A DNA stretch of 64,000 bases from an uncultured Myxococcales bacterium (GTDB taxonomy: Bacteria; Myxococcota_A; UBA9042; PHBI01; JAAZYN01), in the NCBI GenBank assembly GCA_964478315.1, contig CAYZID010000001.1, positions 14,619 through 78,618 on the forward strand, written 5' to 3'. The notes under the pieces were generated by a model that ran no database searches, had not been told where the DNA came from, and saw only the letters and a list, made by a program, of their open reading frames with translations. Both the position numbers and the translations under genes were made by a program. Positions 1 through 64,000 of this stretch are shown here, one piece after another (positions within the stretch are counted from its first letter, which is position 1; each line of letters opens with the position of its first letter).

Positions 1-330
1 GACGAGGAGAACCCTCCCAAGAAGAAGCTCGCCGACGTCATCCAGTACGAGCAGACCCAGGAGACCTTCCTGTCCAAGCGCAAGCGTCGCCGCCGCAAGG
101 GCAAGGACCCCGAGCTGGGCTACTTCCGGCGCGACCAGAAGGTGAAGCTCTCGGAGGTCGTTCCCTTCCGCGCGGTCTATGACTTCTTGGACCGCGTGGA
201 GCGCAGCGACAAGATGCTCTTCGTGACCGAGGTGGACCTGCGACGCCAGTACAACAACGGGCTGCTGGCGCGAAAGAACGCGGCCATCACCATCGCCACG
301 TTCTTCTATAAGGCGGAGGAAGAGGAGTAA
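1..330 (+). CDS. hypothetical protein, 3' end only (5' part lies outside the window)
   Basis: Open frame from base 1 to TAA at 328-330. GC-rich third codon positions. No recognisable motif. Confidence 0.4.
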   Translation, partial: DEENPPKKKLADVIQYEQTQETFLSKRKRRRRKGKDPELGYFRRDQKVKLSEVVPFRAVYDFLDRVERSDKMLFVTEVDLRRQYNNGLLARKNAAITIATFFYKAEEEE

Positions 331-332
331 CC

Positions 333-1904
333 ATGCGCCGGTTCCTGACCCGCCTAGCCCTGTGGATGGGCTACCTGCTGCTATTCCTGACGCTCACCGT
401 CACCTTCTTCGTGCTGGGCTTCCCCGACGAGCCCGTGCGCCAGCGCGCCGAGGTGGAGCTGAGTCGGTTGACGGGCGGCCGTGCGCAGATCGACGCGCTG
501 AGCCTGTCCGGGCTGGGCGGTGTCGAGGTAGAGGGCGTGCGCGTCTTCCTCAAGCCCATCAAGCCCAAGGTCCTGCCCGGGCAGGCCGCGCCCGCGGAGT
601 CCGCGGCGCCCGAGGAGGGGGCCAAGGCCGGCGCCCACAAGCCGAGAAAGAAGAAGAAGCGTCCGCGCGTCGTGGAGGTCGAGCGCCTCTCGGCGAGCGC
701 CGCCGTGACGCCGTGGATCTTCGGGGGCGTCAAGACGGTGGACTTCGAGGGCGAGGTCCTCCACGGGACCCTTGCGGACGGGCGCGTGGAGTACGACCCG
801 GACACCAAGGCGACGACCGTGCGCGTGGGCCAGCTCGACGGCGCGCGGCTCGGGCCCGAGCAGCTCGTCAAGGGGCTCGTGGGCTACGACCTGCGCGGCT
901 CCCTCGCGGGGAGCCTGGAGGTGACCTTTGGGGCCAAGCCCGAGGACCTCCGGGGGCACCTGGACCTCGTCCTCAAGGACGCGCGCATCGTCAAGCCGAC
1001 CATCCCCCCCACGCCCCAGATGCCCGCGCCCATCGAGCTCAGCGACATGGCGCTGGGAGACCTCAAGCTCAAGCTGGAGGTGGACAAGCTGTCGAACATC
1101 GCCGCGCTCAAGCGGCCACGGGCCCGCCAGCGGGACCTGGTCGTCGTCCACTTCTCGGACGTGAGCGCCGAGAGCGACGACGTCGCCCTGGCCGTGGACG
1201 ACCGCAGCGTCATCCGGCTGCTGCCGGGCAAGCCCATGGGCGAGGCCGTGGCGGATCTGCACCTGTCCGTGCAGGTCATGGACGCCTACGTGAACAAGAA
1301 GGTGAAGGACGCCGACGGCCACACCTCGCAGCCCAACAAGATCCTGCGCATGGCGCTCAAGCAGGATCGCCGCGTGCGGGCCGCGACGCGCAACGGGATC
1401 CTGGGCATCTACTGTCGCGGCAAGCTGGCGCACATCGACTGCGGGCTGGAGCGTCCCCGACGCGGGAGCTTCAAGAAGCGCAAGCCCTCCTTCGGGGCCG
1501 GCGCCAAGTCCACCAAGCCCGACAAGCCCCGCGGCACCGACCGCAAGCGCGATCGACCCAGCGCGCGTCCCCGGACGCACAAGCCCAGCACCTCGTCCGG
1601 GCGGCTCCGGGACCGCAAGGTGGACCGAGCGCCGCGGCCACCGCGGCCGCCGCGGCCCGCGCGCGCGACGCCGGCGCGCCCGAGCCCCCCGCCCCCGCGC
1701 AGCGCCGTCATGCCGCTCCGGGCCCAGCCCGTGCGCGCCGAGCCCATCGTCGCGCCGCCCGTCCCCGAGCCCGCCAGCGCCCAGGACGAGGAGGGCGGGG
1801 CCGACGACGAGGCGGAGGCCGGGGACGAGGATGGCGAGCCCGAGGAGGCCGGCGAGCCCGAGGAGGCCGTGGGCGAAGGCGAGGAGGGCGAGGCGCCCGA
1901 GTGA
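333..1904 (+). CDS. membrane-anchored hypothetical protein with a basic Pro/Arg/Lys-rich segment followed by an acidic C-terminal tail
   Basis: ATG 2 nt after the upstream stop, preceded by GGAGGAAGAGGAG. N-terminal hydrophobic helix (LALWMGYLLLFLTLTVTFFVLGF). C-terminal 150 aa of low complexity: KKRKP...RPPRPPRPARATPARPSPPPP, then DEEGGADDEAEAGDEDGEPEE. Confidence 0.55.
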   Translation: MRRFLTRLALWMGYLLLFLTLTVTFFVLGFPDEPVRQRAEVELSRLTGGRAQIDALSLSGLGGVEVEGVRVFLKPIKPKVLPGQAAPAESAAPEEGAKAGAHKPRKKKKRPRVVEVERLSASAAVTPWIFGGVKTVDFEGEVLHGTLADGRVEYDPDTKATTVRVGQLDGARLGPEQLVKGLVGYDLRGSLAGSLEVTFGAKPEDLRGHLDLVLKDARIVKPTIPPTPQMPAPIELSDMALGDLKLKLEVDKLSNIAALKRPRARQRDLVVVHFSDVSAESDDVALAVDDRSVIRLLPGKPMGEAVADLHLSVQVMDAYVNKKVKDADGHTSQPNKILRMALKQDRRVRAATRNGILGIYCRGKLAHIDCGLERPRRGSFKKRKPSFGAGAKSTKPDKPRGTDRKRDRPSARPRTHKPSTSSGRLRDRKVDRAPRPPRPPRPARATPARPSPPPPRSAVMPLRAQPVRAEPIVAPPVPEPASAQDEEGGADDEAEAGDEDGEPEEAGEPEEAVGEGEEGEAPE

Positions 1905-2063
1905 GGAGGCCGCCTGGGCCCGAGCCCACCGGGCTCGGGCGGGAGACTTTGGAAACCGTGTGTTTCTTGACGGTTGCGTGCTCATGTGGTGGGCTCGTGC
2001 GGGCCGGAGAGGGCCGCGCGGAGCGACACCCCTGGGCGCCCCAGGGAGCGGGGAGGGCGAGCG

Positions 2064-4190
2064 GTGCTGGAGCTGGGGACGGTGAGGCGCGAGGTGTGGC
2101 TGGGCGTCGCGGGCGGAGGCGTGCTCCTGGGCGCCCTGGTGGGGCTCCTTTTCTCAGGGCCCGGAGAGCCGGGCCGCGCGCCGGAGGGGGCCGTGTCCCA
2201 GGGGGACGCGGGGGAGGGCCCCACGGCGGGGGCCACAGCGGGCGATGGCAAGCACCGCGCGAGCGAGCCCGCCGCGGAGGGAGCCGCAGAGGAGGGCGCG
2301 CTGGGACCCGTGCTGGACGCCCTGGAGGCGGCCCATGAGGAGCTCCACGGGAGCGCTGGGGCTGCGGGCGCCGGGGAGACCACCGACGATCGGGCCCTGG
2401 ATCGCGCGCTCGTGGCGGGCAAGCGGCACCTGAAGATCCTTCGGGCCTTTTATCGGAAGGTGGGCGGCAGTGTGTTCGTGGACGGAGGCCACCTGACGCC
2501 GGTGGCCCGAGCCCTGATCGAGCGCCTGGAGACCTTGGGAGACGAGGGGCTCAACCCGGCGGACTACGGGATGCCGGGGCTGGGACGCGAGGCGCGGAGG
2601 GTGAGCGGGGGCGATGGGGCTGGGGTCCAGGCCCCCGCGGGCGCGGGGGCGGCGGGGCCCGTCCTCGTGCGGCTGTTGCGGGCGCCGGAGTTCGACCGCG
2701 AGGACGCGCGGCGGCGCCTCGGGGCGGCGGGGGGGCATCCCACGGCCGCCCACGTCATCGCTACGGCGACGCTGCTCAAGGCCGCCCGGGCGCGGGCTGG
2801 CACGGGCGAGCACGCGGCGCTGGAGGCGCGGCTGGCGAGGGCGCTGCTTCAGTACGTGCTGGACATGCGGATCTACCGCCGCGCGGGCCCCTTCACCGTG
2901 ACGCGCAACGAAGACGAGTTCGCGGCCTACGGCGACCGCCCCAAGCGCACCGTTGCGTGGATGGTCGGTGTCGTGGAGGCCGCCGATCCCGCGGTGGCGC
3001 TCCGCAAGTTGGAGCCGCGGAACCCCCACTACCGAGCGCTCGTGGAGCAGCATAGGCGCTACCGCGGTTACGCGGCCAAGGGGTGCCAGGAGAAGCTGGG
3101 CAAGGGCCTGCGGCTCAAGGAGGGGCGCAGCGGACCGCCCGTGGCGGCGCTCCAGCGGCGGCTCGCCTGTGAGGGCTACTACGAGGGCCCCGTGGACGGT
3201 GTGTTCTCGCCCGCGGTGACCGAGGCGGTGCGGGCCTACCAGCGCCATCACCAGCTCCCGGCTACGGGGCTCGTGAAGAACATGACCGTCTCCAGCCTGA
3301 ACGTGCCCCTGGACAAGCGGGCCAAGATCATCGCCCTGGGGCTCCAGCGCATGCGCGAGTCCCTGACCAACGACGCGGAGCCCTTCTACGTGCGGGTGAA
3401 CATCCCGGCGTTTCAGCTCGAGGTCATCGATGGGCAGAAGATCGTCCGGCGCCACAAGGTCATCGTGGGGACGAACCGCCTGGACGACGACAAGGTGCGG
3501 CTGGTCCAAGGGCACATCAACCGGACGAAGCTGTTCAAGACGAAGATCTACCAGGTCATCGTGAACCCGGACTGGATCCTCCCCAAGCGGGTGGAGAAGG
3601 GAGAGGTGAAGGCGAAGCTGGCCGAGGATCCCGACTACCTCAAGAAGCACAACATCCGCCGCGTGACCTTGGACGACGGGCAGCAGGTGCTCATCCAGGG
3701 GCGGGGAGAGCTCAACGTGCTCGGGCGCGTGAAGCTGCTGCTGGAGAAGTCGTCGGCCATCTACCTCCACGACACGAACGACCGCAGCATGTTCCGGCAC
3801 GCCCGACGCGACCTGTCGCATGGGTGTGTGCGCGTGCACAAGGCCGTGCAGTTCGCCAAGTGGCTGCTCGCCCACGACGGCTGGGACGAGCGCGAGATCG
3901 ACAAGAGCTTCCGCTACGAGACCACACAGCGTGGCATGAACCTGCACCACAAGGTGGACCTCATCACCGAGTACATCACGGTGGACGTGTCCGACGAGGG
4001 GCACGTGACCTTCTACGACGACGTCTACGGCTACGACCGCGCCTTCTTCCAGGGCAAGCTGCCGCCCCAGGTGGAGGCGCGCTGGGGGAGCCCGGTCATG
4101 CGGCCGAGCTGGGTGCCCAGCGTCCCCGCGGACGTGGTGGAGGGCTGGCGGCGGGCCGGGAAGCCGGCGCCCCGGAACTACAAGCCCTGA
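2064..4190 (+). CDS. L,D-transpeptidase family protein (YcbB/LdtD-like) with peptidoglycan-binding domain
   Basis: YkuD catalytic motif (HDTNDRSMF...SHGCVRV). PG_binding_1-like segment (LQRRLACEGYYEGPVDGVFSPAVTEAVRAYQRHHQL). Start taken as GTG at 2064 preceded by GGGAGGG and followed by a hydrophobic signal/TM segment. Alternative in-frame ATG at 1974. Confidence 0.8.
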   Translation: MLELGTVRREVWLGVAGGGVLLGALVGLLFSGPGEPGRAPEGAVSQGDAGEGPTAGATAGDGKHRASEPAAEGAAEEGALGPVLDALEAAHEELHGSAGAAGAGETTDDRALDRALVAGKRHLKILRAFYRKVGGSVFVDGGHLTPVARALIERLETLGDEGLNPADYGMPGLGREARRVSGGDGAGVQAPAGAGAAGPVLVRLLRAPEFDREDARRRLGAAGGHPTAAHVIATATLLKAARARAGTGEHAALEARLARALLQYVLDMRIYRRAGPFTVTRNEDEFAAYGDRPKRTVAWMVGVVEAADPAVALRKLEPRNPHYRALVEQHRRYRGYAAKGCQEKLGKGLRLKEGRSGPPVAALQRRLACEGYYEGPVDGVFSPAVTEAVRAYQRHHQLPATGLVKNMTVSSLNVPLDKRAKIIALGLQRMRESLTNDAEPFYVRVNIPAFQLEVIDGQKIVRRHKVIVGTNRLDDDKVRLVQGHINRTKLFKTKIYQVIVNPDWILPKRVEKGEVKAKLAEDPDYLKKHNIRRVTLDDGQQVLIQGRGELNVLGRVKLLLEKSSAIYLHDTNDRSMFRHARRDLSHGCVRVHKAVQFAKWLLAHDGWDEREIDKSFRYETTQRGMNLHHKVDLITEYITVDVSDEGHVTFYDDVYGYDRAFFQGKLPPQVEARWGSPVMRPSWVPSVPADVVEGWRRAGKPAPRNYKP

Positions 4191-4216
4191 GCCTCGGAAC
4201 TACAAGCCCTGAGCCT
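4173..4216 (+). repeat. perfect 22-bp tandem duplication (cggaactacaagccctgagcct x2) spanning the stop codon of the L,D-transpeptidase gene
   Basis: Read directly: 4173-4194 is identical to 4195-4216. The first copy contains the TGA at 4188-4190. Confidence 0.8.
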
Positions 4217-4230
4217 GGCGGTGGCCGTGG

Positions 4231-4740
4231 CTACTTGGCCACGCAGACCTTGTAGACGCCCACCGTTCCATAGATGGACTCGGGCAGCGCGCAGTCCGTG
4301 TACTGGTCGCCCAGCGCCGCGCAGTCGCTCACGCTCTCACAGGGTGGCAGGCACATGGAGATGATGGGCTCGCTGCTCTTGCCTGGGAAACGGACGCACT
4401 CGCCCGCCGTAGCTTGGGCGGGGTCCACGCCCGCCGGGCTGTAGTCCACGCCGCAGTCGCTGTTGGCGCCGCACGAGCAGTCCTTGGTGCAGACCTTGAA
4501 CGCGCCGCCGGTGATGGCGGGGCTGGCGACGCAGCGCCCGTACTGGCAGTCGGCGTCCTGCTGGCAGACCTGGCCGTGGCCGAGCCCGTCGGGGTTGCTG
4601 AGGACCGGGTCCTGGCAGGTCGTGCCGTCGTCGCCCCCCAGGCTGTCGCAGGCTGGGGCGCTCGTGGCCAGGGCGAGGAGCGCGGCCGCGCCCAGTAGGG
4701 CCCACGGCGCGCGGCGGCCGGACAGGGGGAAGGGCGTCAT
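4231..4740 (-). CDS. secreted Cys-rich lipoprotein, unknown function
   Basis: Signal peptide with lipobox (LLALATSAPAC). 16 Cys in 169 aa. GAGGAG 7 nt upstream of ATG. Confidence 0.55.
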   Translation of the reverse strand: MTPFPLSGRRAPWALLGAAALLALATSAPACDSLGGDDGTTCQDPVLSNPDGLGHGQVCQQDADCQYGRCVASPAITGGAFKVCTKDCSCGANSDCGVDYSPAGVDPAQATAGECVRFPGKSSEPIISMCLPPCESVSDCAALGDQYTDCALPESIYGTVGVYKVCVAK

Positions 4741-5000
4741 GGGGAGGCTCCTCTGAGGTTCGTGGCGGGGTGTTGGCGGGGGGCCCGCGTCGTGACCCTA
4801 GACCGCGCTGCGGAGCGTGATACTATGCCCCCCCCTCCGGGGCCGCGCAATCGAGCGGCCCTGGCGGGGGCGGTCCCCCGACAGGCGGTGGTCTGCGGCG
4901 GCGCAGGAGTTGGCGCCGACGTGCCAGCGCGACGGACCCACGCGCACCCCTCGGGTGGGGTGAGCGTGTCGCCCCTCAGCCCTCGAGCCACAGGTAGGCC

Positions 5001-6335
5001 TTGGACGGAAGCGCCGGTGAGATCCTCGCGATCCTTGTCCTCGTCGGGTTCTCAGCCATCTTCTCGGGCATGGAGAGCGCCCTGTTCAGCCTCTCGGAGG
5101 TGAAGCTCCGGGGGCGCGCCGAGGAGCGCGGCTCGCTGCCCAAGATGCTGGCCCTGTGGCTCTCCGACCCCAACCGTGTCCTGGCGGCCATCCTGGTTGG
5201 CAACAACCTCGCCAATATCACGGCCAGCGCGCTGGCGACCGACTTCGCCGCCGAGGCCTTCGCGGGCTCCGACCTCGCGGGGGGCTGGGCCATGTCCATC
5301 GCCGTGGGGGTCATGACCTTCTTGATCCTCGTGGCTGGCGAGGTGGTGCCCAAGACCGTCGCCAAGCACAACCCGGAGAAGTATCTGCTCTTCCTCCCTG
5401 TGCTCCACCTGACCTACGCCGTCTTCTACGTCCCCACGCGCGCCCTGGAGGGGCTCACGCGTCGCGTCGTCCACGCCTTCGGTGGCTCGCTGACCAGTGA
5501 CTCGGTGACGGTGACCGAGGAGGACATCGAGACCATGGTCCGCATCGGCAAGCAGGACGGCTCCATCGACCCCGAGGCCACGCGCTTCCTCACGGGCGTG
5601 CTGGAGCTGGATGAGACGCTCGCCCGGGAGATCATGGTCCCGCGCACCGACGTCGTGGGCGTCCCCATCGACGCCAGCGTGGAGGAGGCCATCGCCAAGG
5701 TTCGAGAGGCCGGGTTTTCGCGGTTCCCGGTTTATGAGGGGACGCTCGACAAGGTCGTGGGGGTGCTCTACGCCAAGGACCTCCTCGTGGCGGTGGACGC
5801 CCACGGCTCCAAGGGCTTGAGCCTCCGTGACATCGTGCGTAGGCCGCTGTTCCGTCCCGGGAACATCGACGTGCAGCGCCTGCTGGTGGACATGAAGCGG
5901 GAGCGCGTTCACATGGTCATGCTCGTGAGCGAGTATGGCGGCATCGCGGGCGTCGTGACGCTGGAGGACATCGTCGAGGAGGTCTTCGGGCCCATCTACG
6001 ACGAGCACGACGGCGTCGAGGCGGTGCGGGCGGTGTCCGACTCGGCGATCCACGTGCCCGGCGTTTGCACCATCAGCGATCTCCGCAACGACCTAGGCGT
6101 GGAGATCGAGGAGGACGAGGACTACACGACGGTGGCGGGGCTCCTCATGCGTGCGGCGGGCGAGATCCCGGCGCCTGGCTTTGTCCACGTCATCGACGGT
6201 TGGCGCTTCGAGGTCATGGAGGCCGACGAGACGCGGATCTTGGACGTGGAGGTGCGCCGTGTGGACGGCGGGGCGTTCACGACGCAGAGCCCCGAGGCCA
6301 GCGAGGGCGCGGGTTCTCACGGGGAGCCCTCGTGA
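5001..6335 (+). CDS. HlyC/CorC (CNNM) family transporter: DUF21 membrane domain, CBS pair, CorC_HlyC C-terminal domain
   Basis: N-terminal TM helices (ILAILVLVGFSAIFSGMESALFSL). CBS-like pair (REIMVPRTDVVGV...; RDIVRRPLFRPGN...). C-terminal transporter-associated domain (EYGGIAGVVTLEDIVEEVFG). TTG start immediately after an in-frame stop. Confidence 0.8.
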   Translation: MDGSAGEILAILVLVGFSAIFSGMESALFSLSEVKLRGRAEERGSLPKMLALWLSDPNRVLAAILVGNNLANITASALATDFAAEAFAGSDLAGGWAMSIAVGVMTFLILVAGEVVPKTVAKHNPEKYLLFLPVLHLTYAVFYVPTRALEGLTRRVVHAFGGSLTSDSVTVTEEDIETMVRIGKQDGSIDPEATRFLTGVLELDETLAREIMVPRTDVVGVPIDASVEEAIAKVREAGFSRFPVYEGTLDKVVGVLYAKDLLVAVDAHGSKGLSLRDIVRRPLFRPGNIDVQRLLVDMKRERVHMVMLVSEYGGIAGVVTLEDIVEEVFGPIYDEHDGVEAVRAVSDSAIHVPGVCTISDLRNDLGVEIEEDEDYTTVAGLLMRAAGEIPAPGFVHVIDGWRFEVMEADETRILDVEVRRVDGGAFTTQSPEASEGAGSHGEPS

Positions 6336-6560
6336 GGGAGCCCGCGTCGCCGCACCCGGCGCAAGAGCCGTTGCAAATGGGATGCCGGGCTCGACCTCGC
6401 GCGTTGACCGTCCAGAAGCCCTCCCCGTATAGTGGACGGGCGCTTGACGCGAGGGTGTGCGGCCCGCGGGCCAGGCGGCGAGACGGCGGGCGAACGAGGC
6501 GCAGGGCGCGGCCCATGCCAACGGGCGGCGCGCGAAGGCGACGGACGGAGGAGAGACGCC

Positions 6561-7328
6561 ATGAGCGACGGCAAGAGCAACGGCGACGATGGGGTCGTGA
6601 CCTCGGCGCCAGCCTCGGCGGTCGGGAGCCTGCTGACGGATCTCTTGAACGAGGCCAAGCAGGAGGTCCAGCGGGAGAGCGCCGACCTGGATCGCCAGCT
6701 CCAGAGCCGTGAGGAGCAGGAGCGCCTGGAGCGTCAGCGCGCCGAGGCCCGCAAGCGCGAGGAGCTCCAGCGCAAGCTCATCGAGGAGACCCGCAAGCGC
6801 AACGAGGCGCTCACGCGCAAGGAGAAGGCCGAGCAGGCCTCGCGCCAGGCGGTCGTCAAGGAGAAGAAGCACGACTCGCTGCTCATGCGCCTTCAGGGCG
6901 CGGCGGATGACGCTCGCGCCCAGGCCAAGAAGACGCGCATGATCCTCTTGGGGGTCCTGGTGCTGGTCCTCGTGGGTGGCGGTACGGCGGCGGCCCTCAT
7001 CCTCACGGCGCCCCCCGGGATGGAGCTGTCGGCCTACTCGTCGGTCACCGACGACATCACGCGCGAGATCCGCATCGAGTTCTTGGAGCTCAAGAACCAG
7101 GAGGCGGTCAAGCGCCTGGAGGCGGAGAAGGCGCGCCTGGACGGCCTGCTCGCGAGCGCCAAGAGCGCCGAGGAGAAGGCCAAGCTCCTGGAGCAGCAGA
7201 AGAAGGCCGCCGAGGCCCTGCTTCAGGCCAAGGAGGCCGAGGCCTTGCAGTCGCGCAAGCACGGTCGTCGCAAGGGACACAAGCGCGGACGCGGGGCCCC
7301 GAAGATCAACCTCAAGGGCGTCTTCTAG
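6561..7328 (+). CDS. coiled-coil protein with one transmembrane segment, unknown function
   Basis: ATG at 6561 preceded by GGAGGAGAG. Charged heptad-like region (ERQRAEARKREELQRKLIEETRKRNE). TM segment ILLGVLVLVLVGGGTAAALIL. Second coiled-coil and a basic tail. Ends 10 nt before the AAA ATPase gene. Confidence 0.5.
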   Translation: MSDGKSNGDDGVVTSAPASAVGSLLTDLLNEAKQEVQRESADLDRQLQSREEQERLERQRAEARKREELQRKLIEETRKRNEALTRKEKAEQASRQAVVKEKKHDSLLMRLQGAADDARAQAKKTRMILLGVLVLVLVGGGTAAALILTAPPGMELSAYSSVTDDITREIRIEFLELKNQEAVKRLEAEKARLDGLLASAKSAEEKAKLLEQQKKAAEALLQAKEAEALQSRKHGRRKGHKRGRGAPKINLKGVF

Positions 7329-7337
7329 CCGCCCGTC

Positions 7338-8834
<1,497 letters not shown>

Positions 8835-8943
8835 GCCGCCCTGGTCGACGGGCCCCCCGTCCTCTGCCCTCACGCCCAGCAAGAGGAAGGCCCGGCGCGC
8901 GAGAGCGGGCCGGGCCTCCGTGTAGGTGAGGTGTAGGGCGCCG

Positions 8944-10911
8944 TCAGTTGGACTTCACGCCCCAGAAGGTGGCGTCGATCTGCGTCTCGACGCTCCCGAG
9001 CTTGAGGTCCACCTTCCACGTGCAGGGCAGGGCCTTGGAGCCGAAGGTGTCCACGACCATGTCGCTGTCGATGTCGTAGAAGGTGCAGGTGGGCTCGGTG
9101 CCGAGCTGGAAGGCGTCGCCGGTGGAGGTGTCGAGGCCCACGAGCTGCTGCCGCAGGAAGTCGGCGCCCGTGGTCACCAGGAGCTCGCAGCCGCTCTCCG
9201 CCACCGACTGGATGGTGTCGCTGTCGGAGAGGTTCGTGGCGAAGAGCTGGCAGCACGTGGGGTCACCCGTGCTGGGCTGGAGGCACTCCTTGCCGGCGAG
9301 CAGGGCCTGGAGGAACTCCTCGTAAGTGTCGATGACGGGCTCCCCGGGCTCCGTGGGGATGATGATCTTCAGGAGCTGGTGCTCGATGATGTAGTTGAGC
9401 AGGGCGCCGTACTTGAGGTTCAGCGGGTGCTTGTAGATCGTCAGGTTCCAGAACTCGGAGACGTTCGCCTCGAAGCTCCCCAGCACGGCGTCCTCCTGGA
9501 TGGCCGCCGTGGAGAAGTTCATCTTCCCGCAGCTATCGTCCGTGGGTTGGCAGTTGGCGTCCACGAGCCACTTGACGACGACCGTGTGCCAGTTTTCCTC
9601 GGTCTGCGTGGCCTTCCAGTGGCCCGTCTCGTCGGGTTCGGACTTGAAGGTGAAGGTCGCCAGGATCTCGAAGTCCTGGATCATGTCGGCCAGGCTCTTG
9701 CCGCCGTTGAGGATGTCGCCCCAGACGCTGTCCTTGGAGTAGTTCTGGATGAGGTTGTCGATGATGGTCACGGCCATCTGCCCCACGGTGGTCAGGCCGT
9801 TGTCGATGTCGGGGTTCGTGGGATCGCTGAAGATGTAGCCGCACAGGTCGGTGAGGGTACCGATGTTCTGGGACGAGCCCAGGTCGCACATGAGCTTCAA
9901 GATGCCGCCCGTGGGGCTCTGGAAGATGTCGAGGATCGTGTTCACCCAAGGCTGGATGGACTCGGGGAGCGCCGACACGAAGTCGAAGTGGCTCGTGACC
10001 TCGTAGGAGCCCGCGTAGAGGGGCGGCCGGTCCAAGAGGTCGATGGTGACGCTGGACGAGTAGCCGTACTCGATGTCCACGGAGTCGCAGCCCCAGGCGA
10101 GCACGGCGTTGTTCTCGTTCACCGAGAAGGCGAGGACCGTGTAGGTCTGGGGGGTGTCCGTCTCCAGGCCCGGGAACTCGGTGAACTTCACCGTCTGGCT
10201 CAGGCTCGTGAGGGGGCTCTGCTGGTTGGCCGTGGCGTCGCTGTAGAGCGAGGAGATGTCGCTGCAGTCGGGCTTGCCCTGGTCGTTCTGGCGGTAGAGG
10301 CGCACGGTGTACTGCGTCGCCGGCCACTGCCCAGCGTACTTGCCGATGACCGTGAGCGGCACCTGGCCCTTGGGCGCGATGGTCACGTCGAAGCCAATGG
10401 GCGCCACGGAGGAGTCGGACACCGCCGCCTTGACCGTGAAGCCGCCCAGGAGCTGCTTGACGACCTGCACGTCCACCGCGGCGATGCCCTCGGCGTTCGT
10501 GTAGGCGCTGAGCGCGCTGAGCTTGCCGATGCCGTTGGGGTCGTCCTCGATGGCGAAGAAGACCACCTGCCCGGCGATGGGCTCGCCGTCGGCCGTGTAG
10601 CGGACCTCCAGGGTGCGCGAGCCGGTGAAGCTCAAGAACACGCTGCACACGTCCACGTCTTCGCCCTGACACGAGACGTCGTCGTCGCCCACGTCCATGA
10701 CGAACTCCAGGCGCTTGACCGCCTCGGGCGGGATCGTCGTGTCCGGGCCCGCGTCCTCCACGGGCTGCGCGTCCGCGCCGCCGTCACCGCCGGGCGTGTC
10801 GGCGAAGCCCGCCCCGATGTCGTCGACCGTCACGCGGGTGATCTCATCCCCACACCCCGCGACCCCCAACATCCCCGCCAGCGCGACCGCTGCCACCAAG
10901 TGTGTACGCAT
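8944..10911 (-). CDS. large secreted lipoprotein, unknown function
   Basis: ATG at 10911 gives MRTHLVAAVALAGMLGVAGCG (lipobox). Protein-like composition, whereas the opposite-strand 686-aa ORF is a V/D/G/E/L/H-rich antisense artefact. Confidence 0.55.
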   Translation of the reverse strand: MRTHLVAAVALAGMLGVAGCGDEITRVTVDDIGAGFADTPGGDGGADAQPVEDAGPDTTIPPEAVKRLEFVMDVGDDDVSCQGEDVDVCSVFLSFTGSRTLEVRYTADGEPIAGQVVFFAIEDDPNGIGKLSALSAYTNAEGIAAVDVQVVKQLLGGFTVKAAVSDSSVAPIGFDVTIAPKGQVPLTVIGKYAGQWPATQYTVRLYRQNDQGKPDCSDISSLYSDATANQQSPLTSLSQTVKFTEFPGLETDTPQTYTVLAFSVNENNAVLAWGCDSVDIEYGYSSSVTIDLLDRPPLYAGSYEVTSHFDFVSALPESIQPWVNTILDIFQSPTGGILKLMCDLGSSQNIGTLTDLCGYIFSDPTNPDIDNGLTTVGQMAVTIIDNLIQNYSKDSVWGDILNGGKSLADMIQDFEILATFTFKSEPDETGHWKATQTEENWHTVVVKWLVDANCQPTDDSCGKMNFSTAAIQEDAVLGSFEANVSEFWNLTIYKHPLNLKYGALLNYIIEHQLLKIIIPTEPGEPVIDTYEEFLQALLAGKECLQPSTGDPTCCQLFATNLSDSDTIQSVAESGCELLVTTGADFLRQQLVGLDTSTGDAFQLGTEPTCTFYDIDSDMVVDTFGSKALPCTWKVDLKLGSVETQIDATFWGVKSN

Positions 10912-11132
10912 CCCAAGCCCCTCGCCGTGCGGCTGTGCTGTGTCGTCCATGCCCGCGCCGCCCACCGCGGCGACCGTTGTTCCTAGGCGCCGGCAGTCTA
11001 CGAGCGCCCTCACGCCGAGGTCAAGCCCCCCGCCCACCTAACGCGCCGAAATCGAAATCATTTCCTGCTGTCACCAGCGCACGATGGCGCGCGCCTCGCC
11101 CGGCGTCGAGCCCGGTCGCGCGCCGCCGCGGC

Positions 11133-12257
11133 TCAGGGGCCGCTCGGCGTGTGGCGCAGGTAGCGGTCGATGTTCGCCTCGTGCTCGGCGCGCGTGGCCG
11201 CGAAGGCGTGGCGGCCCGTCCCGTCGCGGCGAGCCACGAAGTAGAGCAGGTCGTGGCGCTCGGGCTGCATGGCCCCCTCGATCGCCGCCGCCGAGGGCGC
11301 GCAGATGGGCCCCGGCGGGAGCCCGTCGTGGGCGTAGGTGTTGTAGGGGTTCGAGGCGTCCTTTCGCTCGGTGGGTGTGGGGCTGCGGCCCACGCGGTCC
11401 GGGCGGTACATGAGGGTGGGATCCGTCTCGAACCGCATGCCCCGCTCCATGCGGTTGTAGAACACGCCCGCGATGCGCGGCGCCTCGGCGGCCACGCGCA
11501 TCTCCTCTTGGACCAGGCTCGCCAACACCAGCAGGTCGCGGTCCGCGAGCCCGTAGCGCGCGCGGAGCGCCGCGCGGTCGGCCCGGTGTCGCTCCGCCAG
11601 CCGCCGCCAGCGCCGGACGAAGGTCTCGGCCAGCAGGCGCAGCGTCTCGCGCGTGGGCGTCCCCACCGCCAGGCGGAACGTGTCGGCGGCTAAGACGCCC
11701 TCCAGGTAGGTCTGGGGCACGCGGTCCGGGCGCGGGGCCCGCGGCGGCCCCACGAGGTCCGCGAGGAGCCTCGCGTCCGCGCTCCCAGCCGGGAGCAGCC
11801 CCAGGGCCGCCCGGCGGTCCGCCGCCAGTGCCAACACCTCCGCGCGCGTGCCTACCCCGGCGCGCTCCACCCGGTCCGCGAGCTGCCAGAGGGCCTCGCC
11901 GGGTGGCAGCATGAGGTCCACCTGCCCGCTCGTCGGGGGGCGCAGCAGCGCGGCGGCGATGTCGAGGGAGTGGGCGTCCCCGGGCAGCTCGTAGACCCCG
12001 GGTTGAAGCGCGGCGAAGGCCCCCTCGCGCTGGAGCACCTGCCGCAGCACCCAGGGGTGCGGGGCGAGCCCCGCCCGCTCCAGCGCCGCGACCACGGCCG
12101 CCGGTCCGTCGCCCCGCCGCACCGTGACGGACACGGTGGACGGGTTGCCGCCGGGCCGGTCGAACACCATCCACACCCCCGCCGCGCCGCCCGCGACGAC
12201 GAAGGCCAGCGCGCTCCACAACGCCCAGCGCCACGGGCTCCGGCCGCGCCCCCCCAC
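11133..12257 (-). CDS. mltG: endolytic murein transglycosylase MltG (YceG-like)
   Basis: N-terminal TM anchor. Conserved YceG motifs (FYNRMERGMRFETDPTLMY; NPYNTYAHDGLPPGPICAPSAAAIEGA). Adjacent to ruvX as in many bacteria. Confidence 0.8.
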   Translation of the reverse strand: MGGRGRSPWRWALWSALAFVVAGGAAGVWMVFDRPGGNPSTVSVTVRRGDGPAAVVAALERAGLAPHPWVLRQVLQREGAFAALQPGVYELPGDAHSLDIAAALLRPPTSGQVDLMLPPGEALWQLADRVERAGVGTRAEVLALAADRRAALGLLPAGSADARLLADLVGPPRAPRPDRVPQTYLEGVLAADTFRLAVGTPTRETLRLLAETFVRRWRRLAERHRADRAALRARYGLADRDLLVLASLVQEEMRVAAEAPRIAGVFYNRMERGMRFETDPTLMYRPDRVGRSPTPTERKDASNPYNTYAHDGLPPGPICAPSAAAIEGAMQPERHDLLYFVARRDGTGRHAFAATRAEHEANIDRYLRHTPSGP

Positions 12258-12263
12258 GGCGGC

Positions 12264-12752
12264 TCAGCCCTCGCCTTCGCCCGCCGCGGGCGGCGGGGGG
12301 GCGCCCGCGTCCAGGTAGGCCTGGAGGATGAGGGACGCCGCCACCTTGTCCACGTGGTCCTTGACGCCCAGGCGCTTCTTCTTCCGGGAGCGCCCCTGCC
12401 CGCCGCGCCCGCGCGGGCCGCCCCGGCCCGTGGCCTGGATGGCGCGCTCGGCTTCGCGCGAGGTGAACCGCTCGTCCAGGCGCGCCACCGGGAGCCCCGT
12501 CACCTGGGCGAGCTTCTTGGCGTAGCGCTCGGCGGTCTGCGCCATCTCGCCCTGGGATCCGTCGAGCTCGTAGGGGATGCCCACGACGAAGGCCTCCACC
12601 TCGTGTTCGCGGGCGAGCTCGACGACCCGGGCGATTTGCTGCCCCTTGTCCTTCTCGTGGAGGACGGTCAGCGGGCTCGCCACGGTCCCCGTGGGGTCAC
12701 TCAAGGCGAGGCCGATGCGGGCCAGGCCGAAGTCGATGCCGAGGATGCGCAC
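12264..12752 (-). CDS. ruvX: Holliday-junction resolvase-like nuclease RuvX (YqgF)
   Basis: N-terminus MRILGIDFGLARIGLALSD and EAFVVGIPYELDGSQGEMA match YqgF/RuvX family. Confidence 0.85.
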   Translation of the reverse strand: MRILGIDFGLARIGLALSDPTGTVASPLTVLHEKDKGQQIARVVELAREHEVEAFVVGIPYELDGSQGEMAQTAERYAKKLAQVTGLPVARLDERFTSREAERAIQATGRGGPRGRGGQGRSRKKKRLGVKDHVDKVAASLILQAYLDAGAPPPPAAGEGEG

Positions 12753-12804
12753 GGGGGCAGCTCCTGGGGGGGGGAGGTTGAGAGCCCTGCTCCGGGAGCC
12801 CGGC

Positions 12805-13728
12805 TCAGAGCTTCAAGGTGAAGCCGTTGGCGTGGATGGCGAGCAGGTCCATGGACAGGGCGACGCCGTAGTGGAGCGCCACGCCGAGCCACACGGAGCG
12901 GTGTTTCAACGCCAGCCACCCGAGGGTCATGCCCGCGAGGATGGCGCCCAGCGTCTCGGGAAGGGGCTTGCCGAAGTGGGCGGTGACGTAGGGCACGACC
13001 ATGAGGGGCAGGGCGTAGGCGCCGAAGTCGCGCTCGAGCCCGAAGGCCAGGTAGCCGCGCCAGAAGCTCTCCCCCGCCACGAAGATGAGGAAGTAGAAGG
13101 CCTCGTAGAGCAGAAACTGGTGGAGGAGGATGACGTGGTCGGGCCCGATCATCGCCCGGCTCATGGGGTACTTGGCCTGGAACGCGGCGGTCTGAGCCAC
13201 CCCGATGACGAAGGGGAGCACGCCGAGAAAGAGCGCGAGGTACACGGGCCAGATCCGGCGCACGGCCGGCGGGTGGGGGTTCCGTGGCGCGTAGAGGCCC
13301 AGGGTGGCCGGGGAGCGCCGGAGGACCCACCAGGCGAAGGCGAAGGGCAACACCAGGCGGAAGAAGAAGGAGCCCAGCGAGAAGTAGAGGAAGGCGAACA
13401 CGGGGCCGAAGGGCCCCTGGGGCGGGACGTACTCGCGGATTACCCGGTTGTAGGTGTCCATGCGCCCGTAGAACCAGAACGCGAGGAAGGCCACGATCCC
13501 GAAGGCCAGCAGCGCCCAGGTCTGTCCGCGGACGCGCCGGAGCGCGTCCAGGCCGTGGAAGGCCGTGAAGACGGCGAGCACCGCCGTGAGCCCCACGAGC
13601 ACGTGGACGCCCTGCCACTTGCTGCCGTGGAGGAAGCCGAAGCGATAGCGGAGCACGACCTGCACCGCGACCAGGGCGAGCATGATGAGGACGGGGAGCA
13701 CGCGGGCTCGCGGCGTCTCGGGCCCCAT
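12805..13728 (-). CDS. CPBP (CAAX protease) family intramembrane metalloprotease
   Basis: Multi-TM protein with EExxxR-like motif (YEAFYFLIFVAGESFWRGY) and the downstream His motifs of the CPBP family. The track ORF extends to 14100 with an Arg-rich N-terminus overlapping scoB. ATG at 13728 chosen. A GTG at 13866 is an alternative. Confidence 0.6.
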   Translation of the reverse strand: MGPETPRARVLPVLIMLALVAVQVVLRYRFGFLHGSKWQGVHVLVGLTAVLAVFTAFHGLDALRRVRGQTWALLAFGIVAFLAFWFYGRMDTYNRVIREYVPPQGPFGPVFAFLYFSLGSFFFRLVLPFAFAWWVLRRSPATLGLYAPRNPHPPAVRRIWPVYLALFLGVLPFVIGVAQTAAFQAKYPMSRAMIGPDHVILLHQFLLYEAFYFLIFVAGESFWRGYLAFGLERDFGAYALPLMVVPYVTAHFGKPLPETLGAILAGMTLGWLALKHRSVWLGVALHYGVALSMDLLAIHANGFTLKL

Positions 13729-13898
13729 CCCGGGCGTCCGAGGCGAGGCGAGCGCGCGCACCCAACCCCGCGGGCCGCCGACGTGAGCGCCCGCCGGGGC
13801 CGCAGCCCCCGCGGACGCGGCGCCCCCGGGCGGCGGCTCGGGGCGAGCCTCGCCCGGGGTGTCCACCGCCTCGTCCGCGGTCGCCGGGAGGTCGCCGC

Positions 13899-14570
13899 TC
13901 AGACCTCGATCGTCTTGAGCGGCTCGGCGACCTCGAAGCGCGCCTCGGTGCGCTCGCGGATACCCTCGACCGTCTCGCCCGGGGCGATCTCGGTGAGCAC
14001 CAGCTTCTTGCCGCCGGCGCCGTCGTCCACGACGTCGAACCAGCCCAGGTCCGTGACGATGTGGTGGACGACGCCCTTGCCCGTGAGCGGGAGCGTGCAC
14101 TCGCGCAGGACCTTGGCGTCGCCGCGCTTGTTGTTGTGGGTCATGACGATGACCACGCGCTTGGCGCCGGCCACGAGGTCCATGGCCCCGCCCATGCCCT
14201 TGACCATCTTGCCGGGGATCATCCAGTTGGCGAGGTCCCCCTGCTCGCTCACCTGCATGGCGCCCAGGACGCTCAGGTCCACGTGGCCGCCGCGGATCAT
14301 GGCGAAGGACTCGGCGCTGGAGAAGAAGGCCGAGCCGGGCATGGTCGTGACCGTCTCCTTCCCGGCGTTGATGAGGTCGGGGTCCTCATCTCCCTCATAC
14401 GGGTAGGGGCCGATGCCCAGCAGCCCGTTCTCGGACTGGAGGACGACCTCCATCCCCTCGGGGACGTGGTTGGCCACCATCGTGGGCATCCCGATGCCCA
14501 GGTTGACGTAGAAGCCGTCTCGCAGCTCTTGAGCGACGCGCTTGACGATCTCCGTGCGGGTCAGTGCCAT
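13899..14570 (-). CDS. scoB: 3-oxoacid CoA-transferase subunit B
   Basis: Strong family similarity (NLGIGMPT...[12 protein letters not shown]...). ATG at 14570 with GGAGGAG 6-7 nt upstream. Confidence 0.85.
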
Positions 14571-14592
14571 GGCTGTCTCCTCCGTCGCTCGG

Positions 14593-15291
14593 TCAGGGCC
14601 GCGGGCGGGTCGTGACCCGCTCGATGGGCTTCTCATAGTTCACGCCTTCGACGATGCGCTGCACGTAGATGCCCGGCGTGTGGATGGCGTCGGGGTCCAG
14701 CTCGCCGGCCGGCACCAGGTGCTCGACCTCGGCGATGGTGATGCGCCCCGCCGTGGCCATCATGGGGTTGAAGTTGCGCGCGGTCTTTCGATAGATGAGG
14801 TTGCCGTGCGTGTCGCCCATGTACGCCTTGACGAAGGCGAAGTCGGCCCGCAGCCCGAGCTCCATGACGCAGGGGACCCCGTCGAAGACGCGCGTCTCCT
14901 TGCCCTCGGCGACCTTCGTGCCGTAGCCCGTGGGCGTGAAGAAGGCGCGGATGCCAGCGCCGCCGGCGCGAATGCGCTCAGCCAGGGTCCCCTGGGGGAT
15001 GAGCTCCACGTCCAGCTCGCCCGACAGGAACTGGCGCTCGAACTCCTTGTTCTCCCCGACGTAGCTGGACTTCATGCCGCGGATCTGGTGGTTGTCCAGC
15101 CACAGCCCCAGCCCGACCCCGTCGATCCCGCAGTTGTTGCTGATGACCAGGAGATCCTTGGTTCCCTTGTCATGGACCGCCCGGATGAGGTTCTCCGGGT
15201 TGCCGCTCAACCCGAACCCGCCCACCATCACCGACGCGCCGTCGGAGAGGTCGAAGATCGCCTCCGCCGCGCTCGCGAATACCTTGTTCAC
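14593..15291 (-). CDS. scoA: 3-oxoacid CoA-transferase subunit A
   Basis: Family motifs ([17 protein letters not shown]; [24 protein letters not shown]). GTG at 15291 gives an N-terminus aligning with AtoD/ScoA. Confidence 0.85.
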
Positions 15292-15387
15292 ATCGCCTCC
15301 TGGACCTGAGCCACAGCCGCCGCGCGGGGCCACTCCCCCCGCGCTCGCCCGCTGGGCCTCCCAGTCCTATCACCCTCGTGACGGGCG

Positions 15388-17193
15388 TCAATCCCGCCCG
15401 GTCCGCAGGTCCTTGAGGCGAAGCTGGAGGCGCGTCCTACCCTTGTAGGTGTTGAGCTCGGGGACGTAGGCCACGTCCACGACCGCGCCCACGCGGGGGC
15501 GCCGCGACGCCATGGAGAAGGCGATGGCCTCCAGCCAGGGGCCGCCGCCGGGATCTTGGAGCCGCAAGCGCAAGTGCGTGCGGTCCTTGCCGATGATGAG
15601 CGCGTCGCGCACGATCACCCCGCGCGCCACGAAGCAGGGCTCGGGGTTCCCGGCCCCGAAGGGGGCGAGCTCCTGGACGCGCTCGGCCAGCGTCCAGAGG
15701 TCCTCGCCCAGCGACACCTCGGCGTCCACGCGCAGCCGCGGCTGGAGGTGCCGCTCGTCGAGCCCCGCGCGCGCCTGGGCGTCCAGCCGGCGCGCCAGCT
15801 CGGGCACGAGGCGCGTGGGCAAGGTCACCCCGGCGGCGTGGTCGTGGCCGCCGAAGCGCGTGAGGAGCTCGGCCACGCGCTCCAGCTCCCGCACCAGGCG
15901 GAAGCCGGGGACCGAGCGGCCGGAGCCCGTGGCGTCGTCGTCGGGCCCATCCCCGGCTCGGAGGAGGATCGTGGGGCGGTGGTAGCGCTCGGCCACCCTG
16001 GAGGCGACGATGCCCAGCACGCCCGGGTGCCACCCTGGCGCTGCCAAGACGATGGCTCGCCGCTCGGGGGGCCTGTGGGCCGCCCCCTCGACGAGCGCGC
16101 AGGCCTCCTCGAAGACCTGGCGTTGGAGGTCCTGCCGGGCCACGTTCAGCGCGTCCACCTCCTCCGCCAGGGCCTCCGCGCGCGCCGGGTCCTCGGTCGT
16201 GAGCAGCTCCAGCCCCGCGTCCGCGTGGGCAAGGCGCCCCGCGGCGTTGAGGCGCGGCCCGAGCTGGAAGCCCACGCGCCCCGCCGTGGGTGTGCGCTCG
16301 CCGAGATCGCTGACACGCCACAGCGCCGCCAACCCCGGCCGCGCCGCGCGGGGGCCCAGCAGGGGCAACCCGGCGCGGACGAACACGCGGTTGAGCCCCC
16401 GGAGGGGCACGACGTCCGCCACCGTACCGACCCCTACGAGGTCCAGCCACCGCCGCAGGTCGGGCTCGGGCCGGTCGCGGAAGACCCCCGCCTGGCGCAG
16501 TCGGCGGCGCAGGGCGACGAGCAGCAGCCAGGTCACGCCGCAGGCCGCGAGCTCGGCGTCCGGGTAGGCGCAGCCGGGGCGCTTGGGGTCCACGACCGCC
16601 GCGGCGTCGGGCAAGACGTCGGGCAGCTCGTGGTGGTCGACGACGATGACGTCGGCGCCCTCCTCGCGGGCGGCCGCCACAGCCTCCACCCCGCGGATGC
16701 CGCAATCTACCGCGATGAACAACCCCACGCCCTGGCGCGCCAGCTCACGCAGGCGCCCGGCGTGGAGCCCGTAGCCCTCCACGAAGCGGTCGGGGACGAA
16801 GGTGCGGACCGCGACCCCCAGGGCGCGGAAGAACCAGACGAGCTGCGCCGCGGAGGTCACACCGTCCACGTCGTAGTCTCCCCAGACGCAGATGGTTTCG
16901 CCGGTGTTCAGGGCGTGGACGATGCGCTCCACGGCCTCGTCGATGCCCTCTAGGAGCGAGGGGTCGGCCATGTCGGCGAGGCGCGGCCGGAGAAAGCGGC
17001 GCGCTTCGCCCGGGTCGCGCAAGCCGCGGTTCACCAGCAGCGTCGCCGTGAGGGGATCCACGCCGAGGGTTCGTGCCAGCGTGTCCACCGCCGCGCGGTC
17101 GGGCGCCGCGACGTCCCAGCGCCGCGCGGGGGCGGCGGGCGGGGACCCCGGGGCGGGGGCCGAGGCCGGGGAAGATGAGGCCGGGGGAGACAT
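15388..17193 (-). CDS. recJ: single-stranded-DNA-specific exonuclease RecJ
   Basis: DHH motifs (ICVWGDYDVDGVTSAAQL; DVIVVDHHE) and DHHA1 region. ATG at 17193. The 272-aa upstream extension in the track overlaps secF and is rejected. Confidence 0.85.
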   Translation of the reverse strand: MSPPASSSPASAPAPGSPPAAPARRWDVAAPDRAAVDTLARTLGVDPLTATLLVNRGLRDPGEARRFLRPRLADMADPSLLEGIDEAVERIVHALNTGETICVWGDYDVDGVTSAAQLVWFFRALGVAVRTFVPDRFVEGYGLHAGRLRELARQGVGLFIAVDCGIRGVEAVAAAREEGADVIVVDHHELPDVLPDAAAVVDPKRPGCAYPDAELAACGVTWLLLVALRRRLRQAGVFRDRPEPDLRRWLDLVGVGTVADVVPLRGLNRVFVRAGLPLLGPRAARPGLAALWRVSDLGERTPTAGRVGFQLGPRLNAAGRLAHADAGLELLTTEDPARAEALAEEVDALNVARQDLQRQVFEEACALVEGAAHRPPERRAIVLAAPGWHPGVLGIVASRVAERYHRPTILLRAGDGPDDDATGSGRSVPGFRLVRELERVAELLTRFGGHDHAAGVTLPTRLVPELARRLDAQARAGLDERHLQPRLRVDAEVSLGEDLWTLAERVQELAPFGAGNPEPCFVARGVIVRDALIIGKDRTHLRLRLQDPGGGPWLEAIAFSMASRRPRVGAVVDVAYVPELNTYKGRTRLQLRLKDLRTGRD

Positions 17194-17285
17194 GACGGGC
17201 GGCTCCGTGAAACGACCGCGCCCGACACCTTGCGGGGTCGGGCGCGGGGTGGGGCGCGCGCGGCGCCCCGGGGTGGCCGGGAAGA

Positions 17286-18668
17286 TCAGGCGGGTGAGGC
17301 CTTGGGAGCGTGCTTGCGCTGCCCCTTGCCCTTGCCCTCCTTGGTCTTGAGGTAGCCGTCCATGTAGTAGACGAGCGGGCTCGCCACGAAGATGGAGGAG
17401 TAGGTCCCCACGAAGATGCCGATGAACAGCGCCAGGGCGAAGTCTCGGATGAGCCCACCGCCCAGCACGAGGATGGCGATGACCACGAACATCGTCGTCA
17501 GCGAGGTGAACACGGTTCGCGACAGCGTGCTGTTGATGGCCTGGTTGAGCAGCAGCTTCACATCGCGTCCGCGGTAGGCGTCGAAGGTCTCGCGCACGCG
17601 GTCCATGACGACGATGGTGTCGTTCAAGGAGTAGCCGACGATGGTGAGCAGCGCGGCGATGATGGGCAGGGAGAACTTCACCTGGAAGATGGCGAAGAGG
17701 CCGATCGTGATAAGGACGTCGTGCACCAAGGCGACGACGGCGCCGGGGGCGTATCGGAAGTCGAACCGCAGCGTGATGTAGATGAGGATGCCGATGATGG
17801 CGTAGAGCACGGCGAGGAGGCCGTTGGCGAGGAGGTCGTGGCCCACGGACGGCGATACGCTGGTCGAGGACTCCACCGCCACGAAGGCCTTGCCGAAGTC
17901 CTGGGAGAGCTTGGCCGAGACCTTGCTCTTGAGCTCCTGGACGCTGACGGTGAAGCGCTTGTCCTTCTTGTCTCCCTGGAGCTCGCTCTGGATGCGCGCC
18001 TCGCACCCGGCGAGTTGGTCCTCCAGGTCGGCCTCGGCGTCCGACTGGTCAGCGCCGCTCTGCTCGGAGCCCAGGAGGCTGATCCACTCGTAGCAGTTCA
18101 CGCGGAGCTGCCGTTCATAGTCAGCGATGACGGTGATGTGCTCGTAGCCCAGGTCCTTGAACATCTTCCGCAGGGCCTCATACCGGCCCGTGACCTGCGC
18201 CTCCTCGGGGAAGGTCAGGTAGAAGATGTCGGTCCCCTCCCCGGGCGAGTCCACGTGGGTCTTGTCGCCGAAGGTGGCCTTCACCTTGTCGACGATGGCC
18301 TGCTTCTTCTCCGGGGTGAGCAGCGACGTCACCTCACTGTAGACCAGGAAGCGCTCGGTGGACTTGCCGCCCGTCTCCGAGACCACGCCCGAGTCGAAGT
18401 CCTGGACGGTCACCTGGGAGTCCTTGAGCCCCAGGTCGTCGTGGAGCAGGGAGGCCATGGAGTCTTCGAGCTTCTGGCGGTCCACCTGGGAGGCGGCGTC
18501 GAAGGCGACGATGACCGAGCTGCCGCCCTTGAAGTCGATGCCCAGGTTCAGGCCCATGACGAGCCAGGCCACGAGGCTGATGACGACGAGCGTCGTGGAC
18601 AGGCCGATGGCCTTCCCGCGCATGCCGAGGAAATCGACGTGGATATCGTCGGGGATGAGCTTGAACAT
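17286..18668 (-). CDS. secF: protein translocase subunit SecF
   Basis: SecF membrane-domain similarity. ATG at 18668 lies 10 nt after the secD stop. Confidence 0.9.
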   Translation of the reverse strand: MFKLIPDDIHVDFLGMRGKAIGLSTTLVVISLVAWLVMGLNLGIDFKGGSSVIVAFDAASQVDRQKLEDSMASLLHDDLGLKDSQVTVQDFDSGVVSETGGKSTERFLVYSEVTSLLTPEKKQAIVDKVKATFGDKTHVDSPGEGTDIFYLTFPEEAQVTGRYEALRKMFKDLGYEHITVIADYERQLRVNCYEWISLLGSEQSGADQSDAEADLEDQLAGCEARIQSELQGDKKDKRFTVSVQELKSKVSAKLSQDFGKAFVAVESSTSVSPSVGHDLLANGLLAVLYAIIGILIYITLRFDFRYAPGAVVALVHDVLITIGLFAIFQVKFSLPIIAALLTIVGYSLNDTIVVMDRVRETFDAYRGRDVKLLLNQAINSTLSRTVFTSLTTMFVVIAILVLGGGLIRDFALALFIGIFVGTYSSIFVASPLVYYMDGYLKTKEGKGKGQRKHAPKASPA

Positions 18669-18677
18669 GCGCGGTCC

Positions 18678-20525
18678 TCAGATGGAGAGCGTCTTCGGCT
18701 GACGCTTGTTCAGGTACCACTCGAACATCCGGTGGCTCACGTAGACCGCCGTGAAGACCGAGCAGATGATGCCGATGAGCAGGGTCACCGCGAAGCCGCG
18801 GATGGGCCCGCTGGTGTAGTTCAGCAGGATGATGCCCGCGAGGGCGGTCGTGATGTTGGCGTCGAGCACCGTGGAGAGCGCCTTCTCGAAGCCGGCCTCC
18901 ACCGAGGCCCGCGGACTCCTACCGCCGCTGATCTCCTCGCGGATGCGTTCGAAGATGATGATGTTGGCGTCCACCGCCATCCCGATGGTGAGGATGATGC
19001 CCGCCATGCCCGGCAGCGTGAGCGCCGAGTTCATGCTCACCAGCAGCATGAGGATGAGGAACATGTTGATTGTCAAGGCCGCCACGGCGATGAGGCCGCT
19101 GAAGCGGTAGTAGATGAGCATGAAGAGGATGACGAAGAGCATCCCTACGCCCATGGCCATCTCCCCCGCGACGACGCTGTCGGCGCCCAGGCTTGGGCCC
19201 ACCTCGTAGTGGTGGACCTCATAGACCGGCGCCTTGTACGCGCCGTTGTTGAGCACGGTCACCAGGGATCGAGAGTCTTCGAGCTTCGCCTGGGGCGTGG
19301 CGCCTCCCATGGTGATGCGGGCGCGGCCGCCGCCGATCTTCTCCTTGATGACCGGGGCCGAGTTGATGTCCTCGTCCAGCATGATGGCCATGTAGTTGCC
19401 GACGTTCTTCTCGGTGAGCTCCGCGAAGATGCGGGCGCCCTCGGCGTTGAAGTCCAGACTCACGTAGGGGCCCTGCTCGTCGTAGAGGACCTGGGCGCGG
19501 GCCAGATGGTCCCCCGTGATCTCCGCTTTGGCGAAGAGCAACATCGTCCGGTAGAACTTCTCCTTGGTGATGTTCCCCTCGCGGATCGTGTCCTGCTCGA
19601 AACCCACCAAGTGCCCGGCGGGTACCTGGAGGGTGCGGACGAAGCGGACGATCTCGCTCTTGCGCTGGGAGCGGAGGTAGGGCCCGTACCAGTGGTCCTT
19701 GGGGTGCAGGCGCTTGCGCTCGGCGTCCGTGGCGATGAGCTCCAGGGTGCCCACCCAGTCCTTGTTGGCCGGGTCGTTCTTGTAGGCCTCGAAGGCGGCC
19801 TTCTGCTTGGCTAGCCAGTCGTTCTCGGTGTCCACCATGCGCAGGCCGAGCTGGGCCGTCTGACCCACGCGCTCCCGCACGAGCTGGACCTGCTTGGAGC
19901 TCACGCCCGGGATCTGCACGACGATGTCGCTGTCGCCCGCCACGCGCACGTCGGGGTCCACCAGCCCGAAGGCCTCCACGCGCTTCTGGATGGTCGAGCG
20001 CGTCTGCGTGACGACCTCCTCGCGGACCTTCGCCACGAACTTGTCGAGCATGACCAGCTCCCAGGTCTTGTCATCCACCGCCACGTAGTCGTACCGGTTG
20101 TCCAAGGTGTCCCGGAAGTCCCCGTCGTCGAGGAGTTTGGCCGTCTGTGCGTCGTGGAAGATGAGCCGGATCGTCTGGTACTCCGGCACCTCCACTTGGA
20201 CGTTGGCCGCGTACTTGTTCCACTCGGCGTGCGGCAGGTCTTGGGCGTTCTTGCCGTCGGCCTTGGCGAGCTCGTCGACGATGCGCGACTTCACCGTGTC
20301 GGCCAGCTTGCGCCCGTTCTGCTCGATGGCCTTCTTCCAGTCCACCGTGTAGCGCAGCTCCAACCCCCCCTGGAGGTCGAGGCCGTAGTTCAGCTTCTTG
20401 CTGAAGATGTTGTTGTACCAGTCGGGCAACGCGTCCTTGCCCAGCAGGGTCGGGAGCGTGTACGCCACGCTGAGGACCACGAGGCCCCACAACATGAACG
20501 TGCGCCAGGGGTGCTTCTTTTCCAT
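18678..20525 (-). CDS. secD: protein translocase subunit SecD
   Basis: SecD periplasmic and membrane domains. Conserved yajC-secD-secF order. Confidence 0.9.
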   Translation of the reverse strand: MEKKHPWRTFMLWGLVVLSVAYTLPTLLGKDALPDWYNNIFSKKLNYGLDLQGGLELRYTVDWKKAIEQNGRKLADTVKSRIVDELAKADGKNAQDLPHAEWNKYAANVQVEVPEYQTIRLIFHDAQTAKLLDDGDFRDTLDNRYDYVAVDDKTWELVMLDKFVAKVREEVVTQTRSTIQKRVEAFGLVDPDVRVAGDSDIVVQIPGVSSKQVQLVRERVGQTAQLGLRMVDTENDWLAKQKAAFEAYKNDPANKDWVGTLELIATDAERKRLHPKDHWYGPYLRSQRKSEIVRFVRTLQVPAGHLVGFEQDTIREGNITKEKFYRTMLLFAKAEITGDHLARAQVLYDEQGPYVSLDFNAEGARIFAELTEKNVGNYMAIMLDEDINSAPVIKEKIGGGRARITMGGATPQAKLEDSRSLVTVLNNGAYKAPVYEVHHYEVGPSLGADSVVAGEMAMGVGMLFVILFMLIYYRFSGLIAVAALTINMFLILMLLVSMNSALTLPGMAGIILTIGMAVDANIIIFERIREEISGGRSPRASVEAGFEKALSTVLDANITTALAGIILLNYTSGPIRGFAVTLLIGIICSVFTAVYVSHRMFEWYLNKRQPKTLSI

Positions 20526-20648
20526 CGTTCACCAACCTCTTGGGGGTCGTCTCGCCGGGGGTCGTCTCACCGGGACAGGGGCTCAGCGCCGGTGACCGGG
20601 CTCGCTCACTGCGCGGATAGGCGGAGGCCGTGCGGACCTCGTGCGCGC

Positions 20649-21062
20649 TCAGTTCTGGGGGGCCTCGGACAGCTCCTTCTCGGCGTCCGCGGAGGCGCGG
20701 TGAGCCACGAAGTTGCGGAGGATCTGAATGCGGGTGTTCTTTGCCACCTCGAGGGTCACCTTGTTGTCCTTGATGGACGTAATCTTGCCGAAGATCCCGC
20801 TGGACGTGATGACCTGGTCGCCAGGCTTGAGGGCCTCAACGAACTCCTTGTGCTTCTTGGCCTTCTTCTGCTGCGGCCGAATGAGGAAGAAATAGAAGAC
20901 GACCAGCATGAGCCCCAAGAAGATGAGGCTCTCCATGCCACCACCTGCTGGGGGCGCGCCCCCAGCAGGGGCACCGCCAGCCGAGGGCGCCGCGCCAGAG
21001 GTGGTTGCTGGGCTGCCGAGGCTCTCTTGGGCCAGGAAAAGAAAGGCCAGGATGTGATCCAA
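20649..21062 (-). CDS. yajC: preprotein translocase subunit YajC
   Basis: FLGLMLVVFYFFLIRPQQKKAKKHKEFVEALKPGDQVITSSGIFGKI is a canonical YajC core. The true start may be the internal ATG at 20936. Confidence 0.75.
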   Translation of the reverse strand: MDHILAFLFLAQESLGSPATTSGAAPSAGGAPAGGAPPAGGGMESLIFLGLMLVVFYFFLIRPQQKKAKKHKEFVEALKPGDQVITSSGIFGKITSIKDNKVTLEVAKNTRIQILRNFVAHRASADAEKELSEAPQN

Positions 21063-21241
21063 GGAGGATCTCCCCCGCGGGGCCCGAAAAAGGGTGTAAC
21101 CCGCTGGAATCTATAAGGAAAATGTGCTCTGTCCGCCCCAAGCGGGCAACAACGGATAGCAGACGGGGTGCGGAGGGTCAACAACAACGCGCCGCTCGCG
21201 GCGCGCGCGGGGGCCGGCCCGCTGGGGGAAGCGGTGCTCGC

Positions 21242-22465
21242 TCAGCCAGGGGGCAGGGGCTTGGGTTGGCCGGCGCGGCGCGCGGCCAGGGTCTCGTCCC
21301 GCCAAGCGCGGAAGGTCCCGTCGGTGATCCGAGCGCGCGCGGTGCGCACGAGCGTCAAGAAGTAGTGGAGGTTGTGGATGCTCGCGAGGGTGGAGAACAG
21401 GATCTCCTTGGCCCGGTCGAGGTGCCGGAGGTAGCCGCGCGAGAAGTGCTGGCAGGTGTAGCACGTGCACCCGGGGGCCAAGGGCCGGTCATCCAGGCGG
21501 AAGCGGGCGTTGCGGAGGTTGAGCTCGCCTTGGGGTGTGAAGATGCGCGCGTTCCGCGCGTTGCGCGTGGGCATGACGCAGTCGAACATGTCCACCCCGT
21601 GGCCCATGGCCGTGAGGAGGTCCTCGGGCGTCCCCACGCCCATGAGGTAACGCGGCTTGTCCTCGGGGAGCATGGGCGCCGTGTGCCCCACTGCGCGGTA
21701 CATGACCGGCGGCGCCTCGCCCACGCTGAGGCCGCCGATGGCGTAGCCGTCGAAGGGCAGCCCCATGAGCACCCGCGCCGACTCCGTGCGCAGCGTGTCA
21801 TCCACGCCGCCCTGCACGATGCCGAACAGGGCGCCGTCGTGACGGCTGCGGGCGTCCACACAGCGGCGCGCCCAGCGGTGCGTCCGCTCCATGGCCGCGC
21901 GCACCTCGGTCCGCGGTGCGTCGGCCGGGGGGCAGTGGTCGAAGGCCATCATGATGTCGCTGGCAAGCGTCTCCTGGATGGCGATGGAGCGCTCGGGCGT
22001 CAGCCAGTGCTTGCTCCCGTCGAAGTACGAGCGGAAGTGCACGCCCTCCTCGGTGATCTTGGCGATGTCCTTGAGGCTGTAGACCTGGAACCCGCCACTG
22101 TCGGTGAGGATCGCCCGGTCCCAGCCCGCCATGCGGTGGAGCCCGCCCAGGGCCTCCACGACCTCCATGCCCGGCCGCAGCATGAGGTGGTAGGTGTTGC
22201 CCAGGATGATCTCGGCGCCGAGCTCGTGGAGCTGCGCGGGCGTCACGCCCTTCACCGTGCCCTGCGTCCCCACCGGCATGAAGATGGGCGTCTCCACCAC
22301 GCCGTGGGGCGTCACCATGCGCCCAGCGCGGGCGCGCGTGGCGGTGTCCACGGCCTGGACCTCGAAGGAGAAGGGGCCGGCGGTGGGGCGGGCGCTCCGC
22401 GCGTGGGGAGGCGAAGCCCCCGCGGGCCTGCCGGGGTGGGGGGAGGCAGAGGCCGAGTCCGTCAT
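21242..22465 (-). CDS. tgt: queuine tRNA-ribosyltransferase
   Basis: Tgt motifs (DSGGFQ, zinc site CTCYTCQHFSRGYLRHL). ATG at 22465 overlaps the queA stop (ATGA). Confidence 0.9.
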   Translation of the reverse strand: MTDSASASPHPGRPAGASPPHARSARPTAGPFSFEVQAVDTATRARAGRMVTPHGVVETPIFMPVGTQGTVKGVTPAQLHELGAEIILGNTYHLMLRPGMEVVEALGGLHRMAGWDRAILTDSGGFQVYSLKDIAKITEEGVHFRSYFDGSKHWLTPERSIAIQETLASDIMMAFDHCPPADAPRTEVRAAMERTHRWARRCVDARSRHDGALFGIVQGGVDDTLRTESARVLMGLPFDGYAIGGLSVGEAPPVMYRAVGHTAPMLPEDKPRYLMGVGTPEDLLTAMGHGVDMFDCVMPTRNARNARIFTPQGELNLRNARFRLDDRPLAPGCTCYTCQHFSRGYLRHLDRAKEILFSTLASIHNLHYFLTLVRTARARITDGTFRAWRDETLAARRAGQPKPLPPG

Positions 22466-23595
22466 CGTAGCAACATCCCGTCGCCGTAGCTGTAGAAGCG
22501 GTAGCCGCGCGAGATCGCCTGTCGGTAGGCGTCCAGGAGGCGCTCTCGCCCCACCAGGGCGGACACCAGCATGAGCAGGGTCGAGCCGGGCAGGTGGAAG
22601 TTCGTCATGAGCTGGTCCACGACCCGGAAGGCGTAGCCCGGGCGAATGAACAGGGCCGTCTCGCCAGGCCCTGGGCGGACCAGCGTCCCCGTGTCCCCAG
22701 GTTCGCTGGCCGCCGCGGCGGCGGCCGCTTCGAGCGCCCGCACGACGGTAGTCCCCACCGCCAGGACCGGCCTGCCCTGCTCCCGCGCTTGCGTCACCGC
22801 GGCGGCGGTCTCCGGCGGGATGACGTAGCGCTCGGCGTGCATCTCGTGCGCGTCCAGGTTCGCCACCCGCACGGGCTGGAAGGTCCCCGGGCCCACGTGC
22901 AGGGTCACGGTGGCGATCTCGCAGCCTCGCGCGCGGATGGCCTCCAGGAGCTCCGGGGTGAAGTGCAGCCCGGCGGTGGGCGCCGCCACGGCGCCCGGGG
23001 CGCGCGCGAAGGTCGTCTGGTAGCGGGTGGCATCCTCCGCCGTCGCCCCGCCGGTCCGCTCGATGTACGGCGGCAGCGGCAGGTCGCCCAGCCGCCCCAA
23101 GAAGGCGTGGAGGTCTGGTGCTTCGTCGGGCAGCGCCACGCGATACCGACCAGCCCCCAGCGCCTCGACGACCGTGACCAGGGCCTCCGCCTGGCCCTCC
23201 CCGCCCACGTCGATGACCGCACCGACCCGGAGCTTCTTGGAACTCCGGGCCATGACGACCACCTCCCGCCGCGTGGGGTCGTCGGCCTCGACGACGAGGA
23301 GCTCCACGGCCCCCCCCGTGGGCACTTTGCGCCCCCGTAGCCGGGCCGGGACCACCCGGGTGTCGTTGAGCACGAGGAGCTCGTCCCCGCGGAGGAGGGA
23401 GGGGAGATCGCGAATCCAGTGGTCCCGGGGAGCAGCCGGGCCGGCGAGGTCGAGCACCATGAGCCGGGCGTCGTCCCGTCGGTCCGCGGGGCGCTGGGCG
23501 ATGCTCGACGGGGGCAACGCGTAGTCGTAGGCCGCTAGGGAGTCGTCCCCCGGGACGGTCTCCAGCGGGGCGGATGGTGGGGAAGGCGTGCTCAC
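22462..23595 (-). CDS. queA: S-adenosylmethionine:tRNA ribosyltransferase-isomerase
   Basis: QueA family similarity over the full length (LPPYIER...HFTPELL...). 4-nt overlap with tgt. Confidence 0.9.
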   Translation of the reverse strand: MSTPSPPSAPLETVPGDDSLAAYDYALPPSSIAQRPADRRDDARLMVLDLAGPAAPRDHWIRDLPSLLRGDELLVLNDTRVVPARLRGRKVPTGGAVELLVVEADDPTRREVVVMARSSKKLRVGAVIDVGGEGQAEALVTVVEALGAGRYRVALPDEAPDLHAFLGRLGDLPLPPYIERTGGATAEDATRYQTTFARAPGAVAAPTAGLHFTPELLEAIRARGCEIATVTLHVGPGTFQPVRVANLDAHEMHAERYVIPPETAAAVTQAREQGRPVLAVGTTVVRALEAAAAAAASEPGDTGTLVRPGPGETALFIRPGYAFRVVDQLMTNFHLPGSTLLMLVSALVGRERLLDAYRQAISRGYRFYSYGDGMLLR

Positions 23596-23810
23596 GGCGG
23601 TCGTCTACCTCGGAGATGGCGGCCCGGTCCAGCTCCGCGGCGCGCACGGCCCCGTGTGACCCGGACAACCGCGCGCCATCACAGGGCAGTCGTCTCGCGC
23701 GTTCGAGAGGGTGTCGTGTAAGTTGCGGAAAACGCACGAACTTGCTGAACGGTTCGTGTGGGGATCGACATATGGGCGAGGTTTTATGCGGGAAAGACGC
23801 GGTTTGTGGG

Positions 23811-23840
23811 TTGACACTGCGGATCGCCGTTCCCTACATT
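23811..23840 (+). promoter_or_regulatory. candidate sigma70-type promoter for the HU gene (TTGACA-18 bp-TACATT)
   Basis: Read directly: TTGACA at 23811-23816 and TACATT at 23835-23840. About 150 nt upstream of the hup ATG in the queA/hup divergent region. Confidence 0.3.
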
Positions 23841-23987
23841 GGCCCCTGCCGACCCCAGGGGGGGCCGGAGACCCGCTAAACACAAGGCAGAGAGGGCCCC
23901 GCGCGGCCCCGTCGGGGGGCGCGCCACCGTTGCCGGTGCGCTCGCGCTGGTGGCGAGCTAAGGACCTGAATACTGGGAGGATTCACC

Positions 23988-24263
23988 ATGACGAAGACCG
24001 AGTTCATCGCGGCCGTGGCCGAGAAGCTCGACGGCAACTACACGAAGAAGGACACGGGCGACGCCGTCCAGGCCATCTTCGACACCATGGCCAAGGCCAT
24101 CCGCGAGGACGGGAAGTTCTCGTACCCCGGCTTCGGGACCTTCAAGGTGCGCGAGCGCGGCGCCCGCAAGGGTCGGAACCCGCAGACCGGCAAGGAGATG
24201 ATGATCGCGGCGTCCAAGAACGTCGCCTTCAAGGCCACGCCCAAGTTCAAGGAGTCCCTGTAG
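23988..24263 (+). CDS. hup: HU family DNA-binding protein
   Basis: Canonical HU sequence (MTKTEFIAAVAEK...FGTFKVRERGARKGRNPQTGKEMMIAASKNVAFKA). GGGAGG upstream. Confidence 0.85.
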   Translation: MTKTEFIAAVAEKLDGNYTKKDTGDAVQAIFDTMAKAIREDGKFSYPGFGTFKVRERGARKGRNPQTGKEMMIAASKNVAFKATPKFKESL

Positions 24264-24323
24264 GGATTCGCCCACGCCCGCGGCCTCCGTGGGCGTGTTC
24301 ACACCAGCAAGGGGAGACGAGAC

Positions 24324-24593
24324 GTGACGAAGACCGAGTTCATCGAGGCCGTGCACGGCGCGCTTGAGGGCAAGTCCAAGAAGGAGACGGCCGAGATCGT
24401 CCAGGCGACGTTCGACGCCTTGGAGGACGCCATCCGTGGCGGCCGCTTCGCGTTCCCGGGGTTCGGGACCTTCACGGTCAAGGAGCGCGCCGCGCGCCAG
24501 GGCCGGAACCCGCAGAACGGCAAGCCCATCCAGATCCCGGCGTCCAAGTCCGTGGGCTTCAAGGCCGCGCCGAAGTTCAAGGACAGCCTGTAG
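24324..24593 (+). CDS. HU family DNA-binding protein (tandem paralog)
   Basis: Second HU-like ORF 60 nt downstream (MTKTEFIEAVHGALEG...FGTFTVKERAARQGRNPQNGKPIQIPASKSVGFKA). GTG start with AAGGGGAG upstream. Confidence 0.85.
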   Translation: MTKTEFIEAVHGALEGKSKKETAEIVQATFDALEDAIRGGRFAFPGFGTFTVKERAARQGRNPQNGKPIQIPASKSVGFKAAPKFKDSL

Positions 24594-24734
24594 GGCAGCG
24601 CCCTGCCGGAGTGCTTGGGGCCAAGCGCCCCAGGTGCCCGCGAGACCCCGGTCGGTCCCTGGGCCGCCCGGGGTTTCGTGCGTCTGGCGACCGACGCAGC
24701 GCGCCTGGCGGGTGCGGAGAGGGGGGGAAGGGGG

Positions 24735-26228
24735 TCAGTTCAGGCGGTTCGTGGGGGAGACCTGGAGCTCCTCGCGAACCCATCGCAGGTAGCGGCTCCA
24801 GAGGGCGTCGCGGGTGGCGCGGTCCACCTTGCGGATGAGATTGTGGCGCTCGGCCGGGTCCCGCTCCAGGTCGTACAGCTCGGCCTTCTTCAGGCGCGGG
24901 CGGAAGCCCGTGACGATGAGCTTGTAGGGCCAGCGCACCATGGCCTTCTGGGGCATGTCCTCGCGCCGGTGCTTCTCCATGAAGATGGCCGGGTGGGCGG
25001 GGTCCTGGCCGCGCAGGTAGGGGACCAAGGACACGCCGCGGAAGGCGGGGTCGTGGGCGCCGCCAGCGAGCTCCACGAAGGTGGGGAGCAGGTCCAGCAG
25101 GGACACCGCGGTCATCACGCGCCGGGGCTTGAGCCCGGGGCCTCGCACGAGCAGGGGGACCCGCACGAGGTCGTCGTAGAGCGTGGCCGAGTGGAGGAGG
25201 ATCCCGTGGTCCTTCTTCTCGTTCAAGGCCTCGCCGTGGTCCGCGGTGAGGAACACGATGGTGTTGTCCAGCAGCCCCCGCGCGCGCAGCCCGTCGAGCA
25301 GGCGCCCGACATGGTAGTCGGTGAAGACGATCTCGTTGTCGTAGCGGTCGCGGTACCAGGGCCCGAAGCGCGGGAAGCCGCGGTGTGTGATGTAGGGGCC
25401 GTGGGGGTCGCTGTAATAGGCCCAAAGGAAGAAGGGCTTGCCGTCCTGCCCCAGCTTGCTTTCGTCCACGTAGGCCAGCGTCCGGTCGGTGACGAGGTCG
25501 CTGGTGGGGCGGTCCCAGGAGCAGATCCGCCCGAACGTCCGCTTGTGCTTGCTGGCGCGATAGCCCTGGATGATGCAGCGGTCGTCCCAATGGTCGAAGC
25601 CGCGGTGGAGGTTGTAGGCCTTGCGGAAGTAGTCGATGGAGTGAACGGCCGCCGTGCGGTAGCCCAGGGCGTGGAGGCGCTGTCCCAGGACGACCTCGTC
25701 GTCGTCCAGCCGGGGCCACTTCACGCCGTGGCGGTCGATCTCGGTGTAGTGCTTGCCCGTGAGCATGGGCGCCACGGAGAACCGCGTGGCGGGCCCGGCG
25801 GCGTAGGCGCGGGGAAAGAGGACGCCGTCGCGGAAGAAGGCGTCGATGTGCGGGGTGGTGTCCCGGGCGTAGCCCAGCAGCCCCACGTGGTCGGCGCGCA
25901 CCGTGTCGATGAAGACGAGCAAGATGTTGGGGCGGTGCGGCCCGAGCCTCGAAGTGGGCCCCTGGCGGTCCCCGTCACCGGTCGCCTGGGGGGCGTGCTC
26001 GCCGGGCGACTTGCCCGGGGGTGTGCTTCGGGGCTCCTGGGCGTTGGGGTTCGGCGTGGCGTCGGTCGCGGTGCCGGTCGCCGCCCCGGACCCGGGACCC
26101 GGCACCTTGGCGGTGGCGCCCGCCGCGACCCCGAGGCACAGCGCGGCGACGCCCACGACGATCCAGCGCGCCGCTGTCCGACACGCCGTCTCCGGGGCCG
26201 CCCGCCGACCTCTGCGTGGGCGCCTCAC
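24735..26228 (-). CDS. sulfatase family protein (alkaline-phosphatase superfamily) with N-terminal signal/anchor
   Basis: Sulfatase N-terminal metal-site region (LLVFIDTVRADHVGLLGY) and the family's C-terminal motifs. GTG at 26228 overlaps the udg stop (GTGA) and gives a charged-then-hydrophobic N-terminus (VRRPRRGRRAAPETACRTAARWIVVGVAALCLG). Confidence 0.75.
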   Translation of the reverse strand: MRRPRRGRRAAPETACRTAARWIVVGVAALCLGVAAGATAKVPGPGSGAATGTATDATPNPNAQEPRSTPPGKSPGEHAPQATGDGDRQGPTSRLGPHRPNILLVFIDTVRADHVGLLGYARDTTPHIDAFFRDGVLFPRAYAAGPATRFSVAPMLTGKHYTEIDRHGVKWPRLDDDEVVLGQRLHALGYRTAAVHSIDYFRKAYNLHRGFDHWDDRCIIQGYRASKHKRTFGRICSWDRPTSDLVTDRTLAYVDESKLGQDGKPFFLWAYYSDPHGPYITHRGFPRFGPWYRDRYDNEIVFTDYHVGRLLDGLRARGLLDNTIVFLTADHGEALNEKKDHGILLHSATLYDDLVRVPLLVRGPGLKPRRVMTAVSLLDLLPTFVELAGGAHDPAFRGVSLVPYLRGQDPAHPAIFMEKHRREDMPQKAMVRWPYKLIVTGFRPRLKKAELYDLERDPAERHNLIRKVDRATRDALWSRYLRWVREELQVSPTNRLN

Positions 26229-27121
26229 GGCTGGGTGCCCCTCCGCAACAGGGCGCGGAGCTTGAGGAGGTCCTCCCACGCCTTGGCCTTCTCCGCGGGT
26301 CTCCTCAGGAGGTAGGCGGGGTGGTAGGTGGAGACGATGGGGACCCCGCCGGCTTCGTGCACGTCCCGCCGCAGGGAGGCCATGCTCCCCTCCAGGCCGG
26401 TGATGTTCGCCGCCGCGAAGCGCCCCAGGGTGAGGATGGCGCTGGGGGCGATGGCCCGGAGCTGTCGGTGGAGGAAGGGGCTGCAGGTGGCGACCTCGCC
26501 GGGTTCCGGGTCTCGGTTGTTGGGCGGTCGGCACTTGAGGACGTTGGTGATGTAGACCTCGCGGCGGCTCAAGCCGATGCTCTCCAGCATACGGTTGAGC
26601 AGGCGCCCGGCGCGCCCCACGAAGGGCTCGCCCGTGGCATCCTCGTCGCGGCCGGGGCCCTCGCCCACCAGGACGACGCGGGCGTGGGCGGGGCCCACAC
26701 CGAAGACCAGGTTGCGCCGCGTCTGGCTCAACGGGCAGCGGGCGCACGCGCCCAGGTCGGCGCGGATGTCCGCCAGGGTCTCGCCGGGGAGGGCGCGGGG
26801 GGGCGCCGTCTTGGCCGGGGGCGAGGCTTGGGGGCTGCGCCCACGGCTGGGGGAGGCGCTGGGCGCGCCCGTGTGCGGGGGCGCGCGGTGGGCGGATGGG
26901 GGCGGCGGGGCCGTGACTTGGATGGGGCGGTGGGCCGCGCGGACCGCCTGGGACGAGGCCGCTGGGAGGGCGTCGGCGCCGGCGGCGCGCGCCTGCTCGG
27001 CGTAGGTCCGGAGGTCCTCCGTGAGGCCCAGGAGGACGCTCCGGAGGTGGGCGCGCCGAGCCGCGTCTGCGTCGCGGGGCCCCGAAGGAGCGTGGGGCGT
27101 CGCGGAGTCAGGCGCCGACAC
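26225..27121 (-). CDS. uracil-DNA glycosylase family 4 with about 100-aa Pro/Ala-rich N-terminal extension
   Basis: Fe-S Cys motif (GACARCPL). Family 4 UDG motifs (VLVGEGPGRDEDATGEPFVGRAG; VYITNVLKCRPPNNRDP; STYHPAYLLR). GTG start overlaps the coaBC 3' end by 14 nt. Confidence 0.8.
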   Translation of the reverse strand: MSAPDSATPHAPSGPRDADAARRAHLRSVLLGLTEDLRTYAEQARAAGADALPAASSQAVRAAHRPIQVTAPPPPSAHRAPPHTGAPSASPSRGRSPQASPPAKTAPPRALPGETLADIRADLGACARCPLSQTRRNLVFGVGPAHARVVLVGEGPGRDEDATGEPFVGRAGRLLNRMLESIGLSRREVYITNVLKCRPPNNRDPEPGEVATCSPFLHRQLRAIAPSAILTLGRFAAANITGLEGSMASLRRDVHEAGGVPIVSTYHPAYLLRRPAEKAKAWEDLLKLRALLRRGTQP

Positions 27122-28379
27122 CGAAGCGCTCCTGGAGGGAGGGGTTGAGGGCGGCGACGATGCGGGCGGCCATGGCGTCCTTGGGCTGCCTCTCCAGGAC
27201 GACGCGGGTGTCGTCAGGGCCCAAGAGGAGCCCTGCGTTGTCGCCCGTGCCGAAGCCCACGCCCGAGCCGGCGGCCGAGCCCGAGACGTCGTTGGCGACG
27301 ATCCAGTCCATGTCCTTGCGGACGCGCTTGGCGGCGGCGCGGGCCTCGACGTCGTGGGTCTCCGCGGCGAAGCCCACGACGACCTTGTCGCTGCGGCCGG
27401 GGCGCCCGGCGGTGGACGCCAGGATGTCGGTGGTGCGCTCCAGGGCCAGGGCGAGGGCGCCAGGGGTCTTGGCGATCTTCTGGGGCGCCACCGTGGCGGG
27501 GCGGTAGTCGGCCACGGCGGCCGCCATGACCAGCAGATCGGTTTCCGGCCAGGCCTGATCCACGGCGGCGGCCATGTCGGCGGCGGTCACGACGTTCACG
27601 CGGTGGCGGACGCCCACGGGGGTGCGGCGGGGCGCGGGGCCCGTGGGCCCGGCGATGAGGGTCACGTCGGCGCCCGCGGCGGCCAGGGCGCGGGCCAGGG
27701 CGAAGCCCATGGTGCCCGTGGAGTGGTTGGTGAGGAAGCGGACGGGGTCCAGGGCCTCGCGGGTGGGGCCGGCGGTGACCGTGGCGCGGAGGCCGTGGAG
27801 GGTCTTGGGGGTGAGCGCCAGGGCGGCGGCCTCGATGATGTCTGGCGGGTCGGGGAGGCGTCCGGGGCCGTGGACGCCGCAGGCGAGGAGGCCCGTGCCC
27901 GGCTCCAGGAAGGTGTAGCGTCCGCGCGCCTCGGGGCCTTGGAGGAGCTCTAGGTTTCGTTGGACCAGGGGGTTGCGGAGCATCTCGGTGTTCATGGACG
28001 GGCACACGAGCACGGGCGTGCGGCAGGCCATGACGGTGGTCGTGAGGAGATCGTCGGCGAGACCTCCGGCGATCTTGCCGAGGAGGTCGGCGGTGGCGGG
28101 GGCGAGGACGATGAGGTCCACGTCCTTCCCCGCGTCGGTGTGGACGATGTTGCCTTGAGGCCCGGTGGCCCAGAGGTTGCGTCCCACGGGGGAGCCGGTG
28201 ACCACCTCCAGCGAGAGCTCGGAGACGAAGCGGGCGCCTGCGTCCGTAAGCATGGCCTGGACGGTGGCGCCCGCGTCCAGCATGCGGCGGACGAGCTCGG
28301 GGGTCTTGTAGGCGGCGATGCCGCCCGAGATCCCCAGGAGGATACGGCGTCGGTCGAGGAGTCCCACGGGGGTCTTCAT
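27108..28379 (-). CDS. coaBC: bifunctional phosphopantothenoylcysteine decarboxylase / phosphopantothenate-cysteine ligase
   Basis: Flavoprotein N-terminal domain (ILLGISGGIAAYK) and CoaB ligase domain (DFFN-like region). ATG overlaps the yhhQ stop (ATGA). Confidence 0.9.
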   Translation of the reverse strand: MKTPVGLLDRRRILLGISGGIAAYKTPELVRRMLDAGATVQAMLTDAGARFVSELSLEVVTGSPVGRNLWATGPQGNIVHTDAGKDVDLIVLAPATADLLGKIAGGLADDLLTTTVMACRTPVLVCPSMNTEMLRNPLVQRNLELLQGPEARGRYTFLEPGTGLLACGVHGPGRLPDPPDIIEAAALALTPKTLHGLRATVTAGPTREALDPVRFLTNHSTGTMGFALARALAAAGADVTLIAGPTGPAPRRTPVGVRHRVNVVTAADMAAAVDQAWPETDLLVMAAAVADYRPATVAPQKIAKTPGALALALERTTDILASTAGRPGRSDKVVVGFAAETHDVEARAAAKRVRKDMDWIVANDVSGSAAGSGVGFGTGDNAGLLLGPDDTRVVLERQPKDAMAARIVAALNPSLQERFGVGA

Positions 28380-29236
28380 ACCACCGCCACGGTCGGCTCG
28401 GTAGGCTCGTCGGCGTCCTCGTCTGGGATCTGCAAGTAGCGTCGCAGGTAGGCCACGCCCAGATAGAAGGGGATCGTGTCAAGCAGCGCGGCCACGAGCT
28501 TGAAGACGTAGCCCGAGGCGATGAAGACCAGGAGCTGGGGGCCCAGGGGGGCGTCGGGGTCGACGGGGAGCCCGCGGGCGGCGTAGTGGGTGATGAGGAT
28601 GACCGCGGTGGTGTCCACGAGCTGGCTGGTGAGGGTGGAGCCGTTGTTGCGGAGCCAGAGGTGGCGCCCGCGGGTCCAGCGCTTGAGGCGGTGGAAGATG
28701 TAGACGTCGGTGAACTGGGCGGCGAGGTAGGCGACCATGGAGGCGCTCACGGCGGCGAAGGCGAGGTTCTTCACCTCGAAGAACACGGGCAGGCGCCCGG
28801 CGGCGTCGCGGGCGAGCTCGCCGGTGGCGGGGTCGATCGGCTCGTGGCCCGGCAGCACGGAGCCCAGCCAGAGGATGAAGACGACCCAGAGGTTGAGGGC
28901 GAGCCCGGTCCAGACGACGGCGTTGGCCCGGCGGCGCCCATAGAGCTCGCTGATGAAGTCCGTGCACAGGAAGGTGAGGGGGTAGGGCAGGACGCCCACG
29001 GCGAGGACGAAGGGGACGCGGACGCCGGCCACCGTGAACGACGCGTCGATGAAGCGGGTGACGCCCAGGATGTTGAGCATGGCCAGGGTGCCCAGGAAGA
29101 ACCCGGCCAGGACCAAGAAGACGCGCTCGCGGCGGGCGTGGAGGACGGACGCCTCGATGGGGTGGAGCGCGCCGGTCGCGTCGGTGGCGCTCGACCGTGC
29201 GGGGGCTGCCGCCGCGTGGGGTGGGCGTGTGGACAT
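28376..29236 (-). CDS. queuosine-precursor transporter, YhhQ/VUT (DUF165) family
   Basis: Multi-TM protein with DUF165-like segments (PYPLTFLCTDFISELYGRRRANAVVWTG...; TLTSQLVDTTAVILITHYA). ATG at 29236 with GGAGG 6 nt upstream. Confidence 0.7.
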   Translation of the reverse strand: MSTRPPHAAAAPARSSATDATGALHPIEASVLHARRERVFLVLAGFFLGTLAMLNILGVTRFIDASFTVAGVRVPFVLAVGVLPYPLTFLCTDFISELYGRRRANAVVWTGLALNLWVVFILWLGSVLPGHEPIDPATGELARDAAGRLPVFFEVKNLAFAAVSASMVAYLAAQFTDVYIFHRLKRWTRGRHLWLRNNGSTLTSQLVDTTAVILITHYAARGLPVDPDAPLGPQLLVFIASGYVFKLVAALLDTIPFYLGVAYLRRYLQIPDEDADEPTEPTVAVV

Positions 29237-29444
29237 GAGCCTCCTGCCTGATCCTCCTACCCGCGGGGTCGGGCACGCGGCCTCCGCAGCCCCCAGGCCC
29301 GGCAACCGTAGCGGTTGCGCGGCCCTTGGCAAGGCGCGCGCCGTTCGCGCGGGATTTTCCTTGAAAGGGCGGCAGCCCTCCCTATAATCCCGCCCACCTT
29401 TCGCGCTGGCAGCCCGAGCGGCCCCGAACGGCACCCAGATCAGC

Positions 29445-29516
29445 GCCGACATAGCTCAGCGGTAGAGCAGCTGATTCGTAATCAGCAGGTCGGCGGTTCA
29501 AATCCGCCTGTCGGCT
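29445..29516 (+). tRNA. tRNA-Thr (anticodon CGT)
   Basis: Cloverleaf read by eye: acceptor GCCGACA/TGTCGGC, anticodon stem GCTGA/TCAGC with loop TTCGTAA, T-arm GGCGG-TTCAAAT-CCGCC. CCA is not encoded (followed by TACC). Confidence 0.8.
29473..29516 (+). repeat. attL core: 44-bp segment of the tRNA-Thr 3' half, identical to 50456-50499
   Basis: Exact 44/44 identity with the attR copy, read directly from both sites. Confidence 0.8.
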
Positions 29517-29541
29517 TACCTTTTCCAACTTCATGGACGCT

Positions 29542-29565
29542 TGACACCCACGCTGACACCCACGC
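29542..29565 (+). repeat. two tandem copies of TGACACCCACGC next to attL (candidate integrase arm-type sites)
   Basis: Perfect 12-bp x2 repeat 26 bp after the tRNA 3' end. The same 11-mer occurs at 50380-50390 near attR. Confidence 0.6.
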
Positions 29566-29587
29566 CAGCCCCCCCCTTGGGGGGCGG

Positions 29588-29854
29588 CTAGATCAAGTCG
29601 GCAGGTGGGCGAGGAAGGGCAGTGCGAACTTCCTCGTACGTCCATGAAGCCCCGCTCGGGCCCTCCACGAGGGCCCCGAGTCCCCGGAGCTGCTCGACGC
29701 ACAGGGGCTCGGGGCCTCGGAACCCCACCACGGCGATGCCACCCACCACGCGGATGGTCTCCGGCGCCATGGCGTCGGTGTCCTTCACGACGTCGGCCAG
29801 CATCTCGTCGTCCAGCATGCCGATGCGGAACCGGATGTAGCGTTGCTCACCCAT
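29588..29854 (-). CDS. phage-associated hypothetical protein
   Basis: Last gene of the tightly packed minus-strand fibre operon. 1-nt gap to the upstream gene. Confidence 0.5.
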   Translation of the reverse strand: MGEQRYIRFRIGMLDDEMLADVVKDTDAMAPETIRVVGGIAVVGFRGPEPLCVEQLRGLGALVEGPSGASWTYEEVRTALPRPPADLI

Positions 29855-29855
29855 C

Positions 29856-30566
29856 CTACGCCTCCACGATGTCGGCGGCCGTCATGTTGATCCACGACGT
29901 GCTGTTCCCGCCCGGACCGTGCGAGAGGCCAACGGACGGCGTGTCCACCCCATCTCCGCACCAGTCCCACCAAGTCAGGCCAGAACCGTAGGCGCGCAGG
30001 TCGAGCATGCCGGCATGCCAGCGGGCCACCTCGTCGGATGACATCACCTCGCGCACGTAGGCTACCTCAGCAACAGCGCCCTTGAAGTAGTAGTAGCTCC
30101 CGAGCCGCCCAACGTACATCCGTGCTGACGGAGCGATGGCCGACGCGGCATGGGATCGCGCACCAGCGGATACCCCGTCACGGTAGTACGTGGCCAGGGC
30201 ACCGGTGGCGTTGAACGCTAGTGCGGCCGTATGCCACGCACCATCTGGCAAGTATCCTCCTGTCCATGTCACGTCCGAGCCGCCACCAACGAACCGGCAC
30301 CGTAGTTCTCCCCCAGTGTTCGAGTGGTAGATCTGCATCCACGTGGACGATCCTGGGGTGCCAAGTCCTAGTATTGATTGGCTTGAGCTTGGCACAGCGT
30401 CCGCGCGTGCACGCACAAGCCATGTTCCACCAGACGTGAAGAACCCCTTGTCGTAGAGCCACGACATGTCTCCGTACTGGTCCACCCCGTTCAGCTTCCG
30501 CGCACGCTGACGCGTCCAGCGCAAGCGCCGCGTCTGGAGCCCGTCCATCAGCAGCCCCCCCTGCAT
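29856..30566 (-). CDS. tail-fibre-associated protein with concanavalin-A-like lectin (LamG-like) domain
   Basis: ATG at 30566 overlaps the upstream stop (ATGA). Beta-sandwich-like C-terminal sequence (WMQIYHSNTGGELRCRFVGGGSDVTWTGGYLPDGAWHTAALAF). The Arg-rich N-terminal part of the track ORF is rejected. Confidence 0.5.
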   Translation of the reverse strand: MQGGLLMDGLQTRRLRWTRQRARKLNGVDQYGDMSWLYDKGFFTSGGTWLVRARADAVPSSSQSILGLGTPGSSTWMQIYHSNTGGELRCRFVGGGSDVTWTGGYLPDGAWHTAALAFNATGALATYYRDGVSAGARSHAASAIAPSARMYVGRLGSYYYFKGAVAEVAYVREVMSSDEVARWHAGMLDLRAYGSGLTWWDWCGDGVDTPSVGLSHGPGGNSTSWINMTAADIVEA

Positions 30567-30979
30567 CAGTCCACGCCGAGCTGCACGTCGTCGCCGTTGA
30601 CGACCACCTGCGGGTAGCTGTTGGCCACCGTGATGGCCGGGAACCCGGTGGCCGGCTTGTTGCTGAGCCCCGCGGTCACGTCCACGGTACCGTCGGACGT
30701 GCCGGGGTTGATGACGTACACCTCCGTGACGGTCACGGGGAGCTGGAGCGTCTGCCCCGCGGGGAGCGAGGTCCCACCGGAACCGGCCACGGCGTCCGGG
30801 CCGAAGGCGACGCTCAAGTTGACGAGTCCCGAGTTGAACACGCTGACCCACTCGGAGCGATGCGTGAAGGGGAACCGCTTGTGCCCTCCAGCAGGCACCG
30901 TGACCGGCCCGGAGTGCACCGGCGCCGTTCCGGTCGCGGCTGCGTAGGGGTGGGCCTTCTCGAAGTCTGGGCTGGCCAT
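30566..30979 (-). CDS. phage tail-fibre module hypothetical protein
   Basis: ATG at 30979 with AGGAGG 5 nt upstream. Coupled to neighbours. Confidence 0.5.
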   Translation of the reverse strand: MASPDFEKAHPYAAATGTAPVHSGPVTVPAGGHKRFPFTHRSEWVSVFNSGLVNLSVAFGPDAVAGSGGTSLPAGQTLQLPVTVTEVYVINPGTSDGTVDVTAGLSNKPATGFPAITVANSYPQVVVNGDDVQLGVD

Positions 30980-31001
30980 GCGGCCTCCTGTTGTGAGCGG
31001 G

Positions 31002-31823
31002 CTACACCGCTCGGACGAAGCGAACCCGCACCCCAGCGGCGAGGAGCAGGTCGATGGTGTCACGAAGGGAAGCGAGCACTTCGCCTCCCGTCAGGTAGGG
31101 CGGGTGGGGCCCGAGCACGGTGTCCGAGCCCTCCAGGGCATCGGCTTGCACGTGTCCGCCGAACGGCTGGCCGGCGGGCCGGTCTTCGCCGGCGGTCTGC
31201 ACGTAGGTCGCGGGGGCCCAGTCGAAGCCTTGCCCGAACACGCGGACCTCCACGAGGCACGGTTCGCCGGGGGTCGTCTCGTGCAACCCGTTGGGCCAGT
31301 AGACGGGACCCGGGCTCGGCTCCTCGACGTCGAAGATCGGGAATCGGGCCGTGGCGGACGTCACGGCGTCGAGGCCAGACCAGTCGGAGGCCGCCCACCT
31401 CGACGTGCCCACCCTGGCGAGGTCGAGGTAGGCCCCACCACCATCGGTGGCCACGTCCTGGGGCCCCACCGTGCGATAGATGACGCCGTCGATGAGCACC
31501 ATGCGCCCCACGTGGAGCTGGGTGAACGCCCCTGCACCGCCCGCCGCGGTGATGCGCTGCGGGGCGGACGGGTCCAGCGTGACCGCGAATGACTCCTCCA
31601 ACGCGCTGAGCGCCCCGAGCAGGAAACCCATCGTCACGCCAGGCGTCCCGCGGGCGCCGAGCGCAACGGTCTGGAGCGCCTTCCGCCACGCGCTGCGCTC
31701 GTAGCCCGCCGGTCGTGGCGCTCCCCACAAGGAGGACAGCCGGTCGAGAGCCGCCCCTTCTGCGAGCCCAACGACCGTGTCGCGGAGGGCGCGTTCGGTC
31801 TGCGCGATGGGCTGGAGCAGCAT
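31002..31823 (-). CDS. phage tail-fibre module hypothetical protein
   Basis: Compact operon member. Coordinates taken from the ORF track. Confidence 0.5.
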   Translation of the reverse strand: MLLQPIAQTERALRDTVVGLAEGAALDRLSSLWGAPRPAGYERSAWRKALQTVALGARGTPGVTMGFLLGALSALEESFAVTLDPSAPQRITAAGGAGAFTQLHVGRMVLIDGVIYRTVGPQDVATDGGGAYLDLARVGTSRWAASDWSGLDAVTSATARFPIFDVEEPSPGPVYWPNGLHETTPGEPCLVEVRVFGQGFDWAPATYVQTAGEDRPAGQPFGGHVQADALEGSDTVLGPHPPYLTGGEVLASLRDTIDLLLAAGVRVRFVRAV

Positions 31824-31826
31824 GGC

Positions 31827-32216
31827 CTACACCTCCACCGGAGGGACGGACAGCACGTCGAGCTCCACTTCCGTACCGGCCGGGATGGCGTCGCTCCGGT
31901 AGTGCTCCGACGTCAGCCCGTTGAACGACCCGTCCGACGCCGCCGTGTAGGTGAAGCGCACGCCTTCGATCCACACCGCCCCGGCCCCAGGGAAGGCCAG
32001 CGTGGTTTCGACCAGCGCAACGTCGTCGTCGGGGGCGAGGTCACGCACGAGCCGCGTCACCGGCCGGCCGTGCTCCAGCTCGAACTCCTCGCCGACGGCA
32101 TGGAGAAGGGTTGCCAGCACCGGCCCGGGGAACTCGTCGAACACGTCCCCCACATCCACCACGAGGGAGGCTGGGACGGTGAACGGGAGCGAGTTGGGGT
32201 TGGCGGGGAGACCCAT
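31827..32216 (-). CDS. phage tail-fibre module hypothetical protein
   Basis: ATG at 32216 (MGLPANPNSLPF...) directly after the upstream stop at 32219-32221. The track ORF starts at a GTG at 32276, which is less likely because it overlaps the upstream gene. Confidence 0.5.
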   Translation of the reverse strand: MGLPANPNSLPFTVPASLVVDVGDVFDEFPGPVLATLLHAVGEEFELEHGRPVTRLVRDLAPDDDVALVETTLAFPGAGAVWIEGVRFTYTAASDGSFNGLTSEHYRSDAIPAGTEVELDVLSVPPVEV

Positions 32217-32218
32217 GG

Positions 32219-33385
32219 CTACGCCCCCTCGGCGCCGGGCGCCGTCAGCGTGTAGTCCTCGCCCGGGGACAGCCACGGATGCACCGTGATGCGGACATCT
32301 GTTCCGTTGGCAAGGAGGGTGGCGTCGACCGGGACCACATCGGCTCCGTCACCGTTGCTCGTGACGATCCAGCTGTCGGCCCCCTCCACGGTGTTCGGCG
32401 CCATCGCCGCGCTGAAGGACGCTCGCAGCTCGGTGAGGGACTCCACCGTCACCGAGAGAAGTGCCGGCGCTCCGACCTCATAGGCGCCCATCGACGGTGG
32501 GGAGGACCACGCCACTCCAGCTAGGTCGTCCGGCTCCCCGAGCGTCTGCGCCGCCCCGGCCCCAACACACGGGCTCGACGGCGTGAGCGTGTAGTCCCCG
32601 GAGGCCTGGTCGGCGAAGACCGGGTCGACGGACAGGGACGCCGCGTCCCCCACGGTACCGGAGTAGTCACCGTAGCCGTTGCCCCAAGCATCGCAGGCGT
32701 AGACCGTAGGAGCCGTGGCCTTGATGCCGTACTGGGTGTTCCCGGTCGCAACGACGTTGCGGACCGTCCCACCGAGTGCGTTCAGACCGTGCCGCCCGTT
32801 GTCGGACAGCGTGCAGTTCTCGACGACGGCGTTGGCGCCCGGGACGTAGGCGCCGTCGCTCGTGTTGCTGAACGCAAGGCAGGCAGACAGGGCGACGTCC
32901 GAGCCGTTGACGTAGAAGCCCACACCGCCGTTCCCGTCGGCTTGGCACCGATGGAAGGTCGAGAGGTTCCCGCCCACGTGGAAGCCGTCGCCACCGTTGC
33001 CCGACGAGCGGACGTGCGTGCAGTAGCAGTCCAGGCTCGTCCCGAGCGGCATCTCCACGCCGTGCCCGGAGGCCCCGTGGAACCACAGATGCTCCAAGGT
33101 GATGTCATCGTAGAGGTAGATGCCGCGCGTGTGCCCCGTTGCGTCCACCTCCGTGACCGTGTCGTCGCCCAGGTAGGCTCCAGCCCCCCTGATGGTGAGC
33201 CCCGTCTTGGTGGGGACGTAGATGTCCCCCTCCAGGTAGGGGCCCGCGTCCATCACCTGCACGATGTCGCCAGAGCTCGCCACGCTGACCGCATGCCCGA
33301 TGGTCGCGTAGGGCGCGCTCGCGGATCCATCGCCGGTCGTGTCAGAGCCGGTCGTAGCCACGTAGATGGTTGGGGCCGATGCCAT
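32219..33385 (-). CDS. right-handed parallel beta-helix repeat protein (tail fibre/tailspike-like)
   Basis: Repeated NGGxGxxV and SxNxxxG beta-helix rungs (GNGGDGFHVGGN...GNGGVGFYVNGSD...SDNGRHGLNALGG...GNTQYGIKA). Confidence 0.65.
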   Translation of the reverse strand: MASAPTIYVATTGSDTTGDGSASAPYATIGHAVSVASSGDIVQVMDAGPYLEGDIYVPTKTGLTIRGAGAYLGDDTVTEVDATGHTRGIYLYDDITLEHLWFHGASGHGVEMPLGTSLDCYCTHVRSSGNGGDGFHVGGNLSTFHRCQADGNGGVGFYVNGSDVALSACLAFSNTSDGAYVPGANAVVENCTLSDNGRHGLNALGGTVRNVVATGNTQYGIKATAPTVYACDAWGNGYGDYSGTVGDAASLSVDPVFADQASGDYTLTPSSPCVGAGAAQTLGEPDDLAGVAWSSPPSMGAYEVGAPALLSVTVESLTELRASFSAAMAPNTVEGADSWIVTSNGDGADVVPVDATLLANGTDVRITVHPWLSPGEDYTLTAPGAEGA

Positions 33386-33388
33386 CGC

Positions 33389-33979
33389 CTACTCCAAGAG
33401 CCGTTCGCGTTGGGCCGATACGGGACCGCGGCCCGTGTAGAGCGGCTGGAGCCTGCGTCGCAGGCGGTACGTGGCCGGGCACCGAAGACGCCGCACGACC
33501 AGCACGGCGTTCGGTACGACCTGCTCGTACGCCAGCTCGGGGCCCCATCGGACGACCACGCCGTAGAGCCCCGGCGGGGACGGGGGGGCGGCGAAGAGGA
33601 GGGTGTCCTTGGCCGCGTTGGCCATGGCGCCGTCACCGTGTCCGACGCGTGCGGAGTAGGCGCCGCCGCTTGCGGGGATCTCGCTCCCGTCTGCCGCGAC
33701 GAGGCGCACCTGGTAGGGGCCCTCTTCGGGCCAGGTGCCTGCCAGTTCCAACACGGCCCCGCCCTCGTCCGGAAGCACGGCCAGGCCAGTGGCGCCCGCG
33801 ACGACGAAGGCCGTGGTCCATGACGGGGACCCGAACCCGGTGTCGCCTTCGCCGCTGGCCGTCTCCGGGGTCGAGTCCGGGCTCCACGCCCACGGAGAGC
33901 CGAAGCCGTGGTCGAACACCTGGGCCTGCCCGGGGGGGCCGGCGGTGCTCGTCGACGAGCCGAAGCCGAGATCAGCCAT
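33389..33979 (-). CDS. phage tail-fibre module hypothetical protein
   Basis: Compact operon member. Gly/Ser-rich N-terminus. Confidence 0.5.
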   Translation of the reverse strand: MADLGFGSSTSTAGPPGQAQVFDHGFGSPWAWSPDSTPETASGEGDTGFGSPSWTTAFVVAGATGLAVLPDEGGAVLELAGTWPEEGPYQVRLVAADGSEIPASGGAYSARVGHGDGAMANAAKDTLLFAAPPSPPGLYGVVVRWGPELAYEQVVPNAVLVVRRLRCPATYRLRRRLQPLYTGRGPVSAQRERLLE

Positions 33980-33994
33980 CTCCGGCTCCTCCTG

Positions 33995-35053
33995 CTACCA
34001 CTCCAGCACGCAACGAATGCTGGCGCTCAGACCGCCGCCGGGCGGCGTGGGGCTCGCGTCGATGAGCACGGCGAGGATGTTCCCGGCGGACAGCGCGTGC
34101 CCGGCACCAGAGGCGCCGACAACCAGCGGGGCGTTGTCCGTGGAGCCCTGGGTTACCGGGAACTGCCCAATGTGGCGCCCGGCCGCGATGGCGCTCGCGA
34201 AGTCGTTGGCCTTGAACTCCGCCTCCGTCAGCTCGTAGAGGCTGACGACGTAGCCTCCACCTGCCGGGCCGCCGTCGGCGAACGTGAAGTAGGCGTCCTC
34301 CAGGGTCATCGCCTCGGGGATCTTCCAGTGCAGGTGGCACATCGAGTAGTTCCCGCTGAACTGCTTCTCGATGGTGCCAGGGCTCCACCCATCGCCCGTC
34401 ATGGACCCGTCGGCCTTGCCCGTGAAGTACACCCGGTTCTTCGTGGCCACCTTGGGCGCTGCCACGTTCTGGGGGGCCTCGGCCAGCAGCACGACGCCCT
34501 GTGCGGTCGTCGTCGCGACGGCGATGCCTGCCGCCCCGTGGGTGTGCAGGGCGTCCGCGTTGCCACCGCCGACCAGCGTGTCGAGTTGGGCCCCGGTCGC
34601 CACCGTGTCGTGGTCCGCGATGACCTGGGCATCGAGGTCGTGGACGGTGGCGTCCACCTGGTCGATGAGCGCATGGACCTGGCGGGAGTAGTCGCGCTCC
34701 CCGGAAGCCGGGCGCTTGAGGGCGGCGTACTGCGTCGTCACGCGCACGTGGACGAAGGCGCTGTTCGGGGCGAGCTGTCGCTGCGTCTCGCTCTTGGCGC
34801 TGGCGTCATCGGTGACGACCAGGAACAGCAGGTAGGTCCCTGCCGCGTCCACGTTCTGGAGCTTGGGGTTCTGGAGCGTCGCGTCGTCCAGCGCGGCGGC
34901 TGACCCGTCTGGCTTGTCGAGCAGGTACCACTGCCAGGCCGTGTAGGTCCCGCTGCCCCCAGTGGCGGAGCCCGAGAGCTGGTGGGACGCGACCGGGAGG
35001 GAGCTGTACGCGTACTCCGCGTCAACTCCTGCGTTCGCCACCGGTGCGGCCAT
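33995..35053 (-). CDS. phage tail-fibre-like protein
   Basis: First gene of the fibre operon. Thr/Ala/Gly-rich fibrous composition with C-terminal globular part. Confidence 0.5.
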   Translation of the reverse strand: MAAPVANAGVDAEYAYSSLPVASHQLSGSATGGSGTYTAWQWYLLDKPDGSAAALDDATLQNPKLQNVDAAGTYLLFLVVTDDASAKSETQRQLAPNSAFVHVRVTTQYAALKRPASGERDYSRQVHALIDQVDATVHDLDAQVIADHDTVATGAQLDTLVGGGNADALHTHGAAGIAVATTTAQGVVLLAEAPQNVAAPKVATKNRVYFTGKADGSMTGDGWSPGTIEKQFSGNYSMCHLHWKIPEAMTLEDAYFTFADGGPAGGGYVVSLYELTEAEFKANDFASAIAAGRHIGQFPVTQGSTDNAPLVVGASGAGHALSAGNILAVLIDASPTPPGGGLSASIRCVLEW

Positions 35054-35142
35054 GCCTGCCTCTCCCCGCCGCCCATCCGTTCACCTTGGGCGACGCGTTG
35101 ATGCTAGGGCTGGGCGACCGGCGGCGGAAAAGGAACGCTGGG

Positions 35143-35895
35143 CTAGGCCGCAGGCGCTGGCGCGTGGCTTGGGCCATCCGACCACATCGTCGGCATCTGA
35201 TCCCAGGTCCTGCCGTCGAGAAGGCGGCCTGCCTTCTTCTTGTTGCGCCCACCCCACTGCTTGAAGAAGAACGGGACGTCGGCTTCACGACACTGCCTGA
35301 GGATGTCCACGACCCACGCGGGATCCATCGGCCTTGGCCTGCGCCCGGACTCACCACCAACAATCACCCAGTGGATCCCGTCCAGAGGGAGCTTACGGAT
35401 CGGCCCAAGCAGGGGCTCAACCGACAGGAACCGGACGCTTGCACCCTCGACAGCCTGGAGGTCGGCAACTCGTGATGCACGCTTCTGATCTTCCACAGAG
35501 ACGCCCACCCAGACGTTGGTTGGCCACGGGAGTTCCTTCGCCAACGATCGCAGTCGGCCAGACCTCTTCGTGAGCACCTGGAACGTGTGCTGGTGCGCGC
35601 GGACCATGACGTCGAAGACCCGCTTGATGTAGCTGTCCGGAACCTCCTCATGGAAGAGGTCACTCATGGAGTTCACGAAGACGAGCCGTGGCTTGCGCCA
35701 CCTGAGAGGAAGCTCCAAGGCTTCGGGCACCAGCCGCAAGTCGAACCCCTGCTCGTAGGCGCTCCCCGGCACACCGCGGAACCGCTCAGCGAAGGCTTCC
35801 GCGTAGCAGTACTTGCACCCCGGCGAAACCTTCGTGCAACCGCGAACAGGGTTCCACGTCGCGTCCGTCCACTCGATGTCCGATTTGGCCGACAT
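35143..35895 (-). CDS. DUF5131 (phage Gp37/Gp68, three-Cys-motif) family protein
   Basis: N-terminal IEWTDATWNPVRGCTKVSPGCKYCYAE, C-x7-C-x2-C, as remembered for the Gp37/Gp68 family. ATG at 35895 with GGAGG upstream. AT-richer than the flanks. Confidence 0.6.
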   Translation of the reverse strand: MSAKSDIEWTDATWNPVRGCTKVSPGCKYCYAEAFAERFRGVPGSAYEQGFDLRLVPEALELPLRWRKPRLVFVNSMSDLFHEEVPDSYIKRVFDVMVRAHQHTFQVLTKRSGRLRSLAKELPWPTNVWVGVSVEDQKRASRVADLQAVEGASVRFLSVEPLLGPIRKLPLDGIHWVIVGGESGRRPRPMDPAWVVDILRQCREADVPFFFKQWGGRNKKKAGRLLDGRTWDQMPTMWSDGPSHAPAPAA

Positions 35896-35950
35896 GCTGC
35901 CTCCCGCGCTTTCCCCTAGAATCGTAGCTGCCAACTGAACGAAAGTCCAG

Positions 35951-37075
35951 TTATTGTGGCGGGAAGGACACCAAAGTGCGATCCGCCATCGTTGGAGTCC
36001 CATTCCTCTTCGGCCTGCTGCCGGCCGGGGGGGCGCACGTGACCTCGCCGGCCGCCTCCATCTTCACCAGAACGGCCTTGTAGTTCTTCTTGACGTACGG
36101 CGTGCCGACGTGGTGTTCGCGGATGATGTCATCAACCATGACGGTCCTGCCAGCGAACTTGCTGGCAAGCACTCGACGAAGGTGATCCGTTGACCGCGAG
36201 TACGGGAACAGCAGGCTCAGTTGCGGGTCATCAACAGGCGTGTACTCGAACCTGGCAACGCCATCCTCAGACTTCTCGCTTTCTCGGTACATGATGTCCT
36301 TCATGATCGAGTAGCCAAGAACATGCTTGGACGCGAAGAACAGGTAGTGGCTGGTTCGCTTGCCCCCGTCCGCGCGGAAGCGGAACGGGAGAACGTACTC
36401 CGCATTGCCGCGAAGCAGCCTCTCGCCGAAGGCGTTCACGATGACGTACTCCCGTGCCGTTGGCTCAAGACCCTTGACCCTTGCACGGAGAGCATCCGCT
36501 TCATCCTCACCGAATAGTGCGTTCATGTGTTGTGCAACCAGCTCGTTGCCGAGCCCCATGTTGATGCGGTTGTAGTTGAAGAAGAAGATGAGGTCCGTTC
36601 CCCAGTCCTTCAACGCCGCGTCGAGCAGTCGCAACGACAGCCCCTTGTACCCCCATGGGTCAAAGAAGACGAGGCTCTTCGGGATGGCCGTCTCTTCCAA
36701 CCACCGAGTCATCTCTTCGCCGACTTCGAAGTTGCCAACCAACGGTTCATGCTTCAGCTGCTTGATCCCTGGGAGTTCTTCGATGGCAGCACAAAGTGAG
36801 TCGGCGCTTGCCTGGTCGGCGTCGTTGAAGATGGCCCAAAGGGTCTCGCGCAGCTTTGGGTCCTGCAGTGCCATCTCCAGCACAAGGATTGGTGTGGACT
36901 TCGAACCGTCCTTGTACCGGCCTGGCCCCGCGAACAGGTCGATGTACCCGATCACAGGTGCGCCCACCTTCACCAACATCACCCTTGCCCATGCATCGAA
37001 GTACTTGCTGACGATCGCAGCCTTGACCGCGGACGCACCAGTCTGCTCATCAAAGAAGCTTGTCCCCATGCTCAT
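35951..37075 (-). CDS. TcmP-like (three-Cys-motif partner) protein; N-terminal SAM-MTase-like motif I (IDLFAGPG)
   Basis: Immediately upstream of the DUF5131 gene on the same strand, the arrangement described for the TcmP family. YIDLFAGPGRY resembles methyltransferase motif I. Assignment from memory of the family definition, not from a search. Confidence 0.45.
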   Translation of the reverse strand: MSMGTSFFDEQTGASAVKAAIVSKYFDAWARVMLVKVGAPVIGYIDLFAGPGRYKDGSKSTPILVLEMALQDPKLRETLWAIFNDADQASADSLCAAIEELPGIKQLKHEPLVGNFEVGEEMTRWLEETAIPKSLVFFDPWGYKGLSLRLLDAALKDWGTDLIFFFNYNRINMGLGNELVAQHMNALFGEDEADALRARVKGLEPTAREYVIVNAFGERLLRGNAEYVLPFRFRADGGKRTSHYLFFASKHVLGYSIMKDIMYRESEKSEDGVARFEYTPVDDPQLSLLFPYSRSTDHLRRVLASKFAGRTVMVDDIIREHHVGTPYVKKNYKAVLVKMEAAGEVTCAPPAGSRPKRNGTPTMADRTLVSFPPQ

Positions 37076-37104
37076 CTCCTCTCATGACACCACTTGCCTG
37101 CTTG

Positions 37105-37118
37105 TCAGGCATGCCTGA
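37105..37118. promoter_or_regulatory. perfect 14-bp palindrome TCAGGCATGCCTGA 30 bp upstream of the TcmP-like gene start (candidate operator)
   Basis: Read directly. Self-complementary. Lies in the 72-bp gap between the BRO-N gene stop and the TcmP-like start. Confidence 0.35.
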
Positions 37119-37147
37119 GGGGAGCATCTCACGCGCAGCGAACGCTG

Positions 37148-38290
37148 TCACGCCGCCTGGCACCGCTGCCCGGCCTGTGCGGGCGTTGCGGCACGGGCCT
37201 TCCGTGCGGCGCGCTGGCGGCGCTTGCGGTCGCGGTCCCGGGCCCGGGCCGCCTCGCGCTTCTTCTCCAAGGCCGCGATGGTGGCCCTGGCTTCCTCCAG
37301 CTCCCTGGCGAGGGTCCTGGCAACGTCCGCGTCGGGCCCCGAGGGAGGAGCAGCCGCAGGCTGAGGCGGCGCCATGAGCTGGTAGGGCTGCTGGGCGCCG
37401 CCCCCGAGGCGCTGGGTGAGCAGCTCTACGAGCTGCCGCTGGCCGGCCGCCGCCTGGGCCTGCGCTTCCACGACCTGCTGGGCCATGGACGCCGTGGCCT
37501 CTACGACGGCGCGGCCCATCTCCGTGACCGCGGCGAGGACTTGCTGGAGCCCGACATCGCCGCTGTCCGCGGACACGTCCTCGCCCGTCCGCGGACGCGC
37601 CGGCGGGGGAGGGGGCGACGCGGGGCGTGCGTTGGGCATCGAGTAGCTCCCCGTCCGGCGCAGCACTGGCAACACCTCGTGCGCCAGCCAGCGCTTGAAC
37701 CGCTGCGCCGCCTTCACGCGCGACGTGAAGATGAGCCGGTAGAGGCCGGGCTCGTTGATGGTGACAGCACGCTGCGTTCCACCGGACGAGCGCTTACCAG
37801 ACGTCTCCTTGTCGCGAAGGGGGTCCACAATCTGGACCCCCTTCTCGTCGTCGTCGAGCCGCGAGAGGACCTGCTTGTGGTTCTTGAGCCCAAGCGCTGC
37901 GCACACGTCCTTGCCCACGAACCAGGGCTCGCCGTCCTGCATGACGACGCGCACGTCGTGCCCCTCGAAGGCGAAGGGGGCCAGGGCCCGCTCAGCGGCC
38001 TCCGGCATGGCGGGCCCATCGAGCATCATGGCCCTGGCCTCATCGGCGTTGCGGGGCTGGGGCCTGCACTCGTTGTCGGCGCCCGGGTGGGTCGCGCAGG
38101 CCTCCACGACATCGAGCGCCCACGGGTCGCCGGCCTTCCAACGATCGTAGGTGGCCGGGCCGAGCTGGACGTACACCCGGCCGCCAACCTGCACGCCGCG
38201 GCCGTAGAGCCCGGGTGAGGCCGCTCCGTACTTGCAGATCGTCACGGCGTGACTAGGGTTGGGGCTGCTCAGCAGTTCTGGCTTGTTCAC
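37148..38290 (-). CDS. BRO-N domain protein (phage antirepressor-like) with Pro/Ala-rich linker and coiled-coil/basic C-terminus
   Basis: BRO-N core (FEGHDVRVVMQDGEPWFVGKDVCAALGLKN...VTINEPGLYRLIFTSRVKAAQRFKRWLAHEVLPVLRRTGSY). GTG start with AGGAG 7 nt upstream. Confidence 0.7.
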   Translation of the reverse strand: MNKPELLSSPNPSHAVTICKYGAASPGLYGRGVQVGGRVYVQLGPATYDRWKAGDPWALDVVEACATHPGADNECRPQPRNADEARAMMLDGPAMPEAAERALAPFAFEGHDVRVVMQDGEPWFVGKDVCAALGLKNHKQVLSRLDDDEKGVQIVDPLRDKETSGKRSSGGTQRAVTINEPGLYRLIFTSRVKAAQRFKRWLAHEVLPVLRRTGSYSMPNARPASPPPPPARPRTGEDVSADSGDVGLQQVLAAVTEMGRAVVEATASMAQQVVEAQAQAAAGQRQLVELLTQRLGGGAQQPYQLMAPPQPAAAPPSGPDADVARTLARELEEARATIAALEKKREAARARDRDRKRRQRAARKARAATPAQAGQRCQAA

Positions 38291-38312
38291 GTGAGTACTC
38301 CTGTTGGGCTGC

Positions 38313-38352
38313 GCCCCGCTGGCGCTCCAATCGCCAGCGGGGCTTTCTTTTC
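38313..38352 (+). terminator. GC-rich hairpin (12-bp arms GCCCCGCTGGCG/CGCCAGCGGGGC, 7-nt loop) followed by TTTCTTTTC
   Basis: Read directly. Terminator-like on the plus strand. On the minus strand it lies in the 5' leader of the BRO-N gene. Its role is ambiguous (insulator, operator or leader structure). Confidence 0.35.
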
Positions 38353-38379
38353 GACTACGAGTAGTATCCTAATACATGG

Positions 38380-38408
38380 TTGCTGCGCAAGCAACGCTGC
38401 CTTATCTT
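38380..38408 (+). promoter_or_regulatory. candidate promoter TTGCTG-17 bp-TATCTT driving a leaderless RHH gene; -35 lies within inverted repeat TTGCT-GCGCA-AGCAA
   Basis: The -10 ends 6 nt before the ATG at 38415 and there is no SD. Inverted repeat at 38380-38394. Confidence 0.4.
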
Positions 38409-38414
38409 CATGTC

Positions 38415-38603
38415 ATGGCGAAGCGCACCGGAGAAAAGACCGAGCTGATCCAGGCACACGTCACCCCCGAGCAGTTCAAGAAGCTCGACGACTGGGCGTG
38501 GTCGCACCGGATGACGCGCGCGGAGGCCATCCGCCAGCTCCTGAAGGTGGGGATGGCCTACTGGGAGGAGGCGTCCGCGCGGGGCGAGGAAGGCGCGGGA
38601 TGA
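38415..38603 (+). CDS. ribbon-helix-helix (CopG/Arc-like) DNA-binding protein
   Basis: 62 aa. Predicted beta strand (TELIQAHVTPE) followed by two helices (QFKKLDDWAWSHRMTRAEAIRQLLKVG). Divergent from the BRO-N gene. Confidence 0.55.
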   Translation: MAKRTGEKTELIQAHVTPEQFKKLDDWAWSHRMTRAEAIRQLLKVGMAYWEEASARGEEGAG

Positions 38604-38872
38604 TCCTTAGCTGGCCACCGTGTTCTGTAGGCCGTAGGATGTACTTCGCAACGGAGGTGGTCGGGATGGGACGCAAGATGCGTCAGAAGGCGCGTGCCCT
38701 GCTTAGCGGCATGAACAACGCCCTTGCCTTCACCGGGGACATCTCTCCTCGCCGCAAGCACTTCAGTGGCCCAGAACGTGACGCCGAGAACATGGCGCGC
38801 GACTGGGCTTGGACGATGCACGACTTCAAGGTGGCATGTGAGCAAGAGGCGAGGCGGTCGCAGACAACCTAG
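38600..38872 (+). CDS. hypothetical 90-aa protein translationally coupled to the RHH gene (ATGA overlap)
   Basis: Strong G/C bias at third codon positions in this frame, unlike the overlapping 38724 frame. No recognisable domain. Confidence 0.45.
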   Translation: MILSWPPCSVGRRMYFATEVVGMGRKMRQKARALLSGMNNALAFTGDISPRRKHFSGPERDAENMARDWAWTMHDFKVACEQEARRSQTT

Positions 38873-38924
38873 CAGCGCTCCTGCAAAGGCTGACACAACC
38901 GTCGAGGTAGGATCGCAAGCTGCT

Positions 38925-39362
38925 CTGCCGGCCGATCATGTCGTTGCGACGACGTTCTACGCATCACGCGGCCCACTCCCTGCCCCTGAGCTTCTTCGGG
39001 CCTACGAGATGGCTGTACCAGGCTTGGCCGAGCGCATCGTCATGCACATGGAGGGTGAGAGGGACCACAGGTTCGAGATGGATCGGGCCGTGCTCAAGAT
39101 GGAGCGGCTCGGGCAATACCTTGCGGCCGGGCTCGCCATGGCTGGGATCGCTGGCGGTGTGACCTTCGCAGCCCTGGGCGCCCCATGGGCCGGGGCAGTT
39201 GTTGGCGTCATCGTCCCGCTCTCTGTTCTCTTGCGCGGGGTGTTCAAGGTGCGCCACGGGGACAGCGGGCTTGAACTGGACACGCGGGCTCAGAGCCCAC
39301 CGGCTGCGCCGGAGGACACGAACGAGAGAGGTCCGCAAGCCACAACGACCGACGACGGCTGA
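38925..39362 (+). CDS. DUF2335-like membrane protein (start codon uncertain)
   Basis: Conserved-looking GPLPAPELLRAYEMAVPGLAERIVMHMEGERDHRFEM followed by two TM helices. No in-frame ATG/GTG/TTG between the upstream stop (38872) and this motif. 38925 is an in-frame CTG after GAGGTAGGA. Next ATG is at 39009. Confidence 0.4.
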   Translation: MPADHVVATTFYASRGPLPAPELLRAYEMAVPGLAERIVMHMEGERDHRFEMDRAVLKMERLGQYLAAGLAMAGIAGGVTFAALGAPWAGAVVGVIVPLSVLLRGVFKVRHGDSGLELDTRAQSPPAAPEDTNERGPQATTTDDG

Positions 39363-39412
39363 CATCCTCGCCCTCCGCTGCTACCGTCGTCGTGACCAGC
39401 GGAGGTGCCACG

Positions 39413-40075
39413 ATGATGCGAGCTGTTCTCATGACGATCTTGTTGCTGCTCCTGCCCCTCCCCACGGCGTCCGCGAGGTCGCTGTGCGGCGAACTCGACG
39501 CCATGCCGTCGGACCTGGACGCGACGACGTGGACGGCCTACGGCTGCCTCAGCCGGAGCGACGCGGGCGACTACTGGGATCAGTGCTTGAAGCGCAAGGA
39601 CTACACGCGCAAGCGCGGTGGCGGTTGCCCAGGTTCGCAGCGGTGCTGCCCCGGTGACGCCGTCTTCGCGGCGAAGATGAGGGAGCGGGAGCAGGCCGTT
39701 CGGGACGAGCAAGCGCGGAAGCGCTTGGAGGCCGCGGCCGTGGACGCGGCAGAGTTGGGCGAGGACCACGGCTCGGGGGCGTCAGCCTTCGCGGTGCTGT
39801 ACGCGGTCTTTCTGTTCGGCGGCCCGGCGTTGTTCTTCGGCCTCATGGCACTCGTGCTCGGGCTCTTCCTGCGCGGTGGAGGGGCTGAAGGGGTCGCAGG
39901 GGCCGTGCTCGGGTCCGTGGCTGGGTGGATGGTCGTCTTCGCCGCGTCCGGCGGGTGGGCTGCGATGTTGCTCGGCTACGCCATCGTCGCTCCAACAACG
40001 TTCATCGGCGCCGTCATCGGCCTCGTCATCGGCGTCAAGAAGGCGCGGGCGAGAGAAGCGCTGCTGGGGCCGTAG
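39413..40075 (+). CDS. membrane protein with signal peptide, Cys-rich extracytoplasmic domain and C-terminal TM helices
   Basis: MMRAVLMTILLLLLPLPTASA signal. 7 Cys in the first 90 aa. Hydrophobic C-terminal 100 aa. Confidence 0.5.
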   Translation: MMRAVLMTILLLLLPLPTASARSLCGELDAMPSDLDATTWTAYGCLSRSDAGDYWDQCLKRKDYTRKRGGGCPGSQRCCPGDAVFAAKMREREQAVRDEQARKRLEAAAVDAAELGEDHGSGASAFAVLYAVFLFGGPALFFGLMALVLGLFLRGGGAEGVAGAVLGSVAGWMVVFAASGGWAAMLLGYAIVAPTTFIGAVIGLVIGVKKARAREALLGP

Positions 40076-40080
40076 GCGAG

Positions 40081-41271
40081 CTAGCCGTTGTCGGAACCGT
40101 CGTCATCGGTCTCGTCGGAGTGGCCAAAGCACCTCTCCATGAGTTCCCAGCCGCCGGCCGTCTCCGACCACATGGACCTTGGCCACGCGTAGAGCACTCG
40201 CGCACCTGGTCCGATGATCCTGAACGCCATCACCTTGGTGGTAACGCCGCGGAGCTTCACGCGCTGCCGCAGCGGGAACCGCAGCAGCTTCCTCATCCGC
40301 GCTGGGATCGCTTCCACGGTTCTTGTGGCCTGCCCTTCGACGCGAAGGATCGCCTGGAGAACCAGGTCTTCCGCGGCCTTCCGGATTGCTTCTGCCTCGT
40401 CTTCTCCAGCATCCACATAGAAGGACCGCCTCGTTCCGCGCACGTAGTAGCGGTGGTTGCTGTTTCCAAGCAATGACAGAGCCTTGCCCGGCTGACCAAC
40501 AACCATGAACACCTCGTCTGCTGTGTTCAGCTCATCGCATGCTGGCCCGCCAACATCCGGCTCCGAGCAAGGGCGACTTGCGCCCCATGGCGATCCGACC
40601 CAACCATTCCACGTCACCGGGAACCTGTGCCGCTTGAAGTCGTACTCTCCAAGAGGAACCGTCATGGTCGAACAGACCATCTTGCCCTTCGCCTTCTTCC
40701 TGAAGGCCTTGCGAGCCCTGATGCATCGTCGGTACTCGAACTCGTTGAAGTGCTCACGGGACTTGTAGACGTCGCAGTTCCTGAACCAGTTGCCGAGGAA
40801 GTCCCCATACGGTGGGGGCTCCATGGTGTTGGCCAGGAGCTTCTCGAACGGGCCCCATGAGGCGCTCCTCTCGTTCCTACGCTCTGCGGCCTCTCCTGCG
40901 GCCTTCCCCTCCTCTTCCTCGCCATCAGGCGTAGTGGCCGGCTCTTGGCACCTGCGGTTGGCCTCGTCAAGCTCGGCTAGGGCCTTCTCATTCCTGCGCA
41001 TCTCCTCCACCAACGCGTCCTTGCTGGCCTTGAGCTGCTTGAGGCATCCATTGCGCTCGTCGCGAACGACCTGCTCTCGGACGCTTGTCTCCTTCTGGGC
41101 CGTCGTGCACGACCGCAGTTCTTCTTGTACACGCTTGAGTTCCTCCGCTCGTTCGTCGCGCTCCCTCACGACCCGCAAGTAGGTCTCACTGGAGACGCAG
41201 CTCGGCAACCACAGTGCGGACGCAACCACCACGACGGCCCAAGCTACAACACGAAGCCAACCATCACGCAT
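40081..41271 (-). CDS. secreted coiled-coil protein with Cys-containing C-terminal domain, unknown function
   Basis: ATG at 41271 (MRDGWLRVVAWAVVVVASALWLPSC). Charged coiled-coil region, then globular C-terminal half. AT-richer codon usage than the backbone. Confidence 0.5.
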   Translation of the reverse strand: MRDGWLRVVAWAVVVVASALWLPSCVSSETYLRVVRERDERAEELKRVQEELRSCTTAQKETSVREQVVRDERNGCLKQLKASKDALVEEMRRNEKALAELDEANRRCQEPATTPDGEEEEGKAAGEAAERRNERSASWGPFEKLLANTMEPPPYGDFLGNWFRNCDVYKSREHFNEFEYRRCIRARKAFRKKAKGKMVCSTMTVPLGEYDFKRHRFPVTWNGWVGSPWGASRPCSEPDVGGPACDELNTADEVFMVVGQPGKALSLLGNSNHRYYVRGTRRSFYVDAGEDEAEAIRKAAEDLVLQAILRVEGQATRTVEAIPARMRKLLRFPLRQRVKLRGVTTKVMAFRIIGPGARVLYAWPRSMWSETAGGWELMERCFGHSDETDDDGSDNG

Positions 41272-41424
41272 CGCGACCTCCCAGGGAGCACAACAGGTCG
41301 GTCGGATGGTACGGGGCTTGGCGACCAGCATGCAAGCACGGAGACCACCCAGGAACACTGGCTTCCGTTGTGGCAGGCGCCAACTCATGAAGAGGCTCTC
41401 TGGAGCGGCGCAAGGCGAGGCCGA

Positions 41425-42561
41425 CTACGGCCGCCCGAACCCAGTCAGGTAGAAGCTCTGGTCCGTGAGGACGCCGTCCTTCGTGAGGTGCACCCGGAAG
41501 GTCGTGTAGTTGGTGAGCGGGTCGTAGTTGAGCACGGTCACGCACGCCGCGAAGGTGGCGGCGGTGGGGGTATAGAAGTCCGCCGCGTCGGAGGCCGGCG
41601 TCACGTGGACGGTGTTCAGCACGCCCTCCACGACGATCTCGACCACGCCCGCGCTCGGCGAGCTGTAGCTCTTGATGTTGCCCTTGTGGTCCGACGCGCT
41701 GTAGCCCGGGGAGCCCCCGGTGTAGTTCATCCGCCCCGACGTGATGACCGTCACGTCGTAGAGGGTGTCCTGGATGTTGGTGATCTCCGCCTCGGCGTTG
41801 GACAGGCCGGTCTCCAGGTCGGTGACCGCGGTGTCCAGCTCCGTGAGGTCGCGCGCGGGGGCGCCGAACCACGTCTTCGTTCCCGCCTTGTCCTGGATGG
41901 TCGCCAGGGCCGCGATGATGGTCGTCAGCGCCTGGGACACGCCGAGCTGCGGGTACATCCCCATGATGGCCCTGACGCGCGTCTCCGCCCCCCCCAGCCC
42001 GTCGTCGTTGTAGTCGAAGGGGCTCAGCATCACGATCGCCGGCACGTTCCCGTTCCAGCTCGTGACGCGCGCGAACTGGAACCACCCGGCGCTCCCGTCG
42101 GGCTCCGTCACGCCCACCCCGAAGACGACCCGCTGGCGCGACACCGTCTTCGGTGACGGGCTCATGGCCACCTCGGTCCCGGTCGCCGCGTCCCACGCCT
42201 TGCGCAGCTCCTGGTCCGTGTCGAAGCCCACCGCACGAGCCCACAGGTAGGGGGTCTGCCCGACCTGGCCGGAGAGGTCCACCGTGGAGATCTGCCCCGA
42301 GGCCGCGGGGTCGTGACGCACGACGGTCCCCGTGGGGATCTTCCCATCGGTTCCCGCCGGCGCCGCGGTGAACAGCAGCCCAGCCCCGATGGACACCGCG
42401 GCGATGTTCGTGGTGTCCAAGGCGCACCCCGACAGCACGCCAGCTCCTTCCCCGACGAGACCACCGAGCATGCGGCCCAGGTACTCGTCCACGAAGGTCT
42501 GGATGCGGTCGAGATCCACCAGGTCGAGGCGCTCGTCGTCGTACAGCTTCACGAAGTCCAT
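41425..42561 (-). CDS. phage tail/baseplate-associated protein (gpI/tail-fibre-like, downstream of J)
   Basis: ATG at 42561 with AGGAG upstream. Sits directly after the baseplate J gene. Confidence 0.5.
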   Translation of the reverse strand: MDFVKLYDDERLDLVDLDRIQTFVDEYLGRMLGGLVGEGAGVLSGCALDTTNIAAVSIGAGLLFTAAPAGTDGKIPTGTVVRHDPAASGQISTVDLSGQVGQTPYLWARAVGFDTDQELRKAWDAATGTEVAMSPSPKTVSRQRVVFGVGVTEPDGSAGWFQFARVTSWNGNVPAIVMLSPFDYNDDGLGGAETRVRAIMGMYPQLGVSQALTTIIAALATIQDKAGTKTWFGAPARDLTELDTAVTDLETGLSNAEAEITNIQDTLYDVTVITSGRMNYTGGSPGYSASDHKGNIKSYSSPSAGVVEIVVEGVLNTVHVTPASDAADFYTPTAATFAACVTVLNYDPLTNYTTFRVHLTKDGVLTDQSFYLTGFGRP

Positions 42562-42614
42562 GTCGGTCTCCTGGGCCCACGGGGCCCTGGTCGGAGGGTG
42601 GGGCTGCTGGGGTG

Positions 42615-44048
42615 CTAGGTGACGTCCACCAGGTCTGGCTTGGTGCGGAGCACGGTCCGCAGGTCTGCGGGTTCCACGTCGCCTGTGGGGCTCTCGATGG
42701 TCGCGAGGCGCAGCCCGTCCACGCGCTTCAGAGCGCAGCGCACGTCGCTGAGGACCATCGCCTGGCCCGGCCCGAGGGACGCCAGGATGGCAACCAGCTC
42801 GTCCTTGACCGTCGTGCGCAGGGTGGAGACGTCCACCCCGGTCCCATCCGCCACGATGCGGACCGTGAACGACACCCACTGCACCGTGGGGGCGACCACG
42901 CGCACGCGCGTCCCGGCCGCCCGGTAGCCTGGGGAGCCGAAGATGTCGGACGGGTCGCCCTCGATGGCCGCCTGGAGCTCGCGGAGCACGCCGGTGTAGA
43001 CCTGGTAGTTGCGGATCCTCCAGTGGTCCCCCGGCGAGAACAGACCCGCCTCGGGCCGCGGGTAGAGGAGCCCGCGCTCCTCCTGGATGAGCCACGGGGC
43101 GTCCTGACCCTGCGCGAAGGTGAGCTGCAGCCAGTTCGCGCCGTCCCCGCGCTCCACCGTGTAGGTGGGCCCCACCATGGGGGCCTCGAAGTAGAGCGAG
43201 CGGGCCCCGTTGGCTGGGATGACCCCGGTCACCTCCGCGCCATCGCGGGTGAACCCGACCATCCCGGAGCCGTCGTCGACGACCAGCTCGGCGTAGCCCG
43301 GGCGGAAGGGGTCCTCGAGCAACGCAGCGTGCCGCAGCCGCACGCCGTCGGAGCCCTGGAACGTGCGGGCGAGGTACAGCAGGGCCGCACCCTGGGACCG
43401 CGCCAGGCCCGACAGGAACAGAAGCGCCCGCTGGCGCAGGGCGTCGTCGCTCTCCCTGTCCGTCCCGCCGGCGACGGGCGCCACGTTGGTCACCGATACG
43501 ACGCCATCCGGCATCGCCACCGGGATGGTGAGCGTCCCGCTGGCCGCGTTGCCGCGGGTGCCGCGCGTCGTGCAGACCACCTGGATGGGTGGGGCTGAGC
43601 TGTTGGGCGGGTAGAAGGCCTCCCCTACCTGCATGGTGACGGTCTGGGTCGTCACGTAGACCAGGGTCGCGTCGTCCTTGTGGGCCACCCTGGAGCCCGC
43701 TGGGATCTCGAGCGCGGTCGACGTGTCCGTGCGTTCGACGCGGAGCACGGGGCCCGCGGCGGGGGCCGCACCGAGCCGCGGCGTGAAGCCTGGCGGCATG
43801 TCCATCAGCCGGGCGTCCAGGTCTTTGCCCTTGGCATCCAACCAGAAGGCGTCGCGGATGGCGCCAAGGCGCTCCTCGACTAGCTCGAACTCCTCGGCGA
43901 TGACTGCGAGCACGTGGCGCAGTGAGGAGCTCTCCGTCAGGTCGACCACGGATGGGCGCATACGTGCGACGAAGCGTGCGCCCAAGCCCTGCTCGATCTC
44001 CTCGCGCGTCCGGGGCTCGAACTCCCCAGGCTGGTTCGACGTGGTCAT
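42615..44048 (-). CDS. baseplate J-like protein
   Basis: Length and position between W-like and I-like genes. Sequence features consistent with the Baseplate_J family. Confidence 0.6.
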   Translation of the reverse strand: MTTSNQPGEFEPRTREEIEQGLGARFVARMRPSVVDLTESSSLRHVLAVIAEEFELVEERLGAIRDAFWLDAKGKDLDARLMDMPPGFTPRLGAAPAAGPVLRVERTDTSTALEIPAGSRVAHKDDATLVYVTTQTVTMQVGEAFYPPNSSAPPIQVVCTTRGTRGNAASGTLTIPVAMPDGVVSVTNVAPVAGGTDRESDDALRQRALLFLSGLARSQGAALLYLARTFQGSDGVRLRHAALLEDPFRPGYAELVVDDGSGMVGFTRDGAEVTGVIPANGARSLYFEAPMVGPTYTVERGDGANWLQLTFAQGQDAPWLIQEERGLLYPRPEAGLFSPGDHWRIRNYQVYTGVLRELQAAIEGDPSDIFGSPGYRAAGTRVRVVAPTVQWVSFTVRIVADGTGVDVSTLRTTVKDELVAILASLGPGQAMVLSDVRCALKRVDGLRLATIESPTGDVEPADLRTVLRTKPDLVDVT

Positions 44049-44057
44049 GTGGGACTC

Positions 44058-45641
44058 CTATCTGTTGCCCGGCTTGGGGACGGGCGCCATGAGCTGGATG
44101 CGTCCGCCGTGATGGGCCACGAGGTGGAGGTCGGCCGTGATGGCGTCTCCCTCGTCGGTGACCTCGATGCGTTCGACCTTGGCGATCCTCGGGTCACGGA
44201 GCGCTTGCCGGCGCGCGTGCGCCGCAACAAGAGCCGCCGCCTCGTTCCCGATGTCCTCACCCACGAGCTTGGGCAGCCCGAGGGCGGGGAAGGGGCCGCA
44301 CTCGCCCTGGACGGTCGCGAAGCGGGTCGTGATCCCCTGGCGCAGGTTGGCGGGGCCGCGCACCCACCGAACATCAGTGGCCTCTGCGCCGTCGAGCGCC
44401 CAGTCCCCGTCCTTAAGGAGGACATCGCTACCGTAGGGGTCGCCGTCGCCGGACATCTCGGCGCCATCTCCCTGCCCGCCACCGCCAGGGAGGGAAGGAA
44501 CCAAGATCGTGATGCCGGGGCGGAACGGGCTCCCGTCGTTCATCATCGTGGCCGAGGTCATCCCGTTGAGGTCCGCGATGAGCTTCCACCAATCCCCGCT
44601 CCCAAGAAGCTCCTCCGCGATGTCGCGCAGGGTGACACCGGCGGGCACGATGTAGGAGACGACCGCGGCGTCCGGCGGCAGCTCGGCCGGAGGCGCCATC
44701 CACGACGCGAACGGGACGTCCCCTCCCTCGCCACGACCCGCGCCAGCGACGCCAAGAAGCTCGTCGGCCCGACGCTGCGTGTCACCGATCGGCGCGAGGA
44801 GGCGCATGATCGTATCGCGGCTGGCGCCCCGGTGCGCCTGTGGCAGGCTCTCCCACTTCGCGATGATGGACGCGCGGGAGTTGGCGGCGACCCTGGAGAT
44901 CTCCGCGGCCATGGCGAACGGGAAGGTCACGACGCCGCGCAGCTCGTCCATGGCATCTAGGACCGCCAGCACAGTTCGCCCAAGGGCGCGGATGGGCTCC
45001 TTGAACTCCTCCAGCGAGTAGCGGAGGTCGCTGAGGAGCAACTCGGTCTGCGCCAAGTAGGCGTTCGCGGAGTTGATGAAGGCCGTCGCCGCGCGGGCCC
45101 TCGTAACAGCCGACGCGAGGAGCCCGGTCGGAAGCACCTCCTCGGTCGCGTAGGCGCGCAGGGACAGCTCCCAGCCGGTCGTGAAGTTGTGCTGGTCCAC
45201 CGACTTGGACCTGCGGATGCTGCTCGGCTCCACGAGGTATGCGTGCCCGTAGTCCAGGGCGAGGAAGACCATATGGATGCGACGCGGCTGCGTGCGCGCC
45301 GCAGCGCCACTAGCCACGACTTGCCGTCCTTCAGCAGCTTGCGAGTCCTCCTGGTAGCGCCCGAGGAACTCCTCGAAGGCCTCCACGTGCTCCTTGCCAG
45401 TGATGAAAGCTTCGCCGCCGTTCGCCGTGCGTGCCGCTCGCGGCCCGTAGCCCGAGGTTCCGCGCAGCAGGATGCGCGTCTCGCGCACGCCGGTGTGTTC
45501 CCGCTCCGGCTCCGCGCCAAGCGTCCAGGTGAGCTGCGACGCCTCGTCCCGCGACACGTCGTAGGAGGACACGGGGGGCAGGATGAAGGCTCGGTCCAGC
45601 CGATCGTCCTCGTAGACCTGCAACATGAACCGGACCTTCAT
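44058..45641 (-). CDS. baseplate protein with LysM-like segment and C-terminal GPW/gp25-like domain
   Basis: LysM-like YIVPAGVTLRDIAEELLGSGDWWKLIADLNG. gp25/W-like C-terminus (RFATVQGECGPFPALGLPKLVGE...KVERIEVTDEGDAITADLHLV). Confidence 0.6.
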   Translation of the reverse strand: MKVRFMLQVYEDDRLDRAFILPPVSSYDVSRDEASQLTWTLGAEPEREHTGVRETRILLRGTSGYGPRAARTANGGEAFITGKEHVEAFEEFLGRYQEDSQAAEGRQVVASGAAARTQPRRIHMVFLALDYGHAYLVEPSSIRRSKSVDQHNFTTGWELSLRAYATEEVLPTGLLASAVTRARAATAFINSANAYLAQTELLLSDLRYSLEEFKEPIRALGRTVLAVLDAMDELRGVVTFPFAMAAEISRVAANSRASIIAKWESLPQAHRGASRDTIMRLLAPIGDTQRRADELLGVAGAGRGEGGDVPFASWMAPPAELPPDAAVVSYIVPAGVTLRDIAEELLGSGDWWKLIADLNGMTSATMMNDGSPFRPGITILVPSLPGGGGQGDGAEMSGDGDPYGSDVLLKDGDWALDGAEATDVRWVRGPANLRQGITTRFATVQGECGPFPALGLPKLVGEDIGNEAAALVAAHARRQALRDPRIAKVERIEVTDEGDAITADLHLVAHHGGRIQLMAPVPKPGNR

Positions 45642-46348
45642 CCGTCAGCCTCCGAGCGCTCCGAGACATGCACGGCCGCGGCGCGGATGGCGTCGGGCAC
45701 GAGGGTGGGGACCTGCCCGAAGAAGGGCGTGATGGCCTTGTGCGTCGTGGGGTCAACGGCCAGTGCTTGGATCCACGTATCGACCGCTGCCAGGTAGTCG
45801 TTGATGGCCTTCAGGTGGTCCAACAACGGGCCCGCCAGGGGCAGTCGCTCCGTTGCCTCCCCGCCCCGTGAGACACGGAGCACGCCGCCATCAGCGAGCT
45901 GGACCCGTACGGTGGCGTCCCCCGCCTCCCTGGCATCCAGCGTGATGGCGCCGTGCTCGTCGACGATGAGTCGCGCCCCTCCGTTCACGCGGGCGAAGTC
46001 GGCCTTCCCGATGACGCCCGGGTGGTCCTCCTGCTGGTCCACCACCGGGGCGTCCTCAACCACCTCGCCCCCGTCAGCGGGGAGCATCCCGATGGCGAGC
46101 GGCTTCACGTAGGGACCGCGCAGTACGAGGAGCACCTGCCCTCGGTCGCGTGCGAGCTCGCCATGGCCGCTCTCGGGTGGCTCCACGGGCTCTACCCCCC
46201 ACGTGCGCTTGCCGCCGCCGACCGTTGCGAGCGGGACCTGCGTCCAGAACGCACCGTCCTCGGTTGAGCAGTCGACAACGACGTGCCCGTCGAGCACGTA
46301 GACGTCGTCCACGAGGGCGACCATGGCGCCTGGCGCGTCGAGGCTCAT
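45638..46348 (-). CDS. phage baseplate protein (gpV/spike-like)
   Basis: Size and position. 4-nt overlaps on both sides. Confidence 0.45.
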   Translation of the reverse strand: MSLDAPGAMVALVDDVYVLDGHVVVDCSTEDGAFWTQVPLATVGGGKRTWGVEPVEPPESGHGELARDRGQVLLVLRGPYVKPLAIGMLPADGGEVVEDAPVVDQQEDHPGVIGKADFARVNGGARLIVDEHGAITLDAREAGDATVRVQLADGGVLRVSRGGEATERLPLAGPLLDHLKAINDYLAAVDTWIQALAVDPTTHKAITPFFGQVPTLVPDAIRAAAVHVSERSEADG

Positions 46349-48141
46349 GCCGCCACCCCGCCCAGGCCGCGGGCGCCGCTCAGCTCCCGAGCACGTTCAT
46401 CGAACAACCCGCGGCTGAACTGGACCGTGGTCGTCGCCGTGATGGTCGGGCCGTTGGCGGTGAAGGTGTGCGTGACCGACTCCACGTAGGCCGTCAGCTC
46501 CCCGCCTGGCACGCCTGCTGGCATCTGCACACGGATGGGCTCACCGTGGCGAAGAGGGCGCCCTTGGAGCCCGGCCGGGCTGTACTTGAGCGTCAGCGTC
46601 CCCGACTCGAAGCGCTCGCGCCCCATGTGCCACTGAGCTGCCTGCGCCGCGATGGTTCGGATGAACCGCGCAAGGGGCTGGTTCTTCCCGTCGTAGGGTG
46701 GGAAGAACGGCCAGTTGGGCTGGTAGAGCCTGGCGCCCCGCCAGTCCATGGGGCCCGTCGCGCGCCCTGGGGCCGTCTTCTGCACGATGGGGAGTTGGAG
46801 CTCCTCCATGAACCGCAGCACCGACTGCGCCTGCATGGGGAGGTCGTCGGTCACCATCGTGACCGCGGCAGCGTCATCTGCCGTCCACGTCACCGCCATG
46901 ACCTTGTCGCGGGGTATGACCGGGGCGGTGCTTGCGTCCCAGGTCACCTCCGTGAAGAGGTCCTCGTCGATGTCGAGCTGAGCCGCCCCTCGGACGGTGC
47001 TGGTGTCACCGACATGGAATCCGGCACCTTGGCCCCGGACGTAGTCCTTCAGCGGGGAGACGCGCCAGGGGCGCATCCGATAGAGGAGCACGGGGTTGCG
47101 CCCAAGTACCTTCGCGAGCCCCGATGCGAGCCGGACGGGGGGGCTGCGGCGAAGCGCCCTCGCACGGTCGAGGTCACGCTTCACCATGGCCTCTTCGAGC
47201 ACATTGCGATCCTGAAGCCCGAGTGCTTTGTAGAGCCGCAGCCCGGCCTTCGTGAACGTGCTCGTGTCAACCCGCCCTAGCGCCTCCGCGCTGAGGTAGC
47301 CGCGCAGGTCGCCGGGGGCTTCTTCCGGCACGCCTGGCGCCTCCAGGGACGGGAACATCTCCATCATCCCTGGGTCGCCCATGAACGAGGCGAAGAGCAT
47401 GCCCGTGACGCTGTTCCCGCCCGGTGTCAACTGCGACAAGCCGTTGAGCGTCCAACCTGGAACCCGCTCTACAACACGGTCAGGAGCGAACGCCTTGCGG
47501 GTGTTGGGGTCATGGACAACCTCCGCGTGCCTGCCAAGCAGCAGGCCGTTGCCCGTCCCATCGCCGCCGCCGAGGGTCTCGGGGAGGGTCACGACGGCCA
47601 ACTCGCGCCACAACTCGCGCAGGGCCTCCCCGATGTCCCGCCGCATGAAGGCCGTCTCGATGCGGTTCACGCCGTGCAGCTCCACCGCTGCCACCGTGGA
47701 CCTGACCAGGGCCTCGATGACGTTCCGCCACGAGTTCCACCCGAAGGCGGTCCCGGCCCTGTCCTCGTAGTCCGCTCCCCCACGAGCCCCCGAGTAGGTC
47801 ACGTAGAGCTGCGCCAGGGTGAGCGGCTGGAGCCAGGAGCCAGCGGACACGTGCACGTAGTCGGTGAAGATGCCGCCGCGCCCGTCCGCCTTGATGCCTC
47901 CGCTGCGCCGCGTGACGTACCCGAGCGCCACGGCCGTCTTTCCGAGCCGTACGAGGAGCCAATCGGCCGGCCTGGGGGTGTGGGTGGCGAGGAGGTGGCG
48001 CGGTAGCTTGAAGACGGCCTCGATGCCGCCCCACGGTGGGGACACCTGGTCGGTCCACGACACGGACACGCAATGGTCCGTCAGGTCGGTGGGGGCCGCG
48101 CCGTGGCGGTGCAGCTCGATCGTGGGGACGCGCGCCGACAT
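46345..48141 (-). CDS. phage tail/baseplate-hub-associated protein (DNA-circularisation/gpD-like position)
   Basis: 598 aa between the tape-measure fragment and the baseplate genes. No specific motif recognised. Confidence 0.45.
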   Translation of the reverse strand: MSARVPTIELHRHGAAPTDLTDHCVSVSWTDQVSPPWGGIEAVFKLPRHLLATHTPRPADWLLVRLGKTAVALGYVTRRSGGIKADGRGGIFTDYVHVSAGSWLQPLTLAQLYVTYSGARGGADYEDRAGTAFGWNSWRNVIEALVRSTVAAVELHGVNRIETAFMRRDIGEALRELWRELAVVTLPETLGGGDGTGNGLLLGRHAEVVHDPNTRKAFAPDRVVERVPGWTLNGLSQLTPGGNSVTGMLFASFMGDPGMMEMFPSLEAPGVPEEAPGDLRGYLSAEALGRVDTSTFTKAGLRLYKALGLQDRNVLEEAMVKRDLDRARALRRSPPVRLASGLAKVLGRNPVLLYRMRPWRVSPLKDYVRGQGAGFHVGDTSTVRGAAQLDIDEDLFTEVTWDASTAPVIPRDKVMAVTWTADDAAAVTMVTDDLPMQAQSVLRFMEELQLPIVQKTAPGRATGPMDWRGARLYQPNWPFFPPYDGKNQPLARFIRTIAAQAAQWHMGRERFESGTLTLKYSPAGLQGRPLRHGEPIRVQMPAGVPGGELTAYVESVTHTFTANGPTITATTTVQFSRGLFDERARELSGARGLGGVAA

Positions 48142-48144
48142 GAG

Positions 48145-49227
48145 CTAGTCCCTCACGTGCCCACCGACGTGCAGGAGCTTCTTGCCGTCGCTGTCCTTGC
48201 TGCCTGGCGTCGGTGTCTTCTTGTGCGAGTCCTCGCTCGCCGCAATGGTCTTCTTGATTGCGTCATCCATGGCGCCGAAAGAACCACCAAGGAGACTCGC
48301 GACCTTGAGGATCGCCTTCGTGAGCATCTTGGCCCCGTCGCCAACCTTGTTCATCGTGTCCTTCAGTTCCTCAACGGTTGCAATCAGATCCTTCGCATCC
48401 TTGTTGCTCATGGTGTTGAGCCGCGCCTGCTGCGCGGCAGCCACACGACCCATCAGCCCGGCAGCTCGTCCAGACGGAAGCGACGGGAAGCTCGGTTCCT
48501 TCAGCCTCCCAGCCAGTCCAGTTGCCATCCCGCTCGTGGCCCCCATCGACGCGAAGCCCAGTGCCGCCGTACGCCCACCGAACATCTCCACCATGGCCTT
48601 GCGGGTGATGTTCGGGTCGCCCTGCATCTTCTCGATGGCCTTGACCATCCCGAGGACGCCCCCGCCCGACTGAGCGGCCCTGGCGAGAAGCGCCGAGCGC
48701 GCCAGCCCGCCAAACGGCCCGAGCAACGTGCTTCTCGCATCCGCTTGGGCCCGCGAGAGGCTCGCCGAGACCGAGCCGAGGCGCATCCCCTGCCCCTTGA
48801 AGGGCCCACCCGTGGCCTGCATCCGCGCGGCGAACTCCTCCATGCGCGAGACGTTGACGTTCAGCCCCTGTCTCCCCATCTCCGCCGTGTTGGCGGCGAT
48901 GGCTTGGAGGAACTGATCCACGCGTGCCCCGCGCAGCCCTTCCTTCATCGCTAGGGAGACCATCCTGACGATGTTCCCTCCCGTGCGCGTTCCGCCAACA
49001 CCCGGCGCAAGTTGCCCGCGGTAGGCCGCGATGGCGCCGAGGCCCACACCGCGCGTCATGAGGCGCAGGAAGTTCGGGTGGCTACCAGACAAGAAGCCGA
49101 CCTGTTGCCCGAAGGCCTGCGAGAGTGCAGCCGACTCGTCCGGCATGTAGCCGTAGCCGGCACGAGAGGCGCCAGGACCGGACAAGGTCGCCATACCTCG
49201 CATCCTCTGGATGCGTGCCTTCTGCAT
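48145..49227 (-). CDS. tail tape-measure-like protein, C-terminal portion only (probably truncated)
   Basis: Gly/Ala/Met-rich low-complexity TMP-like sequence. The track ORF runs to 49437 but would overlap the divergent integrase 5' end. An internal ATG at 49227 is used. Only about 360 aa, too short for a myovirus TMP. Confidence 0.45.
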   Translation of the reverse strand: MQKARIQRMRGMATLSGPGASRAGYGYMPDESAALSQAFGQQVGFLSGSHPNFLRLMTRGVGLGAIAAYRGQLAPGVGGTRTGGNIVRMVSLAMKEGLRGARVDQFLQAIAANTAEMGRQGLNVNVSRMEEFAARMQATGGPFKGQGMRLGSVSASLSRAQADARSTLLGPFGGLARSALLARAAQSGGGVLGMVKAIEKMQGDPNITRKAMVEMFGGRTAALGFASMGATSGMATGLAGRLKEPSFPSLPSGRAAGLMGRVAAAQQARLNTMSNKDAKDLIATVEELKDTMNKVGDGAKMLTKAILKVASLLGGSFGAMDDAIKKTIAASEDSHKKTPTPGSKDSDGKKLLHVGGHVRD

Positions 49228-49330
49228 GGCGAGTTGGTATCGCTGCGCAAGGGCTGCCCCACCGACTGCGGCCAAAGCGCCAAGTACTGGAACGGAGGCA
49301 CCGAGTCCTCTCCCAAGACCGGCAATCCAG

Positions 49331-50281
49331 TTGGAGTTCGACCTCGCGAACGCATCGCTGAGCGCCCCGGCCCCGGCCACCCTGGGCGACCTGGTGGACC
49401 GCTTCGTGGCGCGGACATCGACATCGACTGGGCGCACCCTCTCTCCAGCGACGGCGCGCGCCTACAAGTCGCAGCTCCAGTCGCTGGTCGCGGTCGCAGG
49501 GCGTGGGCGCCCCATCATGCACGTCACCAAGGCCCACGTAGAGGCAGCCGTCCAGCGTCCTGCGTCCAGCCGGTCGCGATCGCAGTACCTCCGCGCCATC
49601 CGCGCGCTCGTCCGGTGGGCCGTCGCCAGGGGGTGGATGGTGGACATCACCGACGGCGTGGTCGTCGACGCAGGACCGACCGTCATCCGTCCCTACCTCC
49701 AGCCCGAGGAGGTGGAGGTCATGCTTGCCGCGGCGTCACCATCCACGCGCATCCGCGCGGGGCTCATCCTGGAGACGGGGATGCGGGCCGGGGAGGCCGT
49801 CCATGCAACGTGGGAGTGGGTCGTTCGTGGCATCGGTCGGCCATCCATCCGTATCCCTGCGGCTGACGGCGCCTGGCGTGCGAAGGGCCGGCGGGCGCGC
49901 TCCATCCCGCTGTCCGAGGCTGCACAGCGGTGGCTGGACGAAGCGCGCAGGGTGTGGCCCAAGACGAACTGGCTCCTGCACGACCAGCCGGCCCCTCCAC
50001 AGACGAGCAACTGGTGTCGGGACGTCCACCGTGCCTGCCGCCGCGCCGGCACGACGGACGTTGACACCCACGGCCTCCGTCGCACGGCGGGCGTTCGATG
50101 GCTCGCCGCTGGCCTGAGCATCTACGACGTCTCCAGGCTTCTCGGGCATGCCTCGGTCGTCACGACCGAGCGGGCCTACGCTGGCATCGCTGACGCTTCT
50201 TGGGCCTCCGTCATGGACCGCGTCGACGAGGCCGCCGAGGTCCCGCGCCTTGCGGCTGCCAGGGCGAAGCGCCGCCAGTAG
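49331..50281 (+). CDS. tyrosine-type site-specific integrase
   Basis: Core-binding region (TLGDLVDRFVART...ARAYKSQL). Catalytic motifs (RIRAGLILETGMRAGEA; HGLRRTAGVRWLAAGLSIYDVSRLLGHASVVTTERAY). TTG at 49331 chosen to avoid overlap with the TMP fragment. ATG at 49211/49226 are alternatives. Confidence 0.75.
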   Translation: MEFDLANASLSAPAPATLGDLVDRFVARTSTSTGRTLSPATARAYKSQLQSLVAVAGRGRPIMHVTKAHVEAAVQRPASSRSRSQYLRAIRALVRWAVARGWMVDITDGVVVDAGPTVIRPYLQPEEVEVMLAAASPSTRIRAGLILETGMRAGEAVHATWEWVVRGIGRPSIRIPAADGAWRAKGRRARSIPLSEAAQRWLDEARRVWPKTNWLLHDQPAPPQTSNWCRDVHRACRRAGTTDVDTHGLRRTAGVRWLAAGLSIYDVSRLLGHASVVTTERAYAGIADASWASVMDRVDEAAEVPRLAAARAKRRQ

Positions 50282-50379
50282 CCACAGCCTGCAACCACCG
50301 AGAACTTCAGAGAAGTGCCCCGCCGTGGTGTCAGCATGCGGACCGAATAGCCCTGTGAGCACGGGGTGTTGCCATAACC

Positions 50380-50390
50380 TGACACCCACG
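50380..50390 (+). repeat. third copy of the TGACACCCACG motif, 65 bp before the attR core
   Basis: Read directly. Same orientation as the attL copies. Confidence 0.5.
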
Positions 50391-50455
50391 GCGCCATCAA
50401 GGCAGTGCCGCCAGAACCCAGTGATGGCGGGATGTTGTCACCAAGAGGAGCATCG

Positions 50456-50499
50456 GATTCGTAATCAGCAGGTCGGCGGTTCAAATCCGCCTGTCGGCT
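50456..50499 (+). repeat. attR core: displaced 3' half of tRNA-Thr followed by an encoded CCA
   Basis: Identical to 29473-29516. Followed by CCA (50500-50502), unlike the intact gene at attL. Confidence 0.8.
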
Positions 50500-50503
50500 C
50501 CAA

Positions 50504-50538
50504 CCCCCGAACCCCACAGGGTCCGGGGGTTTTTCTTT
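50504..50538 (+). terminator. Rho-independent terminator (CCCCCG...CGGGGG stem with internal CCC/GGG, then TTTTTCTTT)
   Basis: Read directly. Position suggests it is the native tRNA-Thr terminator, separated from the gene by the insertion. Confidence 0.6.
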
Positions 50539-50560
50539 GCCCGCCGTGGGCTCGCCCGCC

Positions 50561-53500
50561 TCAGGGCATCTGGAAGCAGTAGAGCGACAGCTTCTCCGAG
50601 CAGTCCCGCGGACCGGCCGCCGTCCACTCGCCGTCCGTGGACGCACAGCGCCCCGCCAGGGCCTTGAGACCCTCCTGGGCCGACGTCCAGCCCTCGCACG
50701 TCCCGGCCACGGGGCCGATGGGGGGCGGCAGCGCACCGGCGGGCGTAGAGCCCGTCCAAGCCGCGCAGGTGTTCGGAGCCTCCGCGTTGAACTCTGTGTA
50801 GTTGATGGGCGCGCTCAGCGCCCCGTCCGCGAGGTCGGCCGCGCTCTTGGCGACCAGCTTCGTCCACAACCCCACCTCCGGATCCCACGTGCGCCACGGG
50901 CCGCCGCCCGCCAGGCGGCTCGCCGCCGACTCGTCCGCGCCCGAGATCCAAGCCTTGTAGGTCCCGGGGAGCCCAGCCGCGAAGGCGAGGCTCGCGCATG
51001 CTGCGTCCGCCCCCGCGAGGCCCCCGATCTTGTCCGGCCGCTTGGCCTGGGATGTCACGAAGACGCGGGCGTCCGTCTCCACGCACCCCGTGGGACCCGC
51101 CTCGCTCCCGTCTGGACAGTAGCACTCGGCCACGCCCTCCACCGCGCGACAGCGGTCCGGCCCCGGCGGCGGGCACACGGGCTCCCCGCCGGTCTCCAGG
51201 CAGGGATCCGCCACACACTGCCCGCCCGCCTTCACCCAACCCTCGGCGCACCCGCATACCGCCTCGCCGCCCTCCGCCGTGCACCCCTCCTGGTGCGGGC
51301 CCATGCACGGGTCCGGCGTGCAGGGGTCGTCGGTGCAGGCGCCCTGGCCGTCGTCGTGCAGCGGCGGCGCGCACACGCACACGGCCGCCCCCTGCTGGAC
51401 CTCGCACAGGGACTTCTCGGACTCGGGGTCGCAGGGGTTCGGTTCGCAGAAGGGGTCCGAGACGCGGAAGCCGAACAGCTCGCCGCCGCCCGTGAACGTG
51501 AAGCGCACGCGGAAGCGGTCCGCCGTGACGTCCTCCAGGTTCTCCATGGCCAGGGGCTGGTCCACGTAGTCCCCCGCCACGACCAGCTTCTCGGCCACCG
51601 TCAGGATGGTGTCGATGGGGCTCAAGGCCTCGATCTGCACGAGGAGCTTGCCGTCCACCCGCGCGTTCAGCGACAAGGCCGCGCCGCGCACGCCCTTCTT
51701 GAGCTTCAGCGGCTTGGTCAGGACCACCGCCTCCCCCGTGTCCGCTTGGAGGCCCGCCAAGCCCCCCTGGCGCACGGTGGACAGGAAGATCCCTCCAGGC
51801 GACGCCGAGTCAGCGCAGGGCTCGGACGCGATGCCCCCTGCGTAGAAGTGCCACAGGCCGCCCGAGGCCAGGGGACGCCCACCCATGAGCGTCTCCACGG
51901 ATCCGTCGCCGCCCCCAGGCGCGAACATCGTCAAAGGCCCGCCCCCCATGACCTCGTCTCGCACAAGCTGCCAGTGGCGCCCGTCGCGGCTCGCCGCCAG
52001 GACGGCGTCCGCCGTCTTGGGGCACGTCGTGTGGCGTCGCTGCACGACCCCCAACCATAGCGAGCCCTGGCGCCACGCCGTCATGTCCCCGTACACGGAG
52101 CCGCTCGTCAGCTCCTCCTGGCTGGGCGAAAGCACGGCCGGCATCTGGACCGCGTCGGGGTTCACGGGCCAGCCCTGCTGGACGCCGCCTTGCCCCAGCG
52201 CCACCCCGCGCGCGTCGCCCCAGACCGTGGAGCCCAGGCCGCCAAAGGCGACCCAGCGCTTGTCAAAGTCGTCGTGGATGATGCGCGTTCGCTCGGTGAC
52301 CCGGGCGTAGAGCGCGGGCGGTTGGGGGGTGTCGAAGTGCAGGTTCATCAGCGGGTTTGCGCCTGGCAGCACGCTCCATCCGATCCCGTCGAAGGAGCGA
52401 TAGGCGTAGACCCCGCTGTCCCCGCCGCCCAGGGAGATGCGCGTCACCGTGGCGATGAGCCAGCCGCCGCGGTCGCTGACCTCGGCCGTGACCATGCCGT
52501 CGTCGCGGAGCACGCAGTGGGGCGCCGGGCTGTCCGGGTAGAGCGACGGCTTGAGCCAAGGTCCGGCCGGGTCCTGGGCCACGGCCAGGCACAGCCACGC
52601 GGGCTGCGCGTCCGCCTGGAAGACCTGCCGGTAGCCCATGTAGAACATCCAGTAGGGGTAGTCCCGCAGCGGGTTGTCCTCGGCCAGGTTGCCGCGGAGC
52701 TCGTCGCTCACGGCGATGACGCTGCCGTTGGCGCGGGCGCGGCCGATGTCGCTGTCGTCGGTCTCGGGGCCCACCAGATAGGCGCCCGCCGCGCGGGAGG
52801 GTGCGTGGATCCGGCGGAGCAACCCGTCCCGGGACTCCACGAGCCAGTCGTCCACGAAGAGCTGCTCATCCCCGTCGATGTAGAGCTGCTTGGCGTCCAG
52901 CGCTGGCGCTGGCGCCTCCTTCGCCGGGACCTCCAGGCAGGGGGCCGCGGGGTCCTCACCCGCCGCCGGGTCGGGCTCGAAGCCCTCGTCGCAGGAGCAC
53001 TGGGCCGTGGGCGCCAGGGCCGCCGGATCCGTGCCGTCCGCGGGCACCACCGCGCAGGCGGTCTTGGCGTACTCGGTGCACGGGTTGGGGGTGCACGGGT
53101 CGTCGTAGCAGACGTCCAGCCCGTCGGCGTCCTGCCCCTTGAGCTGACCCGCGGCGCACTCGCACTGGGCGATGGGCCCGTCGAAGGTGCACACGGGGAA
53201 CGGGTCGGCGCACGGGTTGGGCACGCAGGGGTCGAAGGTGCAGCCGCCCTGACCGTCGTCGTGGGTGGCCGGCGCGCACAGGCACACGATGGCCCCCTCG
53301 GCGTCTTGGGTGCAGGTGGTCTTCAGGCCCTCGGTGCAGGGGTTGGGCAGGCAGGGGTTGGGTGGCAGGCACTGCCCACCAGGGCCCTCGGTGAAGCCGG
53401 GGAGGCAGCCCGAGCAGAAGCCCTCCACGCAGTACTTGTGGACGTCCGCGCAGGGATCGGGGAGGCAGGGGTCGCCCGTGGACTCGCACAGGCCGCTCAT

Positions 53501-53944
53501 GTTCTCCTCGAAGCCGGGCAGGCAGGCGCCACAGGTGCCGTCGGCCAGGCACACCCGGTCGAGCCCGGCGCAAGGGTCGGGGGTGCAGGGGTCCGAGGAC
53601 TCCACGCACAGGCCGTTCATGTCCTCGGCGTAGCCGGGCAGGCAGTCGGCGCAGAAGCCGCTCACGCAGGCGCGGTGCTGGCCTGCACAGGGGTCGGGAA
53701 TGCACGCCGGGTCCACCACGTCGCCGCTTGCCCCGTCTCCCTGGCCGTCGTCGGGCGTTACAGCGTCGCCGCCGGCGTCGCCCGGCGCGGTGTCGGTCTG
53801 CGTGTCCACGCCAGGAGGCGTGGGGCCGCCCCAGAGATCGGTCACCTGCGTGCAGCCCGCCGCAGCGGCCGCCAAGGCGAGGGCCAGCGTCCACGCGGTC
53901 GCGAGCGTCCACGCGCGCGCCGCCGGGTCCTGGTACGAGCGCAA
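50561..53944 (-). CDS. giant secreted Cys-rich repeat lipoprotein with C-terminal DUF1554-like domain
   Basis: TTG at 53944 with GGGAGG upstream gives a signal peptide plus lipobox (LALALAAAAAGC). More than 20 DPC/PNPC...C EGF-like repeats in two blocks. Central beta-propeller-like region. C-terminal ARVFVTSQAKRPDKIGGLAGADAACASLA resembles DUF1554. Confidence 0.7.
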   Translation of the reverse strand: MRSYQDPAARAWTLATAWTLALALAAAAAGCTQVTDLWGGPTPPGVDTQTDTAPGDAGGDAVTPDDGQGDGASGDVVDPACIPDPCAGQHRACVSGFCADCLPGYAEDMNGLCVESSDPCTPDPCAGLDRVCLADGTCGACLPGFEENMSGLCESTGDPCLPDPCADVHKYCVEGFCSGCLPGFTEGPGGQCLPPNPCLPNPCTEGLKTTCTQDAEGAIVCLCAPATHDDGQGGCTFDPCVPNPCADPFPVCTFDGPIAQCECAAGQLKGQDADGLDVCYDDPCTPNPCTEYAKTACAVVPADGTDPAALAPTAQCSCDEGFEPDPAAGEDPAAPCLEVPAKEAPAPALDAKQLYIDGDEQLFVDDWLVESRDGLLRRIHAPSRAAGAYLVGPETDDSDIGRARANGSVIAVSDELRGNLAEDNPLRDYPYWMFYMGYRQVFQADAQPAWLCLAVAQDPAGPWLKPSLYPDSPAPHCVLRDDGMVTAEVSDRGGWLIATVTRISLGGGDSGVYAYRSFDGIGWSVLPGANPLMNLHFDTPQPPALYARVTERTRIIHDDFDKRWVAFGGLGSTVWGDARGVALGQGGVQQGWPVNPDAVQMPAVLSPSQEELTSGSVYGDMTAWRQGSLWLGVVQRRHTTCPKTADAVLAASRDGRHWQLVRDEVMGGGPLTMFAPGGGDGSVETLMGGRPLASGGLWHFYAGGIASEPCADSASPGGIFLSTVRQGGLAGLQADTGEAVVLTKPLKLKKGVRGAALSLNARVDGKLLVQIEALSPIDTILTVAEKLVVAGDYVDQPLAMENLEDVTADRFRVRFTFTGGGELFGFRVSDPFCEPNPCDPESEKSLCEVQQGAAVCVCAPPLHDDGQGACTDDPCTPDPCMGPHQEGCTAEGGEAVCGCAEGWVKAGGQCVADPCLETGGEPVCPPPGPDRCRAVEGVAECYCPDGSEAGPTGCVETDARVFVTSQAKRPDKIGGLAGADAACASLAFAAGLPGTYKAWISGADESAASRLAGGGPWRTWDPEVGLWTKLVAKSAADLADGALSAPINYTEFNAEAPNTCAAWTGSTPAGALPPPIGPVAGTCEGWTSAQEGLKALAGRCASTDGEWTAAGPRDCSEKLSLYCFQMP

Positions 53945-54369
53945 GGGCCACCTCCCGGTTCCTGTCCCGCGTCCGGGAGGATAGCGGCGCGCCTGCCTCC
54001 CCGGCAAGCCAACCCCCTCCCCATCCCCCAAAGCCTCCCGTCGCCGCGATGGCCGCCGCCGGCGCACACCACAACAACGGGCGCATCCTCGCAACCGCTC
54101 AAGGTCGCGCTGCTACCCCCAATCCCTCACCCTTATCTCGGGTCCGGTCTTGGAGCCTGCGGGTGGGCGGCGTCGAGCGGCGCGTCTCAACGAGCGACTA
54201 GCCGCTCGAGGCGACGCGGCTACGCCTCCGCGCCCAGCGGCTCGCCTTCTTGCCCGCGGCTTCACGGGGCCATCCATGCGTCATCTCGGGCCGCCGGGCA
54301 GGCCAAGCGCAAACGCCGGCCGGGGGCTTCCCTCACCGGCGTCCGCACTCGTCAGCGCGCGTTGTGCTG

Positions 54370-54792
54370 TTATTGGACGTTGCACTCGGCCGTGAGGACC
54401 CCCTCGTTGCAAGTGCAGGTTGGGCAACCCGTGATGTTGCATGTGCCCTGGCCGTTGCAGTCCACGGTGCAGCCACCGCCCGAGCACTGCACGGTCAGCG
54501 TCCCCTGCCCGGTGCTCGTGGCCGTACAGTTGCCACCCGCGCACTGGAGCGTCGTCGTGCCCTGGGCGGCCGCCGTGAGCGTGCAGCCGCCGTCGTTGCA
54601 CTCGAAGGTGGCTTCGCCCTGACCCGTGGAGTTGTAGGTGCAAGACCCACCGTCGCAGGTCCAAGAGCATGCCCCGGCCGAGGCGCAGGTGCAGTCCGTG
54701 TCGCCCTTGACGCAGACGTTGTCGTCGGAGCAGGCGGTGGCGGTGAGGGTGAGGGCGGCCAGGGCCGCAGCGGCGATCAGGTGGCGGAACAT
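54370..54792 (-). CDS. small Cys/Thr/Gly-rich lipoprotein with internal CxGGxCT repeats
   Basis: ATG at 54792 with AAGGAGAG upstream. MFRHLIAAAALAALTLTATAC lipobox. 20 Cys in 140 aa. Confidence 0.6.
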   Translation of the reverse strand: MFRHLIAAAALAALTLTATACSDDNVCVKGDTDCTCASAGACSWTCDGGSCTYNSTGQGEATFECNDGGCTLTAAAQGTTTLQCAGGNCTATSTGQGTLTVQCSGGGCTVDCNGQGTCNITGCPTCTCNEGVLTAECNVQ

Positions 54793-55052
54793 GATCTCTC
54801 CTTGAGGTGTGTGGAAGAATCCAATCAGACAAACGGCACGAACCCTCTCCACCAGACCGACCGTCCAGCAGGGCCCGCGCGCCACCGGACGCTACTTGCC
54901 TGCCTCACAGAGTTCAACCGGCCGCCCCCCGCGCCCTCGGCCCAATCGTGCTTCGGCGTTGATCGGGCCTGCAGCGCGTCCCTATACTTTGGGACAGGTT
55001 CGGCGGCGCTCGTCCGGCGTCGCGGGGCTCGCGTTGCTGCTTGGAGGAAGGC

Positions 55053-55805
55053 GTGCACGGCGGTCGGTGGCTCACGGTGGTGCTCTGCGGCGTCGGGCTG
55101 GGGCCCGGGGCCCTCGCCACCGCGCCGGCTCCGCTCCCGGGCGTTCGCGCGTTCGACGCCGCGCGGGGGGCTGACGCCGCGGTCGTCGGCTCGTCCCACG
55201 AGAGCACCGCCTCGGCCGACGTGGGCCCGGTTTGCGCGCCCAGCGTTCAGGGGGCCCGGGACACGGTCCTTCGTCGGTTCCGCGAGCTCGCGGACGCCTA
55301 CGAAGACGTCCTGCCCGGGCCCCGGGGGCAGGCCCTCCTCCAGCGCGAGCTGGATCGCATCATCGACGCCTCCGTGGACGTGGGCGCCTTCGCCCGTTGG
55401 TCGCTGCGCGTGGCCTGGGACCAGGTGGACGCGGACACGCGCGCCCGCTGGGGCGAGGCGCTGCGTCTCATGCTGCGGGCTCGCTACCGGCGGCGCCTGC
55501 AGGATCCCCGCACGCAGCGCCTAGAGATCCAACGCACCGCGCTGGACTGCGAGCGCGCCACGGTCTGGACGCGCACCATCGACCGCCGTGGCCGTGCGTC
55601 CTCGCGGGTCGTGGTCTTCCGCCTGGTCTTCCACCCCGAGGCCGGTGCCGACGCGTGGCGCGTCTACGACGTGGCCGTGGATGGCACGAGCCTCCTCGCC
55701 ACCTACCGAGGCCGCTTCGTCAAGGTCTACCGCGAGGGCGGTGTCTCCGCGCTCGACCGGCACCTCCGGTCGGTGGCCGCGCGCTACGCGACGAAGCCCC
55801 CCTGA
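55053..55805 (+). CDS. MlaC/Ttg2D-like phospholipid-binding protein
   Basis: Signal peptide. Family-like segments (FARWSLRVAWDQV; AWRVYDVAVDGTSLLATYRGRF). GTG at 55053 preceded by GGAGG. Confidence 0.65.
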   Translation: MHGGRWLTVVLCGVGLGPGALATAPAPLPGVRAFDAARGADAAVVGSSHESTASADVGPVCAPSVQGARDTVLRRFRELADAYEDVLPGPRGQALLQRELDRIIDASVDVGAFARWSLRVAWDQVDADTRARWGEALRLMLRARYRRRLQDPRTQRLEIQRTALDCERATVWTRTIDRRGRASSRVVVFRLVFHPEAGADAWRVYDVAVDGTSLLATYRGRFVKVYREGGVSALDRHLRSVAARYATKPP

Positions 55806-55879
55806 GCCCTGGCGGCCGCGCTACCCACCCGCGGCGCTGGGTCCCCCAGGTCCGCGCGGAGCTGTGGTAGCCTGCGCCC

Positions 55880-58819
55880 GTGAGTACGAAGAACCCACGC
55901 TCGTCGTCAGATGCTCCGGGAGCCCTGCGCGGACCCCGCCCGGCGGACGACCACCCGGCCACCGAGGAGGCGCTGCACGACGCCCTGGTCCGGGAGGCGC
56001 GCCAGGCCCAGGAGGCCCAGCGAGCGGCCAGCGAGCCGGCCCCGGGGATCCTCGCCTTTCGGGACATCGACGAGCGCGCGCTGTGGAACCCCAGCGCCAT
56101 GCTCCGCCGCCCGAGTTGGCCCGTGCGGTTCATCTCGCGCCTCATGTTCCGGCACGTGGCCTTCGAGCCGCGGCGCGTCGAGGAGATCCGCGATGCCACG
56201 CGCGAGCACCCCGTCGTGTTCGCCATGAACCACCACAGCCTGCTGGACTACCTCTACTTCAACTACGCCTTCCTCCAGTTCTCCCTCCCCCTCGCCTACT
56301 TCGCCAACAAGATGTCGCTGGCCTGGGCGCGCCCCCTGTGGCGGGTGGTCGTGGACGGCGTTCGTCGGCTCTTCGGACGCGTGGGGCGACGCCTCACCGA
56401 CGTGCAGCTTCTGCGCTTGGGTCTCGCTCGTGGCCGACCGGCTTTCGTCTTCCTCAAGCGCAAGGCGCTGTGGCCCTGGGCCAGCGGGGAGGCGGCGCCC
56501 AACACGTACCTGCGCGCCGTCCTCCAGGCCCAACGCGCTCGCCCCGCGGGCGCGCCCTCCATCCTCGTCCTGCCCCAGCTCCTCATCTGGTCCCAGGAGC
56601 CCGACCGCTACGAGCGTCGGCTACGCAGCCTCGTCTTCGGTAACCCCGACGTGCCCGGACGCGCCCGGAAGCTCATCAGCTTCCTCCTCAACCGCCGCCA
56701 CGCCTTCGTGCAGCTCGGCAAGCCCATCGACGTGGCCGAGTTCCTCGCGCGTCAACCCGCGGATCTCACGGACGGCGAGCTCGCGCGGAAGCTCCGCTTC
56801 GAGATCCATCGCTCTCTCAACCGCGAGGAGCGCGTCATCAAGGGCCCCATCCTCAAGGACGCCAAGCGCATCCGCGAGGAGATCCTCCGCACCCGCGAGA
56901 TGGCCCGAGACATCGAGGCCCTCGCCGAGGAGCTGGGGCGCTCGCGCGACCAGGTGGAGCGCCAGGTCTCTCGCTATCTCCGCGAGATGGCGGCGGACTT
57001 CTCCATCGCCTACATCGAGTTCATGGTCATCAGCCTGACGTTCATCTTGGACCGCCTCTACAACGAGGTCGTCCCCGACCTCGACGGGCTCGAACGCCTG
57101 CGCGAGGCCGGCCGCGAGGCGCCCCTCATCCTGCTGCCGAGCCACCGCAGCCACGTGGACTACCTCGTCATCAGCTACCTGTTCTACGCGAACGGACTCA
57201 TCGCTCCCCACATCGCCGCCGGCAAGAACCTCAACTTCTTCCCCATCGGCCACATCTTCCGCCGCTCGGGGGCCTTCTTCATCCGCCGGTCGTTCAAGGG
57301 CAACAAGCCCTACCAGCTCGCGTTCCGCGACTACCTGCGCAAGCTCATCAAGGAGGGCTACTGGATCGAGTTCTTCATCGAGGGGGGGCGCTCCCGCACC
57401 GGCAAGACCCTGCCCCCCAAGTACGGGATGCTACGGCGCGTGGTCGAGGCCATCCAGAGCGGCGCCGCCCCGGACGTCTACCTGGCGCCCATCGCGCTGG
57501 GCTACGAGCAGATCATCGAGGAGCGCGCCTACAGCGACGAGCTCTCGGGCACCTCCAAGAAGAAGGAGAACATCACCCAGCTCCTCAAGACGACCCGCGT
57601 CCTCTGGTCGCGCTACGGGCGCCTGTACGTGAACTTCGGCGAGCCCATCTCCTGCCGCGCCATGCTCGACGAGGCGGGCGTGGCGGACCTGCCGTCGTCC
57701 GACCCCCGCCACATTCACTTCGTCCAGCGGCTCGCCTATCGCGTCTTGCAGGGCATCAACCGTGTCACCGTCGTCACCCCCAGCGCCCTGGTGGCGGCGG
57801 CCCTGCTCACGCACCCCAAGCGCGGGATTCGCCGCTCGTTGCTCCTCGCCCGCGTGGGCTACTTCCTGGAGCTGGCCATCCGCAAAGGGGCCCCACTGTC
57901 CAAGACGCTCAGCCACGCCCTGCGGCTCCGTCGCCCCGAGATCGCCCAGGCCCTCGCCGCCCTGGACGAGTCGGGGCTCCGCGAGCGCGCCCTGTCTCGC
58001 GGCGCCGACACCCCCGTGGCGGTCGCGCGAGGGGCTGCCGTAGCCGAGGTCATCGACGAGACGCTCACGCGCTTCTTGGACCGCAAGCAGATCGAGGCCC
58101 ACCGCTTCGAGGACGAGCTCATCTACACCCCGGTCCCCAGCCGGCGCGTGGCGCTGGACTTCTACAAGAACAATCTCGTGCACCTCGTGGTGCGCGAGGC
58201 CATCTTCGCCGCCGCCGCCCGGGGGCTGGCACGGGGCGGGCGTGTGGCGGCAGCCGACGTCCACGACGCCGCCCTGTTTCTTTCGCGAACCTTCAAGTTC
58301 GAGTTCGTCTACGACCCCGAGCGCCCCTTCGATGACCAGTACGCCGAGACCCTTCAGTGGGCGCGGGACGTGGGCTTCGTGGAGCGCGCCTTCGTCAGCC
58401 CCCAAGCCGGCGAGGATGAGGGCGCGGACGCTCCTCCGGGCGAGGAACTCGTCCTCCCCGAGGCGGCCGCCGAGACCTTCGCGCTGTTCCACCAAATCCT
58501 AGAGCCCTGGCTCGAAGCCTACTGGGCCCTCGCCCGCGGCCTGGACCGCCACCTGCGCCAGCCCACACCCCAGCGCGAGCTCCTCAAGCGCATCCAAAAG
58601 GACGCCCGCATCCAATACCAGGAGGGCGACCTGTCCTGCCCCGAGTCCGCCAACACGGTGACCTTCAAGAACGCCCTCGAGGCCTTCGTCCAAGAGGGGC
58701 TCGTTCGTCGCACCGGGCACGGTCGCGAGACCACGCTGTCGCTGGCTCCCGCCACCGCCGAGGACCCTCAACGCCTCGCCGCCCTGGCCGAGTCCCTGCG
58801 CACCTTCTTCACCACCTGA
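55880..58819 (+). CDS. PlsB-like glycerol-3-phosphate acyltransferase with two acyltransferase modules
   Basis: Second module nearly identical to E. coli PlsB motifs (LPSHRSHVDYLVISYLFY...APHIAAGKNLNFFPIGHIFRRSGAFFIRRSFKGNKPYQLAFRDYLRKL...FIEGGRSRTGK). First module has an HxxxxD-like AMNHHSLLDY. Confidence 0.8.
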   Translation: MSTKNPRSSSDAPGALRGPRPADDHPATEEALHDALVREARQAQEAQRAASEPAPGILAFRDIDERALWNPSAMLRRPSWPVRFISRLMFRHVAFEPRRVEEIRDATREHPVVFAMNHHSLLDYLYFNYAFLQFSLPLAYFANKMSLAWARPLWRVVVDGVRRLFGRVGRRLTDVQLLRLGLARGRPAFVFLKRKALWPWASGEAAPNTYLRAVLQAQRARPAGAPSILVLPQLLIWSQEPDRYERRLRSLVFGNPDVPGRARKLISFLLNRRHAFVQLGKPIDVAEFLARQPADLTDGELARKLRFEIHRSLNREERVIKGPILKDAKRIREEILRTREMARDIEALAEELGRSRDQVERQVSRYLREMAADFSIAYIEFMVISLTFILDRLYNEVVPDLDGLERLREAGREAPLILLPSHRSHVDYLVISYLFYANGLIAPHIAAGKNLNFFPIGHIFRRSGAFFIRRSFKGNKPYQLAFRDYLRKLIKEGYWIEFFIEGGRSRTGKTLPPKYGMLRRVVEAIQSGAAPDVYLAPIALGYEQIIEERAYSDELSGTSKKKENITQLLKTTRVLWSRYGRLYVNFGEPISCRAMLDEAGVADLPSSDPRHIHFVQRLAYRVLQGINRVTVVTPSALVAAALLTHPKRGIRRSLLLARVGYFLELAIRKGAPLSKTLSHALRLRRPEIAQALAALDESGLRERALSRGADTPVAVARGAAVAEVIDETLTRFLDRKQIEAHRFEDELIYTPVPSRRVALDFYKNNLVHLVVREAIFAAAARGLARGGRVAAADVHDAALFLSRTFKFEFVYDPERPFDDQYAETLQWARDVGFVERAFVSPQAGEDEGADAPPGEELVLPEAAAETFALFHQILEPWLEAYWALARGLDRHLRQPTPQRELLKRIQKDARIQYQEGDLSCPESANTVTFKNALEAFVQEGLVRRTGHGRETTLSLAPATAEDPQRLAALAESLRTFFTT

Positions 58820-58855
58820 CCCGCCGCTCAGCCGGCGCCCCTCGCGAGGTCCTTC

Positions 58856-59476
58856 ATGGCCCCACACGCTCGCCCCTCCCTCTGCCACGGCCTCCTCCGC
58901 CTGGGAGGCGCCAGCCTCGTGACCTTCGCCGCGCTGGCGGCCTGCGCCGCCGCTCCGGCCCCGCGCGCGCCCTCGCCCGCGGCCCCCGCCGCGCGCGAGC
59001 CGGCCCCGCCACCCACGCGGCGCGCCGCGCCGTCGGCGCCCGACCCGTCCCGCGCTGCGCGCGAGGCCCTGGAGCGCGAGTACCGCGACCTGGCCCTCAA
59101 GAACCGCTGCCCCCAGGGCAAAGCCTCGCTCCAGGGGAGCTGGCGCTTCATCGGCAAGAGCCGCACCCCCGGCTTCCGCGACGAGTTGGACGTGCACGGT
59201 ACCCACTTCGTGGAGCGCCTCTCGGGCCGCCCAGACGGCAAGCCCCTCACCGCCCGCCTGGAGGGCGAGATCCGCTGCCTGTTCTCCAACCGCGTCCTCG
59301 TGATGGTGGACAAGGTCGAGCCCGAGGGCGCCTTCGACAACCACGCGGGCGACGCCTTCCCCTGCGATGTTCTGGGCGCCATGGACGGGAGCCGCGACCG
59401 CTTCCTCTTGCTGTGCTTCTTCGACTTCGATGTCCGCCCCGTGGCCGGCCGGGAGTTCGAGTACGGGCGGCGCTGA
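58856..59476 (+). CDS. lipoprotein, unknown function
   Basis: Signal peptide with LAACAAAP. Pro/Ala-rich linker, then globular domain. Confidence 0.5.
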   Translation: MAPHARPSLCHGLLRLGGASLVTFAALAACAAAPAPRAPSPAAPAAREPAPPPTRRAAPSAPDPSRAAREALEREYRDLALKNRCPQGKASLQGSWRFIGKSRTPGFRDELDVHGTHFVERLSGRPDGKPLTARLEGEIRCLFSNRVLVMVDKVEPEGAFDNHAGDAFPCDVLGAMDGSRDRFLLLCFFDFDVRPVAGREFEYGRR

Positions 59477-59490
59477 GGGGCGCGGGAGTC

Positions 59491-60516
59491 TCAGGGCGCG
59501 CCGTCCGCGTCCCGCTTGAGGTGGGCGGCGAGGCGCTCTAGCCCCTCTTCGAGCGCCACGCGCGGCTGGTAGCCCAGTCGAACGCGCGCGTCGTTGGCGT
59601 CGTAGCGGGTCTGGCGGCAGACGTGCCGCACGAATCGCGCCGAGTATGGGGCGTCATAACGGCTCCAGCGCCCGGCCTTCTCGAACGCGCGCCCCGCCGC
59701 CACCGCGGCCCGCACGGGGATCCACACCCGCGGCTCGGGCAGGCCGGCCGCGCGCGCCAGGCCCCGGATGTAGGTGGGCCACGGGGTCGCGGCTCCGTCG
59801 TGGACGGTCACCAGCGCCCCGTCGAGCCCCGCCCGGTCCACGGCGAGCTCCACGGCGTCCACCAGGTTGTCCACCCAGCAGTGGGTGAACAGCCCGCCAC
59901 CCTGGCGCCCGTAGAGCACCGGTACGCGCCGCCGCAGGAGGTTCAGGGGGCGCTCTACCCAGCGCGTCCCGCCCGGGCCGTAGAGATCCCCCGCGCGGAC
60001 GATGACGGCCGGCACCTGGCTGCGCTCGATGGCGTCTCGCACCAGGCTCTCCGCGGCCGCGCGCGCGGCCACCGCCGGGTAGGGAGAGTCCAGCGCCAGG
60101 GGGGTCGTCGCGTCCCCCACGGGCCCCGGGTCGCACCCCAGGACGTTGATCTCCGAGATGTAGACGAGCCGCTCGATCCCCACCGCGGCCGCGGCGTCCA
60201 GGACGTTCTGCGTCCCGGTGACGTTCACCCGGCGGTGCTCCTCGTCGGGCGCTCGGTCGTCGAGGACGGTGGCGGCGTGGACCACCACGCGGGGCCGCAG
60301 CCGCTCGAAGACGCGCAGGACCTCGGCCCCTTGGGTCACGTCCATGCGCACCGTGGGCAGCTCCCCAGCCCGCACGTCCACGCCCTGCACGGACGCCCCC
60401 GCCCCGAGCAGCCGGCGCGTGAGCGCCTGCCCCAGCAGCCCCGCGGCGCCCGTCACCAGGACGTCCACCGGCCCCTCGGCGCCCCCTCCGAGCGCGCTCT
60501 CGTGCGTGTGGGTCAC
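59491..60516 (-). CDS. NAD-dependent epimerase/dehydratase family protein
   Basis: Rossmann motif (VLVTGAAGLLGQAL) and SDR extended-family features. Confidence 0.75.
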   Translation of the reverse strand: MTHTHESALGGGAEGPVDVLVTGAAGLLGQALTRRLLGAGASVQGVDVRAGELPTVRMDVTQGAEVLRVFERLRPRVVVHAATVLDDRAPDEEHRRVNVTGTQNVLDAAAAVGIERLVYISEINVLGCDPGPVGDATTPLALDSPYPAVAARAAAESLVRDAIERSQVPAVIVRAGDLYGPGGTRWVERPLNLLRRRVPVLYGRQGGGLFTHCWVDNLVDAVELAVDRAGLDGALVTVHDGAATPWPTYIRGLARAAGLPEPRVWIPVRAAVAAGRAFEKAGRWSRYDAPYSARFVRHVCRQTRYDANDARVRLGYQPRVALEEGLERLAAHLKRDADGAP

Positions 60517-60564
60517 GTCTCGATGGTAGGTCTTCGGGCGCTCGCCGTCACGCCCCTTGCCCGC

Positions 60565-61950
60565 TCACGGTGTGGGCGAGTCCTCGGCGTGGCTCGGCGC
60601 GAGCGTCCGTGCGTAGGCGATCCAGCTCCATACCTCTCGCGACGCGCGCGGCGTGACGGTCTCGCGGGCCGCGTCGCTGAACCAACCCAGGGCCTCCTCC
60701 ACCTGCCCGGCGCGCACGTAGAGCTTGCCCAGGTCGTAGGCGGGCCACCATCGGGTAGAGCGGGGCCAGGTCCAGCGGTCCAGGTGGGCGGCGGCGGCCG
60801 TGAAGGCCGTGAGGGCCTCGTTGGGTCGGTCCATGGCGAGGAGGGCCTTCCCCAGCCGCCAGCTCGTCATGGGCACCGGGCCGATGGCGAGGGCGTGCGT
60901 GTAGAGGCGCACGGCCTCCTCGGTGCGGCCTCGCGCTTCGGCGAGGGTCGCCAGGTTGTGGAGCACTGCGGGGTCGTCGGGGCCCAGGAGGCGGGCCTCG
61001 TCCAGGGCGGCCGCGGCGCCGTCCAGGTCGCCCCCGTGCTTGCGCACGACCCCCAGGAGGTTCAAGCGCCGTCGGCGCGCGTGCGGATCGCTCCCCGTGA
61101 GGGCGACGGCTTTCTCCGCGGCGCGTGTGGCCCCGTCCTCGTCGCCGAGCTCGTCCAGGGCGTCCGCGATGCGCTCCCACGTGCCGGCCTTGGCCGCCAG
61201 CCCCAAGGCCGCCGCGCGCTGGAGGGCCTCCACGGCCTGCCCCCACTCCTCGGCCGCCATGGCGGCCTCCCCCAGCACGCGCCAGGCGACGCCTAGCTCG
61301 GGCATGTGGGTCACCGCCAGGCGCGCGCGGTCCATGGCCTCGCCGGGCTTGTCCAGAGCGATAGCCAGGCGCGCCGACAGGAGGTCCGCTGCGCCCTGGG
61401 TGGCGGGCGTCTGGCGGAGCTCGGCGATGCGTCGCTCCACGGTGCGCACGACGCCCGCGCGTTCCTCGGCGTGGCCCCGGATGCGCAGCGCCTTGATGGC
61501 CCCGAGCGCGGGGGCCATGGCCTTGGAGCGCGCCTCCATGGCCCGGAAGTAGTCCTGCCGGGCCTCCTCGAACAGGCCGCTCTCCAGGGCGGCGTCGCCC
61601 TCGATCATGGCGGCGCGGTAGCCCTCGGCGTCGTCGGTCGTGGGCTCGTCGCGGGACTCACGCTCGCCGGCGCGTCGGCGTCGGTTTCCCTCGGGGCCGC
61701 GGTCCGCCGCTTGGGCGGGCTTTGGCTCCTGTGCTGCGTCGCGTGCCGCCGCTTCCCCGTCGCGCGCTGCGGCCCTGGGGGCGGCGTCATCGGCGCGTTG
61801 GGAGCAGCCGGCTCCCGGTATGAGGCCCGAGGGGGCGAGGACGACCAGCGCGGTTACCGCCCAGCGGGTGAGCGCAGCGCGGAGCGGTCCCCCCGGGGCG
61901 CTCTCCGCGGGTGCCACTCGTGCTCTCGTAGGTTTCGGGTGGGCGCGCAT
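60565..61950 (-). CDS. TPR-repeat lipoprotein
   Basis: ATG at 61950. Lipobox (LIPGAGC). Multiple TPR-like helices (LGKLYVRAGQVEEAL...). Confidence 0.6.
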   Translation of the reverse strand: MRAHPKPTRARVAPAESAPGGPLRAALTRWAVTALVVLAPSGLIPGAGCSQRADDAAPRAAARDGEAAARDAAQEPKPAQAADRGPEGNRRRRAGERESRDEPTTDDAEGYRAAMIEGDAALESGLFEEARQDYFRAMEARSKAMAPALGAIKALRIRGHAEERAGVVRTVERRIAELRQTPATQGAADLLSARLAIALDKPGEAMDRARLAVTHMPELGVAWRVLGEAAMAAEEWGQAVEALQRAAALGLAAKAGTWERIADALDELGDEDGATRAAEKAVALTGSDPHARRRRLNLLGVVRKHGGDLDGAAAALDEARLLGPDDPAVLHNLATLAEARGRTEEAVRLYTHALAIGPVPMTSWRLGKALLAMDRPNEALTAFTAAAAHLDRWTWPRSTRWWPAYDLGKLYVRAGQVEEALGWFSDAARETVTPRASREVWSWIAYARTLAPSHAEDSPTP

Positions 61951-62109
61951 GCCGCGGAGGATAGCAAGGGCCCGCCGCGGGGACCACGAAGACCGCAATC
62001 CCCCTGGTCTGTGCTTGCGAATCGCGTAATGCGCCGGGCGTGCCACCGGCTCGTCGCCGTCGCTGCGGGTCTGCGGTATGGTTGGTGCGCGTTCGGTCGG
62101 AGGGAGTGC

Positions 62110-63882
62110 ATGAGCAACGATCCGCAGGAAGAGGTAGCCCGGAAGGTCGTGGAGGCGTTGGGGGCCGCGCACGCGGCGGGGCGCCGGGGGTTCGTCGTCG
62201 TGCGGGCCGCCAATCCGGCGGTCGTGGACGCGGCTCGGGATCTTCTCCAGACGGCGCGTACGCCGCACGGCTGGCGCTCCCTCCCCGTGGCCGAGTTGGA
62301 TCCGCCCGACCTGCTGGGCTTTATCATGCACGCCGGGACCGACCGGGGGCCGGCGTTCTTGGCCTACGACCTGCCTCGCGACCTCGAGGGCCGCGTCCAG
62401 TCCGGCTTCATCGAGCATCTCATCCAGCGGACGCCCGCCTACCTGGCGAGCCGCACGCTGCTCGTGCTCATCGTTACCGTCCAGGAGATGCGCGCCGTGA
62501 GCGGCCCGGCGGGGTCGTTCTGGTCTAGCCGGGATCTCCTGGTGGCGTGGCCCAAGATCGAGGCATCCAGCCGGTACGTGCCCGCGGTGGTGTCCGGCGG
62601 GATCCAGCAGCCCCAGCGCGGCGGGATGCAGCGACCGCGCCAGGGGGGCGTGGCGGGAGTTCGAGGGGGGGGCATCTCGGCCATGGCCGCGGGGCAGATG
62701 GCGGGGACCTTCGCCGGGGCGGTGGGCGCCGCGCCAGCGGGGGCGCTGGGCGTCCAGGGGGCGAGCTCGCTGGTTCAGGACCCCGATCACACGCCTTGGG
62801 CCGGCGCGCCCTTCGGGTATGACAGCGAGGAGGTCCCCGAGTACCTCATCACGTCCGCGGCGCCGGCGGGGCGCCGGTGGGGGCGGGACCTGGCCCCCGA
62901 CGACCCCGAGGGGGCGTCCCTCATCGACTCGTGCCGGGAGCTGCTGGACGCCCGGCGCACGGAGGTCGCCCGCTCCCAGCTTGCCCGCGCCGCCAAGCGG
63001 TTTCGGAAGTCGGGCAACCCCGTGGCGGCGGCGGAGTGCTACGTCATGCTGGGGCGCGCGGCGGAGGACCGCCTGGACCACCGCGTGGCCTTCGACTGGT
63101 ACAAGGCGGCCCTGGACGCCTACGAGCAGATCGAGGACCAGGCCGGCTACTCGGACTGCGCCGGCTATCTAGGCTACCTCCGCTTCCTTCACGGGGACCT
63201 CGACGGCGCCGCGGAGGCCTTCCGGCGGGCCCTACAGCGCGACGAGGCCGCCGAGGACGAAGCGCGGCAGTCCACGGGCCAGCGGAGGCTGGGCATCATC
63301 TTCGAGGAGACGGGCAAGCTCGACGAGGCCCTGGAGGCGTTCGAGAAGGCGGCGGCCATCGAGCGCAAGCACAACGATCGGCGGACGCTCTCGCGGAGCC
63401 TCAACCACATGGCCCGTATCCAGCGCCGCAAGGGTGAGCTGGACAAGGCCGAGGAGCTGCTCACCCAGAGCCTGGAGATCAAAGAGGAGCTCGACGACTC
63501 CTACGGGCTGGCGTCCGGCTATCACGAGCTGGGCAACCTGCGCTATCAGCGCCAGGAGCTGGACGCCGCCCTGGAGGCCTATGAGAAGGCGCTCACGTTG
63601 GAGCTCGAGCAGTCCGACGTGGCCGGCGTGGCCGCCACCGAGGCGCAGCTCGGGCTCGTGCAGCGGGACCGCTTCGTCTTCACCGACGCGGCGCGGTCGT
63701 TCCTCTTGGCGCGCGAGCTGTTCGAGCGCCTCCAGTCCCCCCACGTAGGCGTCATCAACAAGGCCCTGGAGGCCGCGCGCGAGAGCATCGACGCGTGGGA
63801 TTACGCGAACATCGAGACCGAGGTCCAGGAGTGGCTGGAGGAGTTTCTGGCGCCGCCCGAGGAGGAGCCCGAGGAGGGATAG
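62110..63882 (+). CDS. TPR-repeat protein with N-terminal alpha/beta domain
   Basis: ATG at 62110 with GGAGGGAG upstream. C-terminal half has at least 6 TPR-like repeats (ELGNLRYQRQELDAALEAYEKALTL...). Confidence 0.6.
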   Translation: MSNDPQEEVARKVVEALGAAHAAGRRGFVVVRAANPAVVDAARDLLQTARTPHGWRSLPVAELDPPDLLGFIMHAGTDRGPAFLAYDLPRDLEGRVQSGFIEHLIQRTPAYLASRTLLVLIVTVQEMRAVSGPAGSFWSSRDLLVAWPKIEASSRYVPAVVSGGIQQPQRGGMQRPRQGGVAGVRGGGISAMAAGQMAGTFAGAVGAAPAGALGVQGASSLVQDPDHTPWAGAPFGYDSEEVPEYLITSAAPAGRRWGRDLAPDDPEGASLIDSCRELLDARRTEVARSQLARAAKRFRKSGNPVAAAECYVMLGRAAEDRLDHRVAFDWYKAALDAYEQIEDQAGYSDCAGYLGYLRFLHGDLDGAAEAFRRALQRDEAAEDEARQSTGQRRLGIIFEETGKLDEALEAFEKAAAIERKHNDRRTLSRSLNHMARIQRRKGELDKAEELLTQSLEIKEELDDSYGLASGYHELGNLRYQRQELDAALEAYEKALTLELEQSDVAGVAATEAQLGLVQRDRFVFTDAARSFLLARELFERLQSPHVGVINKALEAARESIDAWDYANIETEVQEWLEEFLAPPEEEPEEG

Positions 63883-64000
63883 AGGGATAGGGGGACGATG
63901 ACGCTTAGGGCAGTTCCCATCCTGAAAAGCCTCCCGTCGCCGCGACGGCCGCTGCACGCACCATGCGCGTCCCCGCAACCACTTGAAGTAGCGCTGCTAC

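Follow-up and report, generated by a model that had tools for sequence, protein, structure and literature searches.

Attachment site and element boundaries

All coordinates refer to the window, the whole 64,000-nt stretch of DNA that was analysed. An intact tRNA-Thr(CGT) gene is located at 29445-29516 on the plus strand (Rfam RF00005, 74.6 bits) and was the sole tRNA found in the window by both ARAGORN and Rfam. Its cloverleaf folded at -33.5 kcal/mol (z = -4.9). The 3' 44 nt of the gene (29473-29516, plus strand) form the attL core copy and are directly followed by TACC, with no encoded CCA. In the repeat search, the 44-mer GATTCGTAATCAGCAGGTCGGCGGTTCAAATCCGCCTGTCGGCT had exactly two copies in the window, at 29473-29516 and 50456-50499, and 0 of 100 shuffles reproduced such a repeat. 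An earlier note on this DNA had described the intact tRNA and its exact 44-bp 3' copy, and this description was confirmed. There was no third copy in the window, even with 3 mismatches allowed. The start-to-start distance between the copies was 20,983 bp, with phage DNA between them.

The similarity between the two repeats reaches 52 bp with 2 mismatches, beginning at 29465 and 50448. attR (50448-50499, plus strand) consists of the exact core copy after 8 bp of tRNA-like sequence containing the 2 mismatches, and these 8 bp probably come from the phage partner in the crossover. Immediately beyond attR, the segment at 50500-50540 (plus strand) carries an encoded CCA and an intrinsic terminator, as judged from sequence and fold, and corresponds to the displaced native 3' end of the tRNA gene. 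The terminator hairpin with its U-run (50502-50531) was strong, at -21.8 kcal/mol, and is followed by UUUUUCUUU. Both arms also contain an exact 11-mer, TGACACCCACG, on the plus strand. It occurs as a tandem pair with a 12-bp period at 29542-29564, beginning 25 bp past the attL core, and as a single copy at 50380-50390 in the integrase-side arm, 65 bp ahead of the core. Three of its four exact copies in the 64 kb are located in the att arms, and these are putative arm-type integrase-binding sites. In related loci, comparable tandem repeats separate the 3' end of the gene from the core.

Site-specific integration at the 3' end of tRNA-Thr(CGT), as the earlier note had proposed, is well supported by the exact direct repeat, the displacement of the native CCA and terminator to the far end, the three exact 11-mers in two arms, and the occurrence of the same integrase family next to tRNA-Thr(CGT), or to a reverse copy of its 3' part, at six further loci. 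The insertion is deduced from this structure, as the exact empty-site (attB) pattern had 0 matches in metagenome contigs. The contigs of this organism were all clonal, and those with the element were all 100% identical, with the same junction in each. A scan of the genome collection returned no close relative, and in the one related genome seen (L098), the orthologous tRNA was occupied by a different prophage. The excised circular junction (GAGCATCG + core + TACCTTTTCC), which the earlier note had also suggested seeking, was searched as the exact attP pattern and had 0 matches in IMG/VR.

The GC content of the element was 0.679, lower than that of its flanks (0.706 and 0.725), and was 0.646 in the cargo block and lowest in the TcmP gene (0.588). 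The contrast with the flanks was modest, and the GC3 of the tail genes (0.86 to 0.96) was host-like.

Tail genes and full-size phage relatives

The tail genes lie on the minus strand. The last gene of this late operon, p88 (29588-29854), is a GC3-supported ORF that was also called in metagenome contigs and had no match in family searches. The adjoining ORF at 29856-30569 contains a laminin-G/concanavalin-like domain (PF13385, E = 2e-11) and probably encodes a receptor-binding tip protein. Only its last 87 codons were called by gene callers, and its start is presumed to be the ATG overlapping the stop codon of the upstream gene. The region at 30566-35053 was assigned to the tail-fibre and distal baseplate group by Pfam and PHROGs matches and comprises p137 (30566-30979), p273 (31002-31823), p129 (31827-32216), a beta-helix/Big_5 protein (32219-33385), p196 (33389-33979), and a PKD-domain protein (33995-35053). 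From the PKD gene to p273, the homologues in the related phage contigs L091 and L263 were colinear and 30 to 60% identical.

On the other side of the cargo block, p378 (41425-42561), a baseplate-associated gene following baseplate J, was placed by synteny and by 31 to 39% identity to its relatives. The baseplate J gene, encoding a gp6-like wedge, is located at 42615-44048 (PF04865, E = 1e-18; phrog_6, E = 5.5e-45). The C terminus of the baseplate protein p527 (44058-45641) resembles gpW/gp25, the sheath initiator (phrog_975, E = 2e-13), and its homologue in L091 showed a weak match to PF10934 (Sheath_initiator). The conserved baseplate-region protein p236 (45638-46348) showed 42 to 46% identity to its relatives, in which its position is kept. 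In addition, p598 (46345-48141) is predicted from its fold to be the baseplate central hub, of the gp27/Mu gp44/VgrG type. The top Foldseek matches of its AlphaFold model (pTM 0.70) were the phi812 baseplate, diffocin, MuSo2/Mu gp44, T4 gp27, and VgrG, with E values of 1e-8 to 1e-4, and p598 had no match among GenBank phages. The tape-measure gene (48145-49353) immediately precedes the hub gene, as it does in the relatives, and is truncated at its 5' end; its product is homologous to residues 112 to 462 of a 508-aa L091 protein.

The relatives of p598 were found on contigs of 70 to 78 kb, in which sheath, tube, and two small genes are followed by tape measure, hub, and the genes onward to the fibres. 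From the tape measure on, the window has this same order. These uncultured myovirus-like phages are represented by IMG/VR UViG 3300044712_001906 (77.9 kb) and the Logan/JGI contigs L091, L092, and L095. They share with the window, in colinear order and at 30 to 60% amino acid identity, the genes for tape measure, hub, p236, p527, baseplate J, p378, PKD, p196, beta-helix, p129, and p273, and their GC content is similar (70% in L263). In contrast, the sheath, tube, chaperone-like, and further upstream genes are present in the relatives but not in the window.

Accessory cargo block

The AT-richer cargo (35143-41388, 6.2 kb) is an insertion relative to the related phages. In the relatives examined (L091, L092/L263, and L095), p378 is directly followed by the PKD gene and the block is absent. 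Its first gene (35143-35895, minus strand) encodes a DUF5131 protein with a CX6CX2C motif (PF07505, E = 1.5e-100); DUF5131 is a listed subgroup of the radical SAM superfamily (PMC9477430). The adjacent gene (35951-37075, minus strand) encodes TcmP, a three-Cys-motif partner protein with a C-terminal GMT-like wHTH (PF22560), which scored 176.6 bits against a cutoff of 53 for TIGR04474. In PADLOC, TcmP matched the A component of PDC-M30 (PDC-M30A, E = 7.5e-21), and the DUF5131 protein matched the B component of the PDC-M30/M41 candidates (PDC-M41B, E = 1e-113; PDC-M30B, E = 2.8e-110).

The other cargo genes include a Bro-N/anti-repressor (Ant)-like gene (37148-38290, minus strand; PF02498, E = 6e-25; phrog_130 anti-repressor, E = 2e-50) and, on the plus strand, three small genes. 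These encode a protein of 62 to 75 aa, resembling ribbon-helix-helix (RHH) proteins by eye (38376/38415-38603), a 77-aa ORF product (38639-38872), and a DUF2335 membrane protein (39042-39362; PF10097; phrog_3996), and gene calls supported the group. This RHH/DUF2335 cassette (38376-39362) and Bro-N recur in the relative L095, at a different place. On inspection of its sequence, p220 (39392-40075, plus strand) is Cys rich, with an apparent signal peptide and a Gly-rich membrane tail, and its Pfam matches were sub-threshold only. Finally, p396 (40081-41271, minus strand; GC 0.619) is a predicted lipoprotein with an LPSC lipobox and a coiled-coil region and is a near-orphan, as 1.84 billion representatives yielded only 15 homologues at E <= 1e-3.

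The presence of a tyrosine integrase, phage tail genes, and an AT-richer cargo between the repeats held up as the earlier note had described it. Its expectation that the cargo would be the best place to look for undescribed systems was only weakly borne out. By the family models, the TcmP-DUF5131 pair is already catalogued as the PADLOC candidate PDC-M30, and the remaining cargo genes are common phage morons or near-orphans.

Truncated integrase and proposed deletion junction

The tyrosine integrase gene (49331-50281, plus strand; PF00589 and PF02899) is a remnant of 316 aa as called. Its core-binding and catalytic domains are intact, and R192, K225, H287, R290, H313, and Y323 of the catalytic set, numbered on the 356-aa ORF starting at 49211, were invariant in the integrase alignment. 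However, the N-terminal domain is missing. Close full-length homologues in the alignment are 372 to 464 aa long and have a conserved N-terminal domain of about 70 to 75 aa, whereas homology to the window integrase starts at homologue residues ~68 to 81, and at 49322-49373 in the window. The longest integrase ORF, from 49211, crosses the tape-measure coding sequence in antisense. In the structure model of the homologue P0015, residues 1 to 65 formed a beta-sheet and a helix, and the best structural matches of the model were full-length lambda Int over ~370 aligned columns. By this analogy, the lost domain would be of the arm-binding type.

Integrases 50 to 63% identical to that of the window adjoin tRNA-Thr(CGT) or its reverse-copied 3' part at six other loci, directly upstream of it in each case. 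Four of the loci have an intact tRNA (L098, L096, L179, and L258), and two have the reverse-copied 3' part (L262 and L180). L179 and L180 share the integrase-side arm and diverge exactly after GATTACGAAT, so that the homology boundary falls at the anticodon loop, the same position as in the window repeat. Relative to the att core, the window integrase is on the opposite arm from that in all six loci, which could point to a rearrangement more complex than one deletion. The best match to the window integrase among GenBank phages (Thermus, Ralstonia, and Gordonia phages) was 28% identical.

The truncated tape measure and the truncated integrase meet head to head at the predicted deletion junction (49320-49375), where tape-measure homology ends at 49353 and integrase homology begins within 49322-49373. 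At this fusion, the tape-measure gene lacks ~110 N-terminal codons and the integrase ~75 N-terminal residues, which suggests that one deletion caused both truncations. In the MAFFT alignment, ~20 N-terminal residues of the window tape-measure ORF were set against the N termini of the relatives, and an internal deletion in a Gly-rich region could therefore account for some of the missing length.

The 21 kb is wholly accounted for by tail, accessory, and integrase genes. Searches with Pfam and PHROGs found no match to capsid, portal, terminase, sheath, or tube proteins, and Pfam, PHROGs, and NCBIfam detected no replication, primase, repressor/regulatory, lysogeny-control, excisionase, or packaging genes. 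When the relatives' upstream proteins, including sheath and tube, were compared by tblastn, no homologue was found anywhere in the 64-kb window. Thus, of the components of a complete myovirus-type prophage, the hub, the J wedge, and the gpW/gp25-like protein are present, and sheath and tube, head, replication, and lysogeny control are absent. The surviving ORFs showed no further decay. As all tail ORFs are still full length, the deletion may be recent, or the genes may be maintained for some reason.

Origin of the element

Altogether, the observed att structure and gene content, the shared gene order with full-size relatives, the meeting of two truncated genes at one junction, and the link between the integrase family and tRNA-Thr(CGT) argue, with a probability of roughly 85%, that the element is a deletion remnant of a myovirus-type phage of ~70 to 78 kb, which retained the distal third of the genome, was integrated by its own tyrosine integrase at tRNA-Thr(CGT), and was then fixed. 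The earlier description of an integrative element is right about integration at this tRNA but needs correction as to intactness, as one junction marks both the loss of the integrase N-terminal domain and the truncation of the tape measure.

The proposed history begins with the infection of an uncultured myxobacterium (Myxococcota) by a temperate phage with a contractile tail, which belonged to an uncultured lineage and was probably of ~70 to 78 kb and ~70% GC. Its tyrosine integrase would have catalysed recombination between the tRNA-Thr(CGT) gene and the phage attP, the core of which matches the tRNA between the 5' edge of the anticodon loop and the discriminator base. The full tRNA would thereby have been regenerated at attL from phage-supplied sequence without CCA, and the native 3' part, with CCA and terminator, would have moved 21 kb away to attR. 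A later single internal deletion would have removed everything between the first ~75 integrase codons and the first ~110 tape-measure codons, including the early, regulatory, replication, head, packaging, sheath, tube, and chaperone genes. The tape measure, hub, wedge, and fibre genes and the 6.2-kb accessory insertion would have been left over. The core-binding and catalytic domains of the integrase would have survived, but not the domain to which arm-site binding is assigned by analogy with lambda Int. Without that domain, the remnant is most likely incapable of self-excision and a fixed part of the chromosome, and the deletion probably immobilised it. With its active site intact, the 316-aa integrase could still act if another element assisted it.

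The integration event itself is ordinary. In lambda-type (Campbell) integration, phages and islands enter the 3' part of tRNA genes, with a core that spans the interval between the anticodon loop and the 3' end; Williams reportedly distinguished tRNA sublocation classes for such integration in 2002. The window agrees with this type in that one junction carries a regenerated tRNA and the other a direct repeat of the tRNA 3' part, in the homology boundary at the anticodon loop, in the integrase 3' end facing the att site, and in the short arm-type-like repeats in both arms. It differs in the lack of the arm-binding-type domain and of a detected excisionase, in a regenerated tRNA without encoded CCA and terminator, and in the arm that carries the integrase. 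The cryptic prophages of E. coli K-12 likewise hold partial gene sets left by deletions, and like them, the element has kept att sites, a damaged integrase gene, partial structural genes, and accessory "moron" genes. Unlike in those prophages, the breakpoint can be placed within ~50 bp at one head-to-head fusion, and the remaining ORFs are undecayed. The Myxococcus phages Mx8 and Mx9, from the same host phylum, have tRNA-targeting integrases with attP inside or overlapping the integrase gene. Similarly, att sequences overlap or abut the integrase 3' end in the relatives L096 and L098, but Mx8 and Mx9 have no detectable sequence relationship to the window, whose core begins 174 bp past the integrase stop codon. 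Papers on Mx8 and Mx9 are listed in PMC11610982.

Other origins were weighed against the same evidence. If two or more elements had been inserted in tandem at this tRNA, a deletion or rearrangement could have brought an integrase from one element next to a tail module from a different one, and the unusual side of the att core on which the integrase lies would fit this. The site is reused; in L262 and L180, the tRNA fragment near the integrase lacks a tRNA 5' half, and L096 carries a run of three integrases and a resolvase. In addition, the full-size relative L263 has an unrelated integrase, ~28% identical to that of the window, indicating exchange of integrase modules among these phages. However, the exact 11-mer copies in both arms fit a single attP, and in L263 an integrase gene likewise converges on the end of the late operon, as deduced for the window. 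One deletion is the more economical account, and a tandem origin is considered improbable.

A complete and still mobile 21-kb integrative element, for instance a satellite that has its own baseplate and fibres and relies on a helper myovirus for heads, tubes, and sheaths, is very improbable. In its favour are the perfect att sites, the intact active-site residues of the integrase, the full length of every tail ORF relative to its homologues, and the Bro-N/anti-repressor-like gene, which could in principle sense a helper. In contrast, the replication, primase, regulatory, excisionase, and packaging genes were not found by the three family searches, the integrase lacks a domain that its aligned close full-length homologues keep, and the tape-measure gene is truncated at the integrase junction. 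Moreover, the gene order is simply that of the distal third of the relatives' genomes, and neither excised junctions in IMG/VR nor empty sites in metagenomes were matched. A phage satellite of the PICI/P4-like kind was rejected, with no replication/primase module, regulator, or packaging or capsid-redirecting genes by Pfam, PHROGs, and NCBIfam. We give almost no weight to the idea that the host has retained the remnant as a domesticated tail machine, either a tailocin or an extracellular contractile injection system. The hub, wedge, and fibre genes are intact and host-like in GC3, but a contractile particle requires sheath and tube, and neither is encoded in the element or the rest of the window. 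The truncated tape measure and the lack of a lysis cassette also speak against such a machine.

Under the preferred reading of a deletion remnant, the accessory block may bear on why the element was kept. The TcmP-DUF5131 pair is adjacent and co-oriented with strong scores on both family models, and no difference in composition from PDC-M30 was detected. The pair is, however, located inside a phage tail operon and not in a chromosomal defence island. An island in L262 also carries a TcmP-DUF5131 pair, together with a related integrase, HsdR, and AbiE. The PDC systems were predicted by "guilt-by-embedding", without experimental validation (PMC10855318). We tentatively suggest, at rather low probability, that the block, comprising TcmP-DUF5131, Bro-N, the RHH/DUF2335 cassette, the secreted p220, and the lipoprotein p396, is the reason that the remnant was kept, as a prophage-borne defence or superinfection-exclusion island in which DUF5131 and its wHTH partner form a putative working anti-phage system. 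If so, TcmP-DUF5131 would act by an anti-phage mechanism not yet known.

Integration of the element into tRNA-Thr(CGT)

The tRNA-Thr(CGT) gene at 29445-29516 (+) was the sole tRNA found in the window by ARAGORN; Rfam concurred (74.6 bits) and gave no further RNA in the window. Its 3'-most 44 nt (29473-29516, attL) are exactly repeated at 50456-50499 (attR), and the two copies of this core are 20,983 bp apart, start to start. These searches confirmed the description in the earlier note of an intact tRNA-Thr gene and an exact 44-bp copy of its 3' part bracketing about 21 kb. Only two copies of the core were found in the window with up to 3 mismatches permitted, and 0 of 100 shuffles matched. The repeat extends leftward by 8 bp more with 2 mismatches (GAGCAGCT versus GAGCATCG). 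Directly after the right-hand copy, the tRNA gene has its native 3' end and terminator: CCA and then a hairpin (-21.8 kcal/mol) and its U-run. The left-hand copy runs directly into TACC. A scan for consensus promoters and terminators showed nothing at the junction and missed this bulged terminator, but folding confirmed it. This is the layout to be expected if a chromosomal tRNA gene recombined with an attP site bearing a copy of the tRNA 3' part, and both mismatches, on the integrase side of attR, are phage-derived sequence beyond the crossover region. The insertion itself is thus supported and is the same as Campbell-type integration, with a lambda-like tyrosine integrase acting on a tRNA 3' end. 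The earlier proposal that these 21 kb were horizontally acquired is likewise correct. By integration, the encoded CCA and intrinsic terminator were exchanged for phage sequence (TACCTTTTCC…; 29517-29520 versus 50500-50540), and the only tRNA-Thr(CGT) of the window is now reliant on CCA addition and a changed downstream context.

An exact 11-mer, TGACACCCACG, occurs as a tandem pair from 25 bp past attL and as a single copy 65 bp before attR; a fourth exact copy lies within the integrase gene (int) and codes there for the conserved DTHG motif. Because tandem repeats in related loci are analogous, the three arm copies are read as putative arm-type sites.

The GC content was 0.679 for the element and 0.706 and 0.725 for the flanks. 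Among the chromosomal genes, SecD had its best named homologues in Myxococcota and Myxococcales MAGs, which identifies the host as an uncultured myxobacterium; its GC content is about 70%. Two neighboring HU (Bac_DNA_binding) genes at 23988-24593 have a common 62-nt region with 79% identity (repeat D1), and the pair is also kept in a related genome (L098). Directly right of attR, the gene at 50561-53944 (-) encodes a protein of 1127 to 1177 amino acids with no Pfam family and has internal repeats of a 120-bp period (D3, 53485-53660); the gene is presumably chromosomal, with a product that is secreted or on the cell surface.

The element is the distal third of a larger phage

ORFs were chosen by third-position GC and cross-checked against the gene calls of metagenome contigs. 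Nearly all genes of the element lie on the minus strand in one late operon running from 49.4 kb to 29.6 kb, in the order of a tape-measure-like protein, p598, p236, p527, baseplate J, and p378, then the cargo, and then the fiber genes (PKD protein, p196, beta-helix protein, p129, p273, p137, a laminin-G-domain ORF, and p88; p-numbers denote element proteins). The AlphaFold model of p598 resembles the baseplate hubs of phi812, Mu gp44, T4 gp27, and VgrG, and the C terminus of p527 is gpW/gp25-like. The tyrosine integrase gene (49331-50281, +), with its 3' end toward attR, is the sole gene besides the late operon and the cargo. Searches of Pfam, PHROGs, and NCBIfam showed no capsid, portal, terminase, sheath, tube, replication, repressor, or excisionase gene in the element, and relaxed Pfam searches of the unknown ORFs gave nothing further. 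The laminin-G ORF (29856-30569, -) has a lower GC3 of 0.74, and gene callers keep only its last 87 codons; it may be miscalled or decaying. This ORF, p137, and p88 are without counterparts in the related phages.

Homologues of p598 (27 to 42% identity) sit on contigs of 70 to 78 kb; one of these, a viral genome from IMG/VR, measures 77,882 bp and has 70% GC. The gene order in these relatives is sheath (PF04984), tube (Phi812_tail_tube), two small genes, a tape measure of 500 to 515 amino acids, and the hub, followed by p236, p527, baseplate J, p378, PKD, p196, beta-helix, p129, and p273, with one or two additional genes between p236 and baseplate J in some of them. The window is colinear with the relatives from the tape measure onward, at 30 to 60% amino acid identity, and the genes preceding the tape measure in the relatives had no tblastn match anywhere in the 64-kb window. 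The element is therefore the distal third of a far larger phage. In the related contigs L092 and L094, a PIN-domain gene and a partner lie on the opposite strand between baseplate genes (L092:16855-18188 and L094:7246-8579); this site is another moron insertion point of the same operon.

No close relative was found in IMG/VR scans with p598 and with the integrase. Among GenBank phages, p598 had no match, the best integrase match showed 28% identity, and baseplate J matched a haloarchaeal virus only. By these sequence comparisons, the phage lineage of the element is without relatives among GenBank phages. A link to the phages Mx8 and Mx9 was also considered and rejected, as no sequence relationship was detected and the GenBank-phage integrase match reaches only that 28%.

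A probable deletion junction joins the truncated integrase and tape-measure genes

The tape-measure homology to a related phage contig (L091) covers L091 residues 112 to 462 and ends at window position 49353. Integrase homologues with 50 to 63% identity are 372 to 464 amino acids long and have in common a conserved stretch of about 70 residues at the N terminus (F-x-DDG-x-Y…RW-x-VDAYYRGHR), which the window integrase is without; its homology begins at 49322-49373, at about residues 68 to 97 of the homologues. Before this onset, the longest integrase ORF lies antisense to tape-measure coding sequence whose homology is clear, and this stretch cannot be native integrase sequence. Some tblastn alignments extended N-terminal homology out to 49181-49232; they were rejected, as they contain almost no identities and lie antisense to the tape measure.

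In the AlphaFold model of P0015, a full-length homologue of the integrase (mean pLDDT, 89), residues 1 to 65 fold into a small beta-sheet that packs against a helix. The best PDB matches of this model were full-length lambda integrase over about 370 columns, with lambda Int(75-356) aligned over only about 280. Because the model aligns to the full-length enzyme, the missing piece is predicted to correspond to the arm-binding domain. The window integrase retains R192, K225, H287, R290, H313, and Y323 and is like the core-plus-catalytic fragment of lambda Int, which cleaves and rejoins core sites and is incapable of arm-dependent integration or excision.

The integrase and tape-measure genes, both truncated at their 5' ends, meet head to head, with the junction confined to about 50 bp (49320-49375). 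If the circular map ran "early genes → int → attP ← late operon", a single deletion would yield exactly this structure; it would take out roughly 50 kb and would strip the arm-binding-type domain of the integrase and most of the phage at one stroke. The shorter tape measure could in part reflect an internal deletion, as MAFFT places about 20 N-terminal residues of the window ORF on the N termini of the relatives; however, such a deletion leaves the absence of everything upstream unaltered. One deletion would explain both truncations. In our reading, the element is what remains of a prophage and is probably immobile. Its present state is the same as that of a cryptic prophage, and the earlier reading as an integrative element is not supported in the sense of an intact one, given an integrase without its N-terminal segment, a 5'-truncated tape measure, and the absence of the upstream genes of the relatives.

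Target site and att layout of the integrase family

An intact tRNA-Thr(CGT) gene on the opposite strand follows an integrase of the same family in four loci (L098, L096, L179, and L258). In L262 and L180, short tandem repeats and a hairpin come after the integrase gene; next is a reverse-complemented piece of the tRNA (CCA through the anticodon loop), beyond which the DNA is unrelated. L179 and L180 come from the same metagenome (JGI Ga0075120) and have a common integrase-side arm, which is joined either to the tRNA 5' half (L179:1996-2069) or to unrelated DNA (L180:3831-3863); the former junction is the integrated form, and the latter is attP or a tandem junction. The two diverge straight after GATTACGAAT, which places the core boundary at the anticodon loop's 5' edge, no more than 1 nt away from the repeat boundary in the window. 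L179 and L180 were the only useful loci from scans of IMG/VR and metagenomes with integrase alignments, which mostly returned unrelated tyrosine recombinases (21 to 35% identity) because the search patterns are generic. A row of three tyrosine integrase genes with a resolvase gene lies beside a different tRNA-Thr(CGT) in L096:3844-11272, and the last integrase ORF continues into the tRNA antisense.

Across the six related loci, the integrase gene lies on the arm adjoining the tRNA 3' end, antiparallel to the tRNA-like core and convergent with tRNA-Thr(CGT). In contrast, in the corresponding stretch of the window (49331-50499), the core is codirectional with the integrase gene, which is on the other arm, and p88, not the integrase gene as in the relatives, is at the end of the arm adjoining the intact tRNA. 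The integrase-side arm runs without a break into the 8-bp tRNA-like extension at attR; the attP of this phage thus truly had this layout. The late operon of L263, a full-size relative, also ends convergent with an integrase gene, although that integrase is of a different family (about 28% identity). The simplest reading is an attP arrangement specific to this lineage; a more complex history, with tandem elements or a rearrangement, is a less simple possibility.

Empty sites and circular forms

The expected empty site consists of the tRNA 5' half (…GAGCAGCT), the core, and CCAACCCCCG, and the expected junction of an attP circle is …GAGCATCG, the core, and TACCTTTTCC. Exact-match searches gave 0 matches for the empty site in metagenome contigs from clonal samples and 0 matches for the attP junction in IMG/VR, which weakly suggests no excision. 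The left flank was found in five metagenome/SRA contigs and the element in four, all 100% identical to the window, indicating that the data all represent a single clonal population. Two Logan contigs break off within the tRNA, and a Logan contig of 21,013 bp ends exactly at 50499, the final base of the repeat; the latter reflects assembler behavior at the 44-bp repeat and is uninformative on circular forms.

A scan of the genome collection with CoaBC gave no close relative among the matches listed (about 36 to 48% identity, bacteria-wide), and the only contig from a search with PlsB, 10 kb long, stops short of the att site. The nearest substitute for an empty-site comparison is L098, whose genome is related to that of the window (CoaBC is 67% identical, and the order CoaBC-UDG-HU-HU-QueA is kept). 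The orthologous tRNA in L098 holds a different prophage, thereby indicating that the site is a reused integration hotspot.

The cargo block

In the relatives examined (L091, L092/L263, and L095), p378 is directly followed by the PKD gene, indicating that the 6.2 kb between them in the window (35143-41388) is an insertion. Its GC content of 0.646, compared with 0.679 for the whole element, confirms the AT-richer cargo block pointed out earlier; one gene in it reaches 0.588. TcmP scored 176.6 bits against TIGR04474 (cutoff, 53) and has a C-terminal GMT-like wHTH domain. The DUF5131 protein matched PF07505 (E = 1.5e-100), contains a CX6CX2C motif, and belongs to a family placed as a subgroup of the radical-SAM superfamily (PMC9477430). 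Neither protein had sequence relatives in the PDB. Together, the pair matches the PADLOC candidate PDC-M30; PDC systems were predicted via "guilt-by-embedding" and are candidates without validation (PMC10855318). The cargo had been proposed as the place to look for undescribed systems, but its main system is thus already catalogued as a candidate.

The cargo also includes a Bro-N/anti-repressor-like protein and a small cassette of a ribbon-helix-helix (RHH)-like protein (judged by eye), a 77-amino-acid ORF, and a DUF2335 membrane protein. In addition, p220 is apparently secreted and Cys-rich, and p396 (40081-41271, -) is a predicted lipoprotein with a coiled coil, encoded by the lowest-GC gene of structural size barring TcmP. 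Only 15 homologues of p396 were found among 1.84 billion representative proteins, 3 of them at E <= 1e-10. The RHH/small-ORF/DUF2335/Bro-N genes (37148-39362) recur in L095:14156-16357, where they are located between p527 and baseplate J; this different position indicates that they behave as a movable moron cassette. The TcmP-DUF5131 pair recurs in L262 (GCA_002304945.1), beside type I restriction HsdR in an island with a related integrase (L262:927-3109 and 11444-13011), and AbiEi/AbiEii genes lie beyond the integrase-proximal tRNA fragment, so that this locus looks like tandem defense islands at the same tRNA. Both sets of genes are mobile accessory modules, and a putative role of the cargo in defense or superinfection exclusion is plausible.

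Significance

Current understanding is unchanged by these findings. They add one more natural context, a phage tail operon, for the uncharacterized TcmP-DUF5131 pair and a pointer to an uncultured myovirus lineage without GenBank phage relatives. The element is also a clean example of one deletion turning a prophage into a fixed chromosomal segment. The integrase family targeting tRNA-Thr(CGT), with its core boundary defined, might be put to use as a tool for integration in high-GC Myxococcota.

Follow-up and report, generated by a model that had tools for sequence, protein, structure and literature searches.

Probable arm-type integrase sites at the two ends of a prophage-like island in a tRNA-Thr(CGT) gene

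In phage lambda, the attP arm sites P1, P2 and P'1-P'3 are read by the N-terminal domain of the integrase, and the arm-binding domains of lambda and Tn916 both have the AP2 fold. The attP of mycobacteriophage L5 has its arm sites in pairs (P1/P2 and P4/P5) and integration is into a tRNA-Gly gene; the 3' end of tRNA genes is likewise the target of P4/SXT-type integrases and of that of the actinomycete element pSAM2. Tandem sites near a core are also known for Xis-type proteins, for example X1/X1.5/X2 of lambda and the sites of L5 gp36. Tyrosine recombinases that carry an arm-binding domain ("complex" recombinases) have been classified in six subgroups by Smyshlyaev et al. 2021 (PMC8138268). The arm-binding domains of tyrosine integrases are composed of three strands and one helix, are variable in sequence, and are essential to mobility function (PMC8138268).

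The stretch of DNA analysed in this study, referred to below as the window, is 64 kb long and has a G+C content of 70%. Judged from the sequence, the TGACACCCACG words found at both ends of a prophage remnant in the window are very probably accessory (arm) binding sites of its integrase. The best explanation, with a probability of roughly 0.78, is that they are the arm sites of an attP that would have been split by integration, and are now relics in an immobile prophage. Sites of this kind are ordinary; the integrase family to which they appear to belong is uncharacterised.

The island and its repeated words

The window contains a tRNA-Thr(CGT) gene at 29445-29516 (+, ARAGORN), whose 3' part, starting at the anticodon stem, serves as the attachment core. 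A repeat search recovered this core as a 52-nt direct repeat on the plus strand, at 29465-29516 (attL) and, as a tRNA 3' fragment, at 50448-50499 (attR). The two copies are 96% identical, with two mismatches toward the 5' end and full identity over the last 44 nt (29473-29516 and 50456-50499), and the anticodon loop, TTCGTAA, starts at 29475 in the attL core. A hairpin followed by a T-run at 50505-50535, just after the attR core, looks like the original terminator of the tRNA-Thr gene. With a complete tRNA gene at one end, a repeat of its 3' part at the other, and an integrase and mobile-element genes in between, the segment 29517-50447 is, as a preliminary description of this DNA had assumed, a prophage-like island at a tRNA 3' end, and the att frame claimed there is real. 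The same tRNA-Thr(CGT) gene is the insertion site of the elements of related integrases.

The integrated element is 20.9 kb long and its genes were assigned with Pfam, PHROGs, and an ORF filter based on third-codon-position G+C (GC3). It has a baseplate J/wedge gene (42615-44048), a gene for another baseplate protein (44058-45641), and genes for beta-helix and lectin-like fibre proteins, Bro-N, DUF5131, GMT-wHTH, and a tyrosine integrase. Because no capsid, portal, or terminase was recognised among the island genes with Pfam and PHROGs, the island of about 21 kb looks like a prophage remnant. A search for a related phage in IMG/VR (with the integrase and with the 23-mer of the tandem) and among GenBank phages found nothing above 33% identity. 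The GMT-wHTH (PF22560) and DUF5131 genes are paired at 35143-37075 (-), and the element at locus L086, the integrase of which is 56% identical to that of the window, also carries both (1285-3109), which suggests a module common to these elements. A 75-aa ORF at 38376-38603 (+) that adjoins the Bro-N gene has high third-codon-position G+C and by eye resembles a putative ribbon-helix-helix regulator (...TPEQFKKLDDWAWSHRMTRAEAIRQLL...). A Logan contig of 21,013 nt (SRR5189949, L176) is 100% identical to window positions 39226-50499 over the part fetched and stops precisely where the att core stops; the spacing of the repeats, 20,983, plus 30 gives its length. These features are compatible with an excised circle, but a break of the de Bruijn graph at the 44-nt repeat predicts them equally well, and the contig is therefore no evidence of excision.

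The repeated word is unrelated to the core, which is tRNA sequence, and is present at both attL and attR. Two perfect tandem 12-mers after the attL core and a matching 11-mer 65 nt before the attR core had been described previously, and both are where they were reported. The tandem copies, each TGACACCCACGC, are at 29542-29553 (+) and 29554-29565 (+), which puts them at +67 and +79 relative to the first base of the anticodon loop, with the first beginning 25 nt past the end of the tRNA gene and core. They agree at 12/12 positions, and 29542-29565 is the sole period-12 tandem with 12/12 matches in the 64 kb. The single direct copy, TGACACCCACGG, is at 50380-50391 (+), which is -78 relative to the anticodon loop in attR, and agrees with the tandem copies at 11/12 positions; the 11-mer within it (50380-50390) lies 65 nt from the exact core start at 50456, and the end of the 12-mer at 50391 lies 56 nt from the start of the 52-nt repeat at 50448. 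A candidate inverted site, GCTGACACCAC, is the arm word minus one C and is found at -133; the preliminary description was right that such a fragment exists but placed it at 50326-50336, while it occupies 50325-50335 of the minus strand.

A further exact copy of TGACACCCACGG, at 50062-50073 (+), is missing from the preliminary description. It lies inside the integrase gene, where GTT GAC ACC CAC GGC encodes V-D-T-H-G of the conserved H-x-x-R box. At these codons the related loci L001 and L003 read GACACCCACGG, and their arm words are different. The 50062 copy was therefore dropped as a fourth arm site, being explained by coding, and is probably a coincidence with no functional role; the chance of this coincidence a priori is about 0.002, that is, improbable.

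In the window, the 12-mer with one mismatch allowed has four matches compared to 0.56 expected from shuffled sequences, and the exact 10-mer TGACACCCAC has four copies compared to about 0.12 expected from base composition, all of them less than 400 nt from an att core. The three copies outside genes are exact and intergenic. With one mismatch, the 10-mer has seven matches compared to 4.6 expected, which is no enrichment, so that the exact copies alone count. The preliminary description had proposed the genome-wide frequency of the word as a check on its reading; the counts given here are for the 64 kb of the window. In a metagenome collection, the tandem form is common for unrelated reasons. 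Metagenome contigs were scanned for TGACACCCACNNTGACACCCAC in search of an unintegrated attP of the window element, and at least 80 loci matched. Among the matches listed (L096-L175), none is the window element, and the tandem word TGACACCCACnnTGACACCCAC belongs mostly to coding repeats (GTG ACA CCC ACT, V-T-P-T linkers) and also to AC-rich microsatellites. For this reason the arm word alone is not diagnostic, and its position is. Three of the matches listed (L153, L160, and L118) are non-coding arrays of three to eight copies, which could be iterons or arm sites of other elements. In two more, L097 (2969-3146) and L135 (612-780), a tRNA-Lys gene is followed by a hairpin, two to three tandem copies of TGACACCCAC at a 12-bp period, and then a distant tyrosine integrase gene (27-30% identity) on the opposite strand. 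The arm word there is identical and has the same orientation to the tRNA, with another integrase lineage and another tRNA; these loci fit the general pattern, and this is not orthology.

Directly 3' of the tandem pair is a G+C-rich hairpin (29567-29590; minus-strand fold of -23 kcal/mol, z = -2.4), which is probably the terminator of the convergent ORF at 29588-29854 (-). As the pair lies beyond the 3' end of this ORF and its hairpin and outside any promoter, a role as a promoter operator is unlikely.

Conserved position and variable word in related loci

A protein search found, besides the database copy of the window integrase itself, 38 homologs at 46-64% identity in metagenome assemblies, one of which carries the name of a Phycisphaerales bin. 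Two homologs were placed by a genome scan in a Myxococcota MAG and another MAG, and no close relative was found in GenBank phages or IMG/VR. Fourteen loci were compared, the window and 13 others from Myxococcota, Phycisphaerales, and unbinned metagenome contigs, with integrases 47-63% identical to that of the window. All 13 fetched loci have a tRNA-Thr(CGT) gene or a 3' fragment of it near the integrase.

A tandem of two to three copies with a 12-bp period is found 22-67 nt past the tRNA-Thr 3' end in 14/14 loci. Within 110 nt after the tRNA, the tandem has at least 10/12 matches in 13 of the 14, with L002 at 9/12, compared to a background of 0.028 such tandems per 110-nt segment of the same loci. 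The automatic scan oriented 12 loci and found at least 10/12 in 11 of them; L081 (12/12) and L092 (11/12) were read by eye. The place is constant across the 14 loci and the word varies with lineage. Quoted as read, which in all loci but the window and L092 is on the integrase strand, opposite to the tRNA, the words are TGACACCCAC in the window, GTGACAGACGC in L092, GTGTCACCCA in L001, GTGGATACCC in L086 and L088, GGGTACCCC in L087, GGCACCCCCC in L085, GCGGCTCCACAT in L081, GGCTACCA in L003, GCGGCAACCAG in L083, GTGACTACCAC in L090, and GTGACATGCA in L093. The tandems themselves, likewise quoted as read, consist of identical copies in L081 (twice GCGGCTCCACAT), L083 (twice CGCGGCAACCAG), and L086 (twice GCGTGGATACCC). 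Those of the other loci are CGTGTCACCCAC/CGTGTCACCCAA in L001, CCGGATACCCCC/TTGGATACCCAG in L002, GTGGCTACCACC/GCGGCTACCAGA in L003, GTGGCACCCCCC/GCGGCACCCCCC in L085, GCGGGTACCCCA/GTGGGTACCCCG in L087, GTGGATACCCCC/GCGGATACCCCA in L088, TGTGACTACCAC/TGCGACTACCAC with a weaker third copy in L090, TGTGACAGACGC/CGTGACAGACGC in L092, CCGTGACATGCA/TCGTGACATGCA in L093, and GTGGGTCCACCA/GTGGGTCCCCCG in L094. In five loci the copies lie at +87 to +88 and +99 to +100, counted from the anticodon loop; at +67 and +79, the pair of the window is 21 nt nearer to the core than those of most relatives.

The other arm is kept in four loci: the window, L086 (where the attP-like site is complete), L092 (where a 3.4-kb contig holds a complete attP together with the closest homolog, at 63% identity), and L002 (a hybrid junction of two tandem elements). 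The single direct copy lies at -78 from the anticodon loop in the window, -76 in L086, -75 in L002, and -74 in L092; that of L002 carries the word of its neighbour element, as in L003. An inverted copy is present in three of the four, exact at -120 in L086 and at -119 in L002 and imperfect at -133 in the window, where it is one base short and 13 nt off the position in L086 and L002. By sequence alone, the orientation of the window word relative to those of the relatives is ambiguous, with eight to nine matches either way, the words being quasi-palindromic (GTG...CAC). Alignment on the anticodon loop places TGACACCCACGG of the window and GGGTATCCACGG of L086 in the same columns with a common CCACGG end, and because these single copies align by position the relative orientation is settled.

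The gene order of the window (integrase, single-copy arm, core, tandem pair) is that of L092, while in most other relatives the integrase is on the side of the tandem pair. An inversion of the island interior between the tandem pair and the inverted copy, which would have explained an integrase at the "wrong" end, was considered and dropped; since the intact attP of L092 has the same order, this order is a lineage trait and no rearrangement is needed. Beyond the integrase in L092, directly after its stop codon (2650-2690), is a second sequence resembling the anticodon arm, CTGCTTTTAATCAGCAGGTCC, with inverted GCGCGC on both sides, which could be left over from an earlier att core or be a decoy for the core.

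The tRNA-Thr(CGT) gene also hosts arrays of different integrative elements, in L087 (about 10860-10895), L094 (about 12060-12095), L081 (5118), and L002 (13360-13575). In L087, three TCCGACCCC repeats with an 11-bp period precede the P4-like integrase (Arm-DNA-bind_3) of the next element, CGAACGCACCC repeats are found upstream of the next ORF in L094, and in L002 the tandem arm of one element is joined to the single and inverted arm of another.

The sites of the window thus lie less than about 150 bp from the crossover, at places kept among relatives, with a word that diverges. A lineage-specific word, a kept position, and copies on both arms are what is expected of the arm-type sites of a heterobivalent tyrosine integrase. 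The earlier reading of the words as arm-type integrase sites, which had been based on the placement of the copies in the window, is supported by the conserved positions in 14/14 loci and the presence of both arms in four.

An integrase without its N-terminal domain

The tyrosine integrase gene of the window is at 49331-50281 (+), transcribed toward the right-hand repeat, and its product consists of core-binding (SAM-like) and catalytic domains only (Pfam PF02899 and PF00589, the latter with E = 1e-18). The database copy of this protein (P0001) has 316 aa. The alignment of the family (A1) has invariant R, K, H-x-x-R, H, and Y columns, and the window protein shares them all, so that it is a tyrosine integrase with a complete catalytic set. 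The full-length relatives all have a conserved stretch of about 70 aa before the SAM-like core-binding domain, with the consensus DDGxY.VR...RWRV.AYY.GHR..T.T..F....DAE.CA..LW.DY. In translations and tblastn comparisons, the window integrase resembles its relatives only from about 49367 on, and this N-terminal domain is absent upstream of it in every frame. The in-frame stretch 49157-49366 is Ala/Pro-rich and unlike the family, and a called gene of 349 aa at 48145-49194 (-) abuts the upstream part of the integrase ORF. The gene therefore looks 5' truncated, its product lacks the N-terminal domain of the family, and no second integrase of the same family is encoded in the 64-kb window. With this simple two-domain layout the resident enzyme presumably cannot read arm words, and since it is without the N-terminal domain the sites are probably not read by it.

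The N-terminal domain of the relatives has no match to a Pfam model, including the Arm-DNA-bind domains, and no sequence match in PDB. An AlphaFold model from a 12-sequence alignment (pLDDT 84.8) has long beta strands followed by a 16-residue helix; Foldseek found no significant match to this model in PDB or BFVD, and hhalign gave the domain a probability of 0.3% against the lambda Int N-terminus, which is not significant. With moderate strength, this is a probable arm-binding domain, and we infer that it would be the binder of the arm words. The term "lambda-type" used previously for the integrase holds for the combination of core and arm sites but not for the family, which differs from that of lambda Int.

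In the integrase genes of three relatives, inverted pairs of the locus's own arm word, 14-16 bp apart, are found in the 3' part or the C-terminal tail, several hundred bp from the core (L086, 10855-10889; L088, about 11193-11222; L094, about 11150-11188). Such pairs could serve as additional distal arm sites or in autoregulation.

Readings of the sites and comparison with known systems

In the favoured reading, the copies of TGACACCCACG(C/G) would be the arm-type sites of the attP of a temperate phage-like element, which integration into the 3' half of tRNA-Thr(CGT) would have split. The phased tandem pair (+67, +79), on the arm that follows the tRNA, would now be at attL, and the direct copy (-78) and the degenerate inverted copy (-133), on the opposite arm, would be at attR beside the integrase gene. 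In a functional family member, the anticodon stem-loop would be the target of the catalytic and core-binding domains; crossover is placed there because this is where the two att copies cease to be identical. With their N-terminal domains, these protomers would also bind the arm words and so link the arms with the core, which would give a directional intasome as in lambda, L5, or P2. Against this reading, the proposed reader of the words, the N-terminal domain, is missing from the integrase of the window; the imperfect and displaced inverted copy, the tandem pair 21 nt closer to the core, and the ambiguous orientation of the words by sequence alone also count against it. Given the loss of this domain and the lack of recognised head genes, what remains are most likely relic sites, of recent date, in an immobile prophage. 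The element is probably a locked-in remnant, its immobility being our inference, and the perfect state of the sites suggests that its decay is recent.

Head-to-tail tandem sites near a core are typical of Xis-type proteins, and HTH_17 proteins (PF12728) are encoded in the related elements L081, L085, L086, and L094; the repeats could be sites for Xis, another recombination directionality factor (RDF), or a small DNA-bending accessory protein, and not for the integrase. This is unlikely, as copies of one word flank the core on either side, some direct and some inverted, while RDF sites are normally on one arm. In addition, the word follows the integrase lineage in every locus, with or without a nearby HTH_17 gene, and no HTH_17 or RDF gene was found among the island ORFs scanned, the small ORFs of which were scanned in part.

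In another reading, the sites would still be in use: the island would be a satellite-like or defective prophage with arm sites read in trans by the full-length integrase of a helper element, or the short integrase would work with a separate arm-binding partner. The sites are intact (tandem 12/12, single copy 11/12) despite the loss of the N-terminal domain, the short integrase keeps all its catalytic residues, and different elements are arrayed at the same tRNA-Thr in L087, L094, L002, and L081. However, the 64-kb window encodes no further integrase of this family, recent truncation alone may account for perfect sites, and the 21,013-nt Logan contig is explained as well by the break of the assembly graph at the repeat. 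Continued use of the sites is distinctly improbable. In its broadest form, this reading would combine a previously undescribed type of arm-binding domain, an unusually rigid attP grammar, and a satellite-like element mobilised or controlled in trans by the full-length integrase of a related element at the same tRNA; the grammar would consist of a pair phased at 12 bp beyond the tRNA, a direct copy near -76, and an inverted copy near -120. The combination as a whole is unlikely.

That a G+C-rich word recurs near att sites by chance and composition, or as a by-product of coding repeats, is hardly credible: the 50062 copy has its explanation in D-T-H-G coding, the metagenomic tandem words often lie in V-T-P-T-type coding repeats and microsatellites, and the one-mismatch 10-mer is not enriched in the window (7 compared to 4.6), but the three non-genic copies are exact, the tandem is the only one of its kind in the 64 kb, and the same layout recurs with different words in 14/14 loci against a background of 0.028 per segment, in loci that are not copies of one element (integrases 47-63% identical, arm words different).

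Read as arm sites of a split attP, the words would outline the attP of a tyrosine-integrase family that is uncharacterised and occurs in Myxococcota, Phycisphaerales, and related metagenome bins. Such a map would have four parts (the tRNA-Thr(CGT) anticodon stem-loop core, the phased tandem pair, the direct copy, and the inverted copy) and could help to delimit prophages and islands in poorly studied high-G+C genomes. It would also be a defined starting point for work on the unannotated N-terminal domain of the family as a candidate DNA-binding module. For the window itself, the 21-kb island would be a decayed prophage with a truncated integrase, which matters for annotation and not beyond.

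Among described systems, the AB-domain recombinases (PMC8138268) share with the relatives the layout of arm-binding (AB), core-binding (CB), and catalytic (CAT) domains, a predicted AB domain of beta strands and one helix, and the link to mobile elements; the window protein differs in having a two-domain "simple" layout through loss of the AB domain. As in lambda, short words unrelated to the core are found on both arms, with a closely phased tandem set on one arm and more distant copies on its counterpart, transcription of the integrase gene runs toward the att site, and the integrase of the relatives has an N-terminal domain of beta sheet plus helix before the core-binding and catalytic domains. 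Unlike in lambda, this domain is without a detectable sequence relation to lambda Int, the 3' half of a tRNA gene serves as core in place of the attB of lambda, the tandem has a strict 12-bp period with only three to four sites in all, and the resident integrase is without the N-terminal domain. In comparison with L5, P4, SXT, and pSAM2, the integrase is of a different lineage without an Arm-DNA-bind Pfam domain, and the arm words and their spacing differ; but as in L5 and pSAM2, the tRNA 3' end is restored on integration, arm sites are adjacent pairs, and a prophage is found at a tRNA gene of a high-G+C host.

Follow-up and report, generated by a model that had tools for sequence, protein, structure and literature searches.

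An RHH regulator gene and a divergent Bro-N gene among the tail genes of an integrated element: a possible immI-like control module

The window, a stretch of 64 kb (64,000 nucleotides) of DNA from an uncultured Myxococcales bacterium, contains an integrated element of 21 kb with host genes on both flanks. Inside this element a BRO-N gene and a gene encoding a small RHH protein diverge, as had been claimed in the original prediction, from a region of exactly 124 bp (38291-38414). That prediction had set the left border of the locus at 37105, which lies about 40 nt past the BRO stop codon; the other features that it listed were found where it had placed them. The features discussed in this work are the following (promoters were read from the sequence):

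29445-50500, no strand: integrated element carrying the module, from tRNA-Thr/attL (29445-29516) to integrase and attR
35143-36003, minus strand: DUF5131 gene, co-oriented with BRO and downstream of it (DUF5131, 1.5e-100)
35951-37075, minus strand: TcmP-like gene, co-oriented with BRO and downstream of it (TIGR04474, 9e-52)
37148-38290, minus strand: BRO-N (Ant-like) gene, GTG start, 380 aa
38232-38259, plus strand: candidate antisense promoter in BRO codons 11-20, TTGCAG (38232-38237), 16 nt, TAGGGT (38254-38259)
38266-38351, plus strand: putative cis-antisense RNA (about 85 nt), which would cover the BRO start codon and Shine-Dalgarno sequence and end at the hairpin/U-tract
38298-38302, minus strand: BRO Shine-Dalgarno sequence AGGAG (CTCCT on the plus strand), 7 nt upstream of the GTG
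38313-38351, plus strand: GC-rich hairpin (12-bp arms at 38313-38343) and TTTCTTTT, intrinsic-terminator-like
38366-38394, minus strand: candidate BRO promoter, -35 TTGCTT (38389-38394), 17 nt, -10 TAGGAT (38366-38371)
38379-38395, no strand: 17-bp palindrome GTTGCT-N5-AGCAAC, probable operator of the RHH protein; its arms are the -35 hexamers of the two divergent candidate promoters
38380-38408, plus strand: candidate RHH promoter, TTGCTG (38380-38385), 17 nt, TATCTT (38403-38408)
38415-38603, plus strand: RHH regulator gene, 62 aa, mRNA probably leaderless
38666-38872, plus strand: orphan ORF, most likely 68 aa, GGAGG (38653-38657) 8 nt before the ATG at 38666
38838-39362, plus strand: DUF2335 membrane protein gene, overlapping the end of the orphan ORF (Pfam DUF2335, 1.9e-8)
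49211-50281, plus strand: integrase gene (Phage_integrase, 1e-18)
50456-50500, no strand: attR, 45-nt direct repeat

The BRO protein has a Bro-N domain in residues 113-208 (about 37667-37954; Pfam Bro-N, E = 6e-25) and matches the PHROG profile phrog_130 'anti-repressor Ant' with E = 2e-50, and a Pfam match to P22_AR_N stayed below the cut-off (17.6 vs 30.7 bits). The word antirepressor serves here as an annotation label only; the protein may have such an activity. Its N-terminal 100 aa and its coiled-coil/basic C-terminus are unique, with no relatives among 33 other BRO loci. The gene has a GC3 of 0.88, and in the only diverged relative (L001) its first 12 codons are kept and the Shine-Dalgarno sequence is identical.

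The assignment of the 62-aa protein to the RHH regulators held when it was checked with profiles and structure prediction. An independent family profile of 27 members (A5) was matched in hhalign (97.1%, E = 5.7e-11) and in hmmsearch (4.9e-10), and phrog_4738 'transcriptional repressor' was matched at 8e-6. Pfam scored directly on the window protein gave no match and a PDB sequence search gave chance matches only; Pfam RHH_1 (PF01402) is matched by 14 of the 30 members of the protein's family, and the family profile aligns to the RHH domain of NikR (E = 0.006). The AF2 monomer model (pLDDT 77.5) has an extended N-terminus followed by helices at 18-30 and 35-55; the RHH beta strand forms only in the dimer. 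The top Foldseek matches of this model were overwhelmingly RHH proteins (MazE6-N, AmrZ, CopG, Arc, NikA, TacA), every one with an E-value above 1. GC3 of the gene is 0.90, and judging from its dN/dS relative to L001 (about 0.15) it is under purifying selection. The longer frame from an upstream ATG (75 aa) is interrupted by a TAA in L001, so 38415 is the start shared by the two loci.

The claim of a leaderless RHH transcript gained support. As originally described, a -35-like box is followed by a -10-like TATCTT that ends 6 nt before the ATG at 38415, and L001 has TATCGT-N6-ATG. Of 16 loci of the RHH family, 12 have T(-12), 13 have A(-11), 12-13 have TT at -35/-34, and 14 lack a Shine-Dalgarno sequence. 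Since a -10-like box 6 nt before an ATG without Shine-Dalgarno sequence is conserved in the family, the RHH mRNA is probably leaderless.

The intergenic region of the window differs from that of L001 at 6% of positions, compared with about 18% at synonymous sites, and the two loci share an unchanged block of 73 nt that extends from the hairpin to the left palindrome arm; by this comparison the region appears constrained. The inverted repeat TTGCT-N5-AGCAA noticed before is real and extends to GTTGCT-N5-AGCAAC, of which the 64-kb window holds a single copy. Such a palindrome is not rare by itself, a 6-bp arm with a 5-nt spacer being expected in about 8% of 124-bp windows. In L001 both arms are retained and only spacer bases differ, both spacer changes being tolerated. 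With half-site centres 11 bp apart, the palindrome is the probable operator of the RHH protein. The candidate RHH promoter, TTGCTG-N17-TATCTT, agrees with the consensus at 7 of 12 positions, which is under the threshold of the promoter scan. The candidate BRO promoter also has 7 of 12 matches and is entirely conserved in L001. For the candidate antisense promoter the counterpart in L001 is TTGACG-N16-TAGGGT, despite the diverged coding sequence there. The scan of the region reported no sigma-70-like site and all three proposed promoters have only 7-8 matches in 12 positions; all promoter assignments are therefore weaker, comparative ones. Modules of the window type are rare: the exact DNA pattern of the operator had no match in metagenomes, nor had the exact hairpin pattern in viral contigs, and a two-sequence alignment of the RHH protein recovered no relatives from contigs of viruses, genomes or metagenomes.

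Between the BRO Shine-Dalgarno sequence and the palindrome lies the predicted hairpin with its T-tract: perfect 12-bp arms (38313-38343) enclose a 7-nt loop and are followed by TTTCTTTT on the plus strand. It is the only inverted repeat with 12-bp arms in the 64-kb window, its fold z-scores are -3.4 and -3.5, and hairpin and T-tract are identical in L001. What the original prediction had missed is that the hairpin probably acts as RNA, read in the sense direction of RHH, where it would terminate an antisense transcript. This RNA of about 85 nt would lie over the BRO start. Its putative sequence (38266-38351) folds at -47.3 kcal/mol (z = -5.9), mainly owing to the terminator, and the 5' (upstream) stem is not better than that of shuffled sequence (z = -1.2). 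As a perfect palindrome, the window hairpin folds equally well on either strand, so that only the T-tract and the analogy with relatives assign it to one of them.

In the relatives the RNA structure is strand-specific. Fourteen loci have a positional counterpart of the hairpin; pairing in these amounts to 95.8%, and compensatory changes were seen in 10 of 12 pairs. The non-Watson-Crick pairs of these hairpins, read on the RHH-sense (plus) strand, comprise 28 G·U against 2 A·C, and the plus-strand hairpin was the more stable one in 69 of 72 viral loci. Tolerance of G·U on the plus strand only argues against a DNA palindrome or a minus-strand mRNA element. TTG was found at the correct spacing for an antisense promoter in 7 of 14 loci compared with a background of 5.6%, and an equivalent position-specific promoter signal is present inside unrelated coding regions of 64 viral loci. 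These data bear on an alternative explanation, namely that control is purely by protein and the hairpin is only an insulator before the RHH promoter or a 5' stabilizing stem of the BRO mRNA. The symmetry of the window hairpin would fit such a role, as would the weakness of the candidate antisense promoter, the non-significant 5' stem and a covariance model that leaves the window outside the cassette family (see below). The strand bias of the relatives does not fit it, nor does a promoter-like signal at a fixed distance inside unrelated coding regions; moreover, TAGGGT and, 16 nt before it, a TTG hexamer are retained in both the window and L001, and there is no upstream plus-strand gene needing termination (none for more than 3 kb). 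We regard purely protein-based control as rather unlikely. Rfam contains no family that reached its gathering score for the RNA element. The sub-threshold matches to sX13 (24.7 bits vs a gathering score of 50) and, for relative L044, to the antisense RNA (countertranscript) of IncQ R1162 (40.7 bits vs 55) do not establish membership, both being driven by the hairpin.

On the other side of the RHH gene, the original prediction had seen coupling to a 90-aa ORF with an ATGA overlap, and had offered a toxin-antitoxin or abortive-infection module as one explanation. The overlap is present at 38600-38603; its use as a start is doubtful. The frame is not a functional partner of RHH; it is probably a separate orphan gene of 68 aa with its own ribosome site, GGAGG, which places the start 63 nt after the RHH stop. 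The alternative starts are 38639 (77 aa, the choice of the NCBI and JGI annotations) and 38600 (90 aa), and a possible promoter of its own, TGGCCA (38612-38617), 17 nt, TAGGAT (38635-38640), can be read there. The GC3 of the orphan ORF (0.77 vs 0.51-0.58 at the other codon positions) is coding-like, and its product is predicted to be a helical hairpin with a pI of 10.4. Among 5.8 billion plus 1.84 billion proteins it had self matches only, save three HMMER matches, which were rejected as artefacts, the matched sequences being translated tandem repeats in which weak scores accumulate. No family was found for it in Pfam, PHROG, NCBIfam or PADLOC, and Foldseek with its model returned generic helical hairpins only and no toxin fold. 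In L001 the homology stops at the RHH stop codon and a terminator is next, and the genes downstream of RHH in the family relatives examined are mutually unrelated or absent, the orphan ORF being in none.

An RHH antitoxin with a 90-aa toxin, translationally coupled as a type II addiction module, would have the gene order of ParD, CcdA, VapB and MazE6 systems: a small RHH gene, then, across an ATGA junction, a small ORF. Antitoxins are numerous among RHH proteins, and the fold of the window protein resembles antitoxin N-terminal domains (its Foldseek matches include MazE6, VapB and TacA). Unlike these systems, the locus lacks a conserved partner and any toxin family or fold, and the RHH protein has no C-terminal extension for toxin binding, only about 7 non-conserved residues following its helix 2. 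Taking into account the orphan status of the downstream ORF, the toxin-antitoxin reading is already largely refuted and we consider it highly improbable. A DWAW[ST] motif is shared by the RHH protein and the orphan ORF; paralogy was rejected, the match comprising 5 residues only.

The integrated element retains tail genes (Baseplate_J, phrog_6, phrog_975, beta-helix fibre), and no head or terminase matches were found in it, nor any CI-type repressor that an Ant could target. The module lies in an accessory island (35143-41388) between the tail-fibre genes (32219-35053) and the baseplate genes (41425-45641). The content of the island is mosaic, and the DUF2335 protein matches phrog_3996 'moron ... 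membrane protein' (1e-19). The 'ant moron' of P22 is likewise a variable accessory island; it is inserted among the late/tail genes and also carries genes of exclusion type or of unknown function (PMC2629481). Of the alternatives offered earlier, a remnant anti-repressor circuit of the prophage proved the best reading; with its place as an island inside the tail genes, the module resembles P22 immI and not a primary CI/Cro lysogeny switch. The RHH protein as primary switch regulator, equivalent to CI/Cro, has some backing from its relatives, which usually occupy a divergent promoter region with a phage integrase no more than 3 kb away (L039-L043); in L040 the RHH gene opens a rightward operon beside int. 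The window module is 11 kb from the integrase, its neighbours are of moron type (TcmP/DUF5131, DUF2335, orphan ORF) with no adjacent replication or early genes, and the partner of RHH is a BRO/Ant-type gene, all of which makes a primary switch quite improbable.

The genes behind BRO raise the question of what the module controls. The TcmP-like and DUF5131 genes match PADLOC PDC-M30A/B and M41B and are a candidate defence pair. If BRO, TcmP and DUF5131 formed a prophage-borne defence operon, the module might mainly control defence, a reading that is compatible with an immI-like module. These PADLOC candidates (PDC-M30, PDC-M41) and the TIGR04474 match are consistent with this, and the pair is on the BRO strand after a gap of 72 nt that is free of terminator-like sites (the scan covered 37000-39500 only). 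On the other hand, the GC content of the pair is 59-64% vs 71% for BRO, which suggests separate insertion, and conserved linkage of the three genes was not found in the 33 other BRO loci: TcmP is beside BRO in none, and DUF5131 is near it in one (L033), about 4 kb off. Defence as the main target seems unlikely.

On balance we favour, with some reserve, an immI-like ('ant moron'-like) control module that has been kept in a decayed prophage. In this module the 62-aa RHH repressor would be translated from a leaderless mRNA (the -10 box stops 6 nt short of the ATG) and would most likely bind GTTGCT-N5-AGCAAC. As the arms of the palindrome are the -35 hexamers of both promoters, binding would repress the RHH and BRO-N genes together, and perhaps also the TcmP/DUF5131 pair behind BRO. 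The hairpin/U-tract would most likely terminate the RNA of about 85 nt begun inside the first BRO codons. Lying opposite the BRO Shine-Dalgarno sequence and start codon, this RNA would in addition block translation, as sar does for P22 ant and RNAII for pMV158 repB. The gene identities, the RHH family membership, the motif anatomy, the conservation and, in relatives, the strand-specific RNA structure are observations; operator binding, the transcription start sites, the antisense RNA in this window and an antirepressor activity of the BRO protein are inferences.

The P22 immI region (mnt, arc, sar RNA, ant) has comparable elements: small RHH repressors beside an antirepressor-type gene, divergent or overlapping promoters (in the window the palindrome covers both candidate -35 boxes), a short antisense RNA over the antirepressor ribosome site (predicted in the window), and placement of the whole unit as a variable island among tail genes (PMC2629481). 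The window differs in that there is one RHH gene, probably leaderless, instead of two, and its protein has no detectable homology to Arc/Mnt at Pfam thresholds. Homology of the Ant-like protein to P22 Ant was likewise not found, only the related Bro-N and PHROG 'Ant' families being matched, and this protein is of Bro-N type with unique ends. The host is a bacterium of about 70% GC and the prophage is head-less. An RHH repressor (CopG) and an antisense RNA are an established pairing in pMV158, where the short, terminator-ended RNAII blocks translation initiation of the controlled gene (PMC4485353). That system controls plasmid copy number and its repressor is co-transcribed with the target, whereas the window repressor is divergent and in a prophage; homology was not seen at family thresholds. 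The speculative 'switch or toxin' can thus be replaced by a defined control module with coordinates for a probable operator, three candidate promoters and a predicted antisense RNA. It would extend the logic of immI, in which an RHH repressor and an antisense RNA guard an Ant-type gene in the tail genes, to a distant high-GC lineage.

The RHH protein belongs, by the profile match given above, to an uncharacterized family (consensus M-KSI..KKRGRP..VRL.PDQL.ALDAWI..TRPEAIRRLVE.GLKAK) that is associated with a GGTTAG-hairpin cassette. In all seven relatives looked up the RHH gene is divergent from its neighbour across 70-190 bp, usually near an integrase. Bro-N was present in the partner operon of L005, L010, L011, L014, L027, L038, L055, L079 and L100, and in L023 the two genes are co-oriented, RHH before BRO (arc-ant-like). 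The order of elements is that of the window: divergent gene start, anti-Shine-Dalgarno, GC hairpin/T-tract on the RHH strand, and a -10 box 6 nt before an ATG without Shine-Dalgarno sequence. The window and L001 differ from the family in having no invariant GGTTAGRGCCGG box, no ATGGCT start of the left gene and no KKRGRP arm, and in about 50 extra nt between hairpin and -10 box, which carry the 17-bp palindrome. With the arm missing and these extra nucleotides present, the logic of the window may differ from that of its relatives. A covariance model (R1) of the GGTTAGRGCCGG-hairpin-T-rich unit, built from 12 relatives, recovered L011, L014 and L027 (E from 7e-4 to 3e-7) and did not detect the window hairpin (4.8 bits on the plus and 10.5 bits on the minus strand). 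The position and orientation of the latter are those of the cassette, a GC hairpin/T-tract opposite the left gene, between its Shine-Dalgarno sequence and RHH. It is possible, though doubtful, that a widespread but so far undescribed regulatory cassette of phages, specifying a cis-antisense RNA of about 80 nt, has a diverged copy in the window hairpin.

In such a cassette the antisense promoter would lie within the first 12 or so codons of the controlled gene, the RNA body would bear the anti-Shine-Dalgarno, and the terminator hairpin would overlap the promoter region of the opposing transcripts; about a third of the cassettes would be linked to a leaderless gene for an RHH repressor whose operators differ from locus to locus. 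If real, it would be a compact means of silencing phage accessory genes, including nucleases and antirepressor-type genes, and a useful marker for accessory-gene boundaries. The comparison revealed this conserved RNA/promoter arrangement, which is absent from Rfam, in many phage and prophage genomes, with at least 120 IMG/VR contigs carrying the GGTTAG-hairpin cassette. Only 25 of 80 viral-contig cassettes were accompanied by an RHH gene. The genes preceded by the cassette are varied (HNH/GIY-YIG nucleases, Rha/BRO regulators, small ORFs), and all start with M-A-(E/D).

A BRO gene, encoding a Bro-N (Ant-like) protein, and a gene for a 62-aa ribbon-helix-helix (RHH) protein diverge from a gap of 124 bp. 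They lie among the following genes of the window, the GC content of which is about 70%:

35143-36003, - strand, DUF5131 gene
35951-37075, - strand, TcmP-like gene
37148-38290, - strand, BRO-N gene
38415-38603, + strand, 62-aa RHH gene
ending at 38872, + strand, small ORF
38838-39362, + strand, DUF2335 gene
39392-40075, + strand, gene for a 227-aa membrane protein
beyond the 227-aa gene, convergent, gene for a 435-aa protein

All these frames are backed by third-position GC (GC3), which amounts to 0.90 for RHH, 0.88 for BRO and 0.75-0.77 for the small ORF. To the left, a tRNA-Thr(CGT) gene is found at 29445-29516; a 45-nt direct repeat of its 3' part is located at 50456-50500 and is adjoined by a tyrosine integrase gene (49211-50281). 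Outside both repeats there are host genes, CoaBC and Vut_1 on the left, MlaC and PlsB on the right. The 21 kb between the repeats carry baseplate and tail-fibre genes (Baseplate_J, phrog_6, phrog_975 and a beta-helix fibre), and head, terminase and replication genes were not detected in the element. This tRNA-Thr-bracketed element is a decayed, head-less prophage; alternatively, it is possibly a tail-only element. The RHH/BRO module is part of an accessory island (35143-41388) between the fibre and the baseplate genes. The ant moron of P22 is likewise an accessory island beside tail genes: it adjoins the tailspike gene, comprises mnt, arc, the sar RNA, ant and sieA as well as genes of unknown function, and varies strongly in content among related phages (PMC2629481).

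Other genes of the island deserve mention. The TcmP protein (TIGR04474, with a GMT-wHTH domain) and DUF5131 form a pair (35143-37075, - strand) that matches the PADLOC candidate defence systems PDC-M30A/B and PDC-M41. The pair has a GC content below that of its neighbours and lies directly 3' of BRO, with no terminator-like site found in the BRO-TcmP gap. On the other side (38838-40075 region, + strand), the DUF2335 membrane protein corresponds to phrog_3996, category "moron", and the 227-aa protein that follows it appears to contain several membrane-like hydrophobic segments and gives a second, weak match to DUF2335. By analogy, these two proteins may have exclusion-type functions as counterparts of sieA in the P22 ant moron.

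Single-protein Pfam and PDB sequence searches with the 62-aa protein, which the original prediction had assigned to the CopG/Arc type of RHH proteins, yielded no match, and a PHROGs search yielded phrog_4738, "transcriptional repressor" (8e-6). In the AF2 model two helices follow an extended N-terminus, and its Foldseek neighbours were almost all RHH proteins, none of them individually significant. RHH-like genes were spotted upstream of BRO genes in other genomes (L005, L010 and L023), and a profile including them retrieved 2046 small proteins. A family alignment of 27 of these, from which the window protein was excluded, matched the window protein with 97.1% probability and E=5.7e-11; when the family HMM was run over the whole window, the 62-aa ORF was the sole match (4.9e-10). 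Pfam RHH_1 is matched by 14 of 30 family members and the family profile aligns with the RHH domain of NikR. Judged by its family profile, the 62-aa protein is an RHH regulator, as had been assigned. L001, a metagenome contig of 704 bp, is the only close relative; over 52 codons its copy of the gene differs from that of the window by about 6 synonymous and 3 non-synonymous changes (dN/dS about 0.15). An upstream start, which would give a 75-aa version, runs into a stop codon in L001, thus ATG 38415 is the shared start. Most members of the family alignments A4 and A5 (the latter an independent family profile) have an AT-hook-like KKRGRP N-terminal arm before the RHH strand, which is absent from the window protein and from L001.

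The RHH gene is preceded by TTGCTG-N17-TATCTT, whose -10 box ends 6 nt 5' of ATG 38415, and there is no Shine-Dalgarno sequence ahead of this ATG in the window. Among 16 family loci, T is found at -12 in 12 and A at -11 in 13, TT occupies -35/-34 in 12-13, and a Shine-Dalgarno sequence is absent in 14. The hexamer in the -10 position is TATCTT in the window and TATCGT in L001. The family pattern is that of a constantly spaced promoter for which the ATG is +1, and the RHH mRNA is likely to be leaderless, as had been proposed.

The motifs described earlier for the 124-bp region, a hairpin with a T-tract, an inverted repeat and -35- and -10-like boxes, are all present. The inverted repeat extends to GTTGCT-N5-AGCAAC (38379-38395), and each of its arms coincides with a -35 box:

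+ strand, TTGCTG-N17-TATCTT, candidate RHH promoter, -35 in one palindrome arm
minus strand, TTGCTT (38389-94), N17, TAGGAT (38366-71), candidate BRO promoter, -35 in the other arm

The palindrome is short and not rare, one of this size being expected by chance in about 8% of 124-bp windows; the promoters share no more than 7 of the 12 consensus positions, and a promoter scan of the region reported no site. The intergenic region differs from that of L001 at 8 of 127 positions, roughly a third as much as the neighbouring gene does at its synonymous sites; 73 nt from the hairpin through the left arm of the palindrome are identical, both arms are kept, and both changes in the palindrome fall in the spacer. 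The centres of the half-sites are 11 bp apart, a distance that would fit a pair of RHH dimers, in the manner of the Arc operator. A single RHH repressor bound to the palindrome would cover both -35 boxes, a mode of control suggested by one comparison, the conservation of the arms in L001.

It had also been proposed that the RHH gene is coupled to a 90-aa ORF, possibly as a toxin-antitoxin or abortive-infection module. The ATGA junction (38600-38603) does exist; this start was chosen by only one gene caller, and two others are available in the same frame:

ATG 38666, + strand, 68 aa, GGAGG at the ideal 8-nt distance
ATG 38639, + strand, 77 aa, called by NCBI and JGI

Searches with the 90-aa ORF in a 5.8-billion-protein index and an exhaustive HMMER search of 1.84 billion representatives returned self matches only, the three non-self HMMER matches being translated tandem repeats, and no family match was found in Pfam, PHROG, NCBIfam or PADLOC. 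The structure model of the small ORF is a plain two-helix hairpin with uninformative neighbours. The alignment with L001 covers the intergenic region and the RHH gene at about 94% identity and ends precisely with the RHH stop codon, past which L001 has a terminator-like hairpin and then another RHH gene, a paralogue. Seven further family members were compared, and no two have the same gene downstream, some having none; the RHH protein lacks a C-terminal extension able to hold a toxin. Because of the missing homologues and families, the alternative starts, the break in L001, the variable downstream genes and the lack of an extension, a toxin-antitoxin or abortive-infection module is very unlikely; the overlap stands, the pairing does not, and the small ORF is probably a genuine accessory gene, albeit an orphan. 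In L001 (383-704), the hairpin after the RHH gene reads GCCCCCGGGCG...CGCGGGGGC followed by TTCCTTTG, and the second RHH-like ORF (BLASTP 4e-4) seems to shift frame after about 28 codons. A promoter-like TGGCCA-N17-TAGGAT is present at 38612-38640 of the window, past the RHH stop and ahead of the GGAGG/ATG that would start the 68-aa ORF; its TAGGAT is the same hexamer as the candidate BRO -10 box.

In the loci looked up, the RHH family gene is always divergent from its neighbour, and most of the elements that carry it have an integrase. A Bro-N gene is part of the opposing operon in L005, L010, L011, L014, L027 and L038, and in the viral set in 3 of 21 RHH-linked versus 0 of 39 RHH-less loci; in L023 BRO lies behind the RHH gene and both point the same way, an arc-ant-like order. 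On these counts the RHH-BRO association is recurrent but not obligatory. For the BRO protein "antirepressor" is an annotation label only; its P22_AR_N match is below the cut-off, the ends of the protein are unique, and no CI-type target was found in the decayed element. The locus is probably a remnant anti-repressor-type circuit, immI-like and with a likely leaderless RHH regulator, within an att-flanked decayed prophage; the earlier interpretation was half right in this and half wrong on the 90-aa ORF and the toxin-antitoxin module.

The hairpin (38313-38343, 12-bp arms) is followed by TTTCTTTT on the + strand. No other like it occurs in the 64 kb, and its fold is much more stable than those of shuffled sequences. 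In relatives, a GC-rich hairpin occupies the same site, between the Shine-Dalgarno sequence of the divergent gene and the RHH gene. In an alignment of 14 loci the stem is 95.8% paired, versus 77% in shuffles (0 of 500 reach 95.8%) and at most 58% in slid controls, and 10 of the 12 stem pairs have changes on both sides. G·U fills 28 cells on the + strand, versus 2 A·C cells (G·U on the other strand), and the + strand fold is the more stable one in 69 of 72 distinct viral copies, with a mean difference of 4.7 kcal/mol. Neither a protein-binding DNA palindrome nor a - strand mRNA element would give this asymmetry, and the pairing pattern of the relatives indicates an RNA element in the RHH-sense orientation.

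Since there is no + strand gene upstream, the simplest role for the hairpin and its T-rich tail is that of a terminator for a short + strand RNA. TTG occurs 16-18 nt 5' of a TA-hexamer, picked by hand, in 7 of the 14 RHH loci versus a background of 5.6%; the window has TTGCAG-N16-TAGGGT (38232-38259), and L001 has TTGACG-N16-TAGGGT despite the diverging protein sequence there. Running from about 38266 to 38351, the predicted RNA would be complementary to the start codon and Shine-Dalgarno sequence of BRO, a region that is unstructured on the mRNA strand. The stem at the 5' end of this predicted RNA does not reach significance, and no Rfam family matched the element at threshold. The predicted design, antisense over the ribosome site of an ant-type gene, would be that of the sar RNA of P22 (PMC2629481); the combination with an RHH protein would be that of RNAII and CopG of pMV158 (PMC4485353).

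The GGTTAGRGCCGG box, invariant in relatives, is absent from the window, which has about 50 extra nt between hairpin and -10 box. A covariance model based on 12 relatives fails to score the window hairpin; with the same model, further copies were found in L011, L014 and L027, in each case ahead of an RHH gene and opposite a BRO operon. The window copy is at best a diverged one. A 12-bp helix of the window (38264-38275 with 38301-38312) is analogous to the AGCC/GGUU closing of the viral copies.

The most interesting by-product of the comparison is this conserved, putatively antisense cassette, found in many phage genomes and absent from Rfam. A DNA pattern for the hairpin motif occurred in at least 120 viral contigs, from which the 72 distinct copies were folded; cassette loci comprise the IMG/VR contigs L050-L129 as well as L005, L010, L011, L014, L027 and L038-L049. 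The order is a gene start on the opposite strand (TCAGCCAT), a small CTCC stem-loop, GGTTAGRGCCGG, the covarying hairpin and a T-rich tract. When 64 viral loci were aligned on the start codon of the opposing gene, a position-specific TTG...N17...TA.A.T...N6...A signal appeared within the first ~12 codons, on the strand opposite to them. The proteins encoded after the cassette (HNH, GIY-YIG, Zn-finger-like, Rha/BRO, small ORFs) all start with M-A-(E/D) and are otherwise unrelated.

Read on the opposite strand, the T-rich tract is TAAAAT, a possible -10 box for the left gene. At its 5' end, where the predicted RNA starts, the viral cassette has an invariant AGCC that can pair with the GGUU of GGUUAG (columns 1-4/42-45 of the viral cassette alignment A8; A-U, G·U, C-G, C-G), which would close the anti-Shine-Dalgarno stem-loop of the viral cassettes; because both sides are invariant, this pairing has no covariation. 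No repeat pair flanks the RHH ATG in the window. In RHH-linked cassettes (L058, L068, L078, L090, L097, L100, L107, L118 and L128) locus-specific repeats flank this ATG, for example GTGATAACAT...ATGTTATCAC in L107, GTACGCGATAT...ATATCGCGTAC in L097 and two copies of AGGTAAAACC in L090, and these repeats look like co-evolving operators.
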